From: Gemmatimonadota bacterium
GTDB lineage: Bacteria > Gemmatimonadota > Gemmatimonadetes > Gemmatimonadales > GWC2-71-9
Direction of reading: 5' to 3'
Length of the DNA: 64,000 bases
NCBI GenBank assembly: GCA_003221005.1
Contig: QHTZ01000081.1
Coordinates: 19,725-83,724, forward strand
The notes beneath the pieces were generated by a model. The model searched no databases. It worked only from the letters and a program-made list of their open reading frames with translations, and was not told the origin of the DNA. Made by a program: the position numbers and the translations under genes. This document shows positions 1-64,000 of the stretch, piece after piece (position 1 is the stretch's first letter; every line of letters starts with the position of its first letter).

Positions 1-308
1 CCCCCGCCGATCGCGATGACGGCGCCCGCCGCGCGCACCAGGAGCGCGTTGCGCATCTCACCCATTCCCGTGGCGAGCGCGATGTCGATGTGCGGATTCG
101 CGTCCCTCGGGTCGCTGCCCGCCAGGATGCCGATCGTCACACCGCCGGCTTGCTTCGCGCCGCGAGCGGACGCCTCCATCACCCCACCGTAGCCCCCGCA
201 TACTAGCACCGCTCCCCGCTCCGCGAGCAGCCGCCCCACGGCCACGGCCCATTCCGCTTCTTCGGTGCTGCACGAGCTCCCGCCGACGACGGCGATCAAT
301 GGCTTCAC
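1..308 (-). CDS. TIGR00725/LOG-like Rossmann-fold protein (N-terminal 102 aa in window; C-terminus runs off the left edge)
   Basis: Hand translation from GTG at 308: VKPLIAVVGGSSCSTEEAEWAVAVGRLLAERGAVLVCGGYGGVMEASARGAKQAGGVTIGILAGS.... It is open to position 1. GTGA overlap with the glpK stop (305-308). Not in the ORF track because no stop lies in the window. Confidence 0.55.
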   Translation of the reverse strand, partial: MKPLIAVVGGSSCSTEEAEWAVAVGRLLAERGAVLVCGGYGGVMEASARGAKQAGGVTIGILAGSDPRDANPHIDIALATGMGEMRNALLVRAAGAVIAIGG

Positions 309-1801
309 CGTCGTCCCGCCCCCCCCGCCCCCGCCCAGTGGAGCGCGGCGTCCACGGCGCGACGCCACTCCACTGCGCCGGCGCGCACAGCCGCAGCTCG
401 CTCGCCGGGGACAAAGCGGCGGAACGTACGGCCGCTCAAGAATTGGTTCGGCCCCTGCCACACACCGGCGGCGAGACCGGCCAGCGCCGCGGCGCCAAGC
501 GCGGTCGTCTCGACCACGTCGGGCCGCGCCACCGGCACGCCGAGCAGGTCCGCCTGGAACTGCATCAGCCAGTCGTTCGCCGCGGCGCCCCCATCCACCT
601 GGAGCGCTGCGAGCCGCAGGTCGGCGTCGCCGGTCATCGCGTCGAGCACCTCCTTGGTGCCGAACGCCATCGCTTCGAGCGCCGCCCGGACGAGATGCGC
701 GCGCGTCGTGCCGCGCGTGAGTCCCACGATCGTACCGCGGGCGTTCGGCTCCCAGTGCGGCGCGCCGAGCCCTACGAAGGCGGGCACGAAGTACACGCCG
801 CCCGTGTCGGGAACCTCGCGCGCCAGGTGCTCGGATTCGGACGCCTGGGTGATCAGCTTGAGCCCGTCGCGCAGCCACTGGATCGCGGCCCCAGCGATGA
901 AGACGCTGCCCTCGAGCGCGTACACCGGCTCGCCCCGCGGCCCGCACGCGATCGTCGTGAGCAACCCGTGCTGCGACACGGCCCGGCGGTCGCCGGTGTT
1001 GAGGAGCAGGAAGGCGCCAGTGCCATACGTGTTCTTCGCCTGCCCTGGCTCCGTGCATCCCTGGCCGAATAGGGCCGCCTGCTGGTCGCCTGCGACGCCG
1101 CAGATCGGCAACTCGGCGCCCAGGTGCCGCGCCTCGCACGTCCCGAACATGCCGCTCGACGCGCGGACGTCCGGTAGCGCGGCCCGCGGCACCCCGAAGA
1201 GCCGCAACAGGTCTTCGTCCCACGTGCGTGCTTCGATGTTGTAGAGCATGGTACGCGAGGCGTTGGTGTGATCGGTCAGGTACGCCTTGCCGCCCGTCAG
1301 CCGGAACAACAGCCAGGTGTCCATCGTCCCGAACACCACTTCACCCGCGCGCACGCGGGCCGCGAGCCCCGGGACGTGCTGGAGCAGCCACTCGATCTTC
1401 GTCGCCGAGAAGTAGGGATCGAGCACCAGCCCGGTGCGCTCGCGGACCAGCTTCGCCTGACGGTCCCGGGCCAGCTCCTGGCAGCGCGGCGCCGTGCGGC
1501 GGTCCTGCCAGACGAGCGCCCGATGCACCGCCCGTCCGGTGTCGCGCTCCCAGGCGCAAACGGTCTCGCGCTGATTCGTGATGCCGAGGGCGGCCGGCAC
1601 GACCTTCGCCTGCGCCAGCGCCTCCCGCGCGGCGGTGACGGTCGCTGCGAGGATCTCCTCCGCATCGTGCTCGACCTGCCCCGGCGCAGGGAAGTATTGC
1701 GGGATCTCGCGGTAGCCGCGCCCCAGCACCCGGCCGTCGGCTGCCACGACGAGCGCCGTCGAGCCGGTGGTTCCCTGATCGATGGCAAGGACGGCGGTCA
1801 T
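305..1801 (-). CDS. glpK: glycerol kinase
   Basis: Internal ATG at 1801 of track ORF 305..2722. MTAVLAIDQGTTGST, NQRETVCAWE, GDQQAALFGQ, TYGTGAF and DGGAAANDWLMQFQADLLG are FGGY/GlpK hallmarks. About 498 aa. The upstream ~300 aa of the track ORF is shadow sequence. Confidence 0.95.
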   Translation of the reverse strand: MTAVLAIDQGTTGSTALVVAADGRVLGRGYREIPQYFPAPGQVEHDAEEILAATVTAAREALAQAKVVPAALGITNQRETVCAWERDTGRAVHRALVWQDRRTAPRCQELARDRQAKLVRERTGLVLDPYFSATKIEWLLQHVPGLAARVRAGEVVFGTMDTWLLFRLTGGKAYLTDHTNASRTMLYNIEARTWDEDLLRLFGVPRAALPDVRASSGMFGTCEARHLGAELPICGVAGDQQAALFGQGCTEPGQAKNTYGTGAFLLLNTGDRRAVSQHGLLTTIACGPRGEPVYALEGSVFIAGAAIQWLRDGLKLITQASESEHLAREVPDTGGVYFVPAFVGLGAPHWEPNARGTIVGLTRGTTRAHLVRAALEAMAFGTKEVLDAMTGDADLRLAALQVDGGAAANDWLMQFQADLLGVPVARPDVVETTALGAAALAGLAAGVWQGPNQFLSGRTFRRFVPGERAAAVRAGAVEWRRAVDAALHWAGAGGAGRR

Positions 1802-1813
1802 GTGTGCGAAGGT

Positions 1814-1910
1814 AATGCGGAATTCGGAATGTGGAATGCGGAATGTCAGTGGAGGGTCGAACGGTTCGAGAAGCCTCCCCTGCAGTTCCGCATTCCGCAT
1901 TTCGCATTCT
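1814..1910. repeat. inverted heptamer-array repeat (AATGCGG / CCGCATT) in the divergent glpK/crotonase gap
   Basis: AATGCGG AATTCGG AATGTGG AATGCGG AATG (1814-1845). Centre with nested palindrome TCGAACgGTTCGA. Then CCGCATT CCGCATT TCGCATT (1888-1908). Confidence 0.85.
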
Positions 1911-1927
1911 CTACTTAGGATTGCTAC

Positions 1928-2710
1928 ATGCCCTACGACACCCTCCTGTTCGACGTCCGCGACGGGATCGCGTTCGTCACGATCAACCGCCCCGACAAGC
2001 TGAACGCGCTGAACGATCGGGTCATAGACGAGCTGGCCGCTGCTGCGGAGCGCATCGCCGTTGAGAGCGACATCAAGGGCGCCATCATCACGGGCGCCGG
2101 CCAGAAGGCGTTCGTGGCCGGAGCTGACATTGCGGAGCTCTCTCAACAGGGGCCCTTCGATGGGAAGGCCCGGGCCTTGCGAGGTCAGTCGGTGCTGCGG
2201 CGCCTCGAGACCTGCGGCAAGCCGGTCCTCGCCGCGGTGAACGGCTTCGCCCTGGGCGGCGGATGCGAGCTCGCCATGGCGTGTCACCTGCGCGTCGCGA
2301 GCGAGAACGCGAAGTTTGGGCAGCCCGAGGTGAAGCTCGGGATCGCGCCGGGCTACGGCGGCACGCAGCGTCTCCCGCGGCTCGTGGGGAAAGGCATCGC
2401 GCTCCAGCTGATCCTCACGGGAGCGACGATCGACGCGCAGGAGGCCTATCGCATCGGTCTCGTGAACAAGGTGGTCCCCGCGGCCAGCCTCCTCGCCGAG
2501 ACGGAGGCGCTGCTCAGGGGTATCCTGTCCATGGGGCCGCTCGCCGTGCGGCTGGCGTTGGAGGCAGTCGAGCGGGGGCTCGACATGTCGCTCGACGAGG
2601 GCCTGCTGCTCGAAGCCAACCACTTCGGTCTGCTCGCCGCCACGCGGGACATGAAGGAGGGCCTGACGGCGTTCCTTGCGAAGCGCACGCCCACGTTCGA
2701 GGGGCGGTGA
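1928..2710 (+). CDS. enoyl-CoA hydratase/isomerase (crotonase family)
   Basis: 260 aa. FVTINRPDKLNALN, GAGQKAFVAGADI and NGFALGGGCELAMACHLRVA are typical crotonase oxyanion-hole segments. Confidence 0.9.
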   Translation: MPYDTLLFDVRDGIAFVTINRPDKLNALNDRVIDELAAAAERIAVESDIKGAIITGAGQKAFVAGADIAELSQQGPFDGKARALRGQSVLRRLETCGKPVLAAVNGFALGGGCELAMACHLRVASENAKFGQPEVKLGIAPGYGGTQRLPRLVGKGIALQLILTGATIDAQEAYRIGLVNKVVPAASLLAETEALLRGILSMGPLAVRLALEAVERGLDMSLDEGLLLEANHFGLLAATRDMKEGLTAFLAKRTPTFEGR

Positions 2711-3081
2711 AGGCGGCCGCACTACCGCTCCTCGTGACGGGGGGCGCGCTGCTGCTCGCCGGCTGCCTCAGCGAGCGACCCCGCCCTGCACCGCCGCAAC
2801 TCGCGATCGTCCTGTCGAAGAAGACGGTCCACTCCCCCGACACGCTCCGAGGAACGATGCACGCCGAAGACCCCGACGGTATCGACTCGGTGTGGCTCGC
2901 GGTCGGCGCTGGTCCTCCGCTGGCCCTAAACGGGCTGCTGGAGACGGCCTTCGACGCGCCGTTTGTCTTCCTGGTAGCGCGGGGATACCCGCCGGGCGAC
3001 CGCCTCCCGGTGAAGTTGAGCGCCCGGGACGTCGCGGGATTCAGGGGCGAGTTGGACACCATAGTCACGGTCACCCCGTAG
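2707..3081 (+). CDS. small lipoprotein, unknown function
   Basis: GTG at 2707 overlaps the crotonase TGA (GTGA). VKAAALPLLVTGGALLLAGC is a signal peptide with lipobox (LLAGC). It is the tail of track ORF 2263..3081. Confidence 0.5.
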   Translation: MKAAALPLLVTGGALLLAGCLSERPRPAPPQLAIVLSKKTVHSPDTLRGTMHAEDPDGIDSVWLAVGAGPPLALNGLLETAFDAPFVFLVARGYPPGDRLPVKLSARDVAGFRGELDTIVTVTP

Positions 3082-3101
3082 CCGCAACGACTTAGTAAGT
3101 C

Positions 3102-3130
3102 TTGACCTGACAATGACTTCTGTGTATTTT
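3102..3130 (+). promoter_or_regulatory. candidate sigma70-type promoter for dciA-gyrB
   Basis: TTGACC (3102-3107), 17-nt spacer, TATTTT (3125-3130), in an AT-richer gap after the lipoprotein stop. Confidence 0.35.
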
Positions 3131-3170
3131 GGGGGGGTTGTCTGGAGGGCTCTCGCGGCCTCGCCGCGGC

Positions 3171-3198
3171 GCGCCACGGGACGTCCCGTGGCGCTTTT
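3171..3198 (+). promoter_or_regulatory. perfect 24-bp palindrome followed by TTTT in the dciA-gyrB leader
   Basis: GCGCCACGGGAC/GTCCCGTGGCGC (3171-3194) is self-complementary, followed by TTTT (3195-3198). It is preceded by a second small hairpin, CGCGGC-ctc-GCCGCG (~3153-3167). Confidence 0.4.
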
Positions 3199-3213
3199 CG
3201 TAGGGGGTCCGCT

Positions 3214-3525
3214 GTGACCGAACGCCGACGCAACAAGCCGACGGCCGTCGGCGAAGTGCTGGAGGGTTACCTCGCCCGCTCCGGACTCGCGCCACGCCTC
3301 AAGCAGGCGCAGGTGGTCCCCCAATGGCCGCGGCTGGTGGGGCCGCAGATCGCGGCGGTCACCCAGCCCGAAAGCGTAGCCCCCGACGGCACCCTGTTCG
3401 TCCGCGTGGCGACGAGCGCCTGGATGAACGAGCTGCAGCTCATGACGCCCGAGATCATGGCCCGGGTCAACGCCGGCCGCGGAGCGGGCCGCATCCGTAC
3501 GATCCGTTGGCTTCTCACGCGCTAG
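3214..3525 (+). CDS. dciA: DUF721/DciA-like protein
   Basis: 103 aa, GTG start. WPRLVGPQIAAVTQP...GTLFVRVATSAWMNELQLMTPEIMARVN matches the DUF721 pattern. Position immediately upstream of gyrB is typical. Confidence 0.8.
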   Translation: MTERRRNKPTAVGEVLEGYLARSGLAPRLKQAQVVPQWPRLVGPQIAAVTQPESVAPDGTLFVRVATSAWMNELQLMTPEIMARVNAGRGAGRIRTIRWLLTR

Positions 3526-5696
<2,171 letters not shown>

Positions 5697-5812
5697 CCGC
5701 GGGTGATCCGGCTCACGCGCTCCCCCTGCCATCCCCCTCTTGACGCTGGAATCGCCAGTTATAACAGTAGGTAGTAAGAATCCGTCGGCAATTCGTTCTC
5801 CGAAGCACGTTA

Positions 5813-5856
5813 GGCCCCGTTGCGCCCGCGAACCGGCCAACGGGGCCGTTTATGTG
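5813..5856 (+). terminator. terminator-like hairpin between the gyrB unit and the sensor kinase
   Basis: GGCCCCGTT (5813-5821) pairs perfectly with AACGGGGCC (5839-5847). 17-nt loop, followed by GTTTATGTG. Confidence 0.4.
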
Positions 5857-5877
5857 CCCCTGAGCGAAGCGAGGCGC

Positions 5878-7719
5878 ATGGAGCCGCGGGCGGTAATCGA
5901 CAGCCTCGACGTGGGAGTGGCGGCGATCGCACCCGATTGGACGATCGTCGAATGGAGCGCGCCCGCCACCCGGATCACCGGACTGCGCGCCGACCAGGTG
6001 CTGGGGCGCAACTTCTGGACCGCCTTCCCCGGTGCCCGGGGGTCGAACGTCGAGCGCACGCTGCACGAAGTGCTGCTCGACGGCGAGCCCCGTACATACC
6101 TCACCTCGGCGCCCGTTCCCGAGCTCGCGAGTCGCGTCCTCGAGACCCGGGTGACGCGGGGTCCGCGGAACCACTTGGTGCTGCTGCTGCGGCATCTGCG
6201 CGACGAGCCGTCCGTGGACTCGCGCACAGGCCAGCTGCTCGCCGCTACCGAAGTGGAGCGCCGGCTGTATGCCCAGCTGTTCAGCGCCGTGCCGATCCCC
6301 GCCCTCATCGTGACCGCGGACGCTCAGATCCTCGACGCGAATCCGGCGGGTGGCGAGCTGTTGGGCGTGGCGGACACCCGGGCCCTGCGCGGGCGCTCGC
6401 TGGCCGACTGGGCGCCCCCGACCCAGCGCGCGGCGCTCGCCGGCGTGCTGCGCGACGCCATCACCAAGGCACAACGCGCGCGCTTGACAATCGAAGTGGG
6501 CGGGGAATCGCCCCGCGAAGTGGAGGCAGTGATCGAGAACCTGGAAGGCCGCGACAGCGACGCCAAGCTGCTGCTCCTGGCCGTCGACGTGTCGCGCGAG
6601 GTGCTGCTGCAGCGCAAGCTGCTGCAGTCGGACCGCCTGTCCCAGCTGGGGGCGCTCGTCTCGGGCGTGGCGCACGAGTTGAACAACCCGCTCGCCGCGA
6701 TCGCCGCCTTCGCCGAGGTGCTCAAGGTCGACGCGGCCACGGCCGATCAGCGCGAGAGTGCCGACGTCATCCACTTGGAGGCGATGCGCGCGGGGCGCGT
6801 GGTCCAGACGCTGCTCGACTTCGCGCGGCAGCGGCCGCGCGTGCGCCAGCCCGTGGACCTGAAGGACGTGGCCGACCGGGTGATCGCATTGCACAAGAGC
6901 GCGCTGCGCAAGGCTCGCGTGCAGGCGGTCGTCGTGATCGACGACAGCACGCCGGCGGTCATCGGTGACCCCCAGGAGCTCCAACAGGTGCTCCTCAATG
7001 CCGTGGTGAACGCGGAGCAAGCGATCGCCGCGCAGGGGCGCCCGGGCAAAGTGTTCATCACGGCCCGCCGCATGGAGGACCACGTGGTCCTGCTGGTCGA
7101 GGACACGGGCCCGGGAATCCCGCCGGAGATCCTGGACCGCGTGTTCGAGCCGTTCTTTACGACCAAAGGCGACGCCGGGACGGGCCTCGGCTTGGCCATC
7201 AGCTACGGGTTGGTCAAGGCGAGCGGCGGCCGCATGTATATCCACAACCTCGAAGGGGGCGGCGTGCGCCTCGGCATCGAGCTGCCCATCGATCCGGCGC
7301 AGGCCGCGCCCGCCACGGCCGGCGGGTTCAAGCGCGCCGAGCGGCCGCTGTCGGTGCTGGTGGTGGACGACGAGGAAAGCGTGCGCCGCGGGCTGATCCG
7401 CATGGCGGAACGGCTGGGCCACCGCGTGGCGAGCGCGCCGAGCTTCGCGGAAGCGATCCTCCAGCTGAAGGCCGCGGACGCGCGGTTTGACGCGCTGCTC
7501 CTCGACGTGCACCTGGACGAGGCGAACACCGGATTCGACCTGTTCGATACCCTGCGCCAGGAGGGACGCGGCCGCGAGCGCCACGTGATCTTCACCACCG
7601 GCGACTCGATGTCGGTCAAGACGCGCGACCTGCTCCAGCAGGCGGAGCGGCCGCTGCTCAAGAAGCCGTTCAACCTCGAGGAGCTGCGCGAGGTTTTGGA
7701 CCGGGTCGCGGGCGAGTGA
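5878..7719 (+). CDS. hybrid sensor histidine kinase (PAS-PAS-HisKA-HATPase-receiver)
   Basis: ATG at 5878 inside track ORF 5740..7719. H-box GVAHELNNPL. ATP lid EDTGPGIPPEILDRVFEPFFTTKGDAGTGLGLAISYGLV. C-terminal receiver VLVVDDEESVRRGL...LLLDVHLDE. Confidence 0.85.
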   Translation: MEPRAVIDSLDVGVAAIAPDWTIVEWSAPATRITGLRADQVLGRNFWTAFPGARGSNVERTLHEVLLDGEPRTYLTSAPVPELASRVLETRVTRGPRNHLVLLLRHLRDEPSVDSRTGQLLAATEVERRLYAQLFSAVPIPALIVTADAQILDANPAGGELLGVADTRALRGRSLADWAPPTQRAALAGVLRDAITKAQRARLTIEVGGESPREVEAVIENLEGRDSDAKLLLLAVDVSREVLLQRKLLQSDRLSQLGALVSGVAHELNNPLAAIAAFAEVLKVDAATADQRESADVIHLEAMRAGRVVQTLLDFARQRPRVRQPVDLKDVADRVIALHKSALRKARVQAVVVIDDSTPAVIGDPQELQQVLLNAVVNAEQAIAAQGRPGKVFITARRMEDHVVLLVEDTGPGIPPEILDRVFEPFFTTKGDAGTGLGLAISYGLVKASGGRMYIHNLEGGGVRLGIELPIDPAQAAPATAGGFKRAERPLSVLVVDDEESVRRGLIRMAERLGHRVASAPSFAEAILQLKAADARFDALLLDVHLDEANTGFDLFDTLRQEGRGRERHVIFTTGDSMSVKTRDLLQQAERPLLKKPFNLEELREVLDRVAGE

Positions 7720-9043
7720 GGTCCTCGACGCCGCTCTTGGTCACGCGGTGGGAGACGAGGGGCAGCGGCGGTTCGGCGAGGCGGTCCACGATCACGATCG
7801 CGCGCCCGAGCGCCTCGTACGCCAGCTCGACACCGCTCGCATCCCGCGCGTAGACCGAGGCGATCGGCTCTCCCGCCAGCACCTTGTCGCCGGGCTTCGC
7901 CGAGATGACGAATCCGACCGTCGGATCCACAGCATCCTCCACCTTGAGGCGGCCACCCCCCATCGCGACGACCGCCCTCCCGATCGTCCGCGGCTCGATC
8001 CGTGCGATGACGCCCGTGGCGGCGGCGGCATAGACCTCCACTGCCTGGGCCTGGGGGAGCACGGCAGGGTCCTCCACGACCCGCGGATTCCCCCCCTGGG
8101 CTTCGATCAGCTGCTCGAACTTTTCGGCGGCGAGCCCGGAGCCGAGCGCGCCCTCGAGCTTCTTGCGCGCCTTGGAGGTGGTGCGCTCGACTCCGGCCGC
8201 GAGGAGCATCTCCACGCCCAGCGCGTAGGTCACCTCCATGAGGTCGGGCGGTCCCTCGCCCCGCAGAGCAAGAATCGCTTCCTCGGTCTCGAGCGCGTTG
8301 CCGCAGGCGCGCCCCAGAGGCCGGTCCATCGCGGTGAGCAGCGCTACCGTCGGGCACCCCCGGTCCTCACCGAGGGCGATCATGGTGCGCGCGAGCTCGA
8401 GGCCGTCCTTCAGGTCGGGCAGAAAGGCACCGCTGCCGTGCTTCACGTCGAGCACCAGCGCGGTCAGCCCCTCAGCGAGTTTCTTCGACATGATGCTCGC
8501 CGCGATGAGGGGAATCGCTTCCACGGTGCCCGTCACGTCGCGCAGGGCGTAGAGCCGCCGGTCGGCCGGCGCGATCTCCGGGGTCTGGCCGATCATCGCG
8601 CACCCGAGCCGCTGCACCTGCTGCTTCGTCTCCGCGAGGGAGAGCACGGTGCGGAACCCGGGTATCGCTTCGAGCTTGTCGAGGGTACCACCCGTGTGGC
8701 CCAGGCCCCGGCCCGACATCATCGGCACCGCGACGCCGCACGCGGCGACGAGCGGCGCGAGCACGAGCGAAACCTTGTCGCCCACACCGCCCGTCGAATG
8801 CTTGTCGACGCGCGGCGTCGCCCAGTCGTCGAAGCTCAGTCGCTGGCCGGAGGCGAGCATGGCATCGGTGAGGGCGGCGAGCTCCTGGCGCTCGAGGCCG
8901 CGGAACACCACCGCCATCAGGAGCGCCGCCATCTGATAGTCGGGGACTCCGCCCTCGGTGTAGGCGGCGATGAGCGCCGACCACTCCTCCGGCGTGAGGG
9001 AGCCGCCGTCCCGCTTGCGCTCGATCATGGGCACGACCAACAT
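7670..9043 (-). CDS. deoA: thymidine/pyrimidine-nucleoside phosphorylase
   Basis: 457 aa. DYQMAALLMAVVFRGL, VDKHSTGGVGDKVSLVLAPLVAACG and HTGGTLDKLEAIPG. An alternative ATG lies at 9028. Confidence 0.9.
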   Translation of the reverse strand: MLVVPMIERKRDGGSLTPEEWSALIAAYTEGGVPDYQMAALLMAVVFRGLERQELAALTDAMLASGQRLSFDDWATPRVDKHSTGGVGDKVSLVLAPLVAACGVAVPMMSGRGLGHTGGTLDKLEAIPGFRTVLSLAETKQQVQRLGCAMIGQTPEIAPADRRLYALRDVTGTVEAIPLIAASIMSKKLAEGLTALVLDVKHGSGAFLPDLKDGLELARTMIALGEDRGCPTVALLTAMDRPLGRACGNALETEEAILALRGEGPPDLMEVTYALGVEMLLAAGVERTTSKARKKLEGALGSGLAAEKFEQLIEAQGGNPRVVEDPAVLPQAQAVEVYAAAATGVIARIEPRTIGRAVVAMGGGRLKVEDAVDPTVGFVISAKPGDKVLAGEPIASVYARDASGVELAYEALGRAIVIVDRLAEPPLPLVSHRVTKSGVEDLTRPRPGPKPRAAPRG

Positions 9044-9073
9044 TACGAGCCCGCTCCCAGGTGGAGTTTAGAA

Positions 9074-9871
9074 ATGCGCGGCATGACGGCTCTGCTGATC
9101 CCCTTCCTCGCGGTGCGCCTGGTGGCGGCGCAGACCCAGTCCGTCGCTTCCGAGATTGCGCGGGGCGACAGCTTCCACGTGGCCCTCCAACCCGACAAAG
9201 CGCTGGTCCACTACCGCGCCGCCCTGGCCCTCGACTCCGCCAACTACGGGGCCCTGTGGAAGGCGTCGCGCGCCACCGTGGACGTCGCGAAGCAGCTCGA
9301 AGGCGACGCGAGCGCGCTCAAGCGGCGGCGCGACAGCCTGTACGTGCAGGCGCGGGCCCTCGCGGAAGCGGCGGTGCGCGCGAACCCCAACGGCGCGCAG
9401 GGGCACTCGATGATCGCCCAGTCCCTCGGGCGACTGTCGCGCACCCGCGGCGGCAAAGAGCGGGTCCGCTTCGCGAAGATGATCTACGACGAAGCCCAGC
9501 GCGCGATCGCGCTCGATTCCACGGACGACCTGGCCTACCACGTGCTCGGCGCCTGGCACGCCGAGGTGAAGCGACTGTCGGGCCTGCAGCGGTTCTTCGC
9601 CAAGACGCTCTTCGGGGCAGGCTTCATGGACATCGCGAACTGGAACGACGCGCAACGCTACCTCCAGCACGCGGTCGCGCTCAACCCCCGGCACATATTC
9701 CATCGCCTCGAGCTCGCCGAGATCTACGTGGACGTCGGCAAATACTCGCTGGCGCGGGAGCAGCTGCGGGCGCTTCACGACCTCCCCATCGCGGACGTCC
9801 TCGATCACGAGTACAAGACCCGAGCGGCGACGCTGCTCGACGACATCAAGAACGAGAAAGACGAAACCTAG
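9074..9871 (+). CDS. secreted TPR-like (RMD-type) helical repeat protein
   Basis: ATG at 9074 inside track ORF 7748..9871. Signal-like MRGMTALLIPFLAVRLVAAQ, then helical repeats (ALVHYRAALALDSANYGALWKASRA...). Confidence 0.6.
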   Translation: MRGMTALLIPFLAVRLVAAQTQSVASEIARGDSFHVALQPDKALVHYRAALALDSANYGALWKASRATVDVAKQLEGDASALKRRRDSLYVQARALAEAAVRANPNGAQGHSMIAQSLGRLSRTRGGKERVRFAKMIYDEAQRAIALDSTDDLAYHVLGAWHAEVKRLSGLQRFFAKTLFGAGFMDIANWNDAQRYLQHAVALNPRHIFHRLELAEIYVDVGKYSLAREQLRALHDLPIADVLDHEYKTRAATLLDDIKNEKDET

Positions 9872-11241
9872 GGCGGGCGGGGCTCTCCCGCCGCCAGCCG
9901 CTCGATCGCCTCGGTCGTGCGCGGCGCCCTCCCGGACAGCCATTCCCCGCCCCCCGGCGTGACCAGCACGTCGTCCTCGATGCGCACCCCGAGGCTCTCC
10001 GCTGGCAGATAGATCCCCGGCTCCAGCGTGAGCACCGTCCCCGGCGCGAGCGGCGTACGGTAGTCCCCCGGGTCGTGCACGTTCATGCCCAGCCAGTGGC
10101 TCACCGCGTGGATCATGGTTTGGTCGCACATCTGCCGGCCGCACAGCTTCCCCGAATGGGCGCGCATGTACGCGCGGGCGATCCGGTCCAGGTCGCTCAC
10201 CAGCACGCCCGGGCGCACCGAGTCGAACGTGGCGCGCTGCGTCGCGAGCACGAGGTCGTAGATCGCCTTCTGCCGCGGCGTGAACCGGCCGCTCACCGGG
10301 AAGGTGCGGGTGACGTCGGCCGTGTACTGGCCCCACTCCGCGCCCGCGTCGATCACCACGAGCTCGCCGTCCTTGACCTGACGCCGGTTGGCGTCGTAGT
10401 GCAGGATCGCGGCGTTGGGGCCGCTGCCCACGAACGAGGGATAGCCGACCCGATCCGCGCCTTGCGCCCGGAAGGTCCCTTCGACCACCGCTTCGAGCTG
10501 ATACTCCCACATCCCCGGGCGGACCGCCTGGATCGCGGCGATGTGCCCCAAGACGGTGATGCCGATGGCGGTACGCATGCGACGCAGCTCGTCTGCGTCC
10601 TTGATCAACCGCAGCGAGTCGACGAGCGGGCCGGCGTCGTGGATCGCCTGTCCGGGGAGCGCGAGCTCCACGGCGCGCCGCGCGTCTGCTGGCGCGTCCG
10701 CGAGCGGCACGTACACGTCCCCCGCGACGCGGCTCCTGGCCACGCCGAGGTACGCGGCCAGCGAATCGACGGGGACGACGCGGGGGACACCGGACAGCCG
10801 CGCGACGGCATCAGGCCCGAGCTGGATCCCGGTCCACCGCTCCTCGACGGTGTCACGTCTCGGCAGGAACAGGGTGGCGGGGGCCGAGTCCGGCGCGACC
10901 GCGAGCAGCAGCCACGCGTCTCTCGCCTCGAGCTCCGTGAAATAGAAGAAGGTGTCCGACTGCCGGAAGTCGTTGTCCTGGGCATGGTCGCGTTCCAGCG
11001 AGCGCTCGTGCGCGGCGGGGATGAGCACGAGCCCGCGGCCGATGCGCCGCGCCAGCGCGCGCCGCCGCGCGGCGACGGCGGCGGTGTCGACGGGACGGCC
11101 CATGCCGGGGAGCTCGGGGACCGCCGTCCAGCGCCCGAGCGGCGCTGCCGGGACGGCGAGTGGGACGACGGCCTGAGCGGGACTCACCTGCGCGGCGAGC
11201 GCGCCGGCGCAACCGAGCAGCACGAGCGTGCCGTAACGCAT
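9868..11241 (-). CDS. pepP: Xaa-Pro aminopeptidase (M24B) with signal peptide
   Basis: 457 aa. HYDANRRQVKDGELVVIDAGAEWGQYTADVTRTFPVSG, HWLGMNVHD, LEPGIYLP and GVRIEDDVLVT. Confidence 0.85.
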   Translation of the reverse strand: MRYGTLVLLGCAGALAAQVSPAQAVVPLAVPAAPLGRWTAVPELPGMGRPVDTAAVAARRRALARRIGRGLVLIPAAHERSLERDHAQDNDFRQSDTFFYFTELEARDAWLLLAVAPDSAPATLFLPRRDTVEERWTGIQLGPDAVARLSGVPRVVPVDSLAAYLGVARSRVAGDVYVPLADAPADARRAVELALPGQAIHDAGPLVDSLRLIKDADELRRMRTAIGITVLGHIAAIQAVRPGMWEYQLEAVVEGTFRAQGADRVGYPSFVGSGPNAAILHYDANRRQVKDGELVVIDAGAEWGQYTADVTRTFPVSGRFTPRQKAIYDLVLATQRATFDSVRPGVLVSDLDRIARAYMRAHSGKLCGRQMCDQTMIHAVSHWLGMNVHDPGDYRTPLAPGTVLTLEPGIYLPAESLGVRIEDDVLVTPGGGEWLSGRAPRTTEAIERLAAGEPRPP

Positions 11242-11317
11242 CGCGTCCGAAGCTACTCCGCCTCGGGGAACGCGGCAACGGCTTGACGGGTCGTCCGATG
11301 CGAGCGCAAACTACGCC

Positions 11318-14106
<2,789 letters not shown>

Positions 14107-14119
14107 GTTGGCGTCCGAT

Positions 14120-14677
14120 ATGACCGCCCACTTCGGCGCCGCGACCGACGGCCTGACGATCGGTCGCGGCGCGCTGCGACAGCTGCACGAGAGCCTACTC
14201 CGCGACGCCGCCGACCACGCCGTCAACATCCTCCAGGAAGCAGGCTTCGCAGCCGGCGCAGGCGTCTACCAGGCGTTCCGCACCTGGCTCCCCGGGGAGA
14301 CGGGCGTGGCCGAACCACAGGACCTGGAAGCTGCCCGGCTAAACGACGTCCTCTCGGCCTTCTTCCAGGCGATCGGGTGGGGCTCGGTGAGGGTGGGTCC
14401 CCTGGGCGCGGCCGCGCTGGCGATCGACTCGAGCGATTGGGCGGAAGCGGAGCCCGGTACGGCGGAGACGCCGATGTGCTTCTTCTCGTCCGGGATGTTC
14501 GCCGACTTCCTCGGCCGTCTCTCGGGAGAGACGGTCGCCGTGATGGAAGTGGAGTGCCGCAGCCGGCACGACCCCCGCTGCCGCTTCCTCTCGGGAGCAC
14601 CGGACACCCTCAACGTGGTCTACGACCAGATGACCCAGGGAAGGAGCTACGTCGAGGCGCTGGGAGGAGGGACGTAA
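14120..14677 (+). CDS. V4R-like (hydrocarbon-binding fold) domain protein
   Basis: ATG at 14120 inside track ORF 14066..14677. PMCFFSSGMFADFLGRLSGETVAVMEVECRSRHDPRCRF resembles the V4R Cys-containing C-terminal pattern. Confidence 0.5.
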   Translation: MTAHFGAATDGLTIGRGALRQLHESLLRDAADHAVNILQEAGFAAGAGVYQAFRTWLPGETGVAEPQDLEAARLNDVLSAFFQAIGWGSVRVGPLGAAALAIDSSDWAEAEPGTAETPMCFFSSGMFADFLGRLSGETVAVMEVECRSRHDPRCRFLSGAPDTLNVVYDQMTQGRSYVEALGGGT

Positions 14678-15798
14678 CCGCGCCGCGCAAGGTGCGCCAG
14701 CGTAGCCCCGATCACGAGACCCACCACGTAGCCGTACGGCAGGAAAGCGGCGCACACGGCGACCAGCGCGGCGATGAAGAAGTCCGACCGCTCGCCGGCG
14801 AGGTCGCGCACCAGCACGACCAGGGCGATCCCCTCGAACAGCAGCAGGACGCCGAGCATCGGGAGCGGGAACACCGTGACTAGGCGCGCGAACCCGCCGC
14901 TGAAGAACAACCCCAGCGCGATGAACATCGCGCCATAGATCACCACGGATCCCCCGGTGCGCCCGCCGAACGCGTAGTGGCCCGCGAACCCACCCGAGCC
15001 GTGGCACACCGGCACTCCACTAAGGAACGAGCTCGCCAGATTCATCGCGCCGTAGGTCAAGCCGACCTTGCGGACCGAGAGGCGGACGTCGGGAAACAGG
15101 TCCCGGGCGATTTGATGCGTGGCGAGGATCGAGTTGCCCAGAGAGAGGGGCAATTGCGGAAGCGCCAGCACGATGAACCCGGTGACGACGTCCGCGAGCG
15201 TGGGCACGTGGAGCCGCGGCAGCTGGAAGCCGGCGCTCCGGATCACCTCTGAGACCGGCAGCTTGAGCGCGAAAGCGTAAATCAGCCCGAGCGCCACGAC
15301 CGGCAGCGCGGCCGGGAGCCGCCGGTTCCCGATGAGGGCGACCGTGATGACAAAAGCGACCGCGGCGAGAACGTACCCGGGGGCGTGGTCGGCGCCGACG
15401 TACTCGCGCAGGGCGAGCGACGCCAGCTGCAGTCCCAGACCGAGCTGAATCCCGCGCACCACGCTCTTGGGGATCGCCCACGCGAGCCAGTCGATCAATC
15501 CGAACGCCGTGATCAGCAGCATCGCGACGCCGATGGCGAGGCCCGCGCCGTAGATGATGTCGGCGGCGATGTGCTGCGTAATCACGAGCGCCGCGACCGC
15601 CTTGAGTGGCTGGACCGGCATCGGGAGGCGGTATGCCAGCCCCGTGAGGAGCTGCATGGCGCCGTAGGCGACGAGGACGCTGGCCGCGTCGAGATGCGCG
15701 GCGAGCACCATGCCTACGATGAGCGGCAGGTCCGTGCCCAGGTCCCCGAACGCTCCCGCGAGCTCGTTGCGGTCGAAGCGGACGGCGGGAGGACTCAT
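14647..15798 (-). CDS. putative sulfate/molybdate transporter (MOT1/SulP-like)
   Basis: 383 aa polytopic. N-terminal ELAGAFGDLGTDLPLIVGM motif. ATGA overlap with the pmbA stop. Confidence 0.7.
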   Translation of the reverse strand: MSPPAVRFDRNELAGAFGDLGTDLPLIVGMVLAAHLDAASVLVAYGAMQLLTGLAYRLPMPVQPLKAVAALVITQHIAADIIYGAGLAIGVAMLLITAFGLIDWLAWAIPKSVVRGIQLGLGLQLASLALREYVGADHAPGYVLAAVAFVITVALIGNRRLPAALPVVALGLIYAFALKLPVSEVIRSAGFQLPRLHVPTLADVVTGFIVLALPQLPLSLGNSILATHQIARDLFPDVRLSVRKVGLTYGAMNLASSFLSGVPVCHGSGGFAGHYAFGGRTGGSVVIYGAMFIALGLFFSGGFARLVTVFPLPMLGVLLLFEGIALVVLVRDLAGERSDFFIAALVAVCAAFLPYGYVVGLVIGATLAHLARRGYVPPPSAST

Positions 15799-17159
15799 GG
15801 CGCGGCACGCCGCGTGACGCTCACTCCCTCGAGCAGCACCGACGGCGTGTTGCGCGCGCCGTACCAGCGGCGGTCGCTCCCGAACCCGGCGATGCGCTGC
15901 AACAGGTCGTAGCTGTTGCCCGCGACGGCCGCGTCCTTCACGCGACCGACGATCTCACCGCGCCTGATGCGATACGCGAGCGCCACCGGATGGCTGAACG
16001 CCCCGCCGCTCACGTTCCCCTGCCCTACCCCGATGAGGTCGTCGACCAGAAGACCGTCGGCGATGTCGCCGAGCAAACCGCCACCCAACTGTAGGGGCAC
16101 GGCATGCCATGCCCCTACGGAATACCCGTCCCCCTTCCCCCGTCCCTCGTCCCCTATGATGAGGTTGGTATATCCGACGACAGGCTTCGAAAAAATGGCG
16201 CGCTGCCCGTGCCCCGTGCTCATCGTCCCGGCACGGGCCGCGGTCTCGAGATCATAGATGAACCCCTGCACGACGCCACGTTGCACGAGGCACGTGGCGC
16301 GCGACGGCACGCACTCGTCGTCCACGGGCCGTGACGACGCTCTGCCGGGAGCGAGCGCGTCGTCCGTGAGCGAGAACGCTGGATCGAACATCTGTTCGCC
16401 GACCTTCGCGGCGAGGGGCGAGATGCCCTGCAGCACGGCCTTGCCCGAGAGGGCCTGGGTGAGGGGCAGGAGCACCGCGGTAAGTCCGGCGGGCGTGAAT
16501 ATGACCGGGAGCGCGCCTTCGGGCGGGTCGGTGACCTTGAGGGCAAGATCGAGGCGCGTATTGACCGACTGTGCGATGCGAGCGACGTCGGCCGCGCTCG
16601 GGAGATCGGCGCCCTCGAACGCGTCGCCGAGCACGAGCACGTCGTCGCCCGCGACGCGCCACAGGTCGGCGCTCACCACGACGCCGGTCGATTGGTAGCT
16701 CGAGTCGGCGCCGGCCGAGTTCGCCACCCGCGTCTCGGCCAGCTCGCGCTCGACGCTGACGTTGACCTGGCACCCATCGCGCGCGAGCTGTGCGACGAGC
16801 CCGGCCCCGAGCTCGATGAGGGCATCGAGCGACGCGCCGGCTGCCGCAGCGAAGAACGTAGGGACGTGGGGGAGCGGGGTGCGCGACGGAAACGCGAGCG
16901 TCAGCTCCGCGCCCAGCTCGGCCGAGGCGAGCGCGCGGCTCACCAACTCGTCAGGCGCGGCAGCGACGGCGGTCGAGCCCGCCACGCCGACCCGCCCGCC
17001 GCTCACGACCCGCAGGTTGACGCCCGCCTCTTCCGTCACCCCCGCGGCCTTTAGGCGGCCGAATTCGAACGCGACGGACGTCCGCTCCGACCGGCGCCAC
17101 AGGGCGTCCGCGGTGCCCGCCCCGCGGCGCCGCGCCTGCTCGAGCAGCCGCTCGATCAC
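15795..17159 (-). CDS. pmbA: PmbA/TldE metalloprotease-family protein carrying an in-frame repeat insertion
   Basis: GTG at 17159 (GTGA overlap with the tldD stop) inside track ORF 15795..17447. TldE-like C-terminus GQGNVSGGAFSHPVALAYRIRRGEIVGRVKDAAVAGN. Confidence 0.85.
   Translation of the reverse strand: MIERLLEQARRRGAGTADALWRRSERTSVAFEFGRLKAAGVTEEAGVNLRVVSGGRVGVAGSTAVAAAPDELVSRALASAELGAELTLAFPSRTPLPHVPTFFAAAAGASLDALIELGAGLVAQLARDGCQVNVSVERELAETRVANSAGADSSYQSTGVVVSADLWRVAGDDVLVLGDAFEGADLPSAADVARIAQSVNTRLDLALKVTDPPEGALPVIFTPAGLTAVLLPLTQALSGKAVLQGISPLAAKVGEQMFDPAFSLTDDALAPGRASSRPVDDECVPSRATCLVQRGVVQGFIYDLETAARAGTMSTGHGQRAIFSKPVVGYTNLIIGDEGRGKGDGYSVGAWHAVPLQLGGGLLGDIADGLLVDDLIGVGQGNVSGGAFSHPVALAYRIRRGEIVGRVKDAAVAGNSYDLLQRIAGFGSDRRWYGARNTPSVLLEGVSVTRRAAP
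16091..16154 (-). repeat. G-arm plus hairpin repeat element inside the pmbA CDS
   Basis: Minus strand: GGGGACGAGGGACGGGGGAAGGGGGACGGGTA-ttcc-GTAGGGGCAtggcatgccgTGCCCCTAC. The 32-nt G-arm is 29/32 identical (hand count) to 28760-28791. Confidence 0.8.
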
Positions 17160-18541
17160 GCGGCGTCCGGGACGTCGCCCCCGACCAGCGCTTCCTCGAT
17201 CCGCACGTGGGGCGCGCCCTCGGTCACCGGCAGAGGGAACTGCCCGCCCTTGCCGCAACCCCCGCCCATCTCGTTCCAGCGGAAGTCGCCGGCGATGCGC
17301 TCGATGCGATCCAGGGTCTGGAACAGGTTGCCCGCGATCACCACGTCCTTCACGAGCTCCGCCACCTGGCCGTCGCGGATCATGTGCCCATAGGCGGCGG
17401 TGAAGGAGAAGTTCTCGAGCAGCGTCTGGCCGCCGAAGGCGCTGCACGCGTAGACGCCGAGCGGGATGTCCTTGATCAGGTCGGCGAAGCTGCCGCGCCC
17501 GTTCGCGATGTAGGTGTTGGTCATCCGGACGATGGGGGGATAGCGGAACGAGGTGGCGCGGGCGTTGCCGGTGGGGTGCTCCCCCAGCGCCGCCGCCGTC
17601 TCACGCGAATGCAGCCGGCCGACGAGCACCCCTGCGCGGATCAACGGCGTGTCCTGTGTGGGCGTGCCCTCGTCGTCGAACGGCAGGGTGCCCCGCAGCC
17701 CGGCCGCGGCCCCGTTGTCCCCCACGTTGAGGAGCGGTTTCCCGAAGCGGCGGCCGAGCGTCATCATCTCGCGCGCCTGGGGATTCTCGTAGATGAAGTC
17801 GGCCTCGGAGAGATGGCCGAATGCTTCATGGATGAACACGCCGGCGAGCTCGGGGTCGAGCACGACCGGGTAGGTGCCGCCCTTCACCCGCGGCGCGTCC
17901 AGCAGCGCCACGGCGCGCTCCGCGGCCCGGCGGAATCCCGCCGCGCGGTCCTGCACGCTGCGCCAGCCGCGCCGCAGGCCGAACGACTCGAGACCTTTCT
18001 CGATGATCCCATCGCGCCGCGCCACGGCGCTCCCCGACACCGTCACCTCGGGACGGAGCTCGTGCAGCACGGTCCCCTCCGAGTTGACGTACCAGTACTC
18101 CGTCACTGCGTCGTGGTAGCTGGCCACGGTATCCACGACGCGGTCGCTGACGGCGAGCATTTCGCTGTTGTAGGCCTCGATCAACCGCTTCTTCTCGGCG
18201 AGGGGGACGCCGCGCACGTCGCCGTCCAGGTCGAGGACAGCGTCGGCCTGGTGCGGCGGAACCTCGGCGAGGCGGATCGGGCGCTCCAGGCGCACGGCCC
18301 GGGAAAGCTCACCCGCCCGCGCGACCATCGCAGGGAGCTGGTCGAGCGAGGTGAACGCCGCGACGCCCCAGCCGCAGCCGCGATGCAGCGTGCGCACGAA
18401 ACCGCCCTGGTCCTCGCTCGCGGTGGCCGCTTCGAGCCGCCGCCCCCGGAAGGAGACGGCCGAGGTCCAGGTGCGTTCGAGGCGGATTTCGGTGAAGTCG
18501 GCGCGCGACGCGGCCAGCGCGTCGGTGAGGCGGTCCTTCAC
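17156..18541 (-). CDS. tldD: TldD metalloprotease
   Basis: GTG at 18541 (GTGA overlap with the upstream stop). VFIHEAFGHLSEADF zinc motif, GNARATSFRYPPIVRMTNTYI, GGCGKGGQ. Confidence 0.9.
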   Translation of the reverse strand: MKDRLTDALAASRADFTEIRLERTWTSAVSFRGRRLEAATASEDQGGFVRTLHRGCGWGVAAFTSLDQLPAMVARAGELSRAVRLERPIRLAEVPPHQADAVLDLDGDVRGVPLAEKKRLIEAYNSEMLAVSDRVVDTVASYHDAVTEYWYVNSEGTVLHELRPEVTVSGSAVARRDGIIEKGLESFGLRRGWRSVQDRAAGFRRAAERAVALLDAPRVKGGTYPVVLDPELAGVFIHEAFGHLSEADFIYENPQAREMMTLGRRFGKPLLNVGDNGAAAGLRGTLPFDDEGTPTQDTPLIRAGVLVGRLHSRETAAALGEHPTGNARATSFRYPPIVRMTNTYIANGRGSFADLIKDIPLGVYACSAFGGQTLLENFSFTAAYGHMIRDGQVAELVKDVVIAGNLFQTLDRIERIAGDFRWNEMGGGCGKGGQFPLPVTEGAPHVRIEEALVGGDVPDAA

Positions 18542-19095
18542 TCCGCCAGTTCCCTCAGCTTCTCCGCGTAGTCGGGACGCATGACGATCTCTCCGCCGAC
18601 GATGATCTCGCGGTCCCAGGGGAGGATGATGAAGTTTTCGGTCTCGAGGGCGTAGAAGTCCGGCTTGTAGTCGCCGGTCCGGAACGACACGGCGGTTTTC
18701 ACGGCCGCGGGCTTCAGGTCCCGCACCGCGGCGAGCGCGAGCTTCATGGTGTCGCCCGTGTCGCAGGTCTCGTCCACGATGAGCACTCGCTTGCCGGTGA
18801 CGATCCGCGGCGGCCCGGCGATGACAGTGGGGCGGGCGCCGCTCGCCTCGCGCGTGATCGCGATCGACGCGAAGTCGCGCTGCAGGATGCTCGCCACCAC
18901 GGCGCCCGGAATCACGCCCGCCTTGGCGATCCCGACCACCAGTTCCGGGTCGTACTCGCGGAAGATCCGGAGCGCGAGCGCCCGGCACAGCTCGCCGAAG
19001 AAGGGCCAATCGACCTGGAGCACGCCGTGCGGCGGCAGGCGGCCGCCGCGGGTGGTGGGCGTGGTCGGCACCGTGGGTCTGCGGGTGGGAGGCAT
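18538..19095 (-). CDS. phosphoribosyltransferase (purine PRT-like)
   Basis: 185 aa. PRPP-binding loop RVLIVDETCDTGDTM. IAKAGVIPG. Confidence 0.8.
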   Translation of the reverse strand: MPPTRRPTVPTTPTTRGGRLPPHGVLQVDWPFFGELCRALALRIFREYDPELVVGIAKAGVIPGAVVASILQRDFASIAITREASGARPTVIAGPPRIVTGKRVLIVDETCDTGDTMKLALAAVRDLKPAAVKTAVSFRTGDYKPDFYALETENFIILPWDREIIVGGEIVMRPDYAEKLRELAE

Positions 19096-19149
19096 AGGCT
19101 GGAAGAAGCTACATTGCTAAACGACGAGGCCGCAAGCTATTTTCGGCCC

Positions 19150-19605
19150 ATGGGTTTTTGGCGCCGACTGTTCGGCGGCTCGGGAGGCGAGGACCTCCAA
19201 CCGCAGCGCCTGGATTACCTCAACGAGGCGCTCGCGCTCGAGCGGCAGGGCGACTACGACGCCGCCCTCACCTCGTATCGCCTCGCACTCCGCGATCATC
19301 CCAACGACGCCCGCATCCTCCAGAACATGGCGATCGCGCTCACCAAGACGCGACGCGTGGACGAAGCGATCCGCCATTACCGGAGGGCGCTGGAGCTCGA
19401 CAGCACACTCGCCGGCGCGCACTACGGGTTGGCGTTTCTGTTGCTCAAGCGCGGCGACCCCGACGGCGCGGAGCGACATCTCAAGGCGTTTCTCGCACAT
19501 CCACCCCGAGGTCCCGACGCCCAGCGGTGGATCGAGCACGCCACGCAGGCGCTGCGCGACCTAGGCGCCAGCCCGCCGCAGGCGATCTCGGCCGAGGCGC
19601 CCTGA
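19150..19605 (+). CDS. TPR repeat protein
   Basis: ATG at 19150 inside track ORF 19027..19605. Repeated A..Y..AL...P motifs (ALTSYRLALRDHPNDA, AIRHYRRALELDSTLAGAHYGLAF). Confidence 0.7.
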   Translation: MGFWRRLFGGSGGEDLQPQRLDYLNEALALERQGDYDAALTSYRLALRDHPNDARILQNMAIALTKTRRVDEAIRHYRRALELDSTLAGAHYGLAFLLLKRGDPDGAERHLKAFLAHPPRGPDAQRWIEHATQALRDLGASPPQAISAEAP

Positions 19606-19909
19606 GCCACCGACGACCGATCGGCGCGTTCCTGCTTGCCGTCACGGCCGTCGTGGGGGGAGGGGGAGGGGGAGGGTGTGGAAAGCTCGCACCGGATTTT
19701 AATCAGGTGATCGCACTCGAAGTGACGGTGGCGGACAGGGTCGCGGTGGACGACACGCTGCGCGCCCACGCGATCGCGCGCACCGCGCGCGGTGACTCGG
19801 TGAGCGCGACCATCTCCTGGGCCAGCCTGGCGCCAGGATCCAGGCGCGCACCGGCGATCTGCGCACCAACGCGATCTCGATCACCGTCTACACGCCGACC
19901 CCACCGTGA
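19602..19909 (+). pseudogene. small Big_2-like lipoprotein, frame-disrupted; start uncertain
   Basis: Frame 1: HRRPIGAFLLAVTAVVGGGGGGGCGK...VIALEVTVADRVAVDDTLRAHAIARTARGDSVSATISWASL. Another frame continues ARIQARTGDLRTNAISITVYTPTPP* and ends in a GTGA overlap with the next gene. The switch lies near 19828-19836. Confidence 0.3.
19655..19676 (+). other. G-quadruplex-type G-tract run
   Basis: GGGGGG-A-GGGGG-A-GGGGG-A-GGG: four G-tracts with 1-nt loops. It encodes the poly-Gly before the lipobox Cys. Confidence 0.6.
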
Positions 19910-21723
19910 CGAAGGGAACGCTGGTCCGCCTGTTCTTCGACGCCGTGGAGCGGTTCGCCAGCCTCCCCGCCGCGCTGCGGCACAAGGTGGGAGGCCGCTG
20001 GGTGGCACTCACACACCGCGAGGTGGAGGAGCGCGTGCGCGCCGTTTCGCTCGGCCTGCGCGAGCTCGGGGTCCGCCCCGGCGACCGCGTGTCGATCCTC
20101 TCCGAGAATCGGCCGGAATGGGCGATCGCGGACTACGCCTGCCTCTGCGCCCGCGCCGCGGACGTGCCCATCTACCCCACGCTCCCCGCGAAACAGGTGG
20201 AGTACATCCTCCACGACTCGGGCGCGGTGCTGGTGTTCTGCTCGACGGCGACACAGCTCGCGAAGGTGCTCGAGGTCCGCGCCGACCTACCATCGCTGCG
20301 GCACGTCGTCGTGTTCGACGCGGCCGCGCGCCGCGATGGCACCATGACCTTCGCCGACCTCGAGGCGCTGGGACGCAACGCCGTCGCGAAATACCCGCAG
20401 TTCCGGGTCGAAGCGTTGGCCGTAGAGCCCGACCAGCTCGCTACCCTCATCTATACCTCAGGGACGACGGGCGACCCGAAGGGCGTAATGCTCTCCCACA
20501 ACAACCTGTGGTCCAACGTGCAGTGCTCCTTGCGGATGATCTCCGTGGGCGTGGGGGACGAGTGCCTCTCGATGCTGCCGCTGTCGCACGTGTTCGAGCG
20601 GATGGTGGACTACACCATGTTCAACGCCGGGGTAGTCATCAACTACGCTGAATCGTTCGAGCTGGTACGTCAGAATCTCCAAGAGGTCCGGCCGACGGTA
20701 GTGCTCTCGGTGCCGCGGTTCTACGAAAAGGTGTATGCCGCCGTGCTCGAGAACGCGCTCTCCGGGAGCGGGGTCAAGCGACGCATCTTCTTCTGGGCGA
20801 AGCGCGCAGGCGAAGACTGGGCGACCTACCGTCTGGCAGGGTTGCGGGTGCCCACGGGCCTCGCCCTGAAGCATGCGCTCGCGGACCGGCTCGTGTTCGC
20901 CAAGCTGCGGGCGCGCACCGGCGGCCGCCTCAAGCTGTTCTTCTCGGGGGGTGCACCGCTCAGCCCGGAGATCGCAAAGTTCTTCTTCAGCGCCCGCCTC
21001 CCCGTGGCGGAGGGGTACGGGCTCACCGAGACGTCTCCCGTGCTGACCATCAATCCGCCGGAGCGCATCAAGATCGGGACGGTCGGCAGGGCCATTCCCG
21101 AGGTGCAGATCAAGATCGCCTCCGACGGCGAGATCCTCGCCAAGGGCCCGGGGATCATGCAGGGCTACTACAACAAGCCCGACGCGACCCGCGAGGCGCT
21201 CGACGCCGACGGCTGGTTTCACACGGGGGACATCGGCGACCTCGACGCCGACGGCTACCTCAAGATCACGGACCGCAAGAAGGACCTGATCGTGACGGCG
21301 GGTGGCAAGAACATCGCGCCGCAACCGATCGAGAATCTGGTGAAGACCAGCAAGTTCGTCGCCAACGCCGTGATGCTGGGCGACAAGCGCAAGTTCCCGA
21401 TCATGCTCGTGGTCCCGAACTTCGAGACGCTGGAGCGGTGGGCGCGGGAGCGGCGCCTGGCGTTCGCGTCGCGGGCGCAATTGATCGCGCTGGCCGACGT
21501 GCAGGCCAAGGTGGAGCGGGAAGTCATGGGGGAGCTGCGCGATCTCGCGAAGTTCGAGATGCCCAAGCGCGTGCTGCTGCTCGAGCACGACTTCACGATC
21601 GAGTCGGGCGAGCTGACGCCCACGCTCAAGGTCAAGCGGCGCGTCGTGGAAAAGCGCTACAAGGATCTCGTGGACCGGACGTACGCCGAGGGTGACGCGA
21701 TCGCGGCTGCGCTGGAGGGGTGA
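19906..21723 (+). CDS. long-chain fatty-acid--CoA ligase (AMP-dependent synthetase)
   Basis: 605 aa, GTG start. YTSGTTGDPKGVMLSH, EGYGLTETSP and GWFHTGDIGDLDADGYLKITDRKKDLI. Confidence 0.9.
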   Translation: MTKGTLVRLFFDAVERFASLPAALRHKVGGRWVALTHREVEERVRAVSLGLRELGVRPGDRVSILSENRPEWAIADYACLCARAADVPIYPTLPAKQVEYILHDSGAVLVFCSTATQLAKVLEVRADLPSLRHVVVFDAAARRDGTMTFADLEALGRNAVAKYPQFRVEALAVEPDQLATLIYTSGTTGDPKGVMLSHNNLWSNVQCSLRMISVGVGDECLSMLPLSHVFERMVDYTMFNAGVVINYAESFELVRQNLQEVRPTVVLSVPRFYEKVYAAVLENALSGSGVKRRIFFWAKRAGEDWATYRLAGLRVPTGLALKHALADRLVFAKLRARTGGRLKLFFSGGAPLSPEIAKFFFSARLPVAEGYGLTETSPVLTINPPERIKIGTVGRAIPEVQIKIASDGEILAKGPGIMQGYYNKPDATREALDADGWFHTGDIGDLDADGYLKITDRKKDLIVTAGGKNIAPQPIENLVKTSKFVANAVMLGDKRKFPIMLVVPNFETLERWARERRLAFASRAQLIALADVQAKVEREVMGELRDLAKFEMPKRVLLLEHDFTIESGELTPTLKVKRRVVEKRYKDLVDRTYAEGDAIAAALEG

Positions 21724-21741
21724 ACAGAGACGATCGCTCGC

Positions 21742-22221
21742 CTAGCAGCCTTCTATCACCCCGCCGAAGCCACTGGCGCTTCCTGCAGGGCCTACCGCAT
21801 CGCCCGTGAATCCCCACGAAGATTCAGAGTGCCAGAACATCGAGTCCGGACGCCCGGCATAACCGACACCCTGGCCACCCGGGAAAGAAAGCCTGTACTG
21901 CACAGCGATCCGGTCGCTCGGCGCCTCGAAGTGCTCACACCTCACCTGGTTCGGGAGCACTGTGTCGGTTCTGAACCCTGGGCCCCACCACCCGAAGACG
22001 CCGCCGCTCGGCACGACCTCCGTGTGTTGGAGGACCGCGGTCTCTGGAGATAACCAGGTGATGATCGCGGTCCCAGGCTCTCGGTTATTGAAATGAGTTG
22101 AGAGATTGGTGTAGAAGACGGAGAGTTGCAGTGGAGCAAGCGAGTCCTTCGAGCACGCAGCCAAGGTCGCGGCGAGCGTCGCTCCGTAGAGGATCCGAAG
22201 CGGCGCGCTCGAGAGTCTCAT
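21742..22221 (-). CDS. lipoprotein, unknown function
   Basis: 159 aa. Signal plus lipobox LAATLAAC. Lies in a visibly lower-GC stretch. Confidence 0.5.
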   Translation of the reverse strand: MRLSSAPLRILYGATLAATLAACSKDSLAPLQLSVFYTNLSTHFNNREPGTAIITWLSPETAVLQHTEVVPSGGVFGWWGPGFRTDTVLPNQVRCEHFEAPSDRIAVQYRLSFPGGQGVGYAGRPDSMFWHSESSWGFTGDAVGPAGSASGFGGVIEGC

Positions 22222-22275
22222 GGTCCCTCCTCAGCCAACTGCATCACTACAGCGTCGCGGGCGTCGCCAGCGCAC

Positions 22276-22596
22276 TCACCGAGTCTGAATCGAGAGGATT
22301 TCAACAACGGGTCCAACCATGCAATAGCTACCGTAATCAGCGCGGCGTAGTAGCCGGGCGCGGACCCGCAAGCCATCGCGCCGGAATTCGTCTGGCAAGT
22401 TGAGGGGGAGGTAGTGGACGCGCTCGCTGATGGCAATCGTCCAACATCCACCTTCGAGGTTGAGGAACTCGACTGCCGCGTTGACTGTCGCGAGCTTGCT
22501 CGACGCGAGGGGGTCGGTTGGCTGACGACACGCCAAGGCCGCTGCCAGAATTGAGGCGGTTATTCCGAGTCCGGTTGCCGACGGCCGACGAAGCAT
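22276..22596 (-). CDS. small lipoprotein, unknown function
   Basis: 106 aa. Lipobox LAAALAC. LEGGCWTI...YLPLNLPDEFRRDGLRV...CMVGPVVEILSI. Lower-GC stretch. Confidence 0.5.
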   Translation of the reverse strand: MLRRPSATGLGITASILAAALACRQPTDPLASSKLATVNAAVEFLNLEGGCWTIAISERVHYLPLNLPDEFRRDGLRVRARLLRRADYGSYCMVGPVVEILSIQTR

Positions 22597-22723
22597 GTGA
22601 TTTGGTCTTACGGTCGACTCTTGAGCCTGTTCCGCGCTGTCTAACGAGTATTATGAGCGGACGAGGGATGTCCAGTACGCACGTAGCTTCGTCTTCGTGG
22701 CGGGTATTGCGCCCGCGCCTCAC

Positions 22724-23347
22724 CTAGCTCTTCTCCCCCGCCCACAACCCCTGCCCCGCCGCGAGCTGCCGGATCCCGGGCGGCGGCACGACATCCTCCC
22801 GCTCGACCACGAACCGCCGTCCTCTGAGCAGCACGCGCTGGCCTTCCTCGAACCACGGCGGAGCCGCCACGTCCGCCCCCAGGACGACGCCGCGCGCCAT
22901 CGCCGGACGCAGCGGAATCACTCCCGCCGCGCGCACCAGGCTGAGCACCGGCAATTCCTCCGCATCGCTCGGCGCATTCACGCCGATGAAGTGAACCCCA
23001 CCCCTCAGTCCCGCTAGGCCCACCGCGTGCCGCACTCCGTCACCCACGAGCACGATGAAGCCGCCGGGGCCGGAGAGATCGAGGAGGGCCTGGAGGGTCT
23101 GTGCGTCATCGGGACGAAGGACGGGGGACGGGGGACGGGTGGCGGCGGGGCCACGTCCCACGTCCCTCGTCCCCCGTCCCGTGAAATCGACGACCCCGTG
23201 CACAATCGGATACTCCCGCTTGCAAATGGGACATCCCACGATCCCCGAGCGTACCATCCGTCCGAGCATCTCGCCCGTCGACAACACGAGGACGCCGAGC
23301 TCGTGCGGCTCGGGGCAGCGCAGCATCTCCGTCAACTCGATGTGCAT
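22724..23347 (-). CDS. Trm112-like zinc-ribbon protein fused to a degenerate methyltransferase-like domain; carries an in-frame repeat
   Basis: 207 aa. MLRCPEPHE...GCPICKREYPIVHGVVDF is the Trm112 pattern. C-terminal part DLSGPGGFIVLVGDG is Rossmann-like. Confidence 0.6.
   Translation of the reverse strand: MHIELTEMLRCPEPHELGVLVLSTGEMLGRMVRSGIVGCPICKREYPIVHGVVDFTGRGTRDVGRGPAATRPPSPVLRPDDAQTLQALLDLSGPGGFIVLVGDGVRHAVGLAGLRGGVHFIGVNAPSDAEELPVLSLVRAAGVIPLRPAMARGVVLGADVAAPPWFEEGQRVLLRGRRFVVEREDVVPPPGIRQLAAGQGLWAGEKS
23111..23181. repeat. inverted heptamer-array repeat (GGGACGG / CCGTCCC arms) inside a CDS
   Basis: GGGACGAAGGACGGGGGACGGGGGACGG (left), 14-nt centre, ACGTCCCACGTCCCTCGTCCCCCGTCCCG (right). 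About 24 of 28 positions complementary by hand count. Encodes TGRGTRDVGRGPAATRPPSPVLRP. Confidence 0.8.
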
Positions 23348-23355
23348 CGGCGCGC

Positions 23356-24081
23356 TCAGCCCCGTCGCGTGTACCCGCTCGGCAGCAAGCGGATCTCGGT
23401 CACGTCGACCCGCAGCGGCTGCGTCACCGCGAACACCACGGCCGCTGCGACGTCCTCGGCATGCAACATGTCCCTGCGTTTGGTGAATCCCGGCTTGGAA
23501 TCCGGATCCACGTCGTCCCAGAGGTCGGTGTCGACCGGCCCCGGCGAGACCAACGTCGTGCGCACGCCGCTGCCCGCCAGCTCGACGGCGAGCACTCGGT
23601 GCATTCCCCGGAGCCCGAACTTGCTTGCCGCGTAAGCGGTCGACCCGGAGAACGCGACGTGATCGGCGATGCTCCCGATCGTCACCAGGTGACCGCTGCC
23701 GCGCTGGCGCAGCGCGGGCACGAGGAGGTGGGCGAGCAGGAAGGGGCCGGTGAGGTTGGTCGCGAGGGTCTCCGCGAACTCGCGGTATGTCGTGGCTTCC
23801 ACCGGCTTCACGTAGAACACGCCTGCGTTGCTGACCACGATGTCGGGGAGGCCGAGCTCAGCCTGGATCCGCGCCAGCGCTCGCTCCACGGCGGCGGGGT
23901 CCGTCACGTCGCAATGCACGTCGGTCTGGCGCTCGGTCGCGCGATCCTCGAGACTGCGCGCCAGGCGCACCACGTGCGCCCCAGCCGTGCGCAGCGCGTC
24001 CGCGACGGCGCGCCCGATCCCCCGCGAGGCGCCCGTCACGAGCGCGACCTTCCCCTCGAGCGAGATCGTCGCGGCGGTCAC
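23356..24081 (-). CDS. short-chain dehydrogenase/reductase (possible sepiapterin-reductase role by context)
   Basis: GTG at 24081 (GTGA overlap with the folE stop). [19 protein letters not shown] and YAASK catalytic motif. About 241 aa. Confidence 0.85.
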
Positions 24082-24575
24082 TCCGCCGCGCGGCCGCCGT
24101 GCACCAGACGCAGGAACTCGTCGCGCGTCTTCGCGTCCTGGAGCAGCGCGCCGCGCAGCGCGCTCGTCACCGTCTTCGAGTTTTGCTTCTCCACGCCGCG
24201 CATCATCATGCAGAGGTGGTACGCCTCGATCACGACGCCCACCCCCAAGGGATCGAGCACCTCCATCAGCGCGTCGGCCACCTGATCGGTGAGCCGCTCC
24301 TGCACCTGGAGGCGCCGCGCGAACACCTCGATCACGCGGGGGATCTTGGAGAGCCCGACGAGCCGGCCGTTCGGGAGGTAGGCCACGTGCGCTCGCCCAT
24401 AGAACGGGAGCATGTGGTGCTCGCACAGCGAGTAGATCTCGATGTCGCGGACGCACACTAAGTTGTCGTGCCGCTCAGTGTACAGGGCGTCGCCGATCAC
24501 GTCCGCGACGGACACGTCGTAGCCGCGCGTCAGCCACTTGAGCGAGGCCGCGACGCGCGCCGGCGTCTGGCGCAC
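24078..24575 (-). CDS. folE: GTP cyclohydrolase I (intact ORF portion; N-terminal ~24 codons appear to lie in another frame up to ATG 24646)
   Basis: [57 protein letters not shown]. Confidence 0.85.
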
Positions 24576-24650
24576 GAGGGCGCCGCCTCGGACGCCGGCG
24601 GCTCCACATGCTCTTCGTGGAAGCTGTGCAGGCTCGCCGACTTCATCTTG

Positions 24651-25064
24651 TCACGTCCCATCATAGTCCACGTAGTTCCGATCCGTCTCCCAGAGACGGA
24701 TCCGTTTGAGGGTGGCCGGCCGCACGGCTGGCTGAAGCACGCGCCAGCACACGACCGCGATGTTCTCGGCGGTCGGATTCAGGCCGGCGAACCAGGGCAC
24801 GTCGACGTTCAAGTTCTTGTGGTCGAGATGGCTCACCACGCACTCCGTCGCGATCTGCTTCAACCGCTGCACGTCCATGACGTAGCCCGTGGCGGGGTCG
24901 ATCTCCCCCTCCACCGAGATGTCAAGGTCGTAATTGTGCCCGTGATAGTTCGGGTTGTTACAGACGCCGAACACGCCCGCGTTCTCGGCATCGGAGAAGC
25001 TCGGGTTCCACAGGCGATGAGCGGCGCTGAAGTGGACGCGGCGAGTGATGACGCATCGCGGCAT
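24651..25064 (-). CDS. 6-pyruvoyl-tetrahydropterin synthase (QueD/PTPS family, animal-type motif spacing)
   Basis: 137 aa. CNNPNYHGHNY, GEIDPATGYVMD, LDHKNLNVDVPWF and ETDRNYVDYDG. Confidence 0.9.
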   Translation of the reverse strand: MPRCVITRRVHFSAAHRLWNPSFSDAENAGVFGVCNNPNYHGHNYDLDISVEGEIDPATGYVMDVQRLKQIATECVVSHLDHKNLNVDVPWFAGLNPTAENIAVVCWRVLQPAVRPATLKRIRLWETDRNYVDYDGT

Positions 25065-25103
25065 GCTTGTAGGCCCTCCCGGACAGGACTATCTTCGGCG
25101 CTC

Positions 25104-26351
25104 GTGCGCCTAAAGGTACTCGCTTCCCTGTCGGCGGCGGGAGGCTCCGCGCTTGCCGCGCTGTGGACCTTTCCGACCCTGCTCGCGTCCGCGTTCCTCG
25201 TCGCCTGGGGCGCGGAAGCGGCGCAGTTCCTCATCTCCCAGGGCCTGGCCCTCGCGGTGCTGGCGTGGCTTCAGACTGCGCCCGAATTCGCGGTCGAGGC
25301 GGTCATCGCATGGGACGCGGGACGCGAACCGGCGCGGGCCCAGCTCGCTATCGCGAACCTCACCGGAGCGATCCGCCTGCTGCTCGGCTTCGGCTGGCCC
25401 CTGGTGTACGGCGTGTACGCCGTCGCCAGCCGCCGCCGCGGCGGGCCGGCCCTCCCCACGATCACGCTTCAGCGCGAGCACGCGGTCGAGGTGCTCGCGC
25501 TCATCCCGGTGCTGCTCTACTTCGGCATCATCCTCGCCAAAGGATCGTTCGGCGCCGGGGACGCGGCGGTGCTGACCGCGATGTACGGCGGCTACCTCTG
25601 GCTCCTCGCGGGCCATCCTCCCCACGCCGTCGAGCAGGCGGCGGACGCGCCCGCGGTGTCGCGCTGGGCGCTGCGCCAACAGCCCGGCTGGCGCCGGCGG
25701 GCGGCCATCGGCGGGCTGTTCGCCGCGGGGGGCGCGCTGTTGTTCGTGACCGCCCACCCGTTCCTCGAGTCGATGCTCGCCGTGGCGGCGATCCTCGGGA
25801 TCGGCGAGTTCTTCCTGGTGCAGTGGGTGGCGCCGTTTCTCTCCGAATTCCCGGAAATGGTTTCGACGGTCGCGTGGGCGCGGCGCGTGAAGCCAGCGCC
25901 GCTCGCCCTGATGAACCTCGTGTCGAGCAACATCAACCAGTGGACGGTGCTCGCGGCGATGATCCCGCTCGTCTTCGGGTACTCGCACTGGCATCACCAC
26001 GGTACCTGGACGGCGTTCCACTTCGATCGCGCGCAGCAGCTCGAGCTCGTGCTCACGCTGCTGCAGACGGGGCTCGGGGTGCTGCTGCTCGCGACACTCG
26101 AGTTCGGGGCGCCGGCGGCAGGGTTGCTGTTCCTGCTGTGGCTCGTCCAGTTCCTGCTCCCCGACTGGCGCGGCGCGGTGGCGTGGGCCTATGGCGCGTG
26201 GATGGCCGTGCTCGTGATCCTGTTCCTCACCCGGCGGCTGCCGCTGCGCGCGCCGGCGGCCTTCCGCGAGACGATGCGGCAGAAACACGATCGGCCGGCC
26301 CCGCGTATGGCAGGCCGGCCGACCGGTAAAGGGAACGAAGAGGATTATTGA
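25104..26351 (+). CDS. CaCA-family (sodium/calcium exchanger-like) membrane protein
   Basis: GTG at 25104 inside track ORF 24468..26351. Polytopic. Two alpha-repeat-like motifs (LQTAPEFAVE and FLSEFPEMV). Confidence 0.65.
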   Translation: MRLKVLASLSAAGGSALAALWTFPTLLASAFLVAWGAEAAQFLISQGLALAVLAWLQTAPEFAVEAVIAWDAGREPARAQLAIANLTGAIRLLLGFGWPLVYGVYAVASRRRGGPALPTITLQREHAVEVLALIPVLLYFGIILAKGSFGAGDAAVLTAMYGGYLWLLAGHPPHAVEQAADAPAVSRWALRQQPGWRRRAAIGGLFAAGGALLFVTAHPFLESMLAVAAILGIGEFFLVQWVAPFLSEFPEMVSTVAWARRVKPAPLALMNLVSSNINQWTVLAAMIPLVFGYSHWHHHGTWTAFHFDRAQQLELVLTLLQTGLGVLLLATLEFGAPAAGLLFLLWLVQFLLPDWRGAVAWAYGAWMAVLVILFLTRRLPLRAPAAFRETMRQKHDRPAPRMAGRPTGKGNEEDY

Positions 26352-26451
26352 AGCCCGAAGAGAATGACTGGTCCCTCACCGTAGCGTCTGTCTTCCCCAC
26401 GCGGGGGCCTGACATTGGTTACAGTATCCGGGTCCACTATCGAGCCTGTTG

Positions 26452-26492
26452 GCTCAATAATTGAGCTCTCCGTCCCCGACCCGTGGTAGAAT
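26452..26492 (+). promoter_or_regulatory. 15-bp palindrome plus extended -10-like element
   Basis: GCTCAAT-a-ATTGAGC (26452-26466), then TGgTAGAAT (26484-26492), in the AT-richer 190-bp gap upstream of the small membrane protein and M13 peptidase. Confidence 0.3.
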
Positions 26493-26542
26493 ACACGGGG
26501 GGACGGCGCCGTCAAGACGACTCCGCACGAACGGAACGTTCC

Positions 26543-26704
26543 ATGAACCTCACGTTGCTCGCTGCCATCGGCTGCCTCGCGGCCTGGCTCGCGCTGGTGT
26601 TCGTCGCACACCTGGGGGGCGGCACAGTGCAGCTGCTCTGGGCGGCCGCGGTGATCCTGTTCGCCCGGCGCGTGCTCGCCGGCGCACCCAAGTTTCTCTC
26701 CTGA
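26543..26704 (+). CDS. small two-helix membrane protein (lmo0937/DUF5670-like)
   Basis: ATG at 26543. MNLTLLAAIGCLAAWLALVFVAHLGGGTVQLLWAAAVILFARRVL. Its stop overlaps the ATG of the next gene by 1 nt. Confidence 0.45.
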   Translation: MNLTLLAAIGCLAAWLALVFVAHLGGGTVQLLWAAAVILFARRVLAGAPKFLS

Positions 26705-28758
26705 TGGAGGCTACTCCCATGATCGCCTGCCGCCGGTTCCTGCTCGCCAGCGCGCTCGTGGCCGTCGCCACAGCTGCGCCTGTCGCCGCCCAGCGCGGCG
26801 TGAATCGGGCCTACCTCGACACGAGCTGCGCGCCTTGCAGCGATTTCTTCGGGTTCGCGAACGGCGCTTGGGTCAAGACCGCGACCATCCCGGCCGCGTA
26901 CGCGAGCACCGGGGCCGCCCGCGAGCTGTACGACCGCAACCAGGAGACGCTGCGCAAGGTGCTCGAGCGTGCCGCGGCGGCCGCTGACACGACGCACGAC
27001 GCCACGCTCAAGAAGCTCGGCGCCTTCTACGGGAGTTGCATGGACTCCGTAGCCGCCGAGCGGGCGGGGGCGGCGCCGATCGCCGACGAGCTGCGCCGTA
27101 TCGACGCGATCCGCACCGTGCGCGACCTGCAAGACGCAATCGTCCGCTTCAACCGGCTTCAGATCTTCGCGCCATTCTCTTTCTCGGCAGAGGCCGATCC
27201 CAAGGAGAGCTCGCACAACATCGGACAGCTGTACCAGGCCGGGCTCGGGCTCCCCGACCGGGACTACTACCTGAAGACCGACGCCGCCTCGGACTCGCTA
27301 CGCCAGAAGTACGTGGCCCACGTGGCGCGCACGCTCGCCCTGCTCGGCACGCCGTCCTCCCAGGCTGAGCAGGACGCCCAGCGCGCGATGCGCTTCGAGA
27401 CTGCGCTCGCCGAGTCATCGATGACGCTCGTCGCCCAGCGCGATCCCAACGCCATCTACCACAAGATGACGGTGCGGGAGCTACAAGCCCTCGCTCCCGC
27501 CCTCGACTGGCCGGCTTTGTTTGGCGGGCTGGGGGTGCCGCTGGCCGATCCCGCGGCCGCGCTCGACGTCTCGCAGCCCGCATTCCTCCGGCTGGTGAGC
27601 GCCATGGTCCAGAGCACGCTCCTCGCCGACTGGCGGGTCTATCTGCGCTGGCAGCTTGCGGGCGCCACGGCGCCGACGCTCAGCAGCGGGTTCTTCAATG
27701 AGGACTTCCAGTTCCAGACGGTGCTGCGGGGCGTCAAGGAGCCGCTACCCCGCTGGAAGCGGTGCGCGGCGGCGGCGGACGACGCGTTGGGGGAGGCGCT
27801 GGGCAAGGCCTACGTGGCGAGCGAGTTCTCGCCCGCGGCGAAGGCTCACGTCGTCGAGATCGTCGACAATCTCAAGGAGGCCCTGGCCGCGCGCATCCGG
27901 CAGCTCGACTGGATGAGCGACTCAACCAAGGCTCACGCCTTCGCCAAGCTCGACGCGATCGTCAAGAAGATCGGGTACCCGGACCACTGGCGGGACTACT
28001 CGGCGCTCGAGGCCCGAGGGGTGTGGCCCTACGCCGCGAACGTGCTGCAGGCGCGCGAGTTCGAGCAGCGGCGCCAGCTCGCGAAGGTCGGCCGTGCGGT
28101 GGACAAGACCGAGTGGGGGATGACGCCGCCTACCGTGAATGCCTACTACAACCCGTCGTTCAACGAGATCGTGTTCCCTGCCGGGATCCTCCAGCCGCCG
28201 TATTTCGACCCAGCGGCCGACGATGCGGTCAACTACGGGGCGATCGGGGCGGTGATCGGCCACGAGCTCACGCATGGCTTCGACGACCAGGGGCGCCAAT
28301 TCGACGCCCAGGGCAACCTGCGCGACTGGTGGACCGCGGAAGACGCCCGGCGGTTCACGGAGCGGGCGCAGCGGGTCGTGGCGCAGTTCAACGGCTACGT
28401 CGCGGTCGACACGTTCCACGTGAACGGGCAGCTCACGCTGGGCGAAAACATCGCCGACCTGGGCGGGCTCACCATCGCCTACTACGCCTTCGAGCAGTCG
28501 CTCGCAGGCAAGCCGCGCCCTCGCGACATCGACGGCTTCACACCGGAGCAGCGCCTTTTCCTTGCCTTCGCGCAGGGTTGGCGCAACCGCACGCGGCCGG
28601 AGACCCTGCGGCTCCGCACCCTCACCGACCCGCACTCGCCGCCGCACGGGCGCGTGAACGGGCCCACGTCGAACATGCCGGAGTTCGCCCGCGCCTTCGG
28701 GTGCAAGGCCGGAGACGCCATGCTCCGGCCCGACAGCGTCCGCGCGGAGGTGTGGTAG
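26704..28758 (+). CDS. M13 family zinc metallopeptidase (PepO/endothelin-converting-enzyme-like)
   Basis: ATG at 26704 inside track ORF 26461..28758. Signal peptide. VIGHELTHGFDDQG zincin motif. GENIADLGG. Confidence 0.9.
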   Translation: MEATPMIACRRFLLASALVAVATAAPVAAQRGVNRAYLDTSCAPCSDFFGFANGAWVKTATIPAAYASTGAARELYDRNQETLRKVLERAAAAADTTHDATLKKLGAFYGSCMDSVAAERAGAAPIADELRRIDAIRTVRDLQDAIVRFNRLQIFAPFSFSAEADPKESSHNIGQLYQAGLGLPDRDYYLKTDAASDSLRQKYVAHVARTLALLGTPSSQAEQDAQRAMRFETALAESSMTLVAQRDPNAIYHKMTVRELQALAPALDWPALFGGLGVPLADPAAALDVSQPAFLRLVSAMVQSTLLADWRVYLRWQLAGATAPTLSSGFFNEDFQFQTVLRGVKEPLPRWKRCAAAADDALGEALGKAYVASEFSPAAKAHVVEIVDNLKEALAARIRQLDWMSDSTKAHAFAKLDAIVKKIGYPDHWRDYSALEARGVWPYAANVLQAREFEQRRQLAKVGRAVDKTEWGMTPPTVNAYYNPSFNEIVFPAGILQPPYFDPAADDAVNYGAIGAVIGHELTHGFDDQGRQFDAQGNLRDWWTAEDARRFTERAQRVVAQFNGYVAVDTFHVNGQLTLGENIADLGGLTIAYYAFEQSLAGKPRPRDIDGFTPEQRLFLAFAQGWRNRTRPETLRLRTLTDPHSPPHGRVNGPTSNMPEFARAFGCKAGDAMLRPDSVRAEVW

Positions 28759-28759
28759 G

Positions 28760-28828
28760 GGGGACGAGGGAGGTGGGACGGGGGACGGGTAAGACAACGG
28801 GGCGCCTGCTGATTAGCGGGCGCCCCGT
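28760..28828 (+). repeat. G-arm plus hairpin repeat element in a convergent intergenic gap
   Basis: GGGGACGAGGGAGGTGGGACGGGGGACGGGTA (28760-28791), spacer, then hairpin ACGGGGCGCC...GGCGCCCCGT (28797-28828). No U-tract after the hairpin. Confidence 0.8.
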
Positions 28829-28854
28829 GCCACAGTAACTCGCAGCGGCTTGCG

Positions 28855-29385
28855 TTACATCCCGAACGTGAACCCGAGCGTGACGGGGAAGAAGTTCGTC
28901 GCGCTGTTGCTGGTGCGGACTGAGATGAACCGCGCCTCGCCGAAGATGTGCATCGGCCCGAGACCGAGGGCGACCCCCGTGCCGCCGTCGAACGCAGGCT
29001 TGGACTGGGAAGTGCCCGATATGTCCACGCTATAGTAGCCCAGCCCCGCCAGCAGGTAGACCTTCACCGGCACCATCGGCGCGCCGATGTGATAGACCGC
29101 ATTAGCCGTCCCGCCGGTCAGCTTGGTGCCGCCGGAGAGCAAGCCGCCCTGGTGACTGGTGTGGCCGTACACGAGATCGGCACGGACCGAGAGCGGCGAG
29201 TGGGGCAGGCCCAGGTCGAGCGCGCCCATCAGGTGCCAACCGGCGTTGTCCAGAGTGGAGTAATCCCCCGACGGAACTACGCCGCCGAGGCCCAAGCTGA
29301 GGCGAGGCTTCTGCGCAGCCGCTGGCGAGGCGACGAGCGCCCCCATCCAGCCGAGGACCACCAAGCTCAACAGTACCCGTTTCAT
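28855..29385 (-). CDS. outer-membrane beta-barrel protein (OmpW/porin-like)
   Basis: ATG at 29385 with a GGAGG SD. Signal peptide MKRVLLSLVVLGWMGALVASPAAAQ. Alternating beta-strand pattern. C-terminal FTFGM. Confidence 0.65.
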   Translation of the reverse strand: MKRVLLSLVVLGWMGALVASPAAAQKPRLSLGLGGVVPSGDYSTLDNAGWHLMGALDLGLPHSPLSVRADLVYGHTSHQGGLLSGGTKLTGGTANAVYHIGAPMVPVKVYLLAGLGYYSVDISGTSQSKPAFDGGTGVALGLGPMHIFGEARFISVRTSNSATNFFPVTLGFTFGM

Positions 29386-29537
29386 TGGACTGCCTCCGCA
29401 TCGCAAGAACTGCAGGTGGGCCAGCGGGCGCGGGGCAGATGATAGAGATGGGGGGGCGGCCAGGACGTGATGCAGATCACCAATTTCGCTCAACTGATTG
29501 TGGCAATGCGGGTTAGCGCGAGGCCCGACGGCTCCGG

Positions 29538-30773
29538 TCAGCGTGTCAGCACCAGCGCGACCACGCCCCACGCGAGCGTGAGCGCGGTGACGGGCATGCC
29601 CACGCGGGCGTACTCCCAGAAGCCGATCGGCGCGCCGCGCTTCTCGGCGCGCTCGGCTACGATGAGGTTCGCCATCGACCCGATGAGCAGCAGGTTCCCG
29701 GCGAACGTCGAGCTCATCGCGACCACGCGCCACACGAGGTCCGAGTCGGGGAGGTTGGGCACCGTGTTGCGCCACAGGATGACCGCCGGCACGTTAGAGA
29801 TCAAGTTCGAGAGCCCCGTGAGCGCGGCGCTCACGACGACGGCGGCGCGCCACACCGTGCCGTGGCTCAGGAGCGACACCGCGTGGCGATCGATCCAGGC
29901 TACGGCGCCCGTCTGCTCGAAGCCGCGCATCACCACGAACAGAGAAGCGAAGAACAGCAGCAGCGACCACTCGACGCGGTCGATCGCGTAGGCCGGGTCG
30001 CGCTGCCCGAGCGCCACCATCGCGGCGCCCGCCGCGATCGCTACGAGGGGGAGCGGCCCGCCGGCGAGCCACGCCACGACGGCGCACCCGAACATCGCGA
30101 GCCCCTTCGCGACCAGCGGACGGTCGAGGGCGACGGGCACGGACTCGAGCCGCTCGCGGAACGGCTCGCGTAGCTCCGCGCCATAGACCCAGCGCAGGTA
30201 ACCGTAGGTGATCGCAAGCCCGCCGGCCGCCACCGGAAGCATGTGCGCGAGGAACCCGCCGAACGTCGCTCCGCTCCAGATCCCCACCAGCATGTTCTGC
30301 GGGTTTCCCGTGATCGACAGCACCGAGCCGACGTTGGAGCCCATCGCGAGGCCGATGAGATACGGGTTCGGTCGCACGCGCAGCGGGCCGAGCGCGGCGA
30401 GCAGCACCGGCGTGACGACGAGGCAGATCGTGTCGTTCACGAACAGCGCCGACAACAGGCCGCCCCCGATGACGACGCCGAGCAACAGCCGCTCGGGCGT
30501 GACCGCGCGCTTCAAGACCCATTCCGCCGCCCACTCGAAGAACTTCCCCACCTCGAGGTAGCCGACGATGAGCATGAGGCCCAGCAGGAAGACGAGAACG
30601 TCGAAATCGATGGCGGCGTAGGCGTCGGGGAGCGGCAGCACGCGGAACGCGACCATCGCAACCGCGCCGAGCAGGCTTGCGGCGGGCCGATTGAGGTGCA
30701 CGAAAGGCAGGCGCTGGACCGCGATGAGAAAGTAGGTCGCGGCGAAGATGATGAGGCCGGTCAGATCTCCCAG
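29538..30773 (-). CDS. ArsB/NhaD-superfamily anion permease; start codon unresolved
   Basis: Polytopic. LLSALFVNDTICLVVTP, GSNVGSVLSITGNPQNMLV, GNLLLIGSMANLIV. No ATG/GTG/TTG near the expected N-terminus (LGDLTGLIIFAATYF). Overlaps the GNAT stop. Confidence 0.75.
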   Translation of the reverse strand: MGDLTGLIIFAATYFLIAVQRLPFVHLNRPAASLLGAVAMVAFRVLPLPDAYAAIDFDVLVFLLGLMLIVGYLEVGKFFEWAAEWVLKRAVTPERLLLGVVIGGGLLSALFVNDTICLVVTPVLLAALGPLRVRPNPYLIGLAMGSNVGSVLSITGNPQNMLVGIWSGATFGGFLAHMLPVAAGGLAITYGYLRWVYGAELREPFRERLESVPVALDRPLVAKGLAMFGCAVVAWLAGGPLPLVAIAAGAAMVALGQRDPAYAIDRVEWSLLLFFASLFVVMRGFEQTGAVAWIDRHAVSLLSHGTVWRAAVVVSAALTGLSNLISNVPAVILWRNTVPNLPDSDLVWRVVAMSSTFAGNLLLIGSMANLIVAERAEKRGAPIGFWEYARVGMPVTALTLAWGVVALVLTR

Positions 30774-31729
30774 TTGGAGAACAGCACGCCCGTGCCCGCG
30801 TGGGGCTCGGGGTACCCCTCGCAGGTCATGCGCAGGTCGGTCCAGCGCACGCGGTAACCGCGCTCGATCAGGTGCCGGAACGCCCCCTCGTAGCGCGTCT
30901 GACAGCGGATCGCGACGCGGCGGATGCCGGCACGCGCCGCGGCTGCCTCCGTGGCGACGAGCGCGGCCGCGAAGGCGCGCTCGTCCCGCGCGGCGAGCTT
31001 CAGGATGCGGAGCTCTTCCTTGGGCCGGCCCTCGGCGAGCGGCGCCGAGTGCCACAGCACGAAGGCGTCGAGCCCGTCGCTGCCGTCCACCAGCGTCGTG
31101 TCGCCGAGACCGAGCTGCGCCGTGAGCAGAATCTCCCGCGTGAAGTCCGGGCCAGGGGCGAGCGCCCCGACGAGCCGGGCGGCCGCCGCGGTCGCGGCCT
31201 GCTGCGCGGCCGCGGGGCGCTGCGACAGGAGCGCCGGGGCGGCGTGACCACGCGTCGCGAGATCGCGCGTCATCGTCACCGTGAGGTAGCCAGGAGCGAA
31301 CCCGAGGCGCCCGTAGAAGCCGATGTTCTCGACCGTGCGCGGCATCGTCTCGAGGCCCACGGTGGCGACGTGCTGGTCCACCAGCCAGTCCACCGCGGCC
31401 CGCACGGTCGCCTTGCCGATCCCCACGCCCTGCCGGTCGGGGCGGACCGCGAGCGGGCCCATCCACCCCTCGGCGCCCGAGCGGTGCGCCACGTTGAAGG
31501 CGACGACCTGTCCCGCCTCGTCGCGCCACACCATCGCGCCGTCGCCCGCGTCGAGCAGCGCGTAGCGCCACACCTGGGGATTGAGATGCGGCACCCGCAC
31601 GCCGACCAGGCCGTCGCGGCGGTAGCGGTCGGTGAACGCGTCGGCGAACACCCGGTTCAGGCTCTCGATGTCGCGCTCGACCGCGCGCTCGGGGCCCGAG
31701 ACCTGGCGCTCAGGCAGCCACGCCCGCAT
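30761..31729 (-). CDS. GNAT-family N-acetyltransferase (two-lobed)
   Basis: ATG at 31729 inside track ORF 30761..31795. PLAVRPDRQGVGIGKATVRAAVDWL acetyl-CoA-binding motif. Overlaps the sbcC 3' end by 20 nt. Confidence 0.75.
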   Translation of the reverse strand: MRAWLPERQVSGPERAVERDIESLNRVFADAFTDRYRRDGLVGVRVPHLNPQVWRYALLDAGDGAMVWRDEAGQVVAFNVAHRSGAEGWMGPLAVRPDRQGVGIGKATVRAAVDWLVDQHVATVGLETMPRTVENIGFYGRLGFAPGYLTVTMTRDLATRGHAAPALLSQRPAAAQQAATAAAARLVGALAPGPDFTREILLTAQLGLGDTTLVDGSDGLDAFVLWHSAPLAEGRPKEELRILKLAARDERAFAAALVATEAAAARAGIRRVAIRCQTRYEGAFRHLIERGYRVRWTDLRMTCEGYPEPHAGTGVLFSNWEI

Positions 31730-34166
31730 CGGCAGCTCCCGGCGTCGCGGTGTCGTCCCGGACCACACTCGTGCCCCCGTCCCGGGTAGCGTCATAGTCC
31801 ACGCGGATCACTCGATCCACCCCTTCCCGCACCTGCTCGATGTGCGTGATGAGAATAACCTGTGGGAAGCGATCAGCCAGCCGGCGCAGCAGGGCGACGA
31901 CGTGCTGGCGGCGCGCGTCGTCGAGCGAGCCGAAGATCTCGTCGAGCACCAGGAGCGAGAGCGGCTGGCCGGCGCGCTCCGCGATCATCTGCGAGATCGC
32001 GAGCCGCAGCACCAAGTTCGCCACGTCTTCCTCGCCCCCCGAGATCACGGGCTTGGGGACGCCGCCATCGAGAATGACGACCTCGTAGTCCTCGGTGAGA
32101 TCGATCTGCTGATAGCGCCCGTCGGTGAGGTCCGCCAAGAAGTCCGACGCGAGATCGGCGATCTCGGGGCGCATCGCGGCATTCAGGTCGGCCCGCAGAT
32201 CGGAGAATGCGCGATCCAGCTCGTTGTGGAGGCGGTGGCGCGTCTTGCGCTCGCTGATGTCCCGGTCCCGCGCCGCGCGCTCCTCCTCCCGGCGCGCGGC
32301 CTCTTGCACGTCCCCCTCGGCGCGCGACAGGTCGCCGCGGGCCTCGACCAGCGCCAGCTCCGCCTCACGCAGGGTCCCGAGCGCCCGGTCGTAGCGATCC
32401 TTGGCGAGGCGGAACTGCTCCTCGGAGAAGCCCTCCGCCCGGACGGCGTCCGCCAGCTCGCGCACCCGGCGCTCGGCCTGGGAGAGCAACTGCTCCGCCT
32501 GCTCCGCCTCGGGCACCAGGCCCTCCGCCCGCTGCGCCCGCTCCTCGAGCGCCGCGGCTTCCAGCGCCACCGGCTCGAGCTTCACCAGCTCGGCCCGGAC
32601 GGCGTCGTGGCGCGCCGCGTCGTATCCCGTGCGGCGCGTCGCGAGCCGGCGCTCCAGGCCCGTGGCGCGCTCCCGGGCGGCATCCAGCTCCGCCTTGGCC
32701 CGCGCGCGCTCCTCGGCCTGCGCCCGCAGCTCGCCTGCCCGCTCGCTCGCCCGCCGGCTCTCCTCTCGCAGCTCGTCGCGCTGCGCCTCGAGCAGCCCCA
32801 CACCGGCGGGCGGCTCCGCGAGCTGCTCCAGCCGTTGGCGGAAGAACTTGCCGTCCTCCACGATCGCCTGGAGCTGACGGTCGAGGATTCCGAGCACCGC
32901 GGCGTGCTCGCCCCCGAGCGGCCGCCGGCACGTCGGGCACTCTCCCTCGGGGCCGAGCTGGGCGATCTTGTCGCGCTGCTCCTTCACCTCGTCGTACTGC
33001 TTGAGGAGCTCCGCCCGCCGCGTCGCGGCGTATTCCTTCTCCCGCACCCAGGCTGCCTGCTGCTCCTCGACTGCCGCCTCGGCCGCCTGCACGCGCTCGG
33101 CGAGGCGCCGTGCCTCCGCCTCCGCTCGCTCGAGCGCCGCCCCCACGTCCGCGAGCTCCGCGATCCGCTGCTCCAGCCCGCGCGTGGTGCGCGCCAACTC
33201 GTCGAGCTGCGCCTGCTCCGCGCGCCGGGCCGCCTCCTCCCGCTGGAGCAGCTCGAGGTCGGCGAGCTCGCCCTTGAGCCGGGCCACGGGCGCGAGCTCC
33301 GCCTCCAGCTGCTTCAGCTGCTCGCGCGCTTTGAGCGCGTCGGCCAGCTCCTTGTCGAGCCGCTGGAACTCCTGGCGCCGCCCCTCGACGGCCTGGTGCG
33401 CCATGCGGCGCTCCCCGTCGAGCGACAACGTGCGCTCGCGCCGCGCGGTCCACTCGTTCCAGCGCGGCTCCTCGCGCGCGAGCCGCTGCTGGGCCTGCGC
33501 CCGGGCCGTGTCCGCCGCCTGCGCCGCGCGCTGCGCCGCCGTCAGGCGGGCTTCCGCAGCGCGGCGCTGCTCGGCGAGCGCCTGGGGATCGGGGAGCGCG
33601 GCCTCGAGCCCCTTCACTTCGGCGGCGAGCGTATTCCGCACCTCGCGCACGCGCTCCTGCGCGAGGCGCAGCCGCTCGTACCCGAGCACCTGCGAGAGGA
33701 ACGCGGCCCGGTCGGTCTTCCCGAGCGCTGCCATCACCTTGAGCTCTTTCTGGCCCGTGAAGTAGGTGTTGAAGAACTCCTGGTGCGTCATCCCCAGGGC
33801 CCGCTCGAGCTTGTCCGTCACCGCCTTGAGGGAGTTGGCGACGAGCTGGCCGTCCTGATGCAGCGCCGCCGTGGACAGCGTACGGGCGACCCGGTACTCG
33901 TGCGCGCCGAGCCGGAACTCGAGCTCCACCTCGACGTTGGCGCGCCCCTTCACCCCGATGCGCCGGATGGAGTCCTTGTCCCCGCGCACGGCCTGGACGC
34001 CGTACAGCGCCCAGGCGATCGCCTCCAGGATCGTCGTCTTCCCGGAGCCGTTGGGGCCGATGATCCCCGTGATGCCGGGACCGAACTCGAGCTCGGTGTG
34101 CGCGTGCTGCCGGAAGCTCCGTGCGGTCCAGATCGGCGTCGAGGGGGCGCCGCTCCAGGAACTCAC
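31710..34166 (-). CDS. sbcC: SbcC/Rad50-family SMC-like ATPase with zinc hook
   Basis: GIIGPNGSGKTTILEAI Walker A. Long coiled coil with CPTCRRPL hook. SGGEEDVANLVLRLAIS signature. LLVLDEIFGSLD Walker B. Start taken as GTG 34166; the track ORF extends to 34244. Confidence 0.9.
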   Translation of the reverse strand: MSSWSGAPSTPIWTARSFRQHAHTELEFGPGITGIIGPNGSGKTTILEAIAWALYGVQAVRGDKDSIRRIGVKGRANVEVELEFRLGAHEYRVARTLSTAALHQDGQLVANSLKAVTDKLERALGMTHQEFFNTYFTGQKELKVMAALGKTDRAAFLSQVLGYERLRLAQERVREVRNTLAAEVKGLEAALPDPQALAEQRRAAEARLTAAQRAAQAADTARAQAQQRLAREEPRWNEWTARRERTLSLDGERRMAHQAVEGRRQEFQRLDKELADALKAREQLKQLEAELAPVARLKGELADLELLQREEAARRAEQAQLDELARTTRGLEQRIAELADVGAALERAEAEARRLAERVQAAEAAVEEQQAAWVREKEYAATRRAELLKQYDEVKEQRDKIAQLGPEGECPTCRRPLGGEHAAVLGILDRQLQAIVEDGKFFRQRLEQLAEPPAGVGLLEAQRDELREESRRASERAGELRAQAEERARAKAELDAARERATGLERRLATRRTGYDAARHDAVRAELVKLEPVALEAAALEERAQRAEGLVPEAEQAEQLLSQAERRVRELADAVRAEGFSEEQFRLAKDRYDRALGTLREAELALVEARGDLSRAEGDVQEAARREEERAARDRDISERKTRHRLHNELDRAFSDLRADLNAAMRPEIADLASDFLADLTDGRYQQIDLTEDYEVVILDGGVPKPVISGGEEDVANLVLRLAISQMIAERAGQPLSLLVLDEIFGSLDDARRQHVVALLRRLADRFPQVILITHIEQVREGVDRVIRVDYDATRDGGTSVVRDDTATPGAADAGVAA

Positions 34167-35232
34167 GCACCGTCTCGGGGATGGTCTGTCGCCGTCCGGC
34201 CACGCCCACGGTCTGGAGGCGAGGCAGCTCGGGGCGGCGGACATCGAGCTGGAAGTGGAGCGCGCGCGCCTTGTACGCTCGGATGGCGGCGTGATCGAGG
34301 TCGCGCGCCGTGGCGCGGGAGACGTCGAACACGAGGAGGCGCACCACCTGGTCGTCGATCGGCGGCTTGGCGACGGCCACTGCGGCGGCGATCCGCTCGT
34401 CCAGCTCCTTCGGGGTGAGGCCTTTCCCTTCGATCACGGGCAGCTCGACGTGGCGCCGCGCCAGCGCCAGCGGTCGAAACGTCACCCGGGCGCCCGGCAG
34501 CTCCACCAGGAGGTAGCCCTTCCCGCGCCGCCCGTGCTCCGCTTCGTCTTGGAGCTGGCCCCACGGATTGGGGGCGACGTACTCGAGGCTCCCCGCGTAC
34601 CACGCGTTGGGCGCCAGCTGCTGCGCCACGTGGTAGTGGCCGAGCGCGACGTAGTCCCACTGGGCGGGGGCGAGGTCGGTGCGATCGACCGGCGCGCCGC
34701 CGTACTCCATGGTGCCGCGCGCTTCGCCCACTCCCGGCCATTGCCCGTGGAGCAGCAGCACGTTGAAGGTGCGCCCACCCTGCGGCCGCAGGGCCGGCCG
34801 CTCAGGTTGGGCCAGCGCCTGATGCGGCACCGCGAGGACCGAGCAATCGAGCGCCGGGAAGACGAGCCGCCGTGCCTGGTCCACCACCACCTCCACGCCG
34901 AGCGCTTCGTACAGCCGCAGGATCGTCCCGGTCTCGGCGCTGCGGGGCGTGTCGTGCTCTCCCGCGATCATCACTACGGCGGAGTCGGGTAGCTCTGCCC
35001 GCAGGCGCTGCAGCTGGCGAAACAGGAACAGGATCGCGGGGTTGGCCGGCCGGATGGAGTGGAAGATGTCTCCCGCGAGGAGAATCAAGTCGGGGCGCTG
35101 GTCGATGAGGTCGTCCACCGCGCGCCGGAACGCTTCGGCGACGTCGGCCTCGCGCTGGTTCCCGCCCCGAGGCGTCTGCCGCTCGCACTGGCGGAACCCG
35201 AGGTGCAGGTCGGCGAGGTGCGCGAGCTTCAC
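34141..35232 (-). CDS. sbcD: SbcD/Mre11-family nuclease; 3' end undefined (no in-frame stop before 32365)
   Basis: ADLHLG, LLAGDIFH, GEHD, LLLHG and GHYH phosphoesterase motifs. Homology fades near 34140, but the frame stays open as track ORF 32365..35232. Confidence 0.85.
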
Positions 35233-35236
35233 CCGC

Positions 35237-36094
35237 TCACTTCGCCTCGTTCAGCTGGAGCGACGTGAGATGTTGCAGCGACATCTGCACCGCTCCCTGC
35301 GGACCGCCGCTCACGTTGACCCGCATGTTCCCTCCCATCGACGAGCGGACCGCCGCCCCCCGCGTGACCGAGAACAGCTGCTCCCCGGCGAGCCCCCCCG
35401 TCAGCTTCAGCGTTTGCCGCGCCCCGCCGTCCCCGGTGACGGTGATCGGGTCCCCCGGAAAAGTGGTCTCCACGCCGACCAGGATGGTGGTGTCGGGGCC
35501 GCCCGCATTCAGCTCCTTGAGCGTCAACTTCGTATGCGCCCTGGCCGTGCCGCTCCCGATCTCGCCGACGGGCAGCGCGGTTTCCGTGGTCCAGGAGTCG
35601 CCCACCCCCACGGGCTGCTCGGGGAGGGGGAAGACCATCCCCTCGATGTGACCCCCCAACTGCTCCATGATCTGCGGCGGTAGCCCGCGGACCGGGGCGA
35701 GCTCGGCGTGCAGCACGTTCATGCGGTCGTCGTAGACGACCTGGCCCTTGAGTCCGCGCATCCCAACGAGCACGGGATCGAGCGAGCCGGGCGCCAGCAT
35801 GGTGGACTCGATGGCGGTCGAGTCGAGCCTGATCGTCACGGCGACGCCACCCCGCGCGGGCCCGCCCACGGACTGGGTGAAGTACATCCGCGTGGTGAAC
35901 TTCTGCTCCCCCAAGTGCCCCATGGGACCGCCCTCGAGCTTCATGGAGTTGTGCTGCTCCAGGGCGTAGTGGTACGAGGCGCCGACCGGTGGATGGTAGC
36001 GCAGCGTCAGCTTCGTGGCGCTCCGTTCTTTGCCGCACCCGAGGGCCGCGAGCCCCAGAGCGAGCCCTGCGAAGCGACGGGCGTGGTGTGACAT
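35237..36094 (-). CDS. lipoprotein of unknown function embedded in the repair-gene block
   Basis: 285 aa. MSHHARRFAGLALGLAALGC has a signal and lipobox. 4-nt gap to the sbcD start and 14-nt gap to the herA stop. Confidence 0.6.
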   Translation of the reverse strand: MSHHARRFAGLALGLAALGCGKERSATKLTLRYHPPVGASYHYALEQHNSMKLEGGPMGHLGEQKFTTRMYFTQSVGGPARGGVAVTIRLDSTAIESTMLAPGSLDPVLVGMRGLKGQVVYDDRMNVLHAELAPVRGLPPQIMEQLGGHIEGMVFPLPEQPVGVGDSWTTETALPVGEIGSGTARAHTKLTLKELNAGGPDTTILVGVETTFPGDPITVTGDGGARQTLKLTGGLAGEQLFSVTRGAAVRSSMGGNMRVNVSGGPQGAVQMSLQHLTSLQLNEAK

Positions 36095-36108
36095 CCAGCG
36101 GCCTCCAG

Positions 36109-38067
36109 TCAGTATGGTTCGTCCGACAGCGGGTTGAGGGGCGGCACCGCCTCGCGCGCGCGTCCGGCGGGCTCGGCCGCCGCGACCCGCGCCCCTAGCG
36201 CCCGCCGGAAGAACGCGAGCGGGTCTTCGGGCCGGGCGCGCCGTGTCGCGGCGAGCGCGCGGCGCACGTCATCCGGCGCGCGGTCGACGATGAGGTCGTG
36301 CACCGCGTTCGGCCGGATCCTGCGGTCGAGCCTGAGGAGCTGGCGCACGACCGCGTCGGCGAACGGCAGATCGGCAGCGGGTGGGAACCGCTCGACGCCG
36401 TCCCGCCCGCGCAGCACCGCGGGCCGCGGGAACCGCACGAAGATCGGTTGCGTGAAATGCGGGTGGCGCACCATCAGCTCGCCGATGGGCAGGGTGGCGA
36501 GCTTGATCTTGGTGGCGGGCGAGAGCACCTGGTAGCCGGGCGTGGCCAGCTCGTCGTAGTCCATACGCCCGTAGACGATCGTGCCGGCGTTCCCCACCAC
36601 TCGCCGATGTACCTGCGAGCGGAACTGCTCGGCGCCGAAGAGCACGAGCCCAAGGTAACGCCCGCGCTCCGAGATATCGAGCAGCATCTTGCGGACGTAC
36701 GTGTCCGGCCCGTCGGCCGGCGCGTACTTGTTGAGCTCGTCCACGAACACCACGACGGCCTCGACGCCGAGATCGCGCCGCTCGAGGTGCTCGCGCAGCT
36801 GCGACACGACGCGCGCAAACACGAGGTCCTGGCCAAGCGGATCCACGTTCGCCAGATCGACCACGTACACGGCCCGGTCCTCGAACGCGCCCCACGGCAG
36901 GTCGTTCGAGGGGCCGTCGTCGGTGACGAGCCCCTTGCAACGGGTCGAGATGTTGGAGAGCCGGTTCCGGACCTTGCGCATCGTCGCGATGTGATGAGTG
37001 CGCCACATGTCGCTGCGGCCTGCCAGCTCGAGCCCGTCGAAGATGGCGCGGAACAGCGCATCCAGGTCTGCGAACGTCTGGACCCGATGGGTGCCGCCGA
37101 AGCCATCGTCGAACTCCCGGTTGAGCACCCGGTCGGCGAGGAAGTCGATGAATGCGTCGGCCTTGGCGTCGATGTCGTCGCGGTTCAGGAGCACTTCGGC
37201 GAAGTCGAGCACCTCCTGGAGGCCCCACACGAGGGGCTCGACGGCGCCCACGAGGTCGGGATGGGTGCGCAGCGTATTGAGGTTCACGCCGTCCGCCTTG
37301 AAGGGCGCGTAGTAGCGCACCCGGCGGAACGGCTGCGGCGCGACCCCGAGCCGCTCGTAGCGGCGGCGGTCCGCGTCGTCGAGGCTCCCCGGCTGGTCGA
37401 GGAAGCAGAGGTCGGGACCCTTCACGTTGAAGCACACGGCGGCAATCCGTCCCTTGTGCGCCGGGAAGTGCTGGAAGATGGACGACAACAGGAACTCGAC
37501 GGCGCTCGTCTTGGTCGCGAGTCCAGAGACGCCCGAGATGTTGAGGTGAGCCGCTTCAGGACCGTGCAGGAAGTCCGCGTCCAGGTAGACCGGCGCCTCG
37601 AGCCCTCCCGAGGTGTACAGCCCCACCGGGATGGCGGTGGGGGTGGCGCCCTGGAGGTAGGTCTCCATGCGGAGGGCGCGGGCCACGTCAGGGTCGGTCG
37701 CCACGAACACGCGGCCGAGCGGGACCGGCTGCAGCGGCTCCTCGGGCTCCTGGCGCAGCACGGCCGCGGTCCACAGCCGAATCTCCTGGCGCACCGTGGG
37801 GCTGTCAGCTGCGCGAGCGGGATCTCCGTCGGCGCCGACCACGTCGTGCAGTGGGGTGGCAAGGTCGGAGTAGGCGAACCCATCCGTCACAACCCCGAAG
37901 ACCACCCTTCCCTCTTCCCCCGTCCCACTTCCCTCGACCCTGACAATCGCCCCGATCCCGATCGCCGTCTCGGTAGCGGTCCAGAAGTGGAATTGGTGCG
38001 GCGTCGCCGGCTTGAGCTCGGTGGCGACCACCCGGCCGACCGGCTCCGGCGCCCGTTTCTGGATCAC
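36109..38067 (-). CDS. herA: HerA-like (DUF87/FtsK-HerA superfamily) ATPase
   Basis: 652 aa, GTG start. HAS-barrel-like N-terminus (HQFHFWT...GAIVRVE...VFGVVTD). P-loop region NISGVSGLATKTS. Walker B VVVFVDELNKYAP. ERGRYLGLVLFGAEQFRSQV. Confidence 0.8.
   Translation of the reverse strand: MIQKRAPEPVGRVVATELKPATPHQFHFWTATETAIGIGAIVRVEGSGTGEEGRVVFGVVTDGFAYSDLATPLHDVVGADGDPARAADSPTVRQEIRLWTAAVLRQEPEEPLQPVPLGRVFVATDPDVARALRMETYLQGATPTAIPVGLYTSGGLEAPVYLDADFLHGPEAAHLNISGVSGLATKTSAVEFLLSSIFQHFPAHKGRIAAVCFNVKGPDLCFLDQPGSLDDADRRRYERLGVAPQPFRRVRYYAPFKADGVNLNTLRTHPDLVGAVEPLVWGLQEVLDFAEVLLNRDDIDAKADAFIDFLADRVLNREFDDGFGGTHRVQTFADLDALFRAIFDGLELAGRSDMWRTHHIATMRKVRNRLSNISTRCKGLVTDDGPSNDLPWGAFEDRAVYVVDLANVDPLGQDLVFARVVSQLREHLERRDLGVEAVVVFVDELNKYAPADGPDTYVRKMLLDISERGRYLGLVLFGAEQFRSQVHRRVVGNAGTIVYGRMDYDELATPGYQVLSPATKIKLATLPIGELMVRHPHFTQPIFVRFPRPAVLRGRDGVERFPPAADLPFADAVVRQLLRLDRRIRPNAVHDLIVDRAPDDVRRALAATRRARPEDPLAFFRRALGARVAAAEPAGRAREAVPPLNPLSDEPY
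37905..37937 (-). repeat. solo G-arm heptamer repeat inside the herA CDS
   Basis: Minus strand TCGAGGGAAGTGGGACGGGGGAAGAGGGAAGGG. 20/21 identical to 28765-28785 by hand count. GGG every 7 nt. Encodes EGSGTGEEGR. Confidence 0.7.
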
Positions 38068-39050
38068 GAAGCCGCTTTGGGGAGGCGGGAGGCGGGGGAC
38101 GGGAGCAGGTCCCGCGGGGCGCGCGCTCTCAGATACGTCTCCACGTCATGAATGGGATAAAGTAATCGATCCCACCGCGCATCGGGGGTCGAGACCGGCG
38201 CGCGCTCGCGCGCGAGCCAGCCGCTCACGCCCGACGCCGCCGTGACCGTTGCGGGATGGGCGCGCGCCTCGACCCGCAGCAGGCCGAACAACAGGTCGTT
38301 CCCCTCCCACGGCCACAGCCGCAGGTACCACGAGTAAACCTCGTGGTGCGCCCGACCCCGCGGGCGGAACACCGAGGTGCGATGCAGCGCCGGAAGCGTG
38401 AGGGCGCGCGTGAGGGCGTCGCCCTCGAAGTACTGCGCGCCGTGGCTCTTGATCACGCCGAGCGCGCGCGGATGCCCGGCGAGGCGGGCGGACTCGGAGA
38501 GCACACCGTCCACGACGAACCACTCTTCGGCGCCGAGCGACGCGAGGTGCCGCTCCGCCAGGTCCTTCTCGAGCGCGACGCGGGCGTTCTCGACGGCGCG
38601 CCGTGCTGCCTCGAGCGCCGGCCCAGGCTGGCCCAGGGCCTCCTGAGGCACGTCCACCAGGTCCACGCCGCTCGCCTCGAGCGCCGCGCGCACGCCGGGA
38701 CGCAGCGCGGCCACGGCTGCCGCGTGAAACTCCCGCGTCGTCTCCCCGACGACGCGCAGCCGGCGGTCTCCAGTCCGGCGTCGCACGGCGGACGCCACGT
38801 ACGCCCGCACGATGGGCACGGCGCCGTCGTAGTAGGTGACCTTCCAGCGCTGGATACCGTCGAGGAAAGAGGCTGTCGCGGGGGGGGCAATGACGCCGCC
38901 GGGATCGAGTGGGTGGATCCGGACCTCCGTGTCCTCGACCAGCTCGGCCCCGGCGACCTCGCTGAGCTCGGTACGCCCCAGGCTCTCCTCCGGGACGTGC
39001 GACGCCCGCACGGCCCCTGCCGCCACGATCGCGTCCGCCCAGCTGCGCAT
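38064..39050 (-). CDS. nurA: NurA-like 5'-3' nuclease
   Basis: 328 aa. FLDGIQRW, WFVVDGVLSES, ALGVIKSHGAQYF, YSWYLRL and LLYPIHDVETYLRA resemble NurA-domain blocks. GTGA overlap with herA. TAG plus 2 nt after the upstream MTase. Confidence 0.65.
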   Translation of the reverse strand: MRSWADAIVAAGAVRASHVPEESLGRTELSEVAGAELVEDTEVRIHPLDPGGVIAPPATASFLDGIQRWKVTYYDGAVPIVRAYVASAVRRRTGDRRLRVVGETTREFHAAAVAALRPGVRAALEASGVDLVDVPQEALGQPGPALEAARRAVENARVALEKDLAERHLASLGAEEWFVVDGVLSESARLAGHPRALGVIKSHGAQYFEGDALTRALTLPALHRTSVFRPRGRAHHEVYSWYLRLWPWEGNDLLFGLLRVEARAHPATVTAASGVSGWLARERAPVSTPDARWDRLLYPIHDVETYLRARAPRDLLPSPASRLPKAAS

Positions 39051-39052
39051 GG

Positions 39053-39832
39053 CTAGCGGGTCCGCAGTGCCCAGCCGATGTAGGTGATGCTCGTGTCGTC
39101 CACCAGGGAGCGGGTCCCGTCGGGCGCCCGGCCCACGCCCTTCACCTCCTGCACCACCATGCCGTGGCGCGCCAGCCCGTCGCCAAGCTCGGCGGGCGTG
39201 ATGAAGCGGGCGAAGTCGTGGAAGCCTTCGGGCATCGTATGGCGCACGTATTCCTCTTCCCAGATCAGCTCGAGGAACGCGGCCAGAGTGCGGTTGTGCG
39301 TAAGGAAGCCGAGCCCGCCACCGGGGGCGAGCACCGTGGCGATCGCGTCGACGGTGGCGTCGAGGTCCTCCACGTGCTCGAGCACGTCCACGGCGAAGAC
39401 GAGGTCGAAGCCCACCCCGAGCCCGCCCGACGCGAGCGCCTCGGCCGTGCCAAGCCGGTAGTCGATCGAGAGGCCGGAGCGCGCCGCGTGCTCACGCGCG
39501 GCCGTGAGGGACTTTTCCGACGGATCGACCCCGGTGACGATCGCCCCCTCGCGGACGAGCGTTTCCGCCAGGATCCCCCCGCCGCACCCCACGTCCAGGG
39601 CGCGCTTCCTGCCGAAGCCGCCGAACACCGTGCGGAAGTACTCGACCCGCAGCACGTTGAGCTGATGCAACCCGACGAAGGGACCCGCGTCGCTCCACCA
39701 CACGCCCGGGACGCGCTCGACGAGGCGTTCGTACTTGTCCGGCTCGGAAAGCCCGCCGACGCGGGGGAGGGAGTCGGTCAGGCCGTGGCCTCGACGTCGA
39801 CGTTGGGGAAGGGTGGCACCTCGAGGAACCAC
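39053..39832 (-). CDS. class I SAM-dependent methyltransferase (UbiG-like)
   Basis: ALDVGCGGGILAETL motif I. DLVFAVDVLEHVEDL. FLTHNRT...EEEYVRHTMPEGFHDFARFITPAEL is UbiG-like. Start (GTG 39832) is uncertain because it overlaps the upstream gene by 55 nt. Confidence 0.75.
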   Translation of the reverse strand: MVPRGATLPQRRRRGHGLTDSLPRVGGLSEPDKYERLVERVPGVWWSDAGPFVGLHQLNVLRVEYFRTVFGGFGRKRALDVGCGGGILAETLVREGAIVTGVDPSEKSLTAAREHAARSGLSIDYRLGTAEALASGGLGVGFDLVFAVDVLEHVEDLDATVDAIATVLAPGGGLGFLTHNRTLAAFLELIWEEEYVRHTMPEGFHDFARFITPAELGDGLARHGMVVQEVKGVGRAPDGTRSLVDDTSITYIGWALRTR

Positions 39833-40299
39833 AGGCCCGCGATCCGCGCGTGCTTGTCTATCTCCACCAGCAGCAGATCCGCCACGCGCACGACTGTGAC
39901 CGAGCGCGAGCGGCCCACACGCAGGTGGAACACCGACTCCGTCTGGTTCTTCTCGACCGTGAGCGCGGTATCCACTTCGACGCCGGCGACTCCGGGCTGC
40001 GACAGCCGGCTGGGGAACACCACGCGCCCCTCCTTCGCGGCCGCCGGCGTCGCGAGCTGCTCGATGGTGCGGACGTCATCGGGCCACGACACGACGTCAA
40101 CGCCCCGCAGGCACCCGTCCGCGACCTCGATGACGACGAACGAGCCGTCGGTGCCTTCCAGGTCCACGGTGCCGTTCAACCCGTTCGATTTGGCGACGCC
40201 CTTGCACGCCACCGACAGGATGTCCGTCTCCGGATCCCAGTGGTAGCTCACCTTGGGAAGTTTGCCGCCGAGTGGCTCGATGCGCGCTTCGAAGTTCAT
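39778..40299 (-). CDS. hypothetical protein (two DUF2283-like halves)
   Basis: 173 aa. SYHWDPETDILSVA...FVVIEVADGCLRGVDVV and LLLVEIDKHARIAGLWFLEV resemble the DUF2283 pattern. First gene of the co-directional block. Confidence 0.45.
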   Translation of the reverse strand: MNFEARIEPLGGKLPKVSYHWDPETDILSVACKGVAKSNGLNGTVDLEGTDGSFVVIEVADGCLRGVDVVSWPDDVRTIEQLATPAAAKEGRVVFPSRLSQPGVAGVEVDTALTVEKNQTESVFHLRVGRSRSVTVVRVADLLLVEIDKHARIAGLWFLEVPPFPNVDVEATA

Positions 40300-40367
40300 G
40301 GGGAACGACGCCTTCCACCTGCTCGCGAGGGCGGATAATATAGCGCCTGACTCGGAGGGAGCCAGCG

Positions 40368-41542
40368 ATGCAACGGCGGGAGTTCGTCTCGGTGGCTGGG
40401 GCCCTGGTCCTGGCGGCGACGGAAGGACGGAAGGACGGAAGGGGGTGGCGGGGACGTTCCGTCCTTCCGTCGTTCCGTCCTTCCGTCGCCTCTCAGGAAC
40501 CAGCCCTCTCGCCCGAAGTCTTCTCCCGCCGCCTCGCGCGCGCGCAGGCGGAGCTCAAGACCCGCAAGTGGGACTTCCTCATCGCCACGCCAGGCACGAC
40601 CTACCTCTATTTCACCGGCTACAACCCGGGCCGGAGCGAGCGGCTCATCGCGCTCGTCATCCCCGCGAGCGGCGAGCCCGCGATCGTGTGCCCGTCGTTC
40701 GAGGTGGACCGCATCAAGCGCCATGCGACGGCGCTCGACATCACGGGGTGGGAGGAGCCGGCGAATCCCTATAAGCTGGTCGAGCGCGTGGTCCGCGCGC
40801 GCAAGCCCCGGGCTCCCGGGACGATCGCGCTCGAGTCCTCGACCGCGTTCGGATCGTATCTGGGCATCAAGGACGCGCTTGGGGGCTGGAAGTTTGAAGA
40901 TGCCGCCGCCATCACCGACCGGCTGCGGATCATCAAGTTTCCCGAGGAGATCGCGCTGATCCGCCGCGCGATCGCGATCACCGAGGACGCGATGGCGGCC
41001 ACCTTCGCGCAGCTCGCCGTGGGCGTAAGCGAGCACGACGTGGCGGGGGTGCTCGAGCGGGAGATGGAGCGGCGCGGCGGAGAGGGGGGCGGCGGGCTGG
41101 TGCAGTTCGGGCCGTCGAGCGCCCTGCCGCACGGCGGCCCCGCGAGCGTCACGCTCGAGCGCGAGATGGTGGTGCTGATCGATTGCGGCTGTCGCGTCTC
41201 GGGCTATACGTCCGACATCACGCGCACGATCTGGTTCGGCGACCATTGGGCCGGCCCCTCGTCACCCCATGTGAGGAAATGGATCGCGCCGCGCGCAAGG
41301 TGATCAGCGACGCCGGCTTCGGCCGTAACTTCACCCACCGCCTCGGCCACGGAATCGGCCTCGACGGCCACGAGCCGCCGTATCTCGTCGAAGGAAACGA
41401 GGTCCACCTCGAGCCAGGGATGGTGTTCACGCTCGAGCCAGGGGTGTACCAAACTGGGAAATTCGGAGTGCGGATCGAGGATGACTGTCTGATGACGGAG
41501 AACGGAGTTGAGGTCCTGAGTCACCGACCGTCCAAACTCTGA
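40368..41542 (+). pseudogene. M24-family (creatinase/prolidase-like) peptidase with Tat-type signal, repeat insertion and internal frame break
   Basis: Track ORFs 40368..41303 and 41183..41542 are two frames of one gene: ...GYTSDITRTIWFGD | ...LVTPCEEMDRAARKVISDAGFG..HRLGHGIGL..LEPGVY..GVRIEDD. About 19 aa of the usual helix region is missing. Confidence 0.7.
40419..40487 (+). repeat. inverted octamer-array repeat (GGAAGGAC / GTCCTTCC) inside the M24 CDS
   Basis: GGAAGGAC GGAAGGAC GGAAGGGG gtggcggg gacGTTCC GTCCTTCC GTCGTTCC GTCCTTCC GTC. Encodes TEGRKDGRGWRGRSVLPSFRPSV directly after the signal peptide. Confidence 0.8.
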
Positions 41543-41907
41543 CGGGGACGAGGGACGCGGGACGGGGGACGCGTGGTGCCGAGGCGGCGGCGTAGGCTAT
41601 AGATGAGGCCGATCAACAGCCCCACGACCTGATTGCTGAGTACCAGCGCCTCGTCCACCGATTTCGCGGGCGCAAGTTCTAGGTCTCGCACCAATTCGAG
41701 ATGCGTGCAAAGCTCCGTACCGGAACCGAGGGCAATCCCGAGCGCGTAGCCTTCAGCGATGTTCGCAGGAATCGCCGCCGCCGCTCGCCGGATCTGATCC
41801 GCGAGTCCATAATGGCGACTGAGAGGTGGCTCGAGCGTGAGGCGATAGGCGACGCGCGCGACGGCGCGACCGCGCGTCCACGCCTGCAAAGAATCGAGCT
41901 TTCGCAC
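41521..41907 (-). CDS. four-helix-bundle protein (23S rRNA intervening-sequence protein family), shortened
   Basis: 128 aa, GTG start. YGLADQIRRAAAAIPANIAEGY...IALGSGTELCTHLELVRDL. About a dozen residues usually found between AEG and IALGS are absent. The C-terminal tail reads into the left repeat arm. Confidence 0.7.
   Translation of the reverse strand: MRKLDSLQAWTRGRAVARVAYRLTLEPPLSRHYGLADQIRRAAAAIPANIAEGYALGIALGSGTELCTHLELVRDLELAPAKSVDEALVLSNQVVGLLIGLIYSLRRRLGTTRPPSRVPRPRQSLDGR
41541..41573 (+). repeat. G-rich heptamer arm (left flank of the four-helix-bundle gene)
   Basis: GACGGGGACGAGGGACGCGGGACGGGGGACGCG starts at the TGA of the M24 gene. Confidence 0.75.
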
Positions 41908-41979
41908 GAATAGAAGTTGGAATGCCGCCTGCCATGGTAGGAGTCATTCCGCCGCATCCATGGTCCTTTCGCCGCAACA

Positions 41980-42008
41980 CTCGTCCCCCGTCCCTCGTCC
42001 CCCGCCCC
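41980..42008 (+). repeat. C-rich heptamer arm (right flank; inverted copy of 41541-41573)
   Basis: CTCGTCCCCCGTCCCTCGTCCCCCGCCCC. Its reverse complement contains GGGGACGAGGGACGGGGGAC, 19/20 identical to GGGGACGAGGGACGCGGGAC in the left arm. It ends at the stop of the aminotransferase gene. Confidence 0.75.
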
Positions 42009-43195
42009 TAGTCTCCTAGCTTCTTCGCAAACCCCACGATCTTCTCCAGCGCCCGCTCGATGTCCCCCGTCGCCGCCGCGTAAGACAATCGCACGTAGCG
42101 ATCGTCGCCGAACGCCGAGCCGGGGACCAGCGCCACCCCCGACTCGGTAATGAGACGGGTGCAGAACTCCGTGCCGCTCGAGCCCCCGAGCGAGTCTACG
42201 CGGAAGAAAAAGTAGAACGCGCCCAGCGGATCCACGAACTCCACGCCTGGCAAATCGCGGCGGAAGCGGCCGACCACGAGGTCGCGCCGCTTGCGGAACT
42301 CCGCTACCATCCGCATCACGTCCTGCTCCACCCGCTCATCGCCCAGGGCGGCGGCCGCGGCGAACTGCGCCGGGTGATTCGCCCCGGTGGTGGTATGTGA
42401 CTGCAGCGCAGCCATGGCCTTGGCGATCTTGCCCGGCGCGAGCGCGATGCCGATGCGCCACCCCGTCATCGCATACGCCTTACTGACCCCGTAGATCACG
42501 ACGACGCGCTCGAGCAGCTCGTCCGGAAGATCGAGGAACGACGGGGCCGGTCCCGGACCGTAATGGATGCGCCGGTAAATCTCGTCGGTGATCACCCACA
42601 CCTTGCGCTCCACCGCCCACTGCGCGATCGCCTTGATCTCGGCGTGCGTGTAGACGCCGCCGGTCGGATTGCAGGGCGAGCACAGGATCAACCCCTGGGC
42701 CCCGGGCACCACGCGCTCGAGATCGCGCACCCCCACCTTGAGACTCCACTCCGGATCGCCGGGCACGAGCACGGGCCGCGCGCGCGTGAGGTGCACGATC
42801 TGGGGATACGACACCCAGGCAGGAGCAGGGATCGCCACCACGTCCCCCGGGCCGAACAGACTGAAGCAGACGTTGAACAGCGACTGCTTCGAGCCGTTGG
42901 AGATGACGACGTGATCGGCGTTCACGGGCCGCCCGCCTGAGAGCAGCGAGAGATGCTTCGCCGCCGCGGCACGGAGCTCGAGGATCCCCTCGTTCGCCGG
43001 GTAGTGGGTCTTCCCCTCCCGAATCGCCCGCACGCCGGCGTCGGCGGGAATCGACGGGGTGGGGAAATCCGGCTCGCCCGCCCCGAGGTCGATCACATCC
43101 TCTCCCGCGGCGCGACGCCGCTTCGCCTCCTGGGAGATGGCGATCGTGGCGGATGTCTCGAGATGCTGAAGGTTGGGCGACAGCCCCTGCGACAT
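42008..43195 (-). CDS. pyridoxal-phosphate-dependent aminotransferase (class I, AspC-like)
   Basis: ATG at 43195 inside track ORF 42008..43597. GEPDFPTP, YPANEGILELR, NPTGGVY, SKAYAMTGWRIG. Confidence 0.9.
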   Translation of the reverse strand: MSQGLSPNLQHLETSATIAISQEAKRRRAAGEDVIDLGAGEPDFPTPSIPADAGVRAIREGKTHYPANEGILELRAAAAKHLSLLSGGRPVNADHVVISNGSKQSLFNVCFSLFGPGDVVAIPAPAWVSYPQIVHLTRARPVLVPGDPEWSLKVGVRDLERVVPGAQGLILCSPCNPTGGVYTHAEIKAIAQWAVERKVWVITDEIYRRIHYGPGPAPSFLDLPDELLERVVVIYGVSKAYAMTGWRIGIALAPGKIAKAMAALQSHTTTGANHPAQFAAAAALGDERVEQDVMRMVAEFRKRRDLVVGRFRRDLPGVEFVDPLGAFYFFFRVDSLGGSSGTEFCTRLITESGVALVPGSAFGDDRYVRLSYAAATGDIERALEKIVGFAKKLGD

Positions 43196-43266
43196 GAGCG
43201 ACGTGCTCCGTGGCGGACGATGGCAATATCCGCTCGCGCGGTCGCGACGCGCAACTAGTCGCGAGG

Positions 43267-43295
43267 TTGCCTTTCGCGCGCCCGCGCGGTAGCAT
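43267..43295 (+). promoter_or_regulatory. candidate sigma70-type promoter
   Basis: TTGCCT (43267-43272), 17-nt spacer, TAGCAT (43290-43295), about 45 nt upstream of the 43340 start. Confidence 0.35.
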
Positions 43296-43339
43296 CCCGC
43301 CACGAGCGGTACGTCGCCCTTTGACAACTCGAGGATCGT

Positions 43340-44599
43340 GTGGTGGCGCTGGACGAGGGCCGGGCCGCGCTGGAGCGCGGCCGGCCAGTGGTGCTGGTGA
43401 CTCCCCCTGCTCCGGAGCAGGCGGGGGCAGTGTGGGAGTTGGTGGGGACCACCCCCGGGGTGGGGGTGGGGCCCGCCGTGCTCATAGCATGCTGCGACGC
43501 AGTGAGCGCAGCTGAATGGGCGGCTGTCGCGCCCGCCGGGCTCCGGGTCCATGCGGTCAGCGGCCTCGCCCGCAGCGCCCGCATCCTCAAGGAGCACCCG
43601 CCCGAAGTGCTGGTCGGCGCCGTCGCCGACCTCGCCGCGCTGGTCGCGCGGTCCGCGCTGAACTGCGACGCCGTCGCCACGCTCGCCGTCGCCTGGCCCG
43701 AGCTGCTCGTCGCAGGCGAGCAGGCCGCGACGCTCGACACGCTACTCGGCGCGGCGCGCGACGCCCGCCGCATCGTGCTCAGCTGGAATCCCTCCACACT
43801 CACGGACTTCCTCGAGCGACACGCGCGCCGTGCCGAGGTGATCGGCACCCCGGCACCTGCGGCCGGGCCGGCGGGCGCCGCACGCTACGCGGTCGTCGCA
43901 CCGTCACGCCGCGCCGCCGCCTTGCGCGAGGCGCTCGACCTCCTCGACCCGAAGCATCCTCTGGTCTGGGACGGAGACCCGGCCGAGCCCGCCGCGACGC
44001 CGGACGCGGTGTTCTGCATGCGGCTCCCCACGCGGGAGCAATTCGCCACGCTGTCACGGCTCAGCCCGCCCGTCGTCTTCGTGACGGGAGCGCAGCTCCC
44101 TTACCTCCGTTCAATCGCGGCGCCGCTGACTCCCCTGCACCTCCCCTCGGGCGCCGATCTCGCGCACGACCGCGCGGAGGCGCTGCGCGCCCGCATCGCG
44201 GAGCGGCTCGAAGCGCGCGACCACGACGCCGAGCTGGCGCTACTCGACCCGTTGTTCGAGCGGTACGATCCGGCGGAGGTGGCGGGCGCGATTCTGGGAC
44301 TGCTGCGGGAAACGGCAAGCGGGAAACGTGAAACGGCCTCTCCTCCCCCAACCCCCGCTGGGTGGGTCAAGGTGTTCGTAAACGTCGGGAAGAAAGATCG
44401 GGCGAGCGCGAAGGATTTGGTCGGGGCGCTGATCCGCGAGTTGAGCCTCGCCAAGGCCGACATCGGGCGCATTGATGTGCGCGACACGTTCAGCGTCGTC
44501 GAGGTGACACCCGCCGTTTCGGAGCGAGTGGTCCGCGAGCTTACGGGAGTTACCATCCGGGGTCGCCGCGCGCTCGCGCGGCTCGACCGCTACGCCTGA
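43340..44599 (+). CDS. DbpA RNA-binding-domain protein with degenerate DEAD-box-like N-terminal region
   Basis: 419 aa. C-terminus GWVKVFVNVGKKDRASAKDLVGALIRELSLAKADIGRIDVRDTFSVVEV is the DbpA/RRM-like fold. No Walker A or DEAD motif seen upstream. Confidence 0.6.
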   Translation: MVALDEGRAALERGRPVVLVTPPAPEQAGAVWELVGTTPGVGVGPAVLIACCDAVSAAEWAAVAPAGLRVHAVSGLARSARILKEHPPEVLVGAVADLAALVARSALNCDAVATLAVAWPELLVAGEQAATLDTLLGAARDARRIVLSWNPSTLTDFLERHARRAEVIGTPAPAAGPAGAARYAVVAPSRRAAALREALDLLDPKHPLVWDGDPAEPAATPDAVFCMRLPTREQFATLSRLSPPVVFVTGAQLPYLRSIAAPLTPLHLPSGADLAHDRAEALRARIAERLEARDHDAELALLDPLFERYDPAEVAGAILGLLRETASGKRETASPPPTPAGWVKVFVNVGKKDRASAKDLVGALIRELSLAKADIGRIDVRDTFSVVEVTPAVSERVVRELTGVTIRGRRALARLDRYA

Positions 44600-44618
44600 G
44601 CCACACCCCGAAACGCCG

Positions 44619-44644
44619 ACGGGCCACCCAGCGGGGCGGCCCGT
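44619..44644. terminator. GC-rich hairpin in a convergent gap (terminator candidate, no clear U-tract)
   Basis: ACGGGCCACCC-agcg-GGGCGGCCCGT: 11-bp stem with one mismatch. Confidence 0.35.
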
Positions 44645-44657
44645 AACCAGCATCCTT

Positions 44658-44696
44658 CAGGTGTGACGTCTGACAGGTGTGACGTCTGACGTCTAC
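44658..44696 (+). repeat. tandem 16-mer (CAGGTGTGACGTCTGA x2 plus partial) built from GTSTGAC heptamers
   Basis: Units at 44658-44673 and 44674-44689, then CGTCTAC. Overlaps the HU stop codon (44693-44695). Confidence 0.8.
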
Positions 44697-44986
44697 TTGC
44701 CTCTGTTATTCACCGCCATTTTCAGCTGCTTGCCGGCGCGGAACGCAGGTGCGATCGACGCTTTGATCTGGATCACGCCGCCCGTCTTGGGGTTGCGGCC
44801 GGCGCGCGCGGCGCGCTTGCGCGCCTCGAAGTTCCCGAAGCCCGTGATCTGCACCTTCGCTCCCTTCTTCAATTCCGCGGCGATGATGCCCTTGTCGTCG
44901 AACAGAGCCTCGATCGTCCGGCCCGCATCGGCCTTCGACATCTTCGTCCGCATCGCCAGCGCCGTGGTCAGCTCGGCTTTGTTCAC
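44693..44986 (-). CDS. hup: DNA-binding protein HU
   Basis: 97 aa, GTG start with an AAGGAG SD. MNKAELTTALA...GFGNFEARKRAARAGRNPKTG...PAFRAGKQLK. Confidence 0.92.
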   Translation of the reverse strand: MNKAELTTALAMRTKMSKADAGRTIEALFDDKGIIAAELKKGAKVQITGFGNFEARKRAARAGRNPKTGGVIQIKASIAPAFRAGKQLKMAVNNRGK

Positions 44987-45228
44987 GGAGGTCTCCTTGT
45001 GAGGACGGGGTCCAAAATGCCTTGATCTCTCGGCACTTTCTCGGGGGTCCCCCCGAAAACCCGCATAACTTGGGCACTATATTGGGATATCTCCTGAAAA
45101 ACCGCAAGATATGGGCACTTTCGAGAGCCCGTTACCCGTCGCCAGGTCGCTACGTTGTACGACGCCTCATGTAGTTTCGTAGCGACGTACCGACGTAGCG
45201 AGGTAGAACGCCTCAACTAGGGACGCGA

Positions 45229-45834
45229 ATGCTCAACGGCGCCCGCCCCGGCTGGATCGAGGTCATTACCGGCGTGATGTTCAGCGGCAAGAGCGAAGAG
45301 CTGATCCGCCGGGTGCGCCGCGCCGTGATCGCCCGCAAGCAGATCCAGGTCTTCAAGTCCCACCTCGACGCCCGGTATGCCGGGCTCTACAACGTGGCGA
45401 CGCATGACGGCCTCACGGTCGAAGCCGCGCCGGTGGACTCTGCCGAGGAAATCATGCGACAGGTCCGGCCCGCGACCGAGGTGGTCGCGGTGGACGAGGC
45501 GCAGTTCCTGGATCACGGGATCGTCGGCGTGGCGAACGCCCTCGCGGACCGCGGCGTTCGGGTGATCCTCGCCGGCACCGACACGGACTTCCGGGGCGAG
45601 CCGTTCGGCGCGATGCCGACCCTGATGGCGATCGCCGAGATCGTCGACAAGTTTCAGGCGATCTGCGTCGTGTGCGGCGGGCCCGCCACGCGCAACCAGC
45701 GGCTGGTGGACGGCCAGCCCGCACAGTGGAACAGCCCGGTCATTCTGGTGGGCGGGCGCGAATCGTACGAGGCCCGCTGCCGCCACTGTCATCGCGTGCC
45801 GAGGATGGATGAGGATCAAACTGCGCTACTCTGA
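45229..45834 (+). CDS. tdk: thymidine kinase
   Basis: 201 aa. [15 protein letters not shown]-loop, VDEAQFL, and Zn ribbon [13 protein letters not shown]...CRHCH. Confidence 0.93.
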
Positions 45835-45912
45835 ACGCGGAACGCGGAACGCGGAACGGGGAATCGACGCTGGCTGGTTTGTTCCGCGTTCAACCTTCCG
45901 CGTTCCGCGTTC
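45833..45912. repeat. inverted heptamer-array repeat (GAACGCG / CCGCGTT) exactly filling the tdk-coaE gap
   Basis: GAACGCG x3, GAACGGG, GAATCGA, loop, then CCGCGTT CAACCTT CCGCGTT CCGCGTT. Starts inside the tdk TGA and ends 1 nt before the coaE ATG. Confidence 0.85.
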
Positions 45913-46905
45913 ATGTTAAACGTCGCCCTCACCGGCAACATCGCCGCGGGGAAGTCGACCGTCGTAGGGTTTTTCCGGCGGTGGGGCGCCACGATCGTGG
46001 ACGCCGATGAGCTGGCGCGGGAGGCCGAGGCGCCGGGGAGCGAGGTCCTCGCCGCGATCGCGCGGCGCTTCGGCGCCGACGTGCTGGCCGCCGACGGCTC
46101 GCTCGACCGCGCGGCGCTGCGCTCCAAGGTGATGGCCGACGATGCGGCGCTCGCCGACTTGAATACGCTGGTTCACCCCACCGTGCAGCGCCGCCGCGCC
46201 GACCTGGTGCGGGAAGCGGAGCAGCGCGGCGACGTGCTGGTGGTGAACGACATTCCGCTGCTGTTCGAGGTGCTCGACCCCGCCCGGTTCGACGTCGTGG
46301 TGCTCGTGGACGCGCCGCCCCCGCTGCGGCTCACGCGCCTGCGGGCGATGCGCGGCCTCTCGAACGAGGACGCCGACCGGATGATCGCGGCGCAGATGCC
46401 GGCGGAGCGCAAGCGCGCGCGCAGCCAGTACGTGATCGAGAACGCCGGATCGCTGCCCGAGCTCGAAGCCCAGGCGCGCACCGTGTTCCGGGAGCTGCGC
46501 CGCCGCGCCGCCACGCACGCCCTCGGCCGGCCCGCCGAAATCCTGGTGCTGGCTGCGGCCGACGCCAAGGACGACTCTCCCGCGCTTACCGCCACCGCCG
46601 CCCGCTACACCGAGGCCGGCGTGCGCGTGCAGCGCGCGGCCGGGAAGGCGGCCCTCGCGGCGGCCGCGAAACTCAAGCCCCAGGCGACGCTGGCGACGGC
46701 GCGGGCGGCCGCCCCGGCGCGCGAGGCGTGGGAAGGCGCGGGCCGCCCGGGGGCGCTCCTCTATTTCAGCGACGACCCCGACCCCGTCGCCGTGCGCCTC
46801 GACCTGCGTCCCTGGGGCGGCGACCGGCTGGCGCTCGTCGAGGAGGGAGCGGCCGGGTTGCCGCCCCGCGCCGATCTGTTCCCGTCGGGCAAACCGTTGG
46901 CTTGA
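45913..46905 (+). CDS. coaE: dephospho-CoA kinase with ~130-aa C-terminal extension
   Basis: 330 aa. LTGNIAAGKST P-loop and a CoaE core to about residue 200, then an Ala-rich region and LLYFSDDPDPVAVRLDLRPWGGDRLALVE. Confidence 0.85.
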   Translation: MLNVALTGNIAAGKSTVVGFFRRWGATIVDADELAREAEAPGSEVLAAIARRFGADVLAADGSLDRAALRSKVMADDAALADLNTLVHPTVQRRRADLVREAEQRGDVLVVNDIPLLFEVLDPARFDVVVLVDAPPPLRLTRLRAMRGLSNEDADRMIAAQMPAERKRARSQYVIENAGSLPELEAQARTVFRELRRRAATHALGRPAEILVLAAADAKDDSPALTATAARYTEAGVRVQRAAGKAALAAAAKLKPQATLATARAAAPAREAWEGAGRPGALLYFSDDPDPVAVRLDLRPWGGDRLALVEEGAAGLPPRADLFPSGKPLA

Positions 46906-46930
46906 CACGCGTTTCCAGCGCCGGTAACCT
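46902..46930 (+). promoter_or_regulatory. candidate sigma70-type promoter for gcvH-gcvP
   Basis: TTGACA (46902-46907, overlapping the coaE stop), 17-nt spacer, TAACCT (46925-46930). Confidence 0.35.
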
Positions 46931-46967
46931 TCGCCCCGCACCGCCAACCGAGCGCCCGCGATTCCCC

Positions 46968-47357
46968 ATGTCGAAGATTCCCGACGACCTGCGCTACACC
47001 AAGGAGCACGAATACGTGAAGCAGACGAACGACTCCGCTGTCGTGCAGGTCGGCATCACCGACTACGCGCAGGGTGAGCTGGGCGACGTGGTGTTCGTGG
47101 AGCTTCCCAAGGCCGGCAGCTCGTTCGGCCGGGGGGACGTGTTCGGAACAATCGAGGCCGTGAAGGCCGTTTCGGAGCTCTATAGCCCCGTCACCGGCAC
47201 CGTGACCGAGGTGAACACCGGGCTCGAAGGTGATCCCGCACTCGTGAACCGCGACCCGTACGGCGGCGGCTGGATGATCAAGCTGCGCGTCAAGAATCCG
47301 GCGGACTTCGACGGCCTGCTGGGGAGCGCGGCGTACAAGAAGCACGTCGGGGAGTGA
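46968..47357 (+). CDS. gcvH: glycine cleavage system H protein
   Basis: ATG at 46968. [27 protein letters not shown] and the lipoyl-lysine motif [15 protein letters not shown]. Confidence 0.93.
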
Positions 47358-47380
47358 AGCCTCCAGCCAAGACTACCCGC

Positions 47381-50272
47381 ATGCCGAAAGCACCTGTGCC
47401 CCTGCCCCCCGTTGACCGGTTCGCCGCGCGGCACATCGGCCCGCGCCCGGACGACATCAACGAGATGGCGGAGGCGCTGGGCTACGACTCGCTCGACGAG
47501 CTGATCGACGCGGTCGTGCCGGAGGACATCCGGCTGCGGCGCCCTCTGGCCCTCCCCCCCGGCCGTAGCGAGCGCGAGGTGCTGGAAGAGCTGCGCGCGA
47601 TCGCCGGAGCCAACCAGGTGTTCCGATCCTTCATCGGCATGGGTTACTCGCGCTGCTTCACACCGCCCGTGATCCAGCGCAACGTGCTCGAGGACCCTGG
47701 CTGGTATACGGCGTACACGCCCTACCAGGCCGAGATCGCGCAGGGGCGGCTGGAAGCGCTGCTCAACTTCCAGACCGTGATCTCCAATCTGACAGGCCTC
47801 GAGATCGCCAACGCGTCGCTGCTCGACGAAGCCACTGCCGCGGCCGAAGCGATGCACCTCACCGAAGCGGTGAGCAAGCAAACGGGGGCGCGCACGTACC
47901 TCGTGTCCGAAGGGTGCCACCCCCAGACGATCGCCGTCGTGCGCACTCGGGCCGCAGCGCGCGGCATCACGGTTGTGTTGGGCGACCCCGCGACATTCCA
48001 GTTTGGGCCGGGCGTCATCGGCGCGCTGGTGCAGTATCCTGCGACCGACGGCAAGATCGAGGACTACCGCGGCCTGTGCGAGGCGGCGCACTCCGCGGAC
48101 GCACTCGTGACAGTCGCGACCGACCTGCTGGCGCTCACGCTGCTCGCGCCACCCGGGGAATGGGGCGCCGACGTTGCCGTGGGCTCGAGCCAGCGGCTCG
48201 GGGTGCCGATGGGGTACGGTGGGCCGCACGCGGCATTCTTCGCCACGCGCGACGCCTACAAGCGCCACCTCCCCGGCCGGATCATCGGCGTCTCGCGCGA
48301 CCCCGCCGGGCGCCTAGCGCTCCGTATGGCGCTGCAGACGCGCGAGCAGCACATCCGGCGCGAGAAGGCGACGAGCAACGTCTGCACGGCGCAGGTGCTG
48401 CTCGCCGTGATCGCAAGCATGTACGCGGTCTATCATGGCCCCGAGGGCCTGCGGCGCATCGCGGAGCGGGTGCATACACTCACCGGGCTGCTCGCCGCGG
48501 CACTGCGCCGGTTGGGCTACCGCATCGTCCACGGTGCTTTCTTCGATACGCTGTGCGTCGAGGTAGAGCCGTGGGCGCTGCAGCGGCTGCTCGACGCGGC
48601 GCGGGCGCGCGGCATCAACCTGCGGACGATCTCGCCCACCCGCATCGGGATCGCGCTCGACGAGCCCACCACGCTCGGCGACATCGCCGACCTCGTGACC
48701 GTCTTCGCTGTGAACGAGGTGCTCCCCTTCATGGTGGAGGACCTAGGCGCGAAGGCCGACAGCGCGATCCCCGCGCCGCTGCGCCGCACGTCGCCCTACC
48801 TCACGCACCCGGTGTTCCACAAATACCGCTCCGAGACGGAGATGCTGCGGTACATCAAGCAGCTCGAGTCCCGCGACCTGTCGCTCACCGCGGCGATGAT
48901 CCCACTCGGCTCATGCACGCTGAAGCTCAACGCCAGCTTCGAGATGCTGCCGCTGTCCTGGCTCGAGTTGAGCCGCCTGCACCCGTTCGCGCCGCTCGAG
49001 CAGTCGCGCGGCTATCAGACGCTATTCCGGCAGCTCGAGGAACAGCTTGCCGAGATCACAGGGCTGCCCCACGTCTCGCTGCAACCCAACTCCGGCGCCC
49101 AGGGGGAGTTCGCCGGGCTGCTCGTGATCCGCGCGTACCACGAGGCGCGGGCCGAGGGACATCGCACCACCTGTCTGATCCCCACCTCGGCGCACGGGAC
49201 CAACCCCGCGAGCGCCGTCATGGCGGGGCTGCAGGTTGTCCCGGTGCAGACCGACGCGCGCGGCAACATCGACGTCGCCGACCTGCGCACCAAGGCCGCC
49301 GCGCACCGCGACTCCCTCGCCGCCGTGATGGTCACGTATCCGTCCACCCACGGCGTGTTCGAGTCCTCGATCCGCGACATCTGCGCGATCGTGCACGAGC
49401 ACGGCGGGCAGGTGTACCTGGACGGCGCCAACATGAACGCCCAGGTGGGGCTGTGCCGCCCCGGCGACTTCGGCGCTGACGTCTGCCACCTCAACCTGCA
49501 CAAGACGTTTTGCATCCCGCACGGCGGCGGCGGCCCCGGTATGGGCCCGATCTGCGTCGCCCCGCATCTCGCGCCGTTTCTGCCCGACCACCCCGTCGTG
49601 CCGCTGGGCCGGGCGCAGTCGTGCGGCACGGTGTCGGCGGCGCCGTGGGGCAGCCCCTGGATCCTGCCGATCTCCTGGGCCTACTGCGCTGCGATGGGCC
49701 GCGACGGGCTGACGGAGGCGACCAAGGTCGCCATCCTCAACGCCAACTACGTCGCGAAACGCCTCGCGGGGCATTACGAGCTGCTCTACTCCGGCCGCAA
49801 CGGCCTCGTCGCCCACGAGTGCATTATCGACACGCGGCCGTTCAAGCAGTCGGCGGGCGTGGACGTCGAGGACATCGCTAAGCGCATCATCGATTACGGC
49901 TTCCACCCGCCCACCGTCTCGTTCCCGGTGGCGGGCACGCTGATGATCGAGCCGAGCGAGAGCGAATCGAAGGAGGAGCTAGACCGGTTTTGCGACGCGC
50001 TGATCGCGATCCGCGAGGAGATCCGTGAGATCGAAGAGGGACGGAGCTCGCGCGACAACAATCTCCTCAGCAACGCACCCCACACGCTGGAGGACGTGAT
50101 CAGCGACCGCTGGGACCGGCCCTACTCGCGGGAGCGCGCGGCGTTCCCGTCACCGTCGACGCGGCGCCACAAGGTATGGCCGTCCGTCGGCCGGGTAGAT
50201 GGAGCGTACGGGGACCGTAACCTGGTGTGCGTGTGTCCGCCGGTCGAGGCGTACGCGGAGGCTGTGAAATGA
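47381..50272 (+). CDS. gcvP: glycine dehydrogenase (decarboxylating), single-chain P protein
   Basis: [29 protein letters not shown] and [16 protein letters not shown] (PLP lysine). GTG 47354 (GTGA overlap with gcvH) is an alternative start. Confidence 0.95.
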
Positions 50273-51033
50273 AGCACCTCCTGGTGGACCCCGTGGGCCG
50301 CCGCGGGTGGGTCAACATGTCCTTCGACCAGGCCCTGCTCGACGACGCCGACCGGTTGGGAACCGCCACACTCCGGCTCTACCGCTGGGATCCCCCCTGC
50401 CTCTCCCTCGGCCGCAACGAATCCACGCGCCACTACGATCGCGCCCGGATCGCACAACTCGGAATAGACGTCGTGCGGCGGCCCACCGGCGGGCGCGCGG
50501 TGTGGCACGAGCACGAAGTCACCTACGCCGTCGCCGCGCCCGTGGATAGGTTCGGCTCCCTGCGTGCCGCCTACTGCACCATCCATCAGAGGCTCGCGGC
50601 GGCGCTGCGATCCCTCGGCGCCGATGCCACCCTCGCACCCACCCGCCCAACCGCCAAACCGCCTAACCGGCTCTCCGCCTGCTTCTCACACCCAGTCGGC
50701 GGCGAGGTGCTGATCGCCGGGTGCAAAGTCGTCGGCTCCGCCCAGCTGCGGCAGGGCGATGCCTTTCTGCAACACGGCTCGATTCTGCTGGGAGGGGCGC
50801 AGGAGACGATTGAAGCTGTCATCCGTCAGCCGTCAGCTATCAGACATCAGACTTCAGACGTCAGAACCGCGACGACGCTCTCGGCTGCGCTCGGTCGATC
50901 GGTAACGTTTGAGGAGGTTGCCAACGCCATCATGAGCACGTGGGGCGACGGCTTCAGCTCTACCGCCCCCTACCGCCCCTTACCGTCCCTTACCGCCCTT
51001 TTCTCAGACCCTTCCTGGACCTGGCGTCGCTAG
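50269..51033 (+). CDS. lipoate-protein ligase/octanoyltransferase-family (BPL/LPL catalytic domain) protein with repeat-derived 3' end
   Basis: ATGA overlap with the gcvP stop. [55 protein letters not shown]. Confidence 0.75.
50823..50864 (+). repeat. six tandem heptamers (CCGTCAG-type) in-frame in a CDS
   Basis: CCGTCAG CCGTCAG CTATCAG ACATCAG ACTTCAG ACGTCAG. 42 nt = 14 codons ([14 protein letters not shown]). Complement-type of the 44658 array. Confidence 0.8.
50961..51000 (+). repeat. four tandem decamers (TACCGCCCCY)
   Basis: TACCGCCCCC TACCGCCCCT TACCGTCCCT TACCGCCCTT. Encodes the [10 protein letters not shown] tail. Confidence 0.8.
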
Positions 51034-51048
51034 ACCTGGCGCCGCTAG
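51019..51048 (+). repeat. tandem 15-mer duplication that includes the stop codon
   Basis: ACCTGGCGTCGCTAG / ACCTGGCGCCGCTAG (14/15 identical). The first TAG (51031-51033) is the gene's stop. Confidence 0.8.
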
Positions 51049-51060
51049 CAGGGGCGCACA

Positions 51061-52743
51061 ATGTTAGGCGCCATGCCGATCGCCCCCTTTAGCCCCCGTA
51101 CGACCGCGCTCACCAGCCTGCTCTGCCTCGCGCTCCTCGGCTGTGAGCGCCGCGGCGGCTGCACCGGCGAGTACTGCGGCACGCTCGTGTTCGCCTCCGT
51201 GGGCGAGCCGGACGGCTTGCTGCCCCCCGTGCTTCAGTCCACCGTGGGCCGCGACGTGAGCGACCAGATCTTCCTGAAGCTCGCCGACATCGGGCTCTCC
51301 ACCAACACGATGGGGGACGAGGACTTCACGCCGCTCCTGGCAGAGCGCTGGGAGTGGGACGGCCCGCTGACGCTCGTGTTCCACCTGGATCCGAGGGCGC
51401 GCTGGCAGGACGGGCGGCGCGTCACCGCTGCCGACGTGGTGTTCACCTACGACGCGTACAACGACGAGCGGGTCAACTCTCCCTACCGCACGGGTCTGCA
51501 CTGGATCAGCGCGGTGACGTCGCGCGACTCGCTCACCGCCGTCGTGCGGTTCCGACGGCGCTATCCCGAGATGTTCTACGACGCCGTGTTTCACATGCGG
51601 ATCCTGCCGGGGCACCTGCTGCGCAACATCCCGCGCGACCAATGGCGCAGCACGGCGTTCGCGCGGGCGCCGGTAGGCGACGGCCCCTATCGCTTCGTGG
51701 CTTGGAAGGCGGGCGAGAATCTGGAGCTCGCGGCGGACTCGACGTTCTTTCTGGGTCGGCCGCACATTCGGCGGCTGATCTGGCGCTTCACCCCCGACCT
51801 CCAGGTGGCGGTGACGCAGCTCGTCGCCGGCGAGGCCGATGCCCTCGAGGTGCTGCTCTCACCTGACAACATCGAGCGCGTGCAGGCGACGCCGCACCTC
51901 GCGACTTACCCCTACCGCGGCAACGCCTACGGCTATCTCGGGTTCAATCTCGTGGCCCCGGGCGATTCCACCCACCCGCATCCGCTGTTCGGGGACCGGG
52001 AGCTGCGCCGCGCCCTGGCGATGGCGATCGACCGCGAGCGGCTCGCCAAGAGCGTCTTCGGCGGGCACGCCAAGGTGCCCCCGGGGCCGATGTCGCAGCT
52101 GTGGTGGATCTGGGATCCGGAGACGCGGGAGCTGCCCTACGACACGACACACGCGGCACGGCTGCTCACCCAGCGTGGGTGGATCGACTCGGACGGCGAC
52201 GGCGTGCGCGACCGCAACGGCGTGAAGCTCTCGTTTCGCCTCGTCGTGCCCACGACCAGTGCCGTGCGCCGCCAGTACGCGCGCCTGCTCCAGGAGCAGC
52301 TGCGCCGCGTCGGCGTCGAGGTGCTGATCGACGAAGTGGATTTCAGCGTCCTGCTGCAGCGCGTGCAGACGGGGCAGTTCGACGCGATGATCCAGACCTG
52401 GAACACCGACCCGACGCCGTCGTCCGGGATCGGGCAGACGTGGACCCAGGGCGGAGTCGGCCGGTCCAACTACCTGCGCTACATCAATCCCGCGTTCGAC
52501 CAGCTGGTGGAGCAGGCCACCGCGAGCTTCGACCGCGCCCAGGCGCGCCGGACGTGGCGCCGGGCGATGGAGCTCCTCAACCAAGACGCGCCCGCCGTGT
52601 TCCTGTTCGCCCCCGAGAACGTCGCCGCGATTCACCGCCGCATCGCCGACGTCGCGATCCGCCCCGACTCGTGGTGGGCGCTGGTGCGCACCTGGCGCAT
52701 CCCGCCGGACCGGATGATCGATCGAGACCGCGTGGAGCGCTAG
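51061..52743 (+). CDS. ABC transporter substrate-binding lipoprotein (peptide/nickel family 5)
   Basis: 560 aa. Lipobox LALLGC. Family-5 SBP features (RWQDGRRVTAADVVFTY, FVAWKAGENLEL). Confidence 0.85.
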   Translation: MLGAMPIAPFSPRTTALTSLLCLALLGCERRGGCTGEYCGTLVFASVGEPDGLLPPVLQSTVGRDVSDQIFLKLADIGLSTNTMGDEDFTPLLAERWEWDGPLTLVFHLDPRARWQDGRRVTAADVVFTYDAYNDERVNSPYRTGLHWISAVTSRDSLTAVVRFRRRYPEMFYDAVFHMRILPGHLLRNIPRDQWRSTAFARAPVGDGPYRFVAWKAGENLELAADSTFFLGRPHIRRLIWRFTPDLQVAVTQLVAGEADALEVLLSPDNIERVQATPHLATYPYRGNAYGYLGFNLVAPGDSTHPHPLFGDRELRRALAMAIDRERLAKSVFGGHAKVPPGPMSQLWWIWDPETRELPYDTTHAARLLTQRGWIDSDGDGVRDRNGVKLSFRLVVPTTSAVRRQYARLLQEQLRRVGVEVLIDEVDFSVLLQRVQTGQFDAMIQTWNTDPTPSSGIGQTWTQGGVGRSNYLRYINPAFDQLVEQATASFDRAQARRTWRRAMELLNQDAPAVFLFAPENVAAIHRRIADVAIRPDSWWALVRTWRIPPDRMIDRDRVER

Positions 52744-53718
52744 ATGGCCACGTGGCTGGTGCGGCGCGTCGCCGCCTCGCTCGCCATCGTCTTCGCCGTC
52801 GTCACCTTCACGTTCCTGCTGCTGCACCTCGCGCCGGGCGAGCCGTTCCTCCCGAGCGGCGACACGCCGATCGACCCCGCGGTCGTGGCCCGCCTGCGAC
52901 ACCAGTTCGGGCTCGACCAGTCGCTGCCGCTGCAGTACGCGAAATACCTCGGCGCGCTCGCCCACGGCCAGCTGGGCGAGTCCTTCGCCCTGCACCGCCC
53001 CGTGGCCGACGCGCTCGGGGACGCGATCCCCAACACCCTCGTGCTCGTCGGCACCGCGCTGGTCCTCGAGTTGCTGCTGGGCCTCGCGTTCGGCGTATAC
53101 CAGGCAGCGCGCGCGCGCCGCCTCCCGGACGTCGCCCTCGGGTACGCGACGCTGTTTCTCAACTCGGTGCCGACTTTCTGGCTGGGATTGCTGCTGCTGC
53201 TCGTGTTCGGAGAGGCGCTGCGCTGGTTCCCCGTGGGGGGCGTGGTCGATCCGGTGGTCCACGCCTCGCTCCCCTGGGCCGGCCGAACAGCCGACCGGCT
53301 GTGGCACCTCGCCCTGCCGGCGCTGACCCTCGGCTGCGTGGGCGCCGCGGGCACGGCGCGCTACGAGCGCGCCGCCATGCTCGAGGTCATCAACCAGGAT
53401 TACGTGCGCACCGCCCGTGCCAAGGGCCTCCCCGAGCGCCGCGTGGTGCTGGTCCACGCACTGCGCAACGCGTTGCTCCCGCTCGTCACGCTGTTCGGGC
53501 TCTCATTCCCGTTTCTCCTGACGGGTGCAGTGCTGGTCGAGTGGGTGTTCGCCTGGCCGGGGATGGGCAAGCTCACGGCCGAGGCCATCTTCCGGCGCGA
53601 CTATCCAGTGGTGCTCGCCGCCGCAACCAGCGCGAGCACGATGGTCGTGCTCGGCAGTCTGCTGGCCGACGTGCTGTACGCCATCGCCGATCCGCGCATC
53701 CGGGTGCACGGCGAGTGA
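52744..53718 (+). CDS. ABC transporter permease (OppB/DppB-like)
   Basis: 324 aa. EAA-loop region YVRTARAKGLPERRVVLVHALRNALLPLVT. Confidence 0.9.
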   Translation: MATWLVRRVAASLAIVFAVVTFTFLLLHLAPGEPFLPSGDTPIDPAVVARLRHQFGLDQSLPLQYAKYLGALAHGQLGESFALHRPVADALGDAIPNTLVLVGTALVLELLLGLAFGVYQAARARRLPDVALGYATLFLNSVPTFWLGLLLLLVFGEALRWFPVGGVVDPVVHASLPWAGRTADRLWHLALPALTLGCVGAAGTARYERAAMLEVINQDYVRTARAKGLPERRVVLVHALRNALLPLVTLFGLSFPFLLTGAVLVEWVFAWPGMGKLTAEAIFRRDYPVVLAAATSASTMVVLGSLLADVLYAIADPRIRVHGE

Positions 53719-54665
53719 ACCTGCGCGCGACGCTCGCGCTGCTGGGCGCGCTGGCGCTCGCCCTCTTCGTGGTAGGCGAAGCGCGCCGCCACGCCGCCGC
53801 AACGCCCGCGCGGCGGCGCTTCTTCCGGCACCGGCCCGCCGCGTGGGGCCTCTTCGTGCTCAGCTTCTTCGTCACCCTGGCCATCGCCGCGCCCTGGGTC
53901 GCGCCGTACGGCCCGTCGGTCACGCTCGAGATCGTGACGCTCAAGAACCAGCCCCCCTCGCTGCTCCATCCCCTCGGCACCGACCTCTATAGCCGCGACG
54001 TGTGGAGCCGTCTGGTGTACGGCTCGCGCGTGTCGCTCTCGATCGGTGCCCTCGCGATGCTGGTCGCCGTCACCGTCGGCGCGGTCGTCGGCGCAGTGGC
54101 GGGGTACGTGCGCCGCTGGGTGGACACGGCGCTGATGCGTCTCGTGGACGTAGGACTCGCCGTCCCCCGCATCTTTCTCATGCTCATGGCGATCGCCCTG
54201 TGGCAGCGCCTACCGCTCGCGCTGTTCGTGCTCTTGATCGGGCTCACCGGCTGGTTCGGGACGAGCCGCCTGGTGCGCGCCGAAGTCCTCACGCTGCGCG
54301 AGCGCGACTTCGTGGCCGCCGCCCGCGGGCTGGGCGCCGGACCCGCCCGCATCATCCTGCGCCACGTGCTGCCCAACGTCGCCGCCCCGATCATCGTCTC
54401 CGCGGCGCTCGGCATCGGCAACGTGATGCTGCTCGAGGCCGGGTTGTCGTTCCTCGGCATCGGCGTGCCGCCGCCCTTGCCCTCCTGGGGCAACATGATC
54501 GCCGACGGCGCCGCGCAGCTCGCGACCGCGCCGTGGACCACGCTCTTCCCCGGCCTCGCCATCGCGCTGGTCGTGATGGCGCTCAACGCCGTGGGCGACG
54601 CGCTGCGTGACGCCCTCGACCCGCGGCGGGAAGCGGAGTGGGATACCGACGGGGCGACGCTGTGA
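53715..54665 (+). CDS. ABC transporter permease (OppC/DppC-like)
   Basis: GTG at 53715 (GTGA overlap). HPLGTDLYSRDVWSRLVYG, DFVAAARGLGAGPARIILRHVLPNVAAPIIV. Confidence 0.9.
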   Translation: MNLRATLALLGALALALFVVGEARRHAAATPARRRFFRHRPAAWGLFVLSFFVTLAIAAPWVAPYGPSVTLEIVTLKNQPPSLLHPLGTDLYSRDVWSRLVYGSRVSLSIGALAMLVAVTVGAVVGAVAGYVRRWVDTALMRLVDVGLAVPRIFLMLMAIALWQRLPLALFVLLIGLTGWFGTSRLVRAEVLTLRERDFVAAARGLGAGPARIILRHVLPNVAAPIIVSAALGIGNVMLLEAGLSFLGIGVPPPLPSWGNMIADGAAQLATAPWTTLFPGLAIALVVMALNAVGDALRDALDPRREAEWDTDGATL

Positions 54666-55684
54666 CGGAGCTGCTGCTGCGGGTGCGCGACCTCCGGACC
54701 TACTTCGTCACCGAGCAGGGGCGCGGGACGGCGCGCGCCGTGGACGGGGTGTCGTTCGATCTGCATGCGGGCGAGACGCTGGGCATCGTGGGGGAGTCGG
54801 GGTGCGGCAAGACGGTCACGTCGCTGTCCCTGCTCCGCCTCATCCCCGAGCCGCCGGGTCACATCCTGCCCGGGAGCTTCATCGAGCTCGAGGGCCGCAA
54901 CCTGCTCACGCTCGCGCCCAAGGCGCTGCGCGCGATCCGCGGCAACGAGATGGCGATGATCTTCCAGGAGCCGATGACATCGCTCAACCCGGTGTTCACG
55001 GTCGGCGACCAGATTGCCGAGGCGGCGATTGTGCACCAGGGACTGTCGCGCCGCGCGGCGCGCGCCCGCGCGATTGAGATGCTCAAGCTCGTCGGCCTCC
55101 CCGACCCCGAGACCCGCGTGGACCACTACCCGCACCAGCTCTCAGGCGGGATGCGCCAGCGGGTGATGATCGCCATGGCCCTCGTGTGCGGGCCCAAGGT
55201 GCTCATCGCGGACGAGCCCACGACGGCGCTCGACGTGACGATCCAGGCGCAGATCCTCGAGCTCCTGAACCGGCTCCAGGACGAGCTCGGCATGGCAGTC
55301 ATCCTCATCACGCACGACCTGGGGATCGTGGCGGGGACGGTGGACCGGGTGCTCGTGATGTACGCGGGTCAGGTGGTGGAATCGGCGCCGACTCCGGAGC
55401 TGTTCGCGCGGCCGCTGCATCCCTACACCGAGGGGCTGCTCGCCTCGGTGCCGCGGCTCGACACCCCGCACCCGCGACGGCGACTGCACAGCATCCCCGG
55501 TCAGGTCCCCGCGGCGACGGCGTGGCCTGCGGGGTGCCGGTTCCATCCGCGCTGTCCCTACGCGTGGGACCGCTGCACCGTGGAGGAGCCGCCGCTGCTG
55601 GACGCGGGCAAAGGGGAGCCCGCGAGCCACGTAGTGCGCTGCTGGCTGCTCGCCGAGCCCGCGCGCAGGACGCGCCAGCCGTGA
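54662..55684 (+). CDS. ABC transporter ATP-binding protein (OppD/DppD-like)
   Basis: GTG at 54662 (GTGA overlap). [34 protein letters not shown]. Confidence 0.9.
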
Positions 55685-56679
55685 TAGCGCTCGCTCCGCT
55701 CGTCTCGGTCCAAGATCTCGTTAAGCACTTCCCCGCGGGCCGCGCATTGTGGGGGCTGGGCCGGCCGCGCCCCGCGGTGCGGGCCGTGAGCCACGTTTCG
55801 TTCGACATCGCGCCCGGGCAGACGCTCGGCCTCGTGGGTGAATCGGGGTGCGGCAAGACCACGCTCGGCCGTACGATCCTGCGGCTGATCGAGCCCGACG
55901 CCGGCCGGGTTATCGTGGACGGCGCGGACGTGTTCGCGCTCAAGCCGCCCGAGCTGCGCGCGTTGCGCCGGCGCATGCAGGTCGTGTTCCAGGATCCCTA
56001 TGGCTCGCTCAACCCGCGCATGAGCGTGCGCCAGACGCTCGCCGAGCCGCTCGTGATCCACCGGTTGGCGAACGGGACCGAGCGCGAGCAGCGCATCTTC
56101 GCGCTGCTTGACGAGGTCGGGCTCGACCGGCGGCTCGCGGGGAGCTATCCGCACGAGCTCTCCGGCGGGCAGCGCCAGCGGGTCGGCATCGCGCGCGCGC
56201 TGTCGGTGGAGCCCAAGTTCCTCGTGCTCGACGAGGCCGTGAGCGCGCTCGACGTGTCGGTCCAGGCGCAGGTGTTGAACCTGCTCGCGGACCTGCAGCA
56301 ACGGCGCCGGCTCACCTATCTCTTCATCGCCCACGACCTCGCCGTGGTGCGCCAGATCGCCGACCACGTCACCGTGATGTACCTCGGGAAGATCGTCGAG
56401 CTCGCGCCCGCGGCCGAGCTGTACCGCGGCCCGCGCCATCCCTACACGACTTCCCTCCTGTCAGCCGTGCCCGTCCCCGACCCGAATGCCCAGCGCCAGC
56501 GCCTCGTGCTCGCGGGCGACGTGCCGTCGCCCGCGCATCCGCCGAGCGGGTGCGCGTTCCATCCCCGCTGCCCGCATCCCAAGAAGAACGAGCGGTGCCG
56601 CACCGAGGAGCCGGCGTTGCGCGAGATCGCCCCCGGGCAGCTCGCGGCCTGCCACTTCGCCGAGGAGCCGATGCAATGA
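55681..56679 (+). CDS. ABC transporter ATP-binding protein (OppF/DppF-like)
   Basis: GTG at 55681 (GTGA overlap). [35 protein letters not shown]. Confidence 0.9.
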
Positions 56680-56771
56680 ACAGGCTCAGTGCCCTGCTCC
56701 GCGATCTCCAGTTCTGGGTCCCCGTCGCCGTGCTCGTGGGCGGCCTCTTGGTGCTGCGATGGATCCGGTAG
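56676..56771 (+). CDS. 31-aa single-helix micro-ORF overlapping both neighbours
   Basis: [35 protein letters not shown] overlap with the ATPase stop. The downstream gene's ATG (56759) lies inside it. Confidence 0.3.
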
Positions 56772-58030
56772 ACCAATCCCGGCTGCGCCGGCTGCAGCTA
56801 GTGGGCGTGGCGAGCGGCTTCACAGCGGGCGCCTGGCTCGGCGCGGCCGAGGCGCCGACCAAGATGGTCACGCTCGGCATTCCCCCGGTCGTCATCTCGC
56901 TCGCGATGGTGCTGGGCGTGTTTCTGGCGCGGTGGAGCTTGCCGGCGCTGCTCCGCGGGTCGGCGGCGATCGGGGCGGATGTGCGCCAGGCGCCGCACCT
57001 CGTGGTGTGGGCGGTGCTCGCGGGGTGTCTCTGGGCAGTCGCCAACACGCTCACGATCTTCGCGATCCGGGACATCGGACTCTCGATCGCGTTTCCCCTG
57101 TGGAACTCGAACAGCCTGCTCGGCATCGTGTGGGGGTTCGTGTTTTTCAACGAGCTGCGGCAGGCGGGATGGGCGCGGTGGGCGGGGGTGCTGGGCGGCG
57201 CGGTGCTGATGTTCGGCGGTGCGATGCTCCTCGCGGTGGCGTCGTCCGGCACGCCGGGGACGAGTGGTCACGCGGCGCGTGGGGTCGCCGCAGCGCTCGC
57301 GGCGGGGGTGCTGTGGGGGACGATGTACATCCCCTATCGCAAGGCGTATCTGACGGGGATGAATCCGCTGTCGTTCATCACGTTTTTCACGATCGGCGAG
57401 CTCGTAATGATGACGGCGCTCGCGGTGAGCGACCGGGGCGGGGTCGCCGCGCTCATGGCGGAGCTGTCGCGCGCCCGCGATGTGCTGTTCTGGCTGTTAT
57501 GCGGCGGGTTCGTGTGGGTGGTGGGCGATCTGTTCCAGCAGTATGCCGCGAAGTACGTGGGGATCAGCCGCGGGATCCCGCTCTCGAACACGAACCAGCT
57601 GTGGGGACTCGCCTGGGGGATTCTGGTGTTTGGCGAGCTCAAGGGCGCGGCGGGGGCAAGCTATGCCCAGGTGATCGGCGGCTCGCTATTGATGGCGGCC
57701 GGTGCGGCCGCGATCGCGCTAGCTACGGCTAGGCCCGAGGAGCATTTGCGCTGGCAGGAAGCGGCGGGCCGAGAGGGCGCGCGGTACGGCGTGGATCCGG
57801 CGTATGTGCGCTCGGGGCTCGCGGGGGAGGGGACGACGGTGAGAACCCGCACGTGGCTCGACTGGGGCATCGTGATCGCGGCTACTGCAGTGTTCGTGGG
57901 ATTTGGGCTGGTGGCTCGCGTCCCGGAGCTGGCGGTGGGCGGGGGTGCGATGGTGGCGCTGGTGGTCGCGTCGCTCGGCCTGCTCGGGGGGACCGGGTGG
58001 TTGTTGTGGCGGACGACGGGGTTTAATTGA
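56759..58030 (+). CDS. polytopic membrane protein (DMT/GRP sugar-transporter-like)
   Basis: ATG at 56759 inside track ORF 56486..58030. About 10 hydrophobic segments. Family assignment is tentative. Confidence 0.55.
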   Translation: MDPVDQSRLRRLQLVGVASGFTAGAWLGAAEAPTKMVTLGIPPVVISLAMVLGVFLARWSLPALLRGSAAIGADVRQAPHLVVWAVLAGCLWAVANTLTIFAIRDIGLSIAFPLWNSNSLLGIVWGFVFFNELRQAGWARWAGVLGGAVLMFGGAMLLAVASSGTPGTSGHAARGVAAALAAGVLWGTMYIPYRKAYLTGMNPLSFITFFTIGELVMMTALAVSDRGGVAALMAELSRARDVLFWLLCGGFVWVVGDLFQQYAAKYVGISRGIPLSNTNQLWGLAWGILVFGELKGAAGASYAQVIGGSLLMAAGAAAIALATARPEEHLRWQEAAGREGARYGVDPAYVRSGLAGEGTTVRTRTWLDWGIVIAATAVFVGFGLVARVPELAVGGGAMVALVVASLGLLGGTGWLLWRTTGFN

Positions 58031-58041
58031 GGGGAGGATCC

Positions 58042-58437
58042 ATGTTCTCCCGCCTCGGCTCCATCGCGATTGTCGCCCTAGCATGCAGCACATCTCCCGG
58101 CGTTCAACCGCCTCTGAATCAGCCCTTCTCACTGCGCATCGGCGAAAGCGCTCGATTCCCCGATGCCAATCTCACCGTCACCTTCCGCGCCGTTTCCGAG
58201 GACTCCCGGTGCCCCCGAGATGTAGTCTGCGTCTGGGCAGGGAACGGCCAAGTTGTGCTCGAGGTGCGGCTCAGCACTTCTGTCCGCACCGTCGTGCTCA
58301 ATACCACTACCCAGCCGCATGAGGTCTCTGTCGGCTCCTACCGACTCGCGCTCGAAGAGCTAACGCCCGTCCCGGAGTCTCAGAGCCGCATCCCACCGAG
58401 CGAGTACACGGCCACGCTCAAGCTACAGGCTGGCTAG
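58042..58437 (+). CDS. small lipoprotein, unknown function
   Basis: ATG 58042 with a GGGGAGGA SD. MFSRLGSIAIVALAC lipobox. Cys pair CPRDVVC. Confidence 0.5.
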   Translation: MFSRLGSIAIVALACSTSPGVQPPLNQPFSLRIGESARFPDANLTVTFRAVSEDSRCPRDVVCVWAGNGQVVLEVRLSTSVRTVVLNTTTQPHEVSVGSYRLALEELTPVPESQSRIPPSEYTATLKLQAG

Positions 58438-58555
58438 CGTCGTCTGGCTAGCCGCTCTCGGAGCACCGTGACCTCCTGATCGTTGTCGAGGGCACGGTTG
58501 CGCCGGGCTGCCACCGGTAGCAGCTTGACGGGAAACGTGCCGCAGGAGCAGGAGA

Positions 58556-60463
58556 ATGACGGCGGTGCAGAGCACCCAGGACCCGGTATACGCACGCTGG
58601 CGCAACGCGCCGGAGCGGTTCTGGGAGGACGCCGCCGAAGCGGTCCACTGGTACCGGCGCTGGGACCGTGTGCTCGACGCGTCCCGGCCGCCCTTTTACC
58701 GGTGGTTCGCGGGCGGCGTGGTCAATACGTGCTACAACGCCCTCGACCGGCACGTGTCGGCCGGGCACGCCGACCAGCCGGCGCTCATCTACGACAGCCC
58801 GGTCACCCAGACGATCAGCTCTTTCACCTATCGCGAGCTGCTGGATCAGGTGTCCCGTTTCGCCGGCGTCTTGATCGGGCAAGGCGTCGGCCGGGGCGAC
58901 CGGGTCATCATCTATATGCCGATGGTCCCCGAGGCCGCCGTCGCGATGCTGGCGTGCGCGCGGATCGGGGCCATCCACTCGGTGGTCTTCGGAGGCTTCG
59001 CGTCACACGAGCTGGCAGCCCGCATCAGCCACGCGGGGCCGAAGCTGATCGTCTCCGCCTCGTGCGGCATTGAGGCGAATCGTGTCGTACCCTACAAGCC
59101 GCTCCTCGACAAGGCCATCGAGCTCGCCACGGCCAAGCCGAGCCGCTGCGTCGTGCTCCAGCGACGGCAGGAGCGGGCGCCGATGATCTCAGGCCGCGAC
59201 CTCGACTGGTCGGAGCTCATGGCGGGAGCGCGGCCGGCGGAGTGCGTGCCGGTGGAGGCGACCGATCCCCTGTACATCCTCTACACGTCGGGGACGACGG
59301 GCACGCCGAAGGGTGTGGTGCGCGACAACGGCGGGCATCTGGTCGCGCTCACGTGGAGCATGAAGCACATCTACGGGGTGGAGCCTGGCGAGGTCTACTG
59401 GGCCGCGTCCGACCTCGGTTGGGTGGTGGGCCACTCCTATATCCTCTACGGCCCCTTGTTCAACGGGAACACGACGATCCTGTACGAAGGGAAACCCGTC
59501 GGCACGCCCGATCCCGGCGCCTTCTGGCGCGTGATCTCGCAGCACGGGGTACGCGTCCAGTTCACTGCTCCCACGGCGATCCGCGCGATCAAGCGCGACG
59601 ACCCCGGCGGCGAGTGCGTCCGGCGCTACGACCTCAGCCGCTTTCGGACGCTGTTCCTGGCGGGCGAGCGCTGCGATCCCGATACCCTGCACTGGGCGGA
59701 GCAGCGGCTCGGCGTCCCCGTGGTCGACCACTGGTGGCAGACCGAGACCGGGTGGCCGATCGGCGCGAACTGCGTCGGCCTGGGGATGATTCCGGTGAAG
59801 CCGGGCTCGTGTGCCCGCGCGGTCCCGGGGTACGACGTGCGCGTGCTGGGAGGGGACGGTCGCGAAGTCCCCGACGGCCGAACGGGGAGTCTCGTCATCA
59901 AGCTGCCCCTGCCGCCCGGTTGCCTGCCCACCCTGTGGAACAACGATTCCGGCTTCGTCCAGTCGTATCTGAGCACGTATCCCGGCTACTACCTCACCGC
60001 CGACGCTGGCTACAAGGATGCCGACGGCTATCTGTGGGTCATGAGCCGCACCGACGACATCATCAACGTGGCCGGCCACCGGCTCTCCACAGGTGCGATG
60101 GAGGAGGTGCTAGCGTCCCACCCCGACGTGGCCGAGTGCGCCGTGGTGGGGGTGGCGGATGAGCTCAAGGGTGAGGTCCCGCTGGGATTCATCGTGCTGA
60201 AGGCGGGGGTGCGGCGCGCTCCAGAGACCGTCGTCCAAGAGTTGGTCGAGATGGTCCGCGAGCGGATCGGGCCGGTCGCCTGCTTCAAGACGGCCACCGT
60301 CGTTCAGCGGCTGCCCAAGACGCGTTCCGGCAAGATCCTGCGCGGCACTGTGAAGAAGATCGCGGACGGGATCGAGTATCGCGTGCCACCCACGATCGAC
60401 GACCCGGCGATTCTCGACGAGATCACGTCGGCGCTGGCGGCCCTCGGCTATCCCCACCGTTGA
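58556..60463 (+). CDS. prpE: propionyl-CoA/acyl-CoA synthetase (PrpE/ACSS3-like)
   Basis: 635 aa. WFAGGVVNTCYNALDRH, YTSGTTGTPKG, YLTADAGYKDADGYLWVMSRTDDIINVAGHRLST, PKTRSGKILR. Confidence 0.88.
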   Translation: MTAVQSTQDPVYARWRNAPERFWEDAAEAVHWYRRWDRVLDASRPPFYRWFAGGVVNTCYNALDRHVSAGHADQPALIYDSPVTQTISSFTYRELLDQVSRFAGVLIGQGVGRGDRVIIYMPMVPEAAVAMLACARIGAIHSVVFGGFASHELAARISHAGPKLIVSASCGIEANRVVPYKPLLDKAIELATAKPSRCVVLQRRQERAPMISGRDLDWSELMAGARPAECVPVEATDPLYILYTSGTTGTPKGVVRDNGGHLVALTWSMKHIYGVEPGEVYWAASDLGWVVGHSYILYGPLFNGNTTILYEGKPVGTPDPGAFWRVISQHGVRVQFTAPTAIRAIKRDDPGGECVRRYDLSRFRTLFLAGERCDPDTLHWAEQRLGVPVVDHWWQTETGWPIGANCVGLGMIPVKPGSCARAVPGYDVRVLGGDGREVPDGRTGSLVIKLPLPPGCLPTLWNNDSGFVQSYLSTYPGYYLTADAGYKDADGYLWVMSRTDDIINVAGHRLSTGAMEEVLASHPDVAECAVVGVADELKGEVPLGFIVLKAGVRRAPETVVQELVEMVRERIGPVACFKTATVVQRLPKTRSGKILRGTVKKIADGIEYRVPPTIDDPAILDEITSALAALGYPHR

Positions 60464-60616
60464 TTGCGCCCTGGCGCGCCCCTCTCCGTGGACGGAACGG
60501 CATTCATTTGCACCTACGAATGCACCTTCTGCGACAAGTGCAGTACCACGATGGCTCATAAGTGTCCGAACTGCGGTGGCGAGCTAGTCCGGCGCCCGCG
60601 GCGGCGCGACTTATGA
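60464..60616 (+). CDS. DUF1272-like zinc-ribbon micro-protein, N-terminally short
   Basis: TTG directly after the prpE TGA. LRPGAPLSVDGTAFICTYECTFCDKCSTTMAHKCPNCGGELVRRPRRRDL. The usual first CxxC knuckle is absent. Below the track's length cut-off. Confidence 0.45.
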   Translation: MRPGAPLSVDGTAFICTYECTFCDKCSTTMAHKCPNCGGELVRRPRRRDL

Positions 60617-60698
60617 CGTTGGGGATGGCGGTGCTCCTGGCAATTGGTGAGATCGTGGTGCAGGTGCGACGTCGGGCAACGTCCGCCTAGCCAGGCTC

Positions 60699-61184
60699 AT
60701 GTCCACCACACGTCTCGTTCTGCTCCTCGCGGTAGGTCTTGCAGTCGGCTTTCTCGTCCTACTACTGCTAACGCCCGGGCCCAGCCCTGAACCGGCCCCG
60801 CCACCACCGGCCGCGGAGCCGCCCAAACCGCCGCTTCAGGCAGACGCCGAAGGGCACTACGTCCCAGGCTACAGCTTCTCGGTAGGTCGTTTCCGATTCA
60901 CCGGTTTCAGCCTGCGTCCGGAGGCCTTTGTCACATTCGCCACCTCTTCTGGTACGGAGCAGGGGGTGTCCTGCCTCGAGGCTACAATCACTGCTGCTAG
61001 TTTCCACCTTCGCTGTGAGGACCGTCAGGTGGGCAGCGTCACGATCGACGGCAAGTTTCTCACGCGAGTGGCGACGAACAGACTCGATACTCCGGTCGTT
61101 GCAGCAGTCGTGACGATTCGCTCTGGGAGCGGAGACATCCTGTATAGCGCGCGCGACTCGTTCGCCTGGGACTCGGCCCGTTAG
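60699..61184 (+). CDS. membrane-anchored hypothetical protein with Pro-rich linker
   Basis: 161 aa. N-terminal helix LVLLLAVGLAVGFLVLLLL, then the PGPSPEPAPPPPAAEPPKPP linker and a beta-rich domain. Confidence 0.45.
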   Translation: MSTTRLVLLLAVGLAVGFLVLLLLTPGPSPEPAPPPPAAEPPKPPLQADAEGHYVPGYSFSVGRFRFTGFSLRPEAFVTFATSSGTEQGVSCLEATITAASFHLRCEDRQVGSVTIDGKFLTRVATNRLDTPVVAAVVTIRSGSGDILYSARDSFAWDSAR

Positions 61185-61197
61185 GGCCGGATACAAA

Positions 61198-62130
61198 ATG
61201 CACACGTCGAAGCAGGTTCTTGATGCCATTGGCAATACGCCCCTGGTCGAGCTCCGCCGCCTGGTGCCGTCGGGCTCCGCCCGCGTCGTCGCGAAGCTCG
61301 AGTCTGCCAACCCCACCGGGAGTATGAAGGATCGCGTGGCCCAGGCCATGGTCGAGCGTGCCGCGGCGGACGGGAGACTGCGACCGGGCGGGACGGTGGT
61401 CGAGTACACCGCGGGAACCACCGGGGTCTCCCTCGCCCTGATCTGCGCCGCGCAGGGCTACAAAGCACACTTCGTGTTCTCGGATGCTTTCAGCGACGAG
61501 AAGCGGCACACGATGCGCGCTTACGGCGCCCAACTCACGGACGTCGCGAGCGACCACAAGCGAATCACCGAGCAGCTCATCAAACAGATGATCGCGACCG
61601 CCGCGGAGATCAGTCGCCGGCCGGCCCACTGGTACTGCGATCAACTGAACAATCGAGACGGGGAGGCGGGCTATCATCCCCTGGGCGACGAGCTGTGGGA
61701 GCAGGCTGAGGGGCGCGTCGACGCCTTTGTCCAAGCCGTCGGCACCGCGCATTCCATCCACGGCACGGCGCACACGCTGCAGCGTCACAACCCTCAGGTG
61801 CAAATCGTAGCAGTGGAGCCTGCGGAGTCCGCCGTGCTCTCCGGGAAGCCTTCGGGCTCGCACCAGATCGAGGGGATCGGCATCGGCTTTATCCCACCGC
61901 TGTGGCGGCGCAGTGAGGTGAACGAGATCATCCCGGTGGCGACCGCCGACGCCAAGGCGATGGCTCGGCGGCTCGCGCGCGAAGAAGCTATCTTCGCCGG
62001 GACTTCGACCGGGGCCAACATCGTCGCGGCGCTGCAGGTGGCCAAGCGGCTGGGTGGGGGCGCCACCGTGGCCACGATCATCGTCGATTCGGGGCTGCGC
62101 TATGTCAGCACCGATGTGTACCGAACCTAG
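61198..62130 (+). CDS. cysteine synthase-family PLP enzyme (CysK/CysM/CBS-like)
   Basis: 310 aa. GNTPLVEL, NPTGSMKDRVA (PLP lysine), GTTGVSLA, GIGIGFIP. Confidence 0.85.
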   Translation: MHTSKQVLDAIGNTPLVELRRLVPSGSARVVAKLESANPTGSMKDRVAQAMVERAAADGRLRPGGTVVEYTAGTTGVSLALICAAQGYKAHFVFSDAFSDEKRHTMRAYGAQLTDVASDHKRITEQLIKQMIATAAEISRRPAHWYCDQLNNRDGEAGYHPLGDELWEQAEGRVDAFVQAVGTAHSIHGTAHTLQRHNPQVQIVAVEPAESAVLSGKPSGSHQIEGIGIGFIPPLWRRSEVNEIIPVATADAKAMARRLAREEAIFAGTSTGANIVAALQVAKRLGGGATVATIIVDSGLRYVSTDVYRT

Positions 62131-62163
62131 GCGCGGTCCATTGACCGCAATGAATGAGGACCC

Positions 62164-62265
62164 ATGAGCTCGCAACTTGGAATCATCGTCGCGCTCGTCG
62201 TCGTCCTGGTGGTGCTGCTTCTCTTCCGCGGCAGATCCAAACCCGGCACGGGGGGCGGCACCTGA
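62164..62265 (+). CDS. 33-aa hydrophobic micro-ORF
   Basis: MSSQLGIIVALVVVLVVLLLFRGRSKPGTGGGT, preceded by GAGGA. Weak evidence only. Confidence 0.25.
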   Translation: MSSQLGIIVALVVVLVVLLLFRGRSKPGTGGGT

Positions 62266-62433
62266 CGCTTCGTCCCAGGCAGAGCCTCTGACCAGGGTGG
62301 GGTTGCCGCATAATTAGCGCTTGAAGCTGGCGCGCGAAGCGTCCGCAGCTTATGCGCTATTCGCTAGGCTACCCCGACGGTGCTCCCCATGACCGCTTGG
62401 CCCAAGCCAGATCACCACACGCGGAGATCTCCC

Positions 62434-63795
62434 ATGCCGCTCACCCGCCGACAAATGCTGCTCTCCCTGGCCGCCGGCGCGGCCGCGGGACCGGTACGCT
62501 CCCTCTATCGCGAAGCTGTCGCGGCCGAACCGAGACGCTGGCAAGATCGGCCCCTCCGCGGCCCCGGCGGCCACGTGGATTGGGCAGCCGTACGCGCGCT
62601 GTTTCCGCTGGCGCCCGACTGGGTCCACCTGGCGAGCTTCCTGTTCGTGTCCCATCCGAAGCCCGTGGCGCAGGCGATCGAGCGGTTCCGGCGGAAGCTC
62701 GACGCCGACCCCGTCTGGATCGAGCTCGCGCTGCTGACCGACTCCGAGGGCCGGCCGTTCGTCGCGGTCAAGCGCGCGCTCGCCGAGTACATCGGGGGGC
62801 AGCCGCTCGAGATCTGCCTGTCGTCCAATACGACCGGCGCGCTGGCGCTCGCGTACCAGGGGCTCCGCATCCGCGGCGATCAGGAGATCCTCACCACCGA
62901 GCACGATCACTATTCGCACCACGAATCGATCCGCTACGCCGCCGCCCGGTCGGGGTGCGGGGTGCGATACGTGTCACTGTACGACGCGCCAGCGGCCGCG
63001 AACGCGGATCAGATGGTCGAGCGCCTCGCTCGCGCCATCCGGCCGAGCACGCGAGCGGTGGGCGTCACCTGGGTGCATTCCTCGACCGGCGTAAAGATCC
63101 CGATCGAGGGCATCGCGGCGGCGGTGGCGCGCGCCAACACAGGGCGCGCCGCGGCCGACCGGTGCCTGCTCATCGTCGACGGCGTGCACGGCTTCGCCAA
63201 CCAGGACGTCGACGTGGCGCGACTCGGCTGCGACTTCTTCGCCGCGGGGACGCACAAATGGCTGTTCGCGCCGCGCGGCACGGGATTCCTGTGGGGGCGA
63301 AGCGATGCTTGGACCGAGCTGCGCCCCACGATCCCCACCTTCGACCCGGACGGCCTCGCGGCCTGGGGGGCCTGGATGGATCGCGCAGAGCTGCCCCCCA
63401 CCACGGCAGCGTTCGTCTCTCCCGGTGGGTTTATCGCCTACGAGCACCTGCTCGCGGTACCGGCGGCCGTAGAGCTGCATCGCACCATCGGGCGCGACCG
63501 CATCGCAGCCCGGATCGCCGAGCTGAACGCTGCGTTCCGAGAGGGCGCGGCGAAGCTCCGGGGTGTGACGGTTCACACGCCGCGCGATCCCAGCATCTCC
63601 GGCGGCATCACCTGCTTCGAGGTAGCTGGGCTCGCGGCCGAAGAGGTCACCCAGCGCCTGGCCACGCGGAAGATCCGTACGACCAACTCGCCCTACAAGA
63701 CCTCCTATCCACGCGTGTCCGCGGGAATCATGAACTTTCCGGAAGAGATCGAGACGGTGCTGCGCGCTATCCGCAGCTTGAGCGCGGTGCGTTAG
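62434..63795 (+). CDS. aminotransferase class V-fold PLP enzyme with twin-arginine signal
   Basis: ATG 62434 gives MPLTRRQMLLSLAAGAAAG (Tat-like). THKWLFAPRGTGFLW (PLP lysine). LSSNTTGALAL. Confidence 0.75.
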   Translation: MPLTRRQMLLSLAAGAAAGPVRSLYREAVAAEPRRWQDRPLRGPGGHVDWAAVRALFPLAPDWVHLASFLFVSHPKPVAQAIERFRRKLDADPVWIELALLTDSEGRPFVAVKRALAEYIGGQPLEICLSSNTTGALALAYQGLRIRGDQEILTTEHDHYSHHESIRYAAARSGCGVRYVSLYDAPAAANADQMVERLARAIRPSTRAVGVTWVHSSTGVKIPIEGIAAAVARANTGRAAADRCLLIVDGVHGFANQDVDVARLGCDFFAAGTHKWLFAPRGTGFLWGRSDAWTELRPTIPTFDPDGLAAWGAWMDRAELPPTTAAFVSPGGFIAYEHLLAVPAAVELHRTIGRDRIAARIAELNAAFREGAAKLRGVTVHTPRDPSISGGITCFEVAGLAAEEVTQRLATRKIRTTNSPYKTSYPRVSAGIMNFPEEIETVLRAIRSLSAVR

Positions 63796-63924
63796 GCGGC
63801 AACACGCGGTCCCCTCAACTCCTCTGCCTCCTTGCGCCGGTGGAGGTTGCGCCCGCAGCTTGAGCAAGATCCGTTAAGCGGACGCCACCCTAGTTTCTTG
63901 CGTCCAGCAACAAGGAGAGGACAT

Positions 63925-64000
63925 ATGCGATCCTACCTCCGCGTCTCCGGTGCTCTCTTCGGCGTGATTGCGCTCTTGCACATTCTCAGGCTCCTGGGCC
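63925..64000 (+). CDS. hypothetical membrane protein (5' partial, runs off the right edge)
   Basis: AAGGAGAGG SD, ATG 63925, MRSYLRVSGALFGVIALLHILRLLG.... Confidence 0.3.
   Translation, partial: MRSYLRVSGALFGVIALLHILRLLG

What the first reader, a model, noticed from the sequence alone, without database searches (positions are those of the whole stretch)
1814..51048. Dispersed family of period-7 hairpin repeats found in intergenic gaps and in-frame inside at least five protein-coding genes
At least 12 loci in 64 kb are built from 3-6 tandem heptamers (once octamers). Often an inverted array follows, so the DNA or RNA can fold into a 25-30 bp imperfect hairpin. One sub-family is clearly homologous across loci, with core GGGGACGAGGGASGNGGGACG. 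Copies are at 16123-16154 (pmbA), 23111-23181 (Trm112-like gene), 28760-28791 (intergenic), 37905-37937 (herA), 41541-41573 and 41980-42008. Hand-counted identities to the 28760 copy are 29/32, 20/21, 20/21 and 27/30. Other loci use locus-specific units that look like variants of GGRAYGS: AATGCGG at 1814, GAACGCG at 45833 and GGAAGGAC at 40421. A second family, ACGTCAG/GTCTGAC, is at 44658 and 50823. Every copy inside a CDS preserves the reading frame, and the G-arm is read in at least two different frames (GDEGRGKGDG in pmbA, GRGTRDVGRG in the Trm112-like gene). This behaviour resembles Rickettsia palindromic elements, which insert in-frame into genes. The unit architecture resembles cyanobacterial STRR heptamers. 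I do not recognise this element as a described family. The G-arms also have four or more G-tracts spaced 7 nt apart, so they are G-quadruplex candidates on the sense strand.
Basis: partly seen in the sequence, partly recalled or inferred. Interest (0 to 1): 0.8.

Follow-up and report, generated by a model that had tools for sequence, protein, structure and literature searches.

The report
Heptamer-stem hairpins tied to IVS-protein cassettes
The short 7-base tandem repeats and hairpins scattered through this soil bacterium's genes are real, and they match the stems that bracket a small "23S rRNA intervening-sequence protein" gene in every phylum sampled, which links three puzzles so far studied separately (heptamer repeats, rRNA intervening sequences and these orphan proteins).

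Summary
The 64-kb Gemmatimonadales window carries about 12 loci of 7-nt (also 8- and 10-nt) tandem arrays, far above chance. Four are near-perfect hairpins (-53 to -68 kcal/mol).

The arrays at 41541 and 41980 are inverted arms enclosing a PF05635/TIGR02436 "four helix bundle / 23S rRNA-IVS protein" gene. This architecture is general. G-rich array, spacer, IVP gene and complementary array occur at 58/68 metagenome loci (9/164 shifted controls), 5/5 viral contigs and 12/13 plasmid loci from named cyanobacteria, Bacteroidota, Alphaproteobacteria and Gemmatimonadota. Published data show the same in the Coxiella 23S IVS and next to Xanthomonas XCC0516.

Relatives show that the cassette and several hairpins are absent from one syntenic genome. 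Elsewhere the same sites (Trm112-like linker, pmbA and herA loops, M24 linker, tk|coaE spacer) keep arrays whose unit differs while both arms stay complementary. This covariation occurs inside a CDS.

Best reading: these are IVS-type heptamer-stem elements, namely one ORF-bearing cassette plus ORF-less stems and half-stems. They are long-resident at permissive sites, and the stems are probably cut by RNase III (inferred).

Heptamer arrays, inverted pairs and IVSs are each known. I found no description of the link between them or of the in-CDS covarying hairpins.

The parts
41980..42013 (-). Upstream arm of the complete cassette, G-rich on the IVP sense (minus) strand, (GGGGACG)x4-5. It abuts the aminotransferase stop codon at 42008-42010.
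   Evidence: It pairs with 41541-41573 in both the MFE and the centroid fold of the 496-nt RNA (-237 kcal/mol, z -3.9).
41521..41907 (-). IVP gene: PF05635 23S rRNA-intervening-sequence protein / TIGR02436 four helix bundle protein. It carries a 10-aa internal deletion relative to homologues (TTPQFIRCLR missing). Its last ~17 codons read through the downstream array.
   Evidence: Pfam E 3e-17; NCBIfam TIGR02436; alignment A1; profile hit to PDB 2gsc XCC0516, E 4e-23. It is the only IVP in the window.
41541..41573 (-). Downstream arm of the cassette, C-rich on the IVP sense strand and G-rich on the + strand. It starts inside the TGA stop codon of the M24 peptidase (41540-41542).
   Evidence: The whole unit 41541-42007 is absent from the syntenic relative L210, where 9 nt separate the two stop codons.
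23111..23181 (.). ORF-less hairpin, (GGGGACG)x4, loop, (CGTCCCC)x4. It lies in-frame in the linker of the Trm112-like gene (22724-23347, minus) and encodes GRGTRDVGRGPAATRPPSPVLRP.
   Evidence: Fold -61.5 kcal/mol, z -6.2. Seven orthologues carry the same geometry with other units. 11/28 pairs show changes on both sides; 89% of cells are paired against 79% shuffled (0/500).
1814..1909 (.). ORF-less hairpin, arms (GGAATGC)x4.6 / (TTCCGCA)x3.4 with a 40-nt loop. It lies in the divergent spacer between the FGGY kinase gene (305-1801, minus) and the enoyl-CoA hydratase gene (1928-2710, plus).
   Evidence: fold -53.5 kcal/mol, z -6.8. The same unit recurs in relative L206.
40418..40488 (.). ORF-less hairpin of octamers (GACGGAAG / TTCCGTCC). 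It lies in-frame just after the twin-arginine-like signal (MQRREF...) of the M24 peptidase.
   Evidence: fold -67.8 kcal/mol, z -8.05. L209 and L211 have GGAACGC-type hairpins at the same site; L210 has none.
45833..45912 (.). ORF-less hairpin (GAACGCG)x4.4 / (GTTCCGC)x4.6. It fills exactly the gap between the thymidine kinase stop (TGA, 45832-45834) and the coaE start (ATG, 45913).
   Evidence: fold -55.8 kcal/mol, z -7.5. At the same site L211 has a GGGAGCN hairpin and L209 a GGGGTTA hairpin. L210 has an empty 9-nt spacer, GCGCGCCGG.
16093..16154 (-). Solo array (GGGGACG)x4 at 16125-16154 (G-rich on the sense strand) plus an adjacent perfect 28-nt palindrome at 16093-16120. Both lie in-frame in a loop of the PmbA C-terminal domain.
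   Evidence: It is a ~17-20 aa insertion relative to PDB 6j6a and 1vl4. Orthologues L205-L207 carry other arrays, with or without the palindrome, at the same loop.
28759..28830 (+). Solo G-rich array at 28759-28791, directly after the TAG stop of the M13 peptidase (28756-28758). A separate GC-rich hairpin follows at 28797-28830.
   Evidence: It is 29/32 identical to the pmbA copy, including the 3' GGGTA.
37905..38105 (-). Long-range pair around the herA start. A C-rich (sense-strand) array at 38080-38105 lies in the 3' end of the upstream gene. A G-rich (sense-strand) array at 37905-37937 lies in the herA N-terminal loop (EGSGTGEEGR).
   Evidence: The arms pair in the MFE and centroid folds in the window and in L211, where the unit is GGGAGCN, but the z-scores are weak (-1.5, -3.0). 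The herA loop is 8-11 aa shorter in L210.
50638..51048 (+). Repeat-built stretches of the lipoate-protein ligase gene: (CCCAACCG)x4 at 50638-50669, (NTCAGAC)x6 at 50814-50865, (CTACCGCCCC)x4 at 50960-50998 forming the C-terminal tail, and a 15-mer repeated twice across the stop codon at 51018-51048.
   Evidence: The window is +7 aa relative to L210/L211 at the heptamer site, and L211 has a GGGAGCG array there. Membership in the family is uncertain for the 8-, 10- and 15-nt repeats.
44658..44694 (+). A 16-mer (CAGGTGTGACGTCTGA) repeated twice plus a partial unit, in the convergent spacer between the DbpA-domain gene and the HU gene (whose stop is at 44693). Membership is doubtful.
   Evidence: Fold is only -18.3 kcal/mol, z -1.8.
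45178..45206 (+). Octamer array (CGTAGCGA)x3.6 upstream of the thymidine kinase start. Membership was not tested.

Best explanation
The repeats are members of one family of 'heptamer-stem' elements. The complete form is a small cassette: a G/purine-rich tandem heptamer array, a short spacer, a PF05635 (S23p / IVP / 'four helix bundle') gene, and the complementary C-rich array. This is the architecture of the ORF-bearing intervening sequences of 23S rRNA, but here it lies between or inside protein-coding genes.

The window holds one complete cassette (41541-42013, with a decaying IVP gene), four ORF-less hairpins and several half-stems.

SHOWN HERE:
- The arrays are non-random.
- The IVP-plus-inverted-array architecture is near-universal across phyla, always with the G-arm at the 5' end.
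- The cassette and several hairpins are present or absent among syntenic relatives, with no target-site duplication.
- Occupied sites stay occupied across species, while the unit sequence turns over in both arms together.
- CDS copies sit in variable loops and linkers.

SHOWN IN THE LITERATURE for one family member: the 28-bp heptamer stem of the Coxiella IVS is cut by RNase III, and its heptamer copy number varies between strains.

INFERRED:
- In transcripts the two arms pair into 25-35-bp stems that loop the element out. Such stems are RNase III substrates, so the element is tolerated in operon spacers, UTRs and flexible protein loops, where ribosomes simply read both arms as Gly/Arg/Asp-rich and Pro/Ser/Arg-rich linkers.
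- Arrays are kept periodic and complementary by replication slippage plus arm-to-arm templated correction, or by selection on the stem.
- ORF-less hairpins are derivatives or satellites of the IVP cassette.
For: 1. Window anatomy.

2. Generality of the cassette. At 80 metagenome IVP loci chosen by protein pattern only, both arms were present in 55/68 loci and an inverted repeat of score >=36 in 58/68. Shifted pseudo-genes in the same loci gave 23/164 and 9/164.
- The upstream arm is G>C in 58/59 loci and the downstream arm C>G in 59/59.
- The gap from arm end to IVP start has a median of 88 nt (81-93).
- Arms have a median length of 36 nt.
- There are more than 20 unit classes.

3. Other collections. 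5/5 viral contigs show the architecture, as do 12/13 plasmid loci of named Nostoc, Calothrix, Geminocystis, Stanieria, Trichormus, Picosynechococcus, Leptolyngbya, Pseudanabaena, Riemerella, Azospirillum and Gemmatirosa. An Acidobacteria locus (L045) and the orthologous Gemmatimonadales locus (L067) show it too.

4. Published cases. The Coxiella IVS has a 28-bp terminal stem, tandem GACAGAT heptamers of variable copy number, and RNase III cuts inside the stem (PMC4990558). In X. campestris a (GGGAATC)x4 array overlaps the annotated start of XCC0516, the crystallised IVP (supplement of PMC4692102; PDB 2gsc match).

5. Presence/absence. L210 has empty aminotransferase|M24 and tk|coaE sites, a shorter herA loop and no heptamer arrays in 21 kb. 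The window, L209 and L211 are occupied.

6. Covariation. The Trm112-linker hairpin in 7 orthologues uses units GGGGACG, CGGGATG, GGGGAAG, GGGGATG, GGGGAAA and CGGGAAA. 11/28 pairs change on both sides, and the covariation score is 0.306 against 0.147 (0/500). Orthologous IVP cassettes at the aminotransferase site use GGGGACG, GGGGAAG or GGGAAGC arms.

7. Polarity. All 12 opposite-strand array pairs within 700 nt in 120 genome loci are G-arm-first.
Against: - No transcript data exist for this organism. RNase III cleavage, and even RNA-level (rather than DNA-level) pairing, are inferred by analogy with rRNA IVSs.
- No site was found that holds an IVP in one genome and only a hairpin in another. 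Derivation of the ORF-less hairpins from cassettes is therefore not demonstrated.
- Only 2 of 120 genome loci with GGGACG arrays have an IVP within 8 kb, so most arrays are far from any IVP.
- The unit at tk|coaE (GAACGCG) differs by one base from the ancestral-type spacer in L210 (GAGCGCG). This hints at in-situ birth from local sequence.
- Periods 8 and 10 also occur.
- L211's IVP arms (GGGGACG) differ from its dominant dispersed unit (GGGAGCN).
- Covariation counts come from 7 related sequences, and the structure tested was derived from one of them.
Confidence: 0.6

Rival explanations
1. These are plain simple-sequence repeats. Heptamer (also 8- and 10-nt) microsatellites arise in situ by polymerase slippage at permissive sites, sometimes becoming palindromic by template switching. 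They persist because G-rich four-unit arrays form G-quadruplexes with some regulatory or neutral effect. On this view IVP genes are merely one of several things that end up inside such hairpins.
For: - The four-unit mode holds across 120 genome loci (72 of 155 arrays), matching the four-unit preference and in-vitro G4 formation reported for GGGAATC/GGGGAYT arrays (PMC4692102).
- Loci have their own units and mixed periods.
- The tk|coaE unit resembles the ancestral-type spacer.
- There is no target-site duplication.
- Copy number and unit vary between orthologous sites.
- Some inverted-array pairs enclose non-IVP loops.
Against: - The same 21-nt core occurs at six loci in 64 kb, against 0.17 expected, and the same unit recurs in phyla with 32-75% GC.
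- 85% of IVP genes are bracketed by such arrays, against 5% of controls, at a fixed spacing and polarity.
- Many units have no G3 tract (GGAATGC, GGAACGC, GTGAAAA, GCTAAAA).
- Syntenic relatives L208 and L210 have none at the same permissive sites.
Confidence: 0.2
2. These are MITE- or RPE-like non-autonomous mobile elements. Hairpin modules would be moved by a transposase or other enzyme encoded elsewhere and would repeatedly hit the same tolerant sites, including in-frame positions in genes.
For: - Copies are dispersed, palindromic and in-frame within CDSs, as for Rickettsia palindromic elements (my own knowledge of that family, not tested here).
- The cassette and the hairpins show presence/absence polymorphism between syntenic genomes.
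- IVP cassettes are wedged into operon spacers on plasmids and viral contigs.
Against: - No target-site duplication, and no conserved terminal sequence beyond the heptamers, at two empty-versus-filled comparisons.
- Loops are unrelated between copies.
- The same sites are occupied in species only 62-80% identical, with the same geometry but different units. This fits vertical descent with turnover better than repeated re-insertion.
- Strain-level contigs show no polymorphism.
- The window was not scanned exhaustively for a transposase.
Confidence: 0.08
3. These are native low-complexity protein linkers and ordinary regulatory hairpins or terminators that look alike only because of the 69% GC composition. 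On this view there is no common family.
For: - The CDS copies sit in loops and linkers of variable length.
- 28797-28830 is a terminator-like hairpin.
Against: - Shuffled controls give about 0 arrays.
- Peptides differ between orthologues while DNA complementarity is kept.
- None of the four hairpins is followed by a T-run (read directly).
- The same units occur in intergenic and genic copies and in low-GC genomes.
Confidence: 0.02

Closest known systems
ORF-bearing intervening sequences (IVS) of 23S rRNA encoding S23p/PF05635 (Coxiella, Leptospira and others; PMC4990558)
   Same: - A PF05635 ORF sits in the loop of a terminal inverted-repeat stem of about 28 bp.
- The stem contains tandem heptamers whose copy number varies.
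- The ORF tends to decay: the window copy has a 10-aa deletion, and the Coxiella ORF is reported as degenerating.
- Element size is about 430-500 nt.
   Different: - The window cassette lies between two protein-coding genes, not in helix 9, 25 or 45 of 23S rRNA.
- It is accompanied by many ORF-less stems, some in-frame in CDSs.
- RNase III excision has been shown only for the rRNA elements.
G-rich heptamer repeats GGGAATC (Xanthomonas) and GGGGA(C/T)T (Nostoc), Rehm et al. 2015 (PMC4692102); cyanobacterial STRR heptamers (from my own knowledge)
   Same: - Dispersed tandem heptamers with a four-unit mode.
- They lie close to stop codons, with the G-rich strand as the sense strand.
- Convergent (G-arm-first) inverted pairs are frequent.
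- Position is conserved between species, with variable length.
- They are G4-capable.
   Different: - Different unit (GGGGACG and relatives) and a different phylum.
- Several copies lie in-frame inside conserved genes.
- That paper notes no link to a protein, although its own table places array #15 on the start of XCC0516, a PF05635 protein.
Rickettsia palindromic elements (RPE)
   Same: Short palindromic DNA tolerated in-frame inside conserved protein-coding genes and also in intergenic DNA.
   Different: - RPEs are about 100-150-bp families with a conserved consensus, restricted to Rickettsiales.
- Here only a 7-nt unit and the arm geometry are shared.
- Loops differ between copies, units turn over, and a protein-coding cargo exists.
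Avd accessory proteins of diversity-generating retroelements
   Same: IVP and Avd belong to the same four-helix-bundle, pentamer-forming superfamily (PMC10053308). PDB 2gsc and 2rld have five chains.
   Different: No reverse transcriptase or template/variable repeat pair was seen next to the cassettes examined. No adenine-specific variation was looked for.
TAACTGA direct heptamer repeats of Beggiatoaceae, cyanobacteria and Bacteroidetes (PMC4679880)
   Same: Intergenic tandem heptamers of 2-6 copies with a patchy cross-phylum distribution, for which no mechanism is known.
   Different: They are mostly direct repeats upstream of start codons; only one inverted set was reported. I did not examine them here.

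Membership tests
S23p-type intervening sequence (IVS) | PF05635 ORF inside the element | tested here: met
   Pfam PF05635 E 3e-17; TIGR02436
S23p-type intervening sequence (IVS) | Terminal inverted repeats forming a stem of about 28 bp that closes the element | tested here: met
   The arms 41541-41573 and 41980-42013 pair in the MFE and centroid folds. The same holds at 58/68 other IVP loci.
S23p-type intervening sequence (IVS) | Tandem heptamers within the stem, as reported for Coxiella | tested here: met
   literature
S23p-type intervening sequence (IVS) | Located in a 23S rRNA helix | tested here: not met
   The cassette lies between the aminotransferase and M24 peptidase stop codons. Rfam finds no rRNA in the window.
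S23p-type intervening sequence (IVS) | Excised from the transcript by RNase III | not testable with these tools
   Needs RNA end-mapping in a wild type versus an rnc mutant
Xanthomonas/Nostoc-type G-rich heptamer repeats (Rehm 2015) | Tandem 7-nt unit with a G3 or longer tract and a mode of four units | tested here: met
   Met by the GGGGACG sub-family. Not met by the GGAATGC, GGAACGC and GGAAGGAC loci.
Xanthomonas/Nostoc-type G-rich heptamer repeats (Rehm 2015) | Convergent inverted pairs; position conserved between species with variable length | tested here: met
Xanthomonas/Nostoc-type G-rich heptamer repeats (Rehm 2015) | Forms a G-quadruplex | not testable with these tools
   The sequence motif G3N4 x4 is present. 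CD or NMM assays are needed.
Rickettsia palindromic elements | In-frame insertion in protein-coding genes | tested here: met
   pmbA, Trm112-like, herA, M24 and lplA
Rickettsia palindromic elements | Conserved consensus of about 100-150 bp shared by all copies | tested here: not met
   Only the heptamer unit is shared. Loops and units differ between loci.
MITE | Target-site duplication flanking terminal inverted repeats | tested here: not met
   Empty-versus-filled comparisons at aminotransferase|M24 and tk|coaE show the 9-nt spacer replaced, with no duplication.
Intrinsic transcription terminator | GC-rich hairpin followed by a U-tract | tested here: not met
   No T-run follows any of the four hairpins (sequences).
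Diversity-generating retroelement | Reverse transcriptase plus a template/variable repeat pair next to the Avd-like gene | not tested
   Immediate neighbours of the window IVP are an aminotransferase and an M24 peptidase. The rest of the window was not scanned for a reverse transcriptase.

The most novel reading that the evidence does not exclude
PF05635/IVP proteins may be the trans-acting partners of heptamer arrays. Each IVP lineage, an Avd-like pentamer, would recognise tandem runs of about 4-5 copies of its own 7-nt unit. It would maintain, rewrite or spread such arrays across the genome. On this reading STRR repeats in cyanobacteria, GGGAATC repeats in Xanthomonas, the GGGGACG family here and the rRNA IVS stems are all footprints of one widespread, so far unrecognised selfish or regulatory protein-repeat system.

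Points consistent with this:
- The IVP's own arms use the same unit as the dispersed arrays in the window, in L209 and in X. campestris.
- Arm length matches about five units.
- Array-rich and array-free syntenic genomes differ in whether they carry the cassette.
- The unit type changes at many sites within a genome.

None of this tests binding or rewriting.
Probability: 0.25. Interest if true: 0.9.

Novelty: new variant of a known kind. Interest (0 to 1): 0.8.

Why it matters
Heptamer tandem repeats (STRR, GGGAATC, TAACTGA) have been catalogued in bacteria for decades without an accepted origin or function. 23S rRNA intervening sequences and their 'S23p / four helix bundle' proteins are likewise orphan.

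This window, with its relatives, shows that these belong together. The protein gene sits, almost without exception and across phyla, in the loop of a stem built from inverted heptamer arrays. Stems of the same kind occur without the gene in spacers, UTRs and even in-frame in conserved enzymes, where they show compensatory covariation.

This turns an open descriptive problem into testable questions:
- Does the pentameric protein bind its cognate array?
- Does RNase III process these stems in mRNAs?
- How do both arms change unit together?

It also has practical consequences. It explains fragmented assemblies around these genes and odd Gly/Arg- and Pro/Ser-rich insertions in annotated proteins. 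It may also explain (speculatively) why PF05635 shows up as 'CRISPR-array associated' in large screens.

Tried and rejected
- jackhmmer/hmmsearch for IVP in the 120 genome loci carrying (GGGACGN)x3 found IVP in only 2. Proximity of every array to an IVP is therefore rejected.
- Rfam at gathering thresholds gave no family in the window.
- PHROGs and PADLOC gave no hit for IVP.
- Strain-level contigs carrying an identical neighbouring protein were about 99.8% identical and showed no repeat polymorphism, so they were uninformative.
- Target-site duplications were looked for at two empty-versus-filled sites. None was found.
- tblastn of all window proteins against the 80 IVP loci asked whether an IVP occupies, in another genome, one of the window's ORF-less hairpin sites. 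Only the aminotransferase|M24 site recurred, so hairpin-from-cassette derivation stays unproven.
- The lplA heptamer array as a clear insertion: a distant PDB homologue aligns without a gap, and close orthologues show only +7 aa.
- The 44658 repeat as a family member: it is a 16-mer repeated twice with a weak fold.
- Strict one-unit-per-genome homogeneity is rejected. L205-L207 and L211 carry different units at different sites.
- Intrinsic terminators are rejected because no T-tracts follow the hairpins.
- Literature searches for GGGGACG, PF05635, TIGR02436 and S23p together with heptamer found no description of the general association. The searched library lacks most subscription-journal papers.

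Full report
**Source and observation**

The window is 69% GC. A protein encoded in it occurs identically on soil critical-zone metagenome scaffolds. Its closest relatives are Gemmatimonadales MAGs.

Tandem Repeats Finder lists period-7 arrays at 1814/1886, 16125, 23111/23151, 28759, 37907, 38080, 41541, 41982, 45833/45881 and 50814. It lists period-8 arrays at 40418/40457, 45178 and 50638, and a period-10 array at 50960. A stricter lag-identity scan finds 6 period-7 and 5 period-8 arrays, against 0.03 and 0 in dinucleotide shuffles.

Four loci fold as long hairpins of -53 to -68 kcal/mol with z between -6 and -8. The solo arrays at 16125, 28760 and 37905 do not fold by themselves. Rfam has no family for any of them.

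**Context of each copy**

Pfam, NCBIfam and PDB searches confirm PmbA, M24 peptidase, LplA, HerA and a Trm112-like N-terminal zinc ribbon.

- The 45833 hairpin fills exactly the gap between the thymidine kinase stop and the coaE start.
- 28759 starts one base after the M13 peptidase stop.
- 1814-1909 lies between divergent genes.
- The CDS copies are translated as Gly/Arg/Asp/Glu-rich (G-arm) and Pro/Ser/Arg-rich (C-arm) peptides. They sit in a PmbA surface loop, the Trm112-like interdomain linker, a HerA N-terminal loop, the region after the M24 Tat-like signal, and LplA.
- The PmbA segment is a ~17-20-aa insertion relative to the solved homologues 6j6a and 1vl4.
- The LplA heptamer stretch aligns without a gap to a distant homologue and is only 7 aa longer than close orthologues.

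None of the hairpins is followed by a T-run, so they are not intrinsic terminators (sequences).

**The missed piece**

The copies at 41541-41573 and 41980-42013 are inverted arms. They enclose a 128-codon minus-strand ORF that is a PF05635 '23S rRNA-intervening sequence protein' / TIGR02436 'four helix bundle protein'. The unit runs from the stop codon of the aminotransferase to the stop codon of the convergent M24 peptidase. As RNA, the arms close the 496-nt element in both the MFE and the centroid structure (-237 kcal/mol, z -3.9). The window's IVP lacks 10 residues that all homologues have, and its C-terminal tail is simply the translated array.

**Generality of the cassette**

I fetched IVP loci by protein pattern only, without reference to repeats.

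- Of 80 metagenome loci (37-76% identity), 65/75 have a period-7 array upstream and 62/76 have a complementary one at or after the 3' end.
- Under uniform criteria, both arms are present in 55/68 loci and an inverted repeat of score >=36 in 58/68. Pseudo-genes shifted by 1.3-1.9 kb in the same loci give 23/164 and 9/164.
- The upstream arm is G-rich in 58/59 loci and the downstream arm C-rich in 59/59.
- The gap from arm to IVP start has a median of 88 nt, and arms have a median of 36 nt.
- Units fall into more than 20 classes, including GGGGACG, GGGATGC, GGGAAAC, GGGAGAC, GGGGAAG, GGGGATT, GTGAAAA and GAGATGA.
- Loci without heptamers have ~10-nt periodic arms instead.

The same holds in other collections. 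It holds for 5/5 viral contigs. It holds for 12/13 annotated 'four helix bundle protein / S23 ribosomal protein' genes on plasmids of Nostoc, Calothrix, Geminocystis, Stanieria, Trichormus, Picosynechococcus, Leptolyngbya, Pseudanabaena, Riemerella, Azospirillum and Gemmatirosa. In those plasmids the gene is typically wedged, co-oriented, between neighbours such as cas10|cmr3 or cas6|cas4.

An Acidobacteria locus and the orthologous Gemmatimonadales locus were found independently through the DNA scan.

**What the literature already has**

Warrier et al. (PMC4990558) describe the Coxiella 23S IVS as follows:
- It is a 428-nt element with an S23p ORF.
- It has a 28-bp terminal inverted-repeat stem.
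- It carries tandem GACAGAT heptamers whose number differs between strains.
- RNase III cuts within the stem.
- The ORF is decaying.

Rehm et al. (PMC4692102) describe 186 GGGAATC arrays in X. campestris:
- The mode is four units.
- The arrays lie near stop codons.
- 70 are convergent inverted pairs.
- Position is conserved between species, with variable length.
- The arrays are transcribed, and they form G4 in vitro.

Their supplementary table places array #15 6 nt from bccP, overlapping the annotated start of XCC0516. XCC0516 is the crystallised PF05635 pentamer 2gsc, and it is the best PDB match of my IVP profile.

I found no paper stating the general IVP-heptamer-array association. The searchable library is incomplete.

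**Evolution at orthologous sites**

Syntenic contigs of related species were obtained through Trm112-like and aminotransferase homologues.

1. *Aminotransferase|M24 site.* The cassette is present in the window, L067, L209 and L211, and at 17 metagenome loci. Its arms are GGGGACG, GGGGAAG or GGGAAGC. L210 has only 9 nt between the two stop codons. There is no target-site duplication.
2. *tk|coaE site.* The window has a GAACGCG hairpin, L211 a GGGAGCN hairpin and L209 a GGGGTTA hairpin. L210 has a 9-nt spacer, GCGCGCCGG.
3. *HerA loop, M24 linker and LplA site.* All three behave the same way: they are occupied with different units, or they are short and empty in L210.
4. *PmbA loop.* It holds GGGGACG plus a palindrome, degenerate GGGGAAG, a remnant plus a palindrome, or GACGSAC in four species.
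5. *Trm112-like linker.* Nearly all of 35 orthologues (62-80% identity) carry a hairpin-like peptide pair, and some lack one arm.
   - DNA from seven orthologues shows the same geometry of four units, loop, four units.
   - The units are GGGGACG, CGGGATG, GGGGAAG, GGGGATG, GGGGAAA, CGGGAAA/CGGGACA and CGGGATG/AAG.
   - All seven fold at -51 to -66 kcal/mol.
   - On the alignment, 89% of cells pair against 79±1.7% in shuffles (0/500).
   - 11 of 28 pairs change on both sides.
   - Slid controls pair at 43-58%.

These are therefore old residents whose arms change together. They are not recent insertions and not native non-repetitive linkers.

Array density differs sharply between syntenic relatives. 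There are none in 21 kb of L208 and L210, 5 in L209, at least 8 in L211 and at least 12 in the window.

**Wider distribution of the GGGACG unit**

The hits span Gemmatimonadota, Acidobacteriota, Armatimonadota, Chloroflexota, Bacteroidota, Planctomycetota, Verrucomicrobiota, Actinomycetota and others, with local GC from 0.32 to 0.75. Four units is the mode. All 12 opposite-strand neighbour pairs are G-arm-first.

**Interpretation**

The window contains one ORF-bearing cassette plus ORF-less hairpins and half-stems.

*Shown here:* the architecture, its generality and polarity, presence/absence between relatives, persistence with coordinated unit turnover, and placement in tolerant sites.

*Taken from the literature:* RNase III cleavage of such a stem, and copy-number variation of its heptamers.

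*Inferred:*
- that the stems form in mRNAs here and are processed;
- that looping-out is why the elements are tolerated;
- that slippage plus arm-to-arm templated correction (or selection) maintains them;
- that ORF-less hairpins descend from, or are satellites of, IVP cassettes.

The last point lacks a direct example. The similarity of the tk|coaE unit to the ancestral-type spacer keeps an in-situ origin alive. G-quadruplex formation remains possible for solo G-arms, but it cannot be the common denominator, because many units lack G-tracts.

The most novel reading not excluded is that IVP pentamers bind or propagate their cognate heptamer arrays.

**Verdict**

The finding is a new variant of known kinds (heptamer arrays, IVS) with a unifying link I could not find described. 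Interest is 0.8.

Noticed in passing
window 40368-41542: The M24 peptidase reads in two frames. ORF 40368-41303 covers Pfam positions 2-101 and ORF 41183-41542 covers positions 125-208. Orthologues in L209-L211 are single ORFs of 406-417 aa. This is a frameshift: either a pseudogene or an assembly error.
   Followed up: partly
window 41521-41907: The window's IVP lacks 10 residues (TTPQFIRCLR) that are present in all 31 aligned homologues. This suggests decay, as reported for the Coxiella S23p ORF.
   Followed up: partly
L217-L229 (plasmid loci), e.g. L224 392-748 and L229 401-760: IVP cassettes sit inside cas operons (between cas10 and cmr3, and between cas6 and cas4). Others sit next to integrase or TraM genes. 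This placement, or their mini-arrays, might explain why '23S rRNA IVP' was listed among CRISPR-array-associated proteins in a large screen (PMC10910872).
   Followed up: no
L140, L151-L160, L165, L171, L173, L182-L184, L191, L193 (just upstream of the 5' arm): Many IVP cassettes of different unit classes are preceded by the same octamer, TCAGACAC. The window's lplA array unit is NTCAGAC and the 44658 repeat contains GTCTGA. The meaning is unknown.
   Followed up: no
L126-L195, spacer between the 5' arm and the IVP start: The ~88-nt spacer has a semi-conserved GGTAC-like box and a -10-like hexamer a few bases upstream of the start codon. No Shine-Dalgarno sequence is visible. The IVP may have its own promoter and a leaderless mRNA.
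   Followed up: no
window 16093-16120 and 28797-28830; L206 pmbA loop: Two solo GGGGACG arrays that are 29/32 identical and both end in GGGTA are each followed within a few bases by an unrelated perfect GC-rich palindrome (GGGGC...GCCCC). The pmbA palindrome is conserved in relative L206. This may be a second composite architecture.
   Followed up: partly
L209 8159-8554 and L211 8186-8578: Relatives carry a 130-aa ORF with CxxC..CxxC motifs and no Pfam hit between the HU and DbpA-domain genes. The window has only the 16-mer repeat (44658-44694) at that position.
   Followed up: no
table (IVP homologues): Many IVP homologues are known only from contigs of 0.5-1 kb. This is consistent with assemblies breaking at the flanking arrays.
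   Followed up: no
L087 4250-4950, L121 350-950, L055 6600-6880: Some G-arm-first GGGACG array pairs enclose 170-600-nt loops with no IVP. The loops contain nested inverted repeats and further heptamer arrays.
   Followed up: partly

Follow-up and report, generated by a model that had tools for sequence, protein, structure and literature searches.

The window (the whole 64-kb stretch of DNA that was analysed) holds a four-helix-bundle (4HB) gene on its minus strand, flanked by the genes of an aminotransferase and an M24 peptidase, the aminotransferase lying directly upstream on the same strand. A repeat search of the window returned two inverted arms at this gene (41545-41579 and 41974-42008; 35 nt each, 86% complementary, spacing 394 nt), which share a core of 20 nt with a 19/20 match and contain four tandem GGGACGN heptamers per arm. 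The features of the locus are as follows.

41521..41907, minus strand: 4HB ORF (PF05635 / TIGR02436, S23p/Avd-like), 128 aa; crosses the 3' arm and stops within the M24 gene
41540..41542, plus strand: M24 peptidase stop codon TGA; right-hand insertion boundary on the cassette coding strand
41545..41579, minus strand: 3' arm, C-rich on the coding strand; adjoins the M24 stop and is translated as the tail of the protein
41736..41737, minus strand: junction of a 30-nt in-frame deletion, between G57 and I58
41908..41973, minus strand: leader of 66 nt, from the 5' arm to the GTG start; orthologous cassettes conserve it in part (GTGTTGC..GAAAGG..)
41974..42008, minus strand: 5' arm, G-rich on the coding strand (GGGGCGG GGGACGA GGGACGG GGGACGA GTGTTGC); directly 3' of the aminotransferase stop
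42008..42010, minus strand: aminotransferase stop codon TAG (plus-strand cta); overlaps the M24 stop (CTAG) in empty-site relatives

Read on the plus strand, the 3' arm is G-rich (GGGACGA GGGACGC GGGACGG GGGACGC GTGGTGC) and begins 3 nt past the M24 TGA, and the other arm runs up to 42008, where the aminotransferase stop has its first base. A preliminary description of this DNA had placed a minus-strand 23S-IVS-type gene between inverted arms with a 19/20 core match, the left arm at the M24 TGA and the right arm ending at the aminotransferase stop, and all of these points were recovered here. When scored by hand, the window arm pair reached 20; the maximum of 265 shifted controls at other loci was 16. 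No sigma-70 promoter or intrinsic terminator was found in a scan of 41400-42150, no Shine-Dalgarno motif was seen by eye in the leader, and no Rfam family, rRNA included, matched at gathering threshold over the whole window.

The encoded protein

The window ORF was assigned to PF05635 (63.1 bits, cut-off 33.8), its sole Pfam match, and to TIGR02436 (61.4 bits, cut-off 24), which bears out the earlier placement in the 23S rRNA intervening-sequence protein family. A profile of its homologues matched the structure 2GSC (XCC0516) with E = 2e-22. PF05635/TIGR02436 is among the large protein families that lack an assigned function; we know of no catalytic motif in PF05635, and its relative Avd is merely the cofactor of a reverse transcriptase.

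Alignment showed that the window ORF is without exactly 10 residues (TTPQFIRFLR) between AEGYALG and IALGS, where "about a dozen" had been estimated. These residues are present in 24/24 non-identical homologues and absent from the window copy and the identical cluster representative P0001. The deletion sits at the helix 2/3 turn of a bundle that spans about 115-125 residues when complete. AlphaFold2 still modelled four helices for the window protein (pLDDT 88.6), a model being no measure of stability. The suspicion that the gene might be degenerate was thus justified with respect to this 30-nt in-frame deletion. The tail TRPPSRVPRPR, which had been read as a second sign of decay, is indeed translated from the repeat arm; because most homologues have the same, an arm-encoded tail is a trait of the family and not of decay. 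Where these proteins or neighbouring ORFs have tails rich in proline and arginine, the tails are translated repeat arms, and recognising them as such is of value for annotation.

Estimates of dN/dS were 0.03 between the window and its orthologue L166 and 0.06-0.21 for the remaining pairs with estimable dS, ratios that indicate a protein under strong purifying selection. PADLOC defence-system models did not match the window protein or two intact orthologues. No further 4HB paralogue was found by tblastn in the 64-kb window, which therefore holds a single copy.

Filled and empty sites in relatives

The aminotransferase/M24 junction was compared among relatives. Nine syntenic sites are filled (L001, L006-L009, L019, L077, L166, L167). 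Five are empty (L088, L089, L091-L093), with the two stop codons overlapping as CTAG and with neither hairpin nor gap. In the closest relative, L086, the gene has been lost and the arms have been kept, together with the 5' leader of the cassette; because this leader is still present, the gene-less hairpin of L086 is a deletion derivative. The preliminary description had proposed comparing an empty hairpin with a hairpin plus gene, and what the relatives offer instead are empty sites without any hairpin, so the gene was not inserted into a pre-existing one.

Judged by these junctions, gene and arms arrived together as one inherited unit, which entered at the precise point where the aminotransferase and M24 stops overlap, in an ancestor of this Gemmatimonadales group. 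On the same comparison, some lineages have since retained the cassette; in others it has been damaged, in the window by the 30-nt deletion, and in the closest relative only a gene-less hairpin is left of it. One insertion followed by several losses is inseparable from repeated insertion or recombination, because the backbone of the host (aminotransferase) tree has bootstrap values of 3-20%.

The number of repeat units differs among orthologues, and so does the unit itself (GGGACGN or GGGAAGN, depending on lineage) even at this one site. L008 has an intact gene and no 5' arm, so the arms are not strictly required for retention of the gene. A second insertion site nearby, in L167 and L087, holds a different 4HB lineage with different arms. 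At the original site, L087 and L090 carry a REP-like CCCCGGGCGCAAGCCCGGGG, which marks the junction as a hotspot for other hairpin elements. Since the window holds no other 4HB paralogue, the question of whether paralogues are flanked by the same arms was pursued in relatives: arms do flank the paralogues, with a repeat unit that is specific to each lineage.

At the left junction of L008, L009, L019 and L077, about 10-14 nt from the 3' end of the M24 gene are duplicated; in the window no such duplication is visible. In a comparison of the sequences flanking 64 cassettes, real pairs scored as shuffled pairs did, with no general signal of target-site duplication. The search for such duplications that had been suggested earlier therefore yields a duplication-like remnant in some lineages and nothing general.

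Pairing of the arms

Covariation was scored on orthologous arms without L007, L019 and L086, which were left out because shifts of repeat register make their alignment ambiguous. Seven of 30 pairs were changed on both sides and 95.6% were paired; the score was reached by 0/500 shuffles and by none of the slid controls. In these alignments the arms remain complementary while the sequence of the unit changes. Both the MFE fold and the centroid of the window cassette pair the arms into a terminal stem that encloses the ORF (z = -3.9). Selection on a sense-strand RNA stem was probed by G.U asymmetry, and the counts (43 sense vs 44 antisense) gave no RNA-specific signal, so that complementarity may be kept at the DNA level and not via an RNA stem.

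Distribution of the architecture

Inverted arrays, called when above the 95th percentile of shifted controls, bracket the gene in 74/80 homologous loci, drawn from more than 10 phyla; the period is 7 in nearly all of them, and the median cassette span is 488 bp. The sample of 80 loci takes in the nearest relatives of the window subfamily and not distant PF05635 members such as those of Bacteroidota and Leptospira. Among finished plasmids or replicons, five of six have bracketing inverted arrays. The G-rich arm lies 5' on the coding strand in 61/65 loci (p = 4e-14). Across loci the arms are conserved in period only, and some units are not G-rich; the repeat unit correlates with protein similarity (Mantel p <= 5e-4). 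Both window arms read (GGGNNNN)x4 on their G-rich strand and hence fit a rule of four G3 tracts with 1-7-nt loops and 7-nt units; the corresponding G3N1-7 x4 rule is satisfied by 36/65 related cassettes. Cassettes were also found inserted inside CRISPR-cas operons, as in Picosynechococcus PCC 7003 (cas10-4HB-cmr3). Cultured carriers further include Gemmatirosa kalamazoonensis and Xanthomonas campestris (XCC0516).

Dispersed heptamer arrays

In many bacteria, heptamers show the strongest over-representation of all long simple repeats. In the window, GGGACGNGGGACG with at most one mismatch occurs 24 times against 2.2 expected, a count reached by 0/100 shuffles. Four further arrays of the cassette's unit, one of them a complete gene-less hairpin, were located.

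16125..16154, minus strand: lone four-unit GGGACGN/GGGAAGN array; adjoins a GC-rich hairpin
23111..23180, no strand assigned: gene-less GGGACGN hairpin (four units, 14-nt loop, four units); inside a long ORF, 22724-23347 (minus)
28759..28789, plus strand: lone GGGACGN array; right after a TAG and ahead of a terminator-like hairpin
37905..37935, minus strand: lone degenerate GGGAAGN/GGGACGN array

At least three other hairpin units also occur in the window (AATGCGG, ACGCGGA, GACGGAAG), with no cognate gene for them within the 64 kb, as do arrays of other periods and units inside ORFs. In the other genomes, the cognate unit was dispersed at 16/65 loci and non-cognate controls at 0, and 24 arrays of cognate units were counted in the same genomes against 0 of non-cognate ones. 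Period-7 arrays numbered 20.2 per 100 kb near 4HB genes and 1.3 in unselected genomes, an excess of about 15-fold, with other periods equal. The majority of heptamer arrays are gene-less, here and in other genomes, and they may come from a separate genomic process of which the cassette only takes advantage.

Relation to known elements

The closest parallel is with the ORF-bearing intervening sequences (IVSs) of 23S rRNA, known from Coxiella burnetii (S23p) and also from Leptospira and Xanthomonas. The Coxiella IVS measures 428 nt and consists of an S23p ORF within a 28-bp terminal stem that contains tandem GACAGAT heptamers and is cut by RNase III (PMC4990558). It shares with the window cassette the gene family, the size (428 vs ~470 nt), a terminal stem that encloses the ORF and measures about 28-35 bp, a heptamer number that varies (there, between strains), and an ORF with a poor or no ribosome-binding site that decays in some strains (PMC4990558). 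The position of the G-rich arm 5' of the coding strand matches as well. The long stem formed by terminal inverted repeats, which characterises IVSs, is represented in the window by the 35-nt, 86% complementary arms and their predicted fold. In contrast to IVSs, which lie inside the 23S rRNA gene at helix 25 or 45, the window cassette is bounded on either side by the stop of a protein gene. Its unit is GGGACGN and not GACAGAT, and RNase III excision, demonstrated for Coxiella, is for this cassette an expectation by analogy. Furthermore, the Coxiella ORF was deemed expendable by its authors (PMC4990558), whereas the protein of the present lineage is under strong purifying selection. Taken together, we consider it probable, at roughly 60%, that the window feature is one copy of an IVS-type cassette of about 470 bp, made up of a 4HB gene and two terminal inverted heptamer arrays.

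The arms also resemble the heptamer repeats of Xanthomonas and Nostoc (GGGNATC; Rehm et al. 2015; PMC4692102) and the cyanobacterial STRR repeats in their GGG+4 unit and preference for four units. Further likenesses to the Xanthomonas/Nostoc repeats are a position few bases from stop or start codons, genome-wide dispersal and frequent inverted pairs, which in X. campestris comprise 70/186 heptamer arrays (PMC4692102). Those repeats were described as stand-alone with no associated gene, whereas here and in the 74/80 bracketed loci a 4HB gene lies inside an inverted pair. With G-quadruplex repeats the comparison is one of sequence rule alone, under which the GGGACGN arms qualify as candidates. 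An array of four GGGAATC-type units stands at the start of XCC0516, the member of the family that has been crystallised (supplement of PMC4692102). With Avd of the diversity-generating retroelements the protein shares a homologous four-helix-bundle fold and pentameric ring, PF05635 being the Pfam family that matches Avd (PMC10053308). No reverse transcriptase (RVT domain) occurs among the annotated neighbours of L001, L166 and L167, which are Aminotran_1_2, Peptidase_M24, methyltransferases, DbpA and Bac_DNA_binding. In the literature on the subject (the Coxiella IVS paper, PMC4990558; the Xanthomonas/Nostoc repeat paper, PMC4692102; and an entry that counts the family among CRISPR-associated ones), a general link of PF05635/TIGR02436 genes with heptamer arrays was not found described.

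Proposed mechanism and alternatives

In a read-through transcript or one of its own, pairing of the cassette's arms would enclose the ORF in a stem of about 30-35 bp, which RNase III would cleave as it does in the Coxiella 23S rRNA IVS. Such cleavage could let a cassette occupy rRNA, operons and zero-length gene junctions while leaving the neighbours unharmed. At the DNA level, slippage together with template switching in the quasi-palindrome may maintain both the homogeneity of the arrays and their complementarity. Nucleic acid is the most likely ligand of the pentameric Avd-like protein, and its own heptamer arrays are a plausible one; this binding, and not a metabolic role in the host, would be what selection preserves.

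A more speculative extension, to which we give little weight, is that tandem-heptamer hairpins have PF05635 proteins as partners that read their sequence. The 7-nt units would be bound by a ring pentamer in a TRAP-like manner, both in the protein's own arms and in dispersed cognate arrays, and the cassettes would be autonomous "master copies". If this were true, they would be the master copies of ORF-bearing rRNA IVSs, of the cyanobacterial STRR repeats and of the Xanthomonas and Nostoc heptamer repeats of G-quadruplex type. A REPIN/RAYT-like system based on a non-enzymatic protein would then join three things that have until now been regarded as unrelated.

Among the alternatives to the IVS-type cassette, the one that survives best, still an unlikely one, is that the 4HB protein itself creates, spreads or maintains heptamer hairpins in trans, as in REPIN/RAYT systems, with the cassette as master copy and the gene-less hairpins as its dependants. 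The layout is alike: a single gene between inverted short repeats that are also dispersed, gene-less, hairpin-forming and intergenic (PMC3116915). The dispersal of the flanking repeat in the same genome (the window and the 16/65 other loci, non-cognate units giving 0), the excess confined to period-7 arrays, the tracking of protein similarity by the unit and the strong purifying selection are all consistent with it, as are the ring pentamers formed by family members (2GSC; PMC4990558). On the other hand, the arms are tandem arrays and not one palindrome, and a RAYT is an HUH/Y1 (IS200/IS605-like) transposase, whereas the 4HB protein is without a known catalytic site and its homologue Avd acts only as a cofactor. 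The other hairpin units of the window lack a cognate gene within 64 kb, the L086 hairpin stems from internal deletion and not from mobilisation, and the correlations can stem from common descent and taxonomy.

Less probable again is a MITE-like non-autonomous transposon, in which arms of about 30 bp would be terminal inverted repeats that are recognised by a transposase from another locus, with the 4HB gene as a passenger. The preliminary description had raised a small non-autonomous element with such ends, and part of this holds: the cassette is a short, discrete intergenic insert with terminal inverted repeats, it is cleanly present or absent at orthologous sites, and gene-less hairpins occur elsewhere in the window. 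The M24 duplication in four lineages would also fit. The term "non-autonomous" fares worse. MITEs have no coding capacity and many near-identical copies, whereas the cassette carries a conserved gene (dN/dS 0.03-0.21) and the window has one 4HB copy; the supposed passenger is always of the same family, in one orientation and under purifying selection. The arms are lineage-specific even at one site, with only the period conserved, which leaves no fixed end for a transposase to bind, and the 64 loci gave no target-site duplication signal.

The other suggestion of the preliminary description, that a pre-existing hairpin in the convergent gap (e.g. a bidirectional terminator or a genome-wide repeat) later took the 4HB gene into its loop, is largely refuted and now very improbable. 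Gene-less GGGACGN hairpins such as 23111-23180 and the REP-like elements at this hotspot lend it some colour, but the five empty sites have neither hairpin nor gap, the sole gene-less heptamer hairpin at the site keeps the cassette leader and is derived, the gene is fixed in orientation relative to the G-rich arm (61/65), and the same unit architecture recurs in more than 10 phyla. Least credible of all, and already contradicted, is that the arms are chance low complexity or the result of in-situ slippage around a vertically inherited gene with no element involved: tandem arrays do slip easily, as the varying unit number, the lost arm of L008 and the arrays of other periods and units inside window ORFs attest, but the motif count (24 vs 2.2), the covariation of arms between orthologues, the empty sites and the identical architecture and size in unrelated genomes and at the second site nearby all speak against it.

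At this locus and in its relatives, the gene and its pair of inverted heptamer arrays make up one unit, of fixed polarity and with base-pair-precise insertion at gene junctions; this unit is conserved across phyla and subject to purifying selection. These results hint that this mysterious gene family and the abundant heptamer repeats of bacteria belong together. To our knowledge, rRNA intervening sequences have had no accepted origin in more than 30 years. The binding target of the protein, a possible role of the arms as RNase III sites that spare the neighbours, and a possible descent of gene-less hairpins from cassettes or dependence on them are now directly testable.

Orientation of the downstream gene

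By a crude heuristic (open-frame length in GC-rich DNA), the gene downstream of the cassette lies on the same strand in 40 loci vs 10; the window cassette, whose downstream gene is convergent, belongs to the minority.

Structure of the cassette and its closest known counterparts

The locus adds a new, extra-ribosomal form to the four-helix-bundle (4HB) cassettes of the 23S rRNA intervening sequence (IVS) type, and the broader gene-repeat pattern that it exposed is a more interesting result than the locus itself. In the window, 465 bases separate the stop codons of an M24 peptidase gene and an aminotransferase gene, and the features there are:

41540-41542, plus strand: TGA stop of the M24 peptidase gene
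41521-41907, minus strand: 4HB ORF, 128 aa
41545-41579 and 41974-42008: inverted arms, 35 nt each, 86% complementary, 19/20 in the core
42008-42010, minus strand: stop of the aminotransferase gene

The preliminary description of the arms, the flanking stops and the minus-strand 4HB ORF was accurate in every detail. Four tandem GGGACGN heptamers make up each arm, and the window contained 24 occurrences of the motif GGGACGNGGGACG, where 2.2 were expected. Profile scores placed the ORF clearly in PF05635 and TIGR02436, and its homologue profile matched XCC0516, a pentameric four-helix-bundle protein (PDB 2GSC).

The IVS of Coxiella burnetii has the same anatomy: it is 428 nt long, closes in a 28-bp stem of terminal inverted repeats, holds three or four GACAGAT heptamers in tandem (number strain-variable) and an S23p ORF whose ribosome-binding site is poor, and is excised by RNase III (PMC4990558). 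The window element differs in lying outside an rRNA gene. The 186 GGGAATC-type arrays that Rehm et al. reported from Xanthomonas campestris prefer four units, include 70 inverted pairs, lie beside stop and start codons and form G-quadruplexes in vitro; one four-unit array in the supplementary table, 6 nt from bccP, overlaps XCC0516 at its annotated start (PMC4692102). XCC0516 is the crystallised member of the 4HB family, which that study does not mention. No published statement of a general association between 4HB genes and heptamer arrays was found in full-text searches.

Generality of the gene-arm unit

Gene and arms form one unit, whose architecture is general and whose polarity is fixed. 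A scan for relatives of the protein (one genome per species) yielded 80 loci from Gemmatimonadota, Cyanobacteriota, Planctomycetota, Chloroflexota, Alphaproteobacteria, Acidobacteriota, Verrucomicrobiota, Armatimonadota, CPR phyla and others. A bracketing inverted repeat above the 95th percentile of shifted controls was present at 74 of them (median score 20 vs 9), almost always with period 7 and arms of about four units. Cassette spans varied little (median 488 bp, interquartile range 452-508). The units were lineage-specific (GGGACGA, GGGAAGN, GGGTGTA, GGGAATA, GGGAGTC, GGCAGTC and others), and the G-rich arm lay 5' on the coding strand in 61/65 loci (p = 4e-14), a rule that the window copy obeys.

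Arms also occurred at five of six 4HB loci from finished plasmids or replicons (Gemmatirosa kalamazoonensis, Azospirillum lipoferum, Picosynechococcus, Pseudanabaena and Leptolyngbya). Two of these cassettes lie within CRISPR-cas operons:

L171, Picosynechococcus PCC 7003 plasmid, 2966-3364: armed cassette between cas10 and cmr3, co-directional with its neighbours
L172, Pseudanabaena galeata plasmid, 2813-3444: armed cassette between cas6 and cas4, co-directional with its neighbours

These insertions fit a large clustering study (PMC10910872) that lists the 4HB family among CRISPR-associated ones, and they probably account for its scoring as such in large surveys.

Azospirillum lipoferum 4B plasmid AZO_p2 (L169) carries a full cassette at 2945-3413, with GAGGACG-type arms and a 4HB ORF that is unannotated in the PLSDB gene table for the record, a table incomplete by design. 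In Gemmatirosa kalamazoonensis plasmid 1 (L168, 19827-19915), the 5' arm consists of four copies of the 8-nt unit GAGGGCAG with their own inverted copy ~25 nt on, so that a local 5' hairpin is possible besides pairing with the 3' arm.

History of the insertion site

The cassette was inserted precisely at a zero-length gene junction. The order aminotransferase-4HB-M24 was kept in nine other loci (L001, L006-L009, L019, L077, L166, L167), and a metagenome scan with the aminotransferase recovered five empty-site relatives of similar divergence (L088, L089, L091, L092, L093; 84-89% identity). In the latter, the two stops overlap (gaC TAG ag..) with zero intergenic bases, and none of the five junctions carries a hairpin.

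The cassette has also decayed to a gene-less hairpin. In L086, the nearest relative (96% identity in the aminotransferase), the 105-nt gap holds the 5' arm, a stretch of ~40 nt with homology to the cassette leader, and a 3' arm that is degenerate; the gene itself has been deleted. The 4HB gene is 5'-truncated in L077, and the 5' arm is absent from L008.

The preliminary description had offered two origins. A cargo gene in a pre-existing hairpin is rejected: the empty sites lack a hairpin, the gene-less one in L086 is derived, and fixed polarity (61/65) would not be expected of a random drop into an existing loop. A small element with ~30-bp terminal inverted repeats was right in spirit, the element being gene-bearing rather than MITE-like. 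Target-site duplication had also been proposed for checking: 10-14 nt resembling the M24 3' end stand at the left junctions of L008, L009, L019 and L077 (for example TGAGATTCGCGGG vs empty-site TAGAGTTTCGCGGG) and look like a decayed duplication. No general duplication was found around cassettes in 64 loci.

One old insertion is favoured because the 4HB genes of this site are closer to one another than to 4HB genes elsewhere in Gemmatimonadales. On the aminotransferase tree, whose backbone is weakly supported, lineages with and without the cassette are intermixed, and the tree does not distinguish between losses, repeated insertion and recombination. The junction is a hotspot for hairpin elements; in L087 (2581-2685) and L090 (3677-3718) it holds a palindrome of a different, REP-like kind (CCCCGGGCGCAAGCCCGGGG, in one or two copies).

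A second insertion site lies between a 173-aa DUF gene and a methyltransferase gene. Its 4HB lineage is unrelated (~38% identity to the window protein; 9-nt arm unit TNTGGAGGT):

L167, 5225-5735: intact
L087, 4515-4925: truncated

This site is empty in the window, since the DUF and methyltransferase genes overlap there (39778-39832).

The window M24 gene is broken at 41247 (ORFs 40368-41303 and 41183-41542) by a 64-nt deletion relative to L001 (GCA_003221975.1), a contig that is otherwise 99-99.7% identical and has the gene intact at 412 aa. Substitutions cluster at 40600-41100 (28, vs 0-2 per 200 nt elsewhere); the gene has either become a pseudogene recently or received a patch by recombination. 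Its coding sequence contains, at 40418-40487 and just past the RREF twin-arginine-like signal, a hairpin of 7-8-nt tandem repeats that stays in frame. Most orthologues have a hairpin at this position (L006, L009, L087, L088, L090, L091 and L093), and L008, L019 and L077 have none. The units are wholly different among orthologues (GACGGAAG, AATGCGA, GCGGATT, GGTCGGAC and others): the architecture has stayed and the sequence has been replaced.

Evolution of the arms

The arms evolve in a complementary and concerted manner. Two subclades differ in the unit they carry at the orthologous site, GGGACGN in the window, L006, L007, L166 and L167 and GGGAAGN in L008, L009, L019 and L077, the difference being mirrored by a complementary change in the opposite arm. 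In six copies alignable in register, 95.6% of cells pair between arms, and 7/30 pairs changed on both sides. The covariation score was 0.209 vs 0.079 in shuffles (attained by 0/500), and slid controls showed no compensatory change. This covariation is concerted evolution rather than seven independent events, because four of the seven covarying pairs represent one heptamer position altered in all four units.

Mismatches showed no G.U asymmetry (43 would be G.U on sense RNA, 44 on antisense RNA) and so give no ground for attributing the complementarity to selection on an RNA stem. Slippage and template switching within a quasi-palindrome are an established mutational process and account for the pattern at least as well.

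State and possible action of the 4HB gene

An alignment that included 25 homologues showed ten residues at the helix 2/3 turn (TTPQFIRFLR) to be missing from the window protein and from P0001, the identical representative of its cluster. The missing residues had been noticed in the preliminary description, where the gene was thought possibly degenerate; the arm-translated tail cited there is no sign of decay, since most homologues have one (TRPPSPVPRP or TLPASPFPLP). The deletion is a genuine allele rather than an artefact of assembly, since the identical protein occurs on five contigs from different samples, including Gemmatimonadetes MAG GCA_003221975.1. AlphaFold2 still predicted four helices for the deleted protein (pLDDT 88.6), which makes loss of function likely rather than certain.

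The protein has been under strong purifying selection, as the low dN/dS (Nei-Gojobori) indicates: dN 0.024, dS 0.86 and ratio 0.03 against L166, the nearest intact orthologue (same site, 85% identical), and 0.06-0.21 in the remaining orthologous pairs with estimable dS. Given this selection, the deletion must be recent.

RNA folding paired the arms into a terminal stem (z = -3.9). By the Coxiella precedent and this fold, the transcript, probably read through from the co-directional aminotransferase gene, would contain a stem of ~30-35 bp. RNase III could cut this stem, which would make the cassette tolerable in rRNA, operons and gene junctions. Avd homology and the pentameric structures suggest a nucleic acid-binding protein, whose own repeats are a plausible target. 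A search for promoter-like sites for the cassette gene found none, and visual inspection of eight syntenic copies revealed no Shine-Dalgarno motif.

Heptamer repeats elsewhere

The cognate unit recurred within 3 kb of the cassette at 16 of 65 loci (24 arrays), and non-cognate units did not (0, five controls). Period-7 arrays numbered 20.2 per 100 kb in 4HB flanks vs 1.3 in 62 loci from unselected genomes, with no difference for periods 5, 6 and 8-11, and repeat-unit similarity followed protein similarity (Mantel p <= 5e-4). A dependence of the REPIN/RAYT kind between gene and repeats fits these results; common descent and taxonomic confounding also fit them, and we consider the dependence unlikely.

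Further GGGACGN sites in the window lie at 16125, 23111/23151, 25312, 28759 and 37905. Gene-less hairpins are:

23111-23180: four GGGACGN units, 14-nt loop, four units; inside long ORF 22724-23347 (minus strand)
45831-45915: (ACGCGGA)x4, 19-nt loop, (TTCCGCG)x4; occupies the whole spacer between a TGA stop and the following ATG
1814-1909: (AATGCGG)x5, 38-nt loop, (TTCCGCA)x3; between two divergent starts

The first is translated as a linker (..GRGTRDVGRGPAATRPPSPV..) after the cysteine-containing N-terminal part of its ORF. No 4HB gene cognate to the ACGCGGA or AATGCGG hairpins was present in the window. Direct-only tandem arrays, having no inverted partner, were also found:

50638-50669, 50814-50865, 50960-50998 and 44658-44694: period 8 (CCCAACCG), period 7 (GTCAGCC/ATCAGAC, ~7 units) and period 10 (CTACCGCCCC)

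Among these arrays is also a 16-mer duplicated beside a terminator-like hairpin, and several of them appear to lie in open reading frames.
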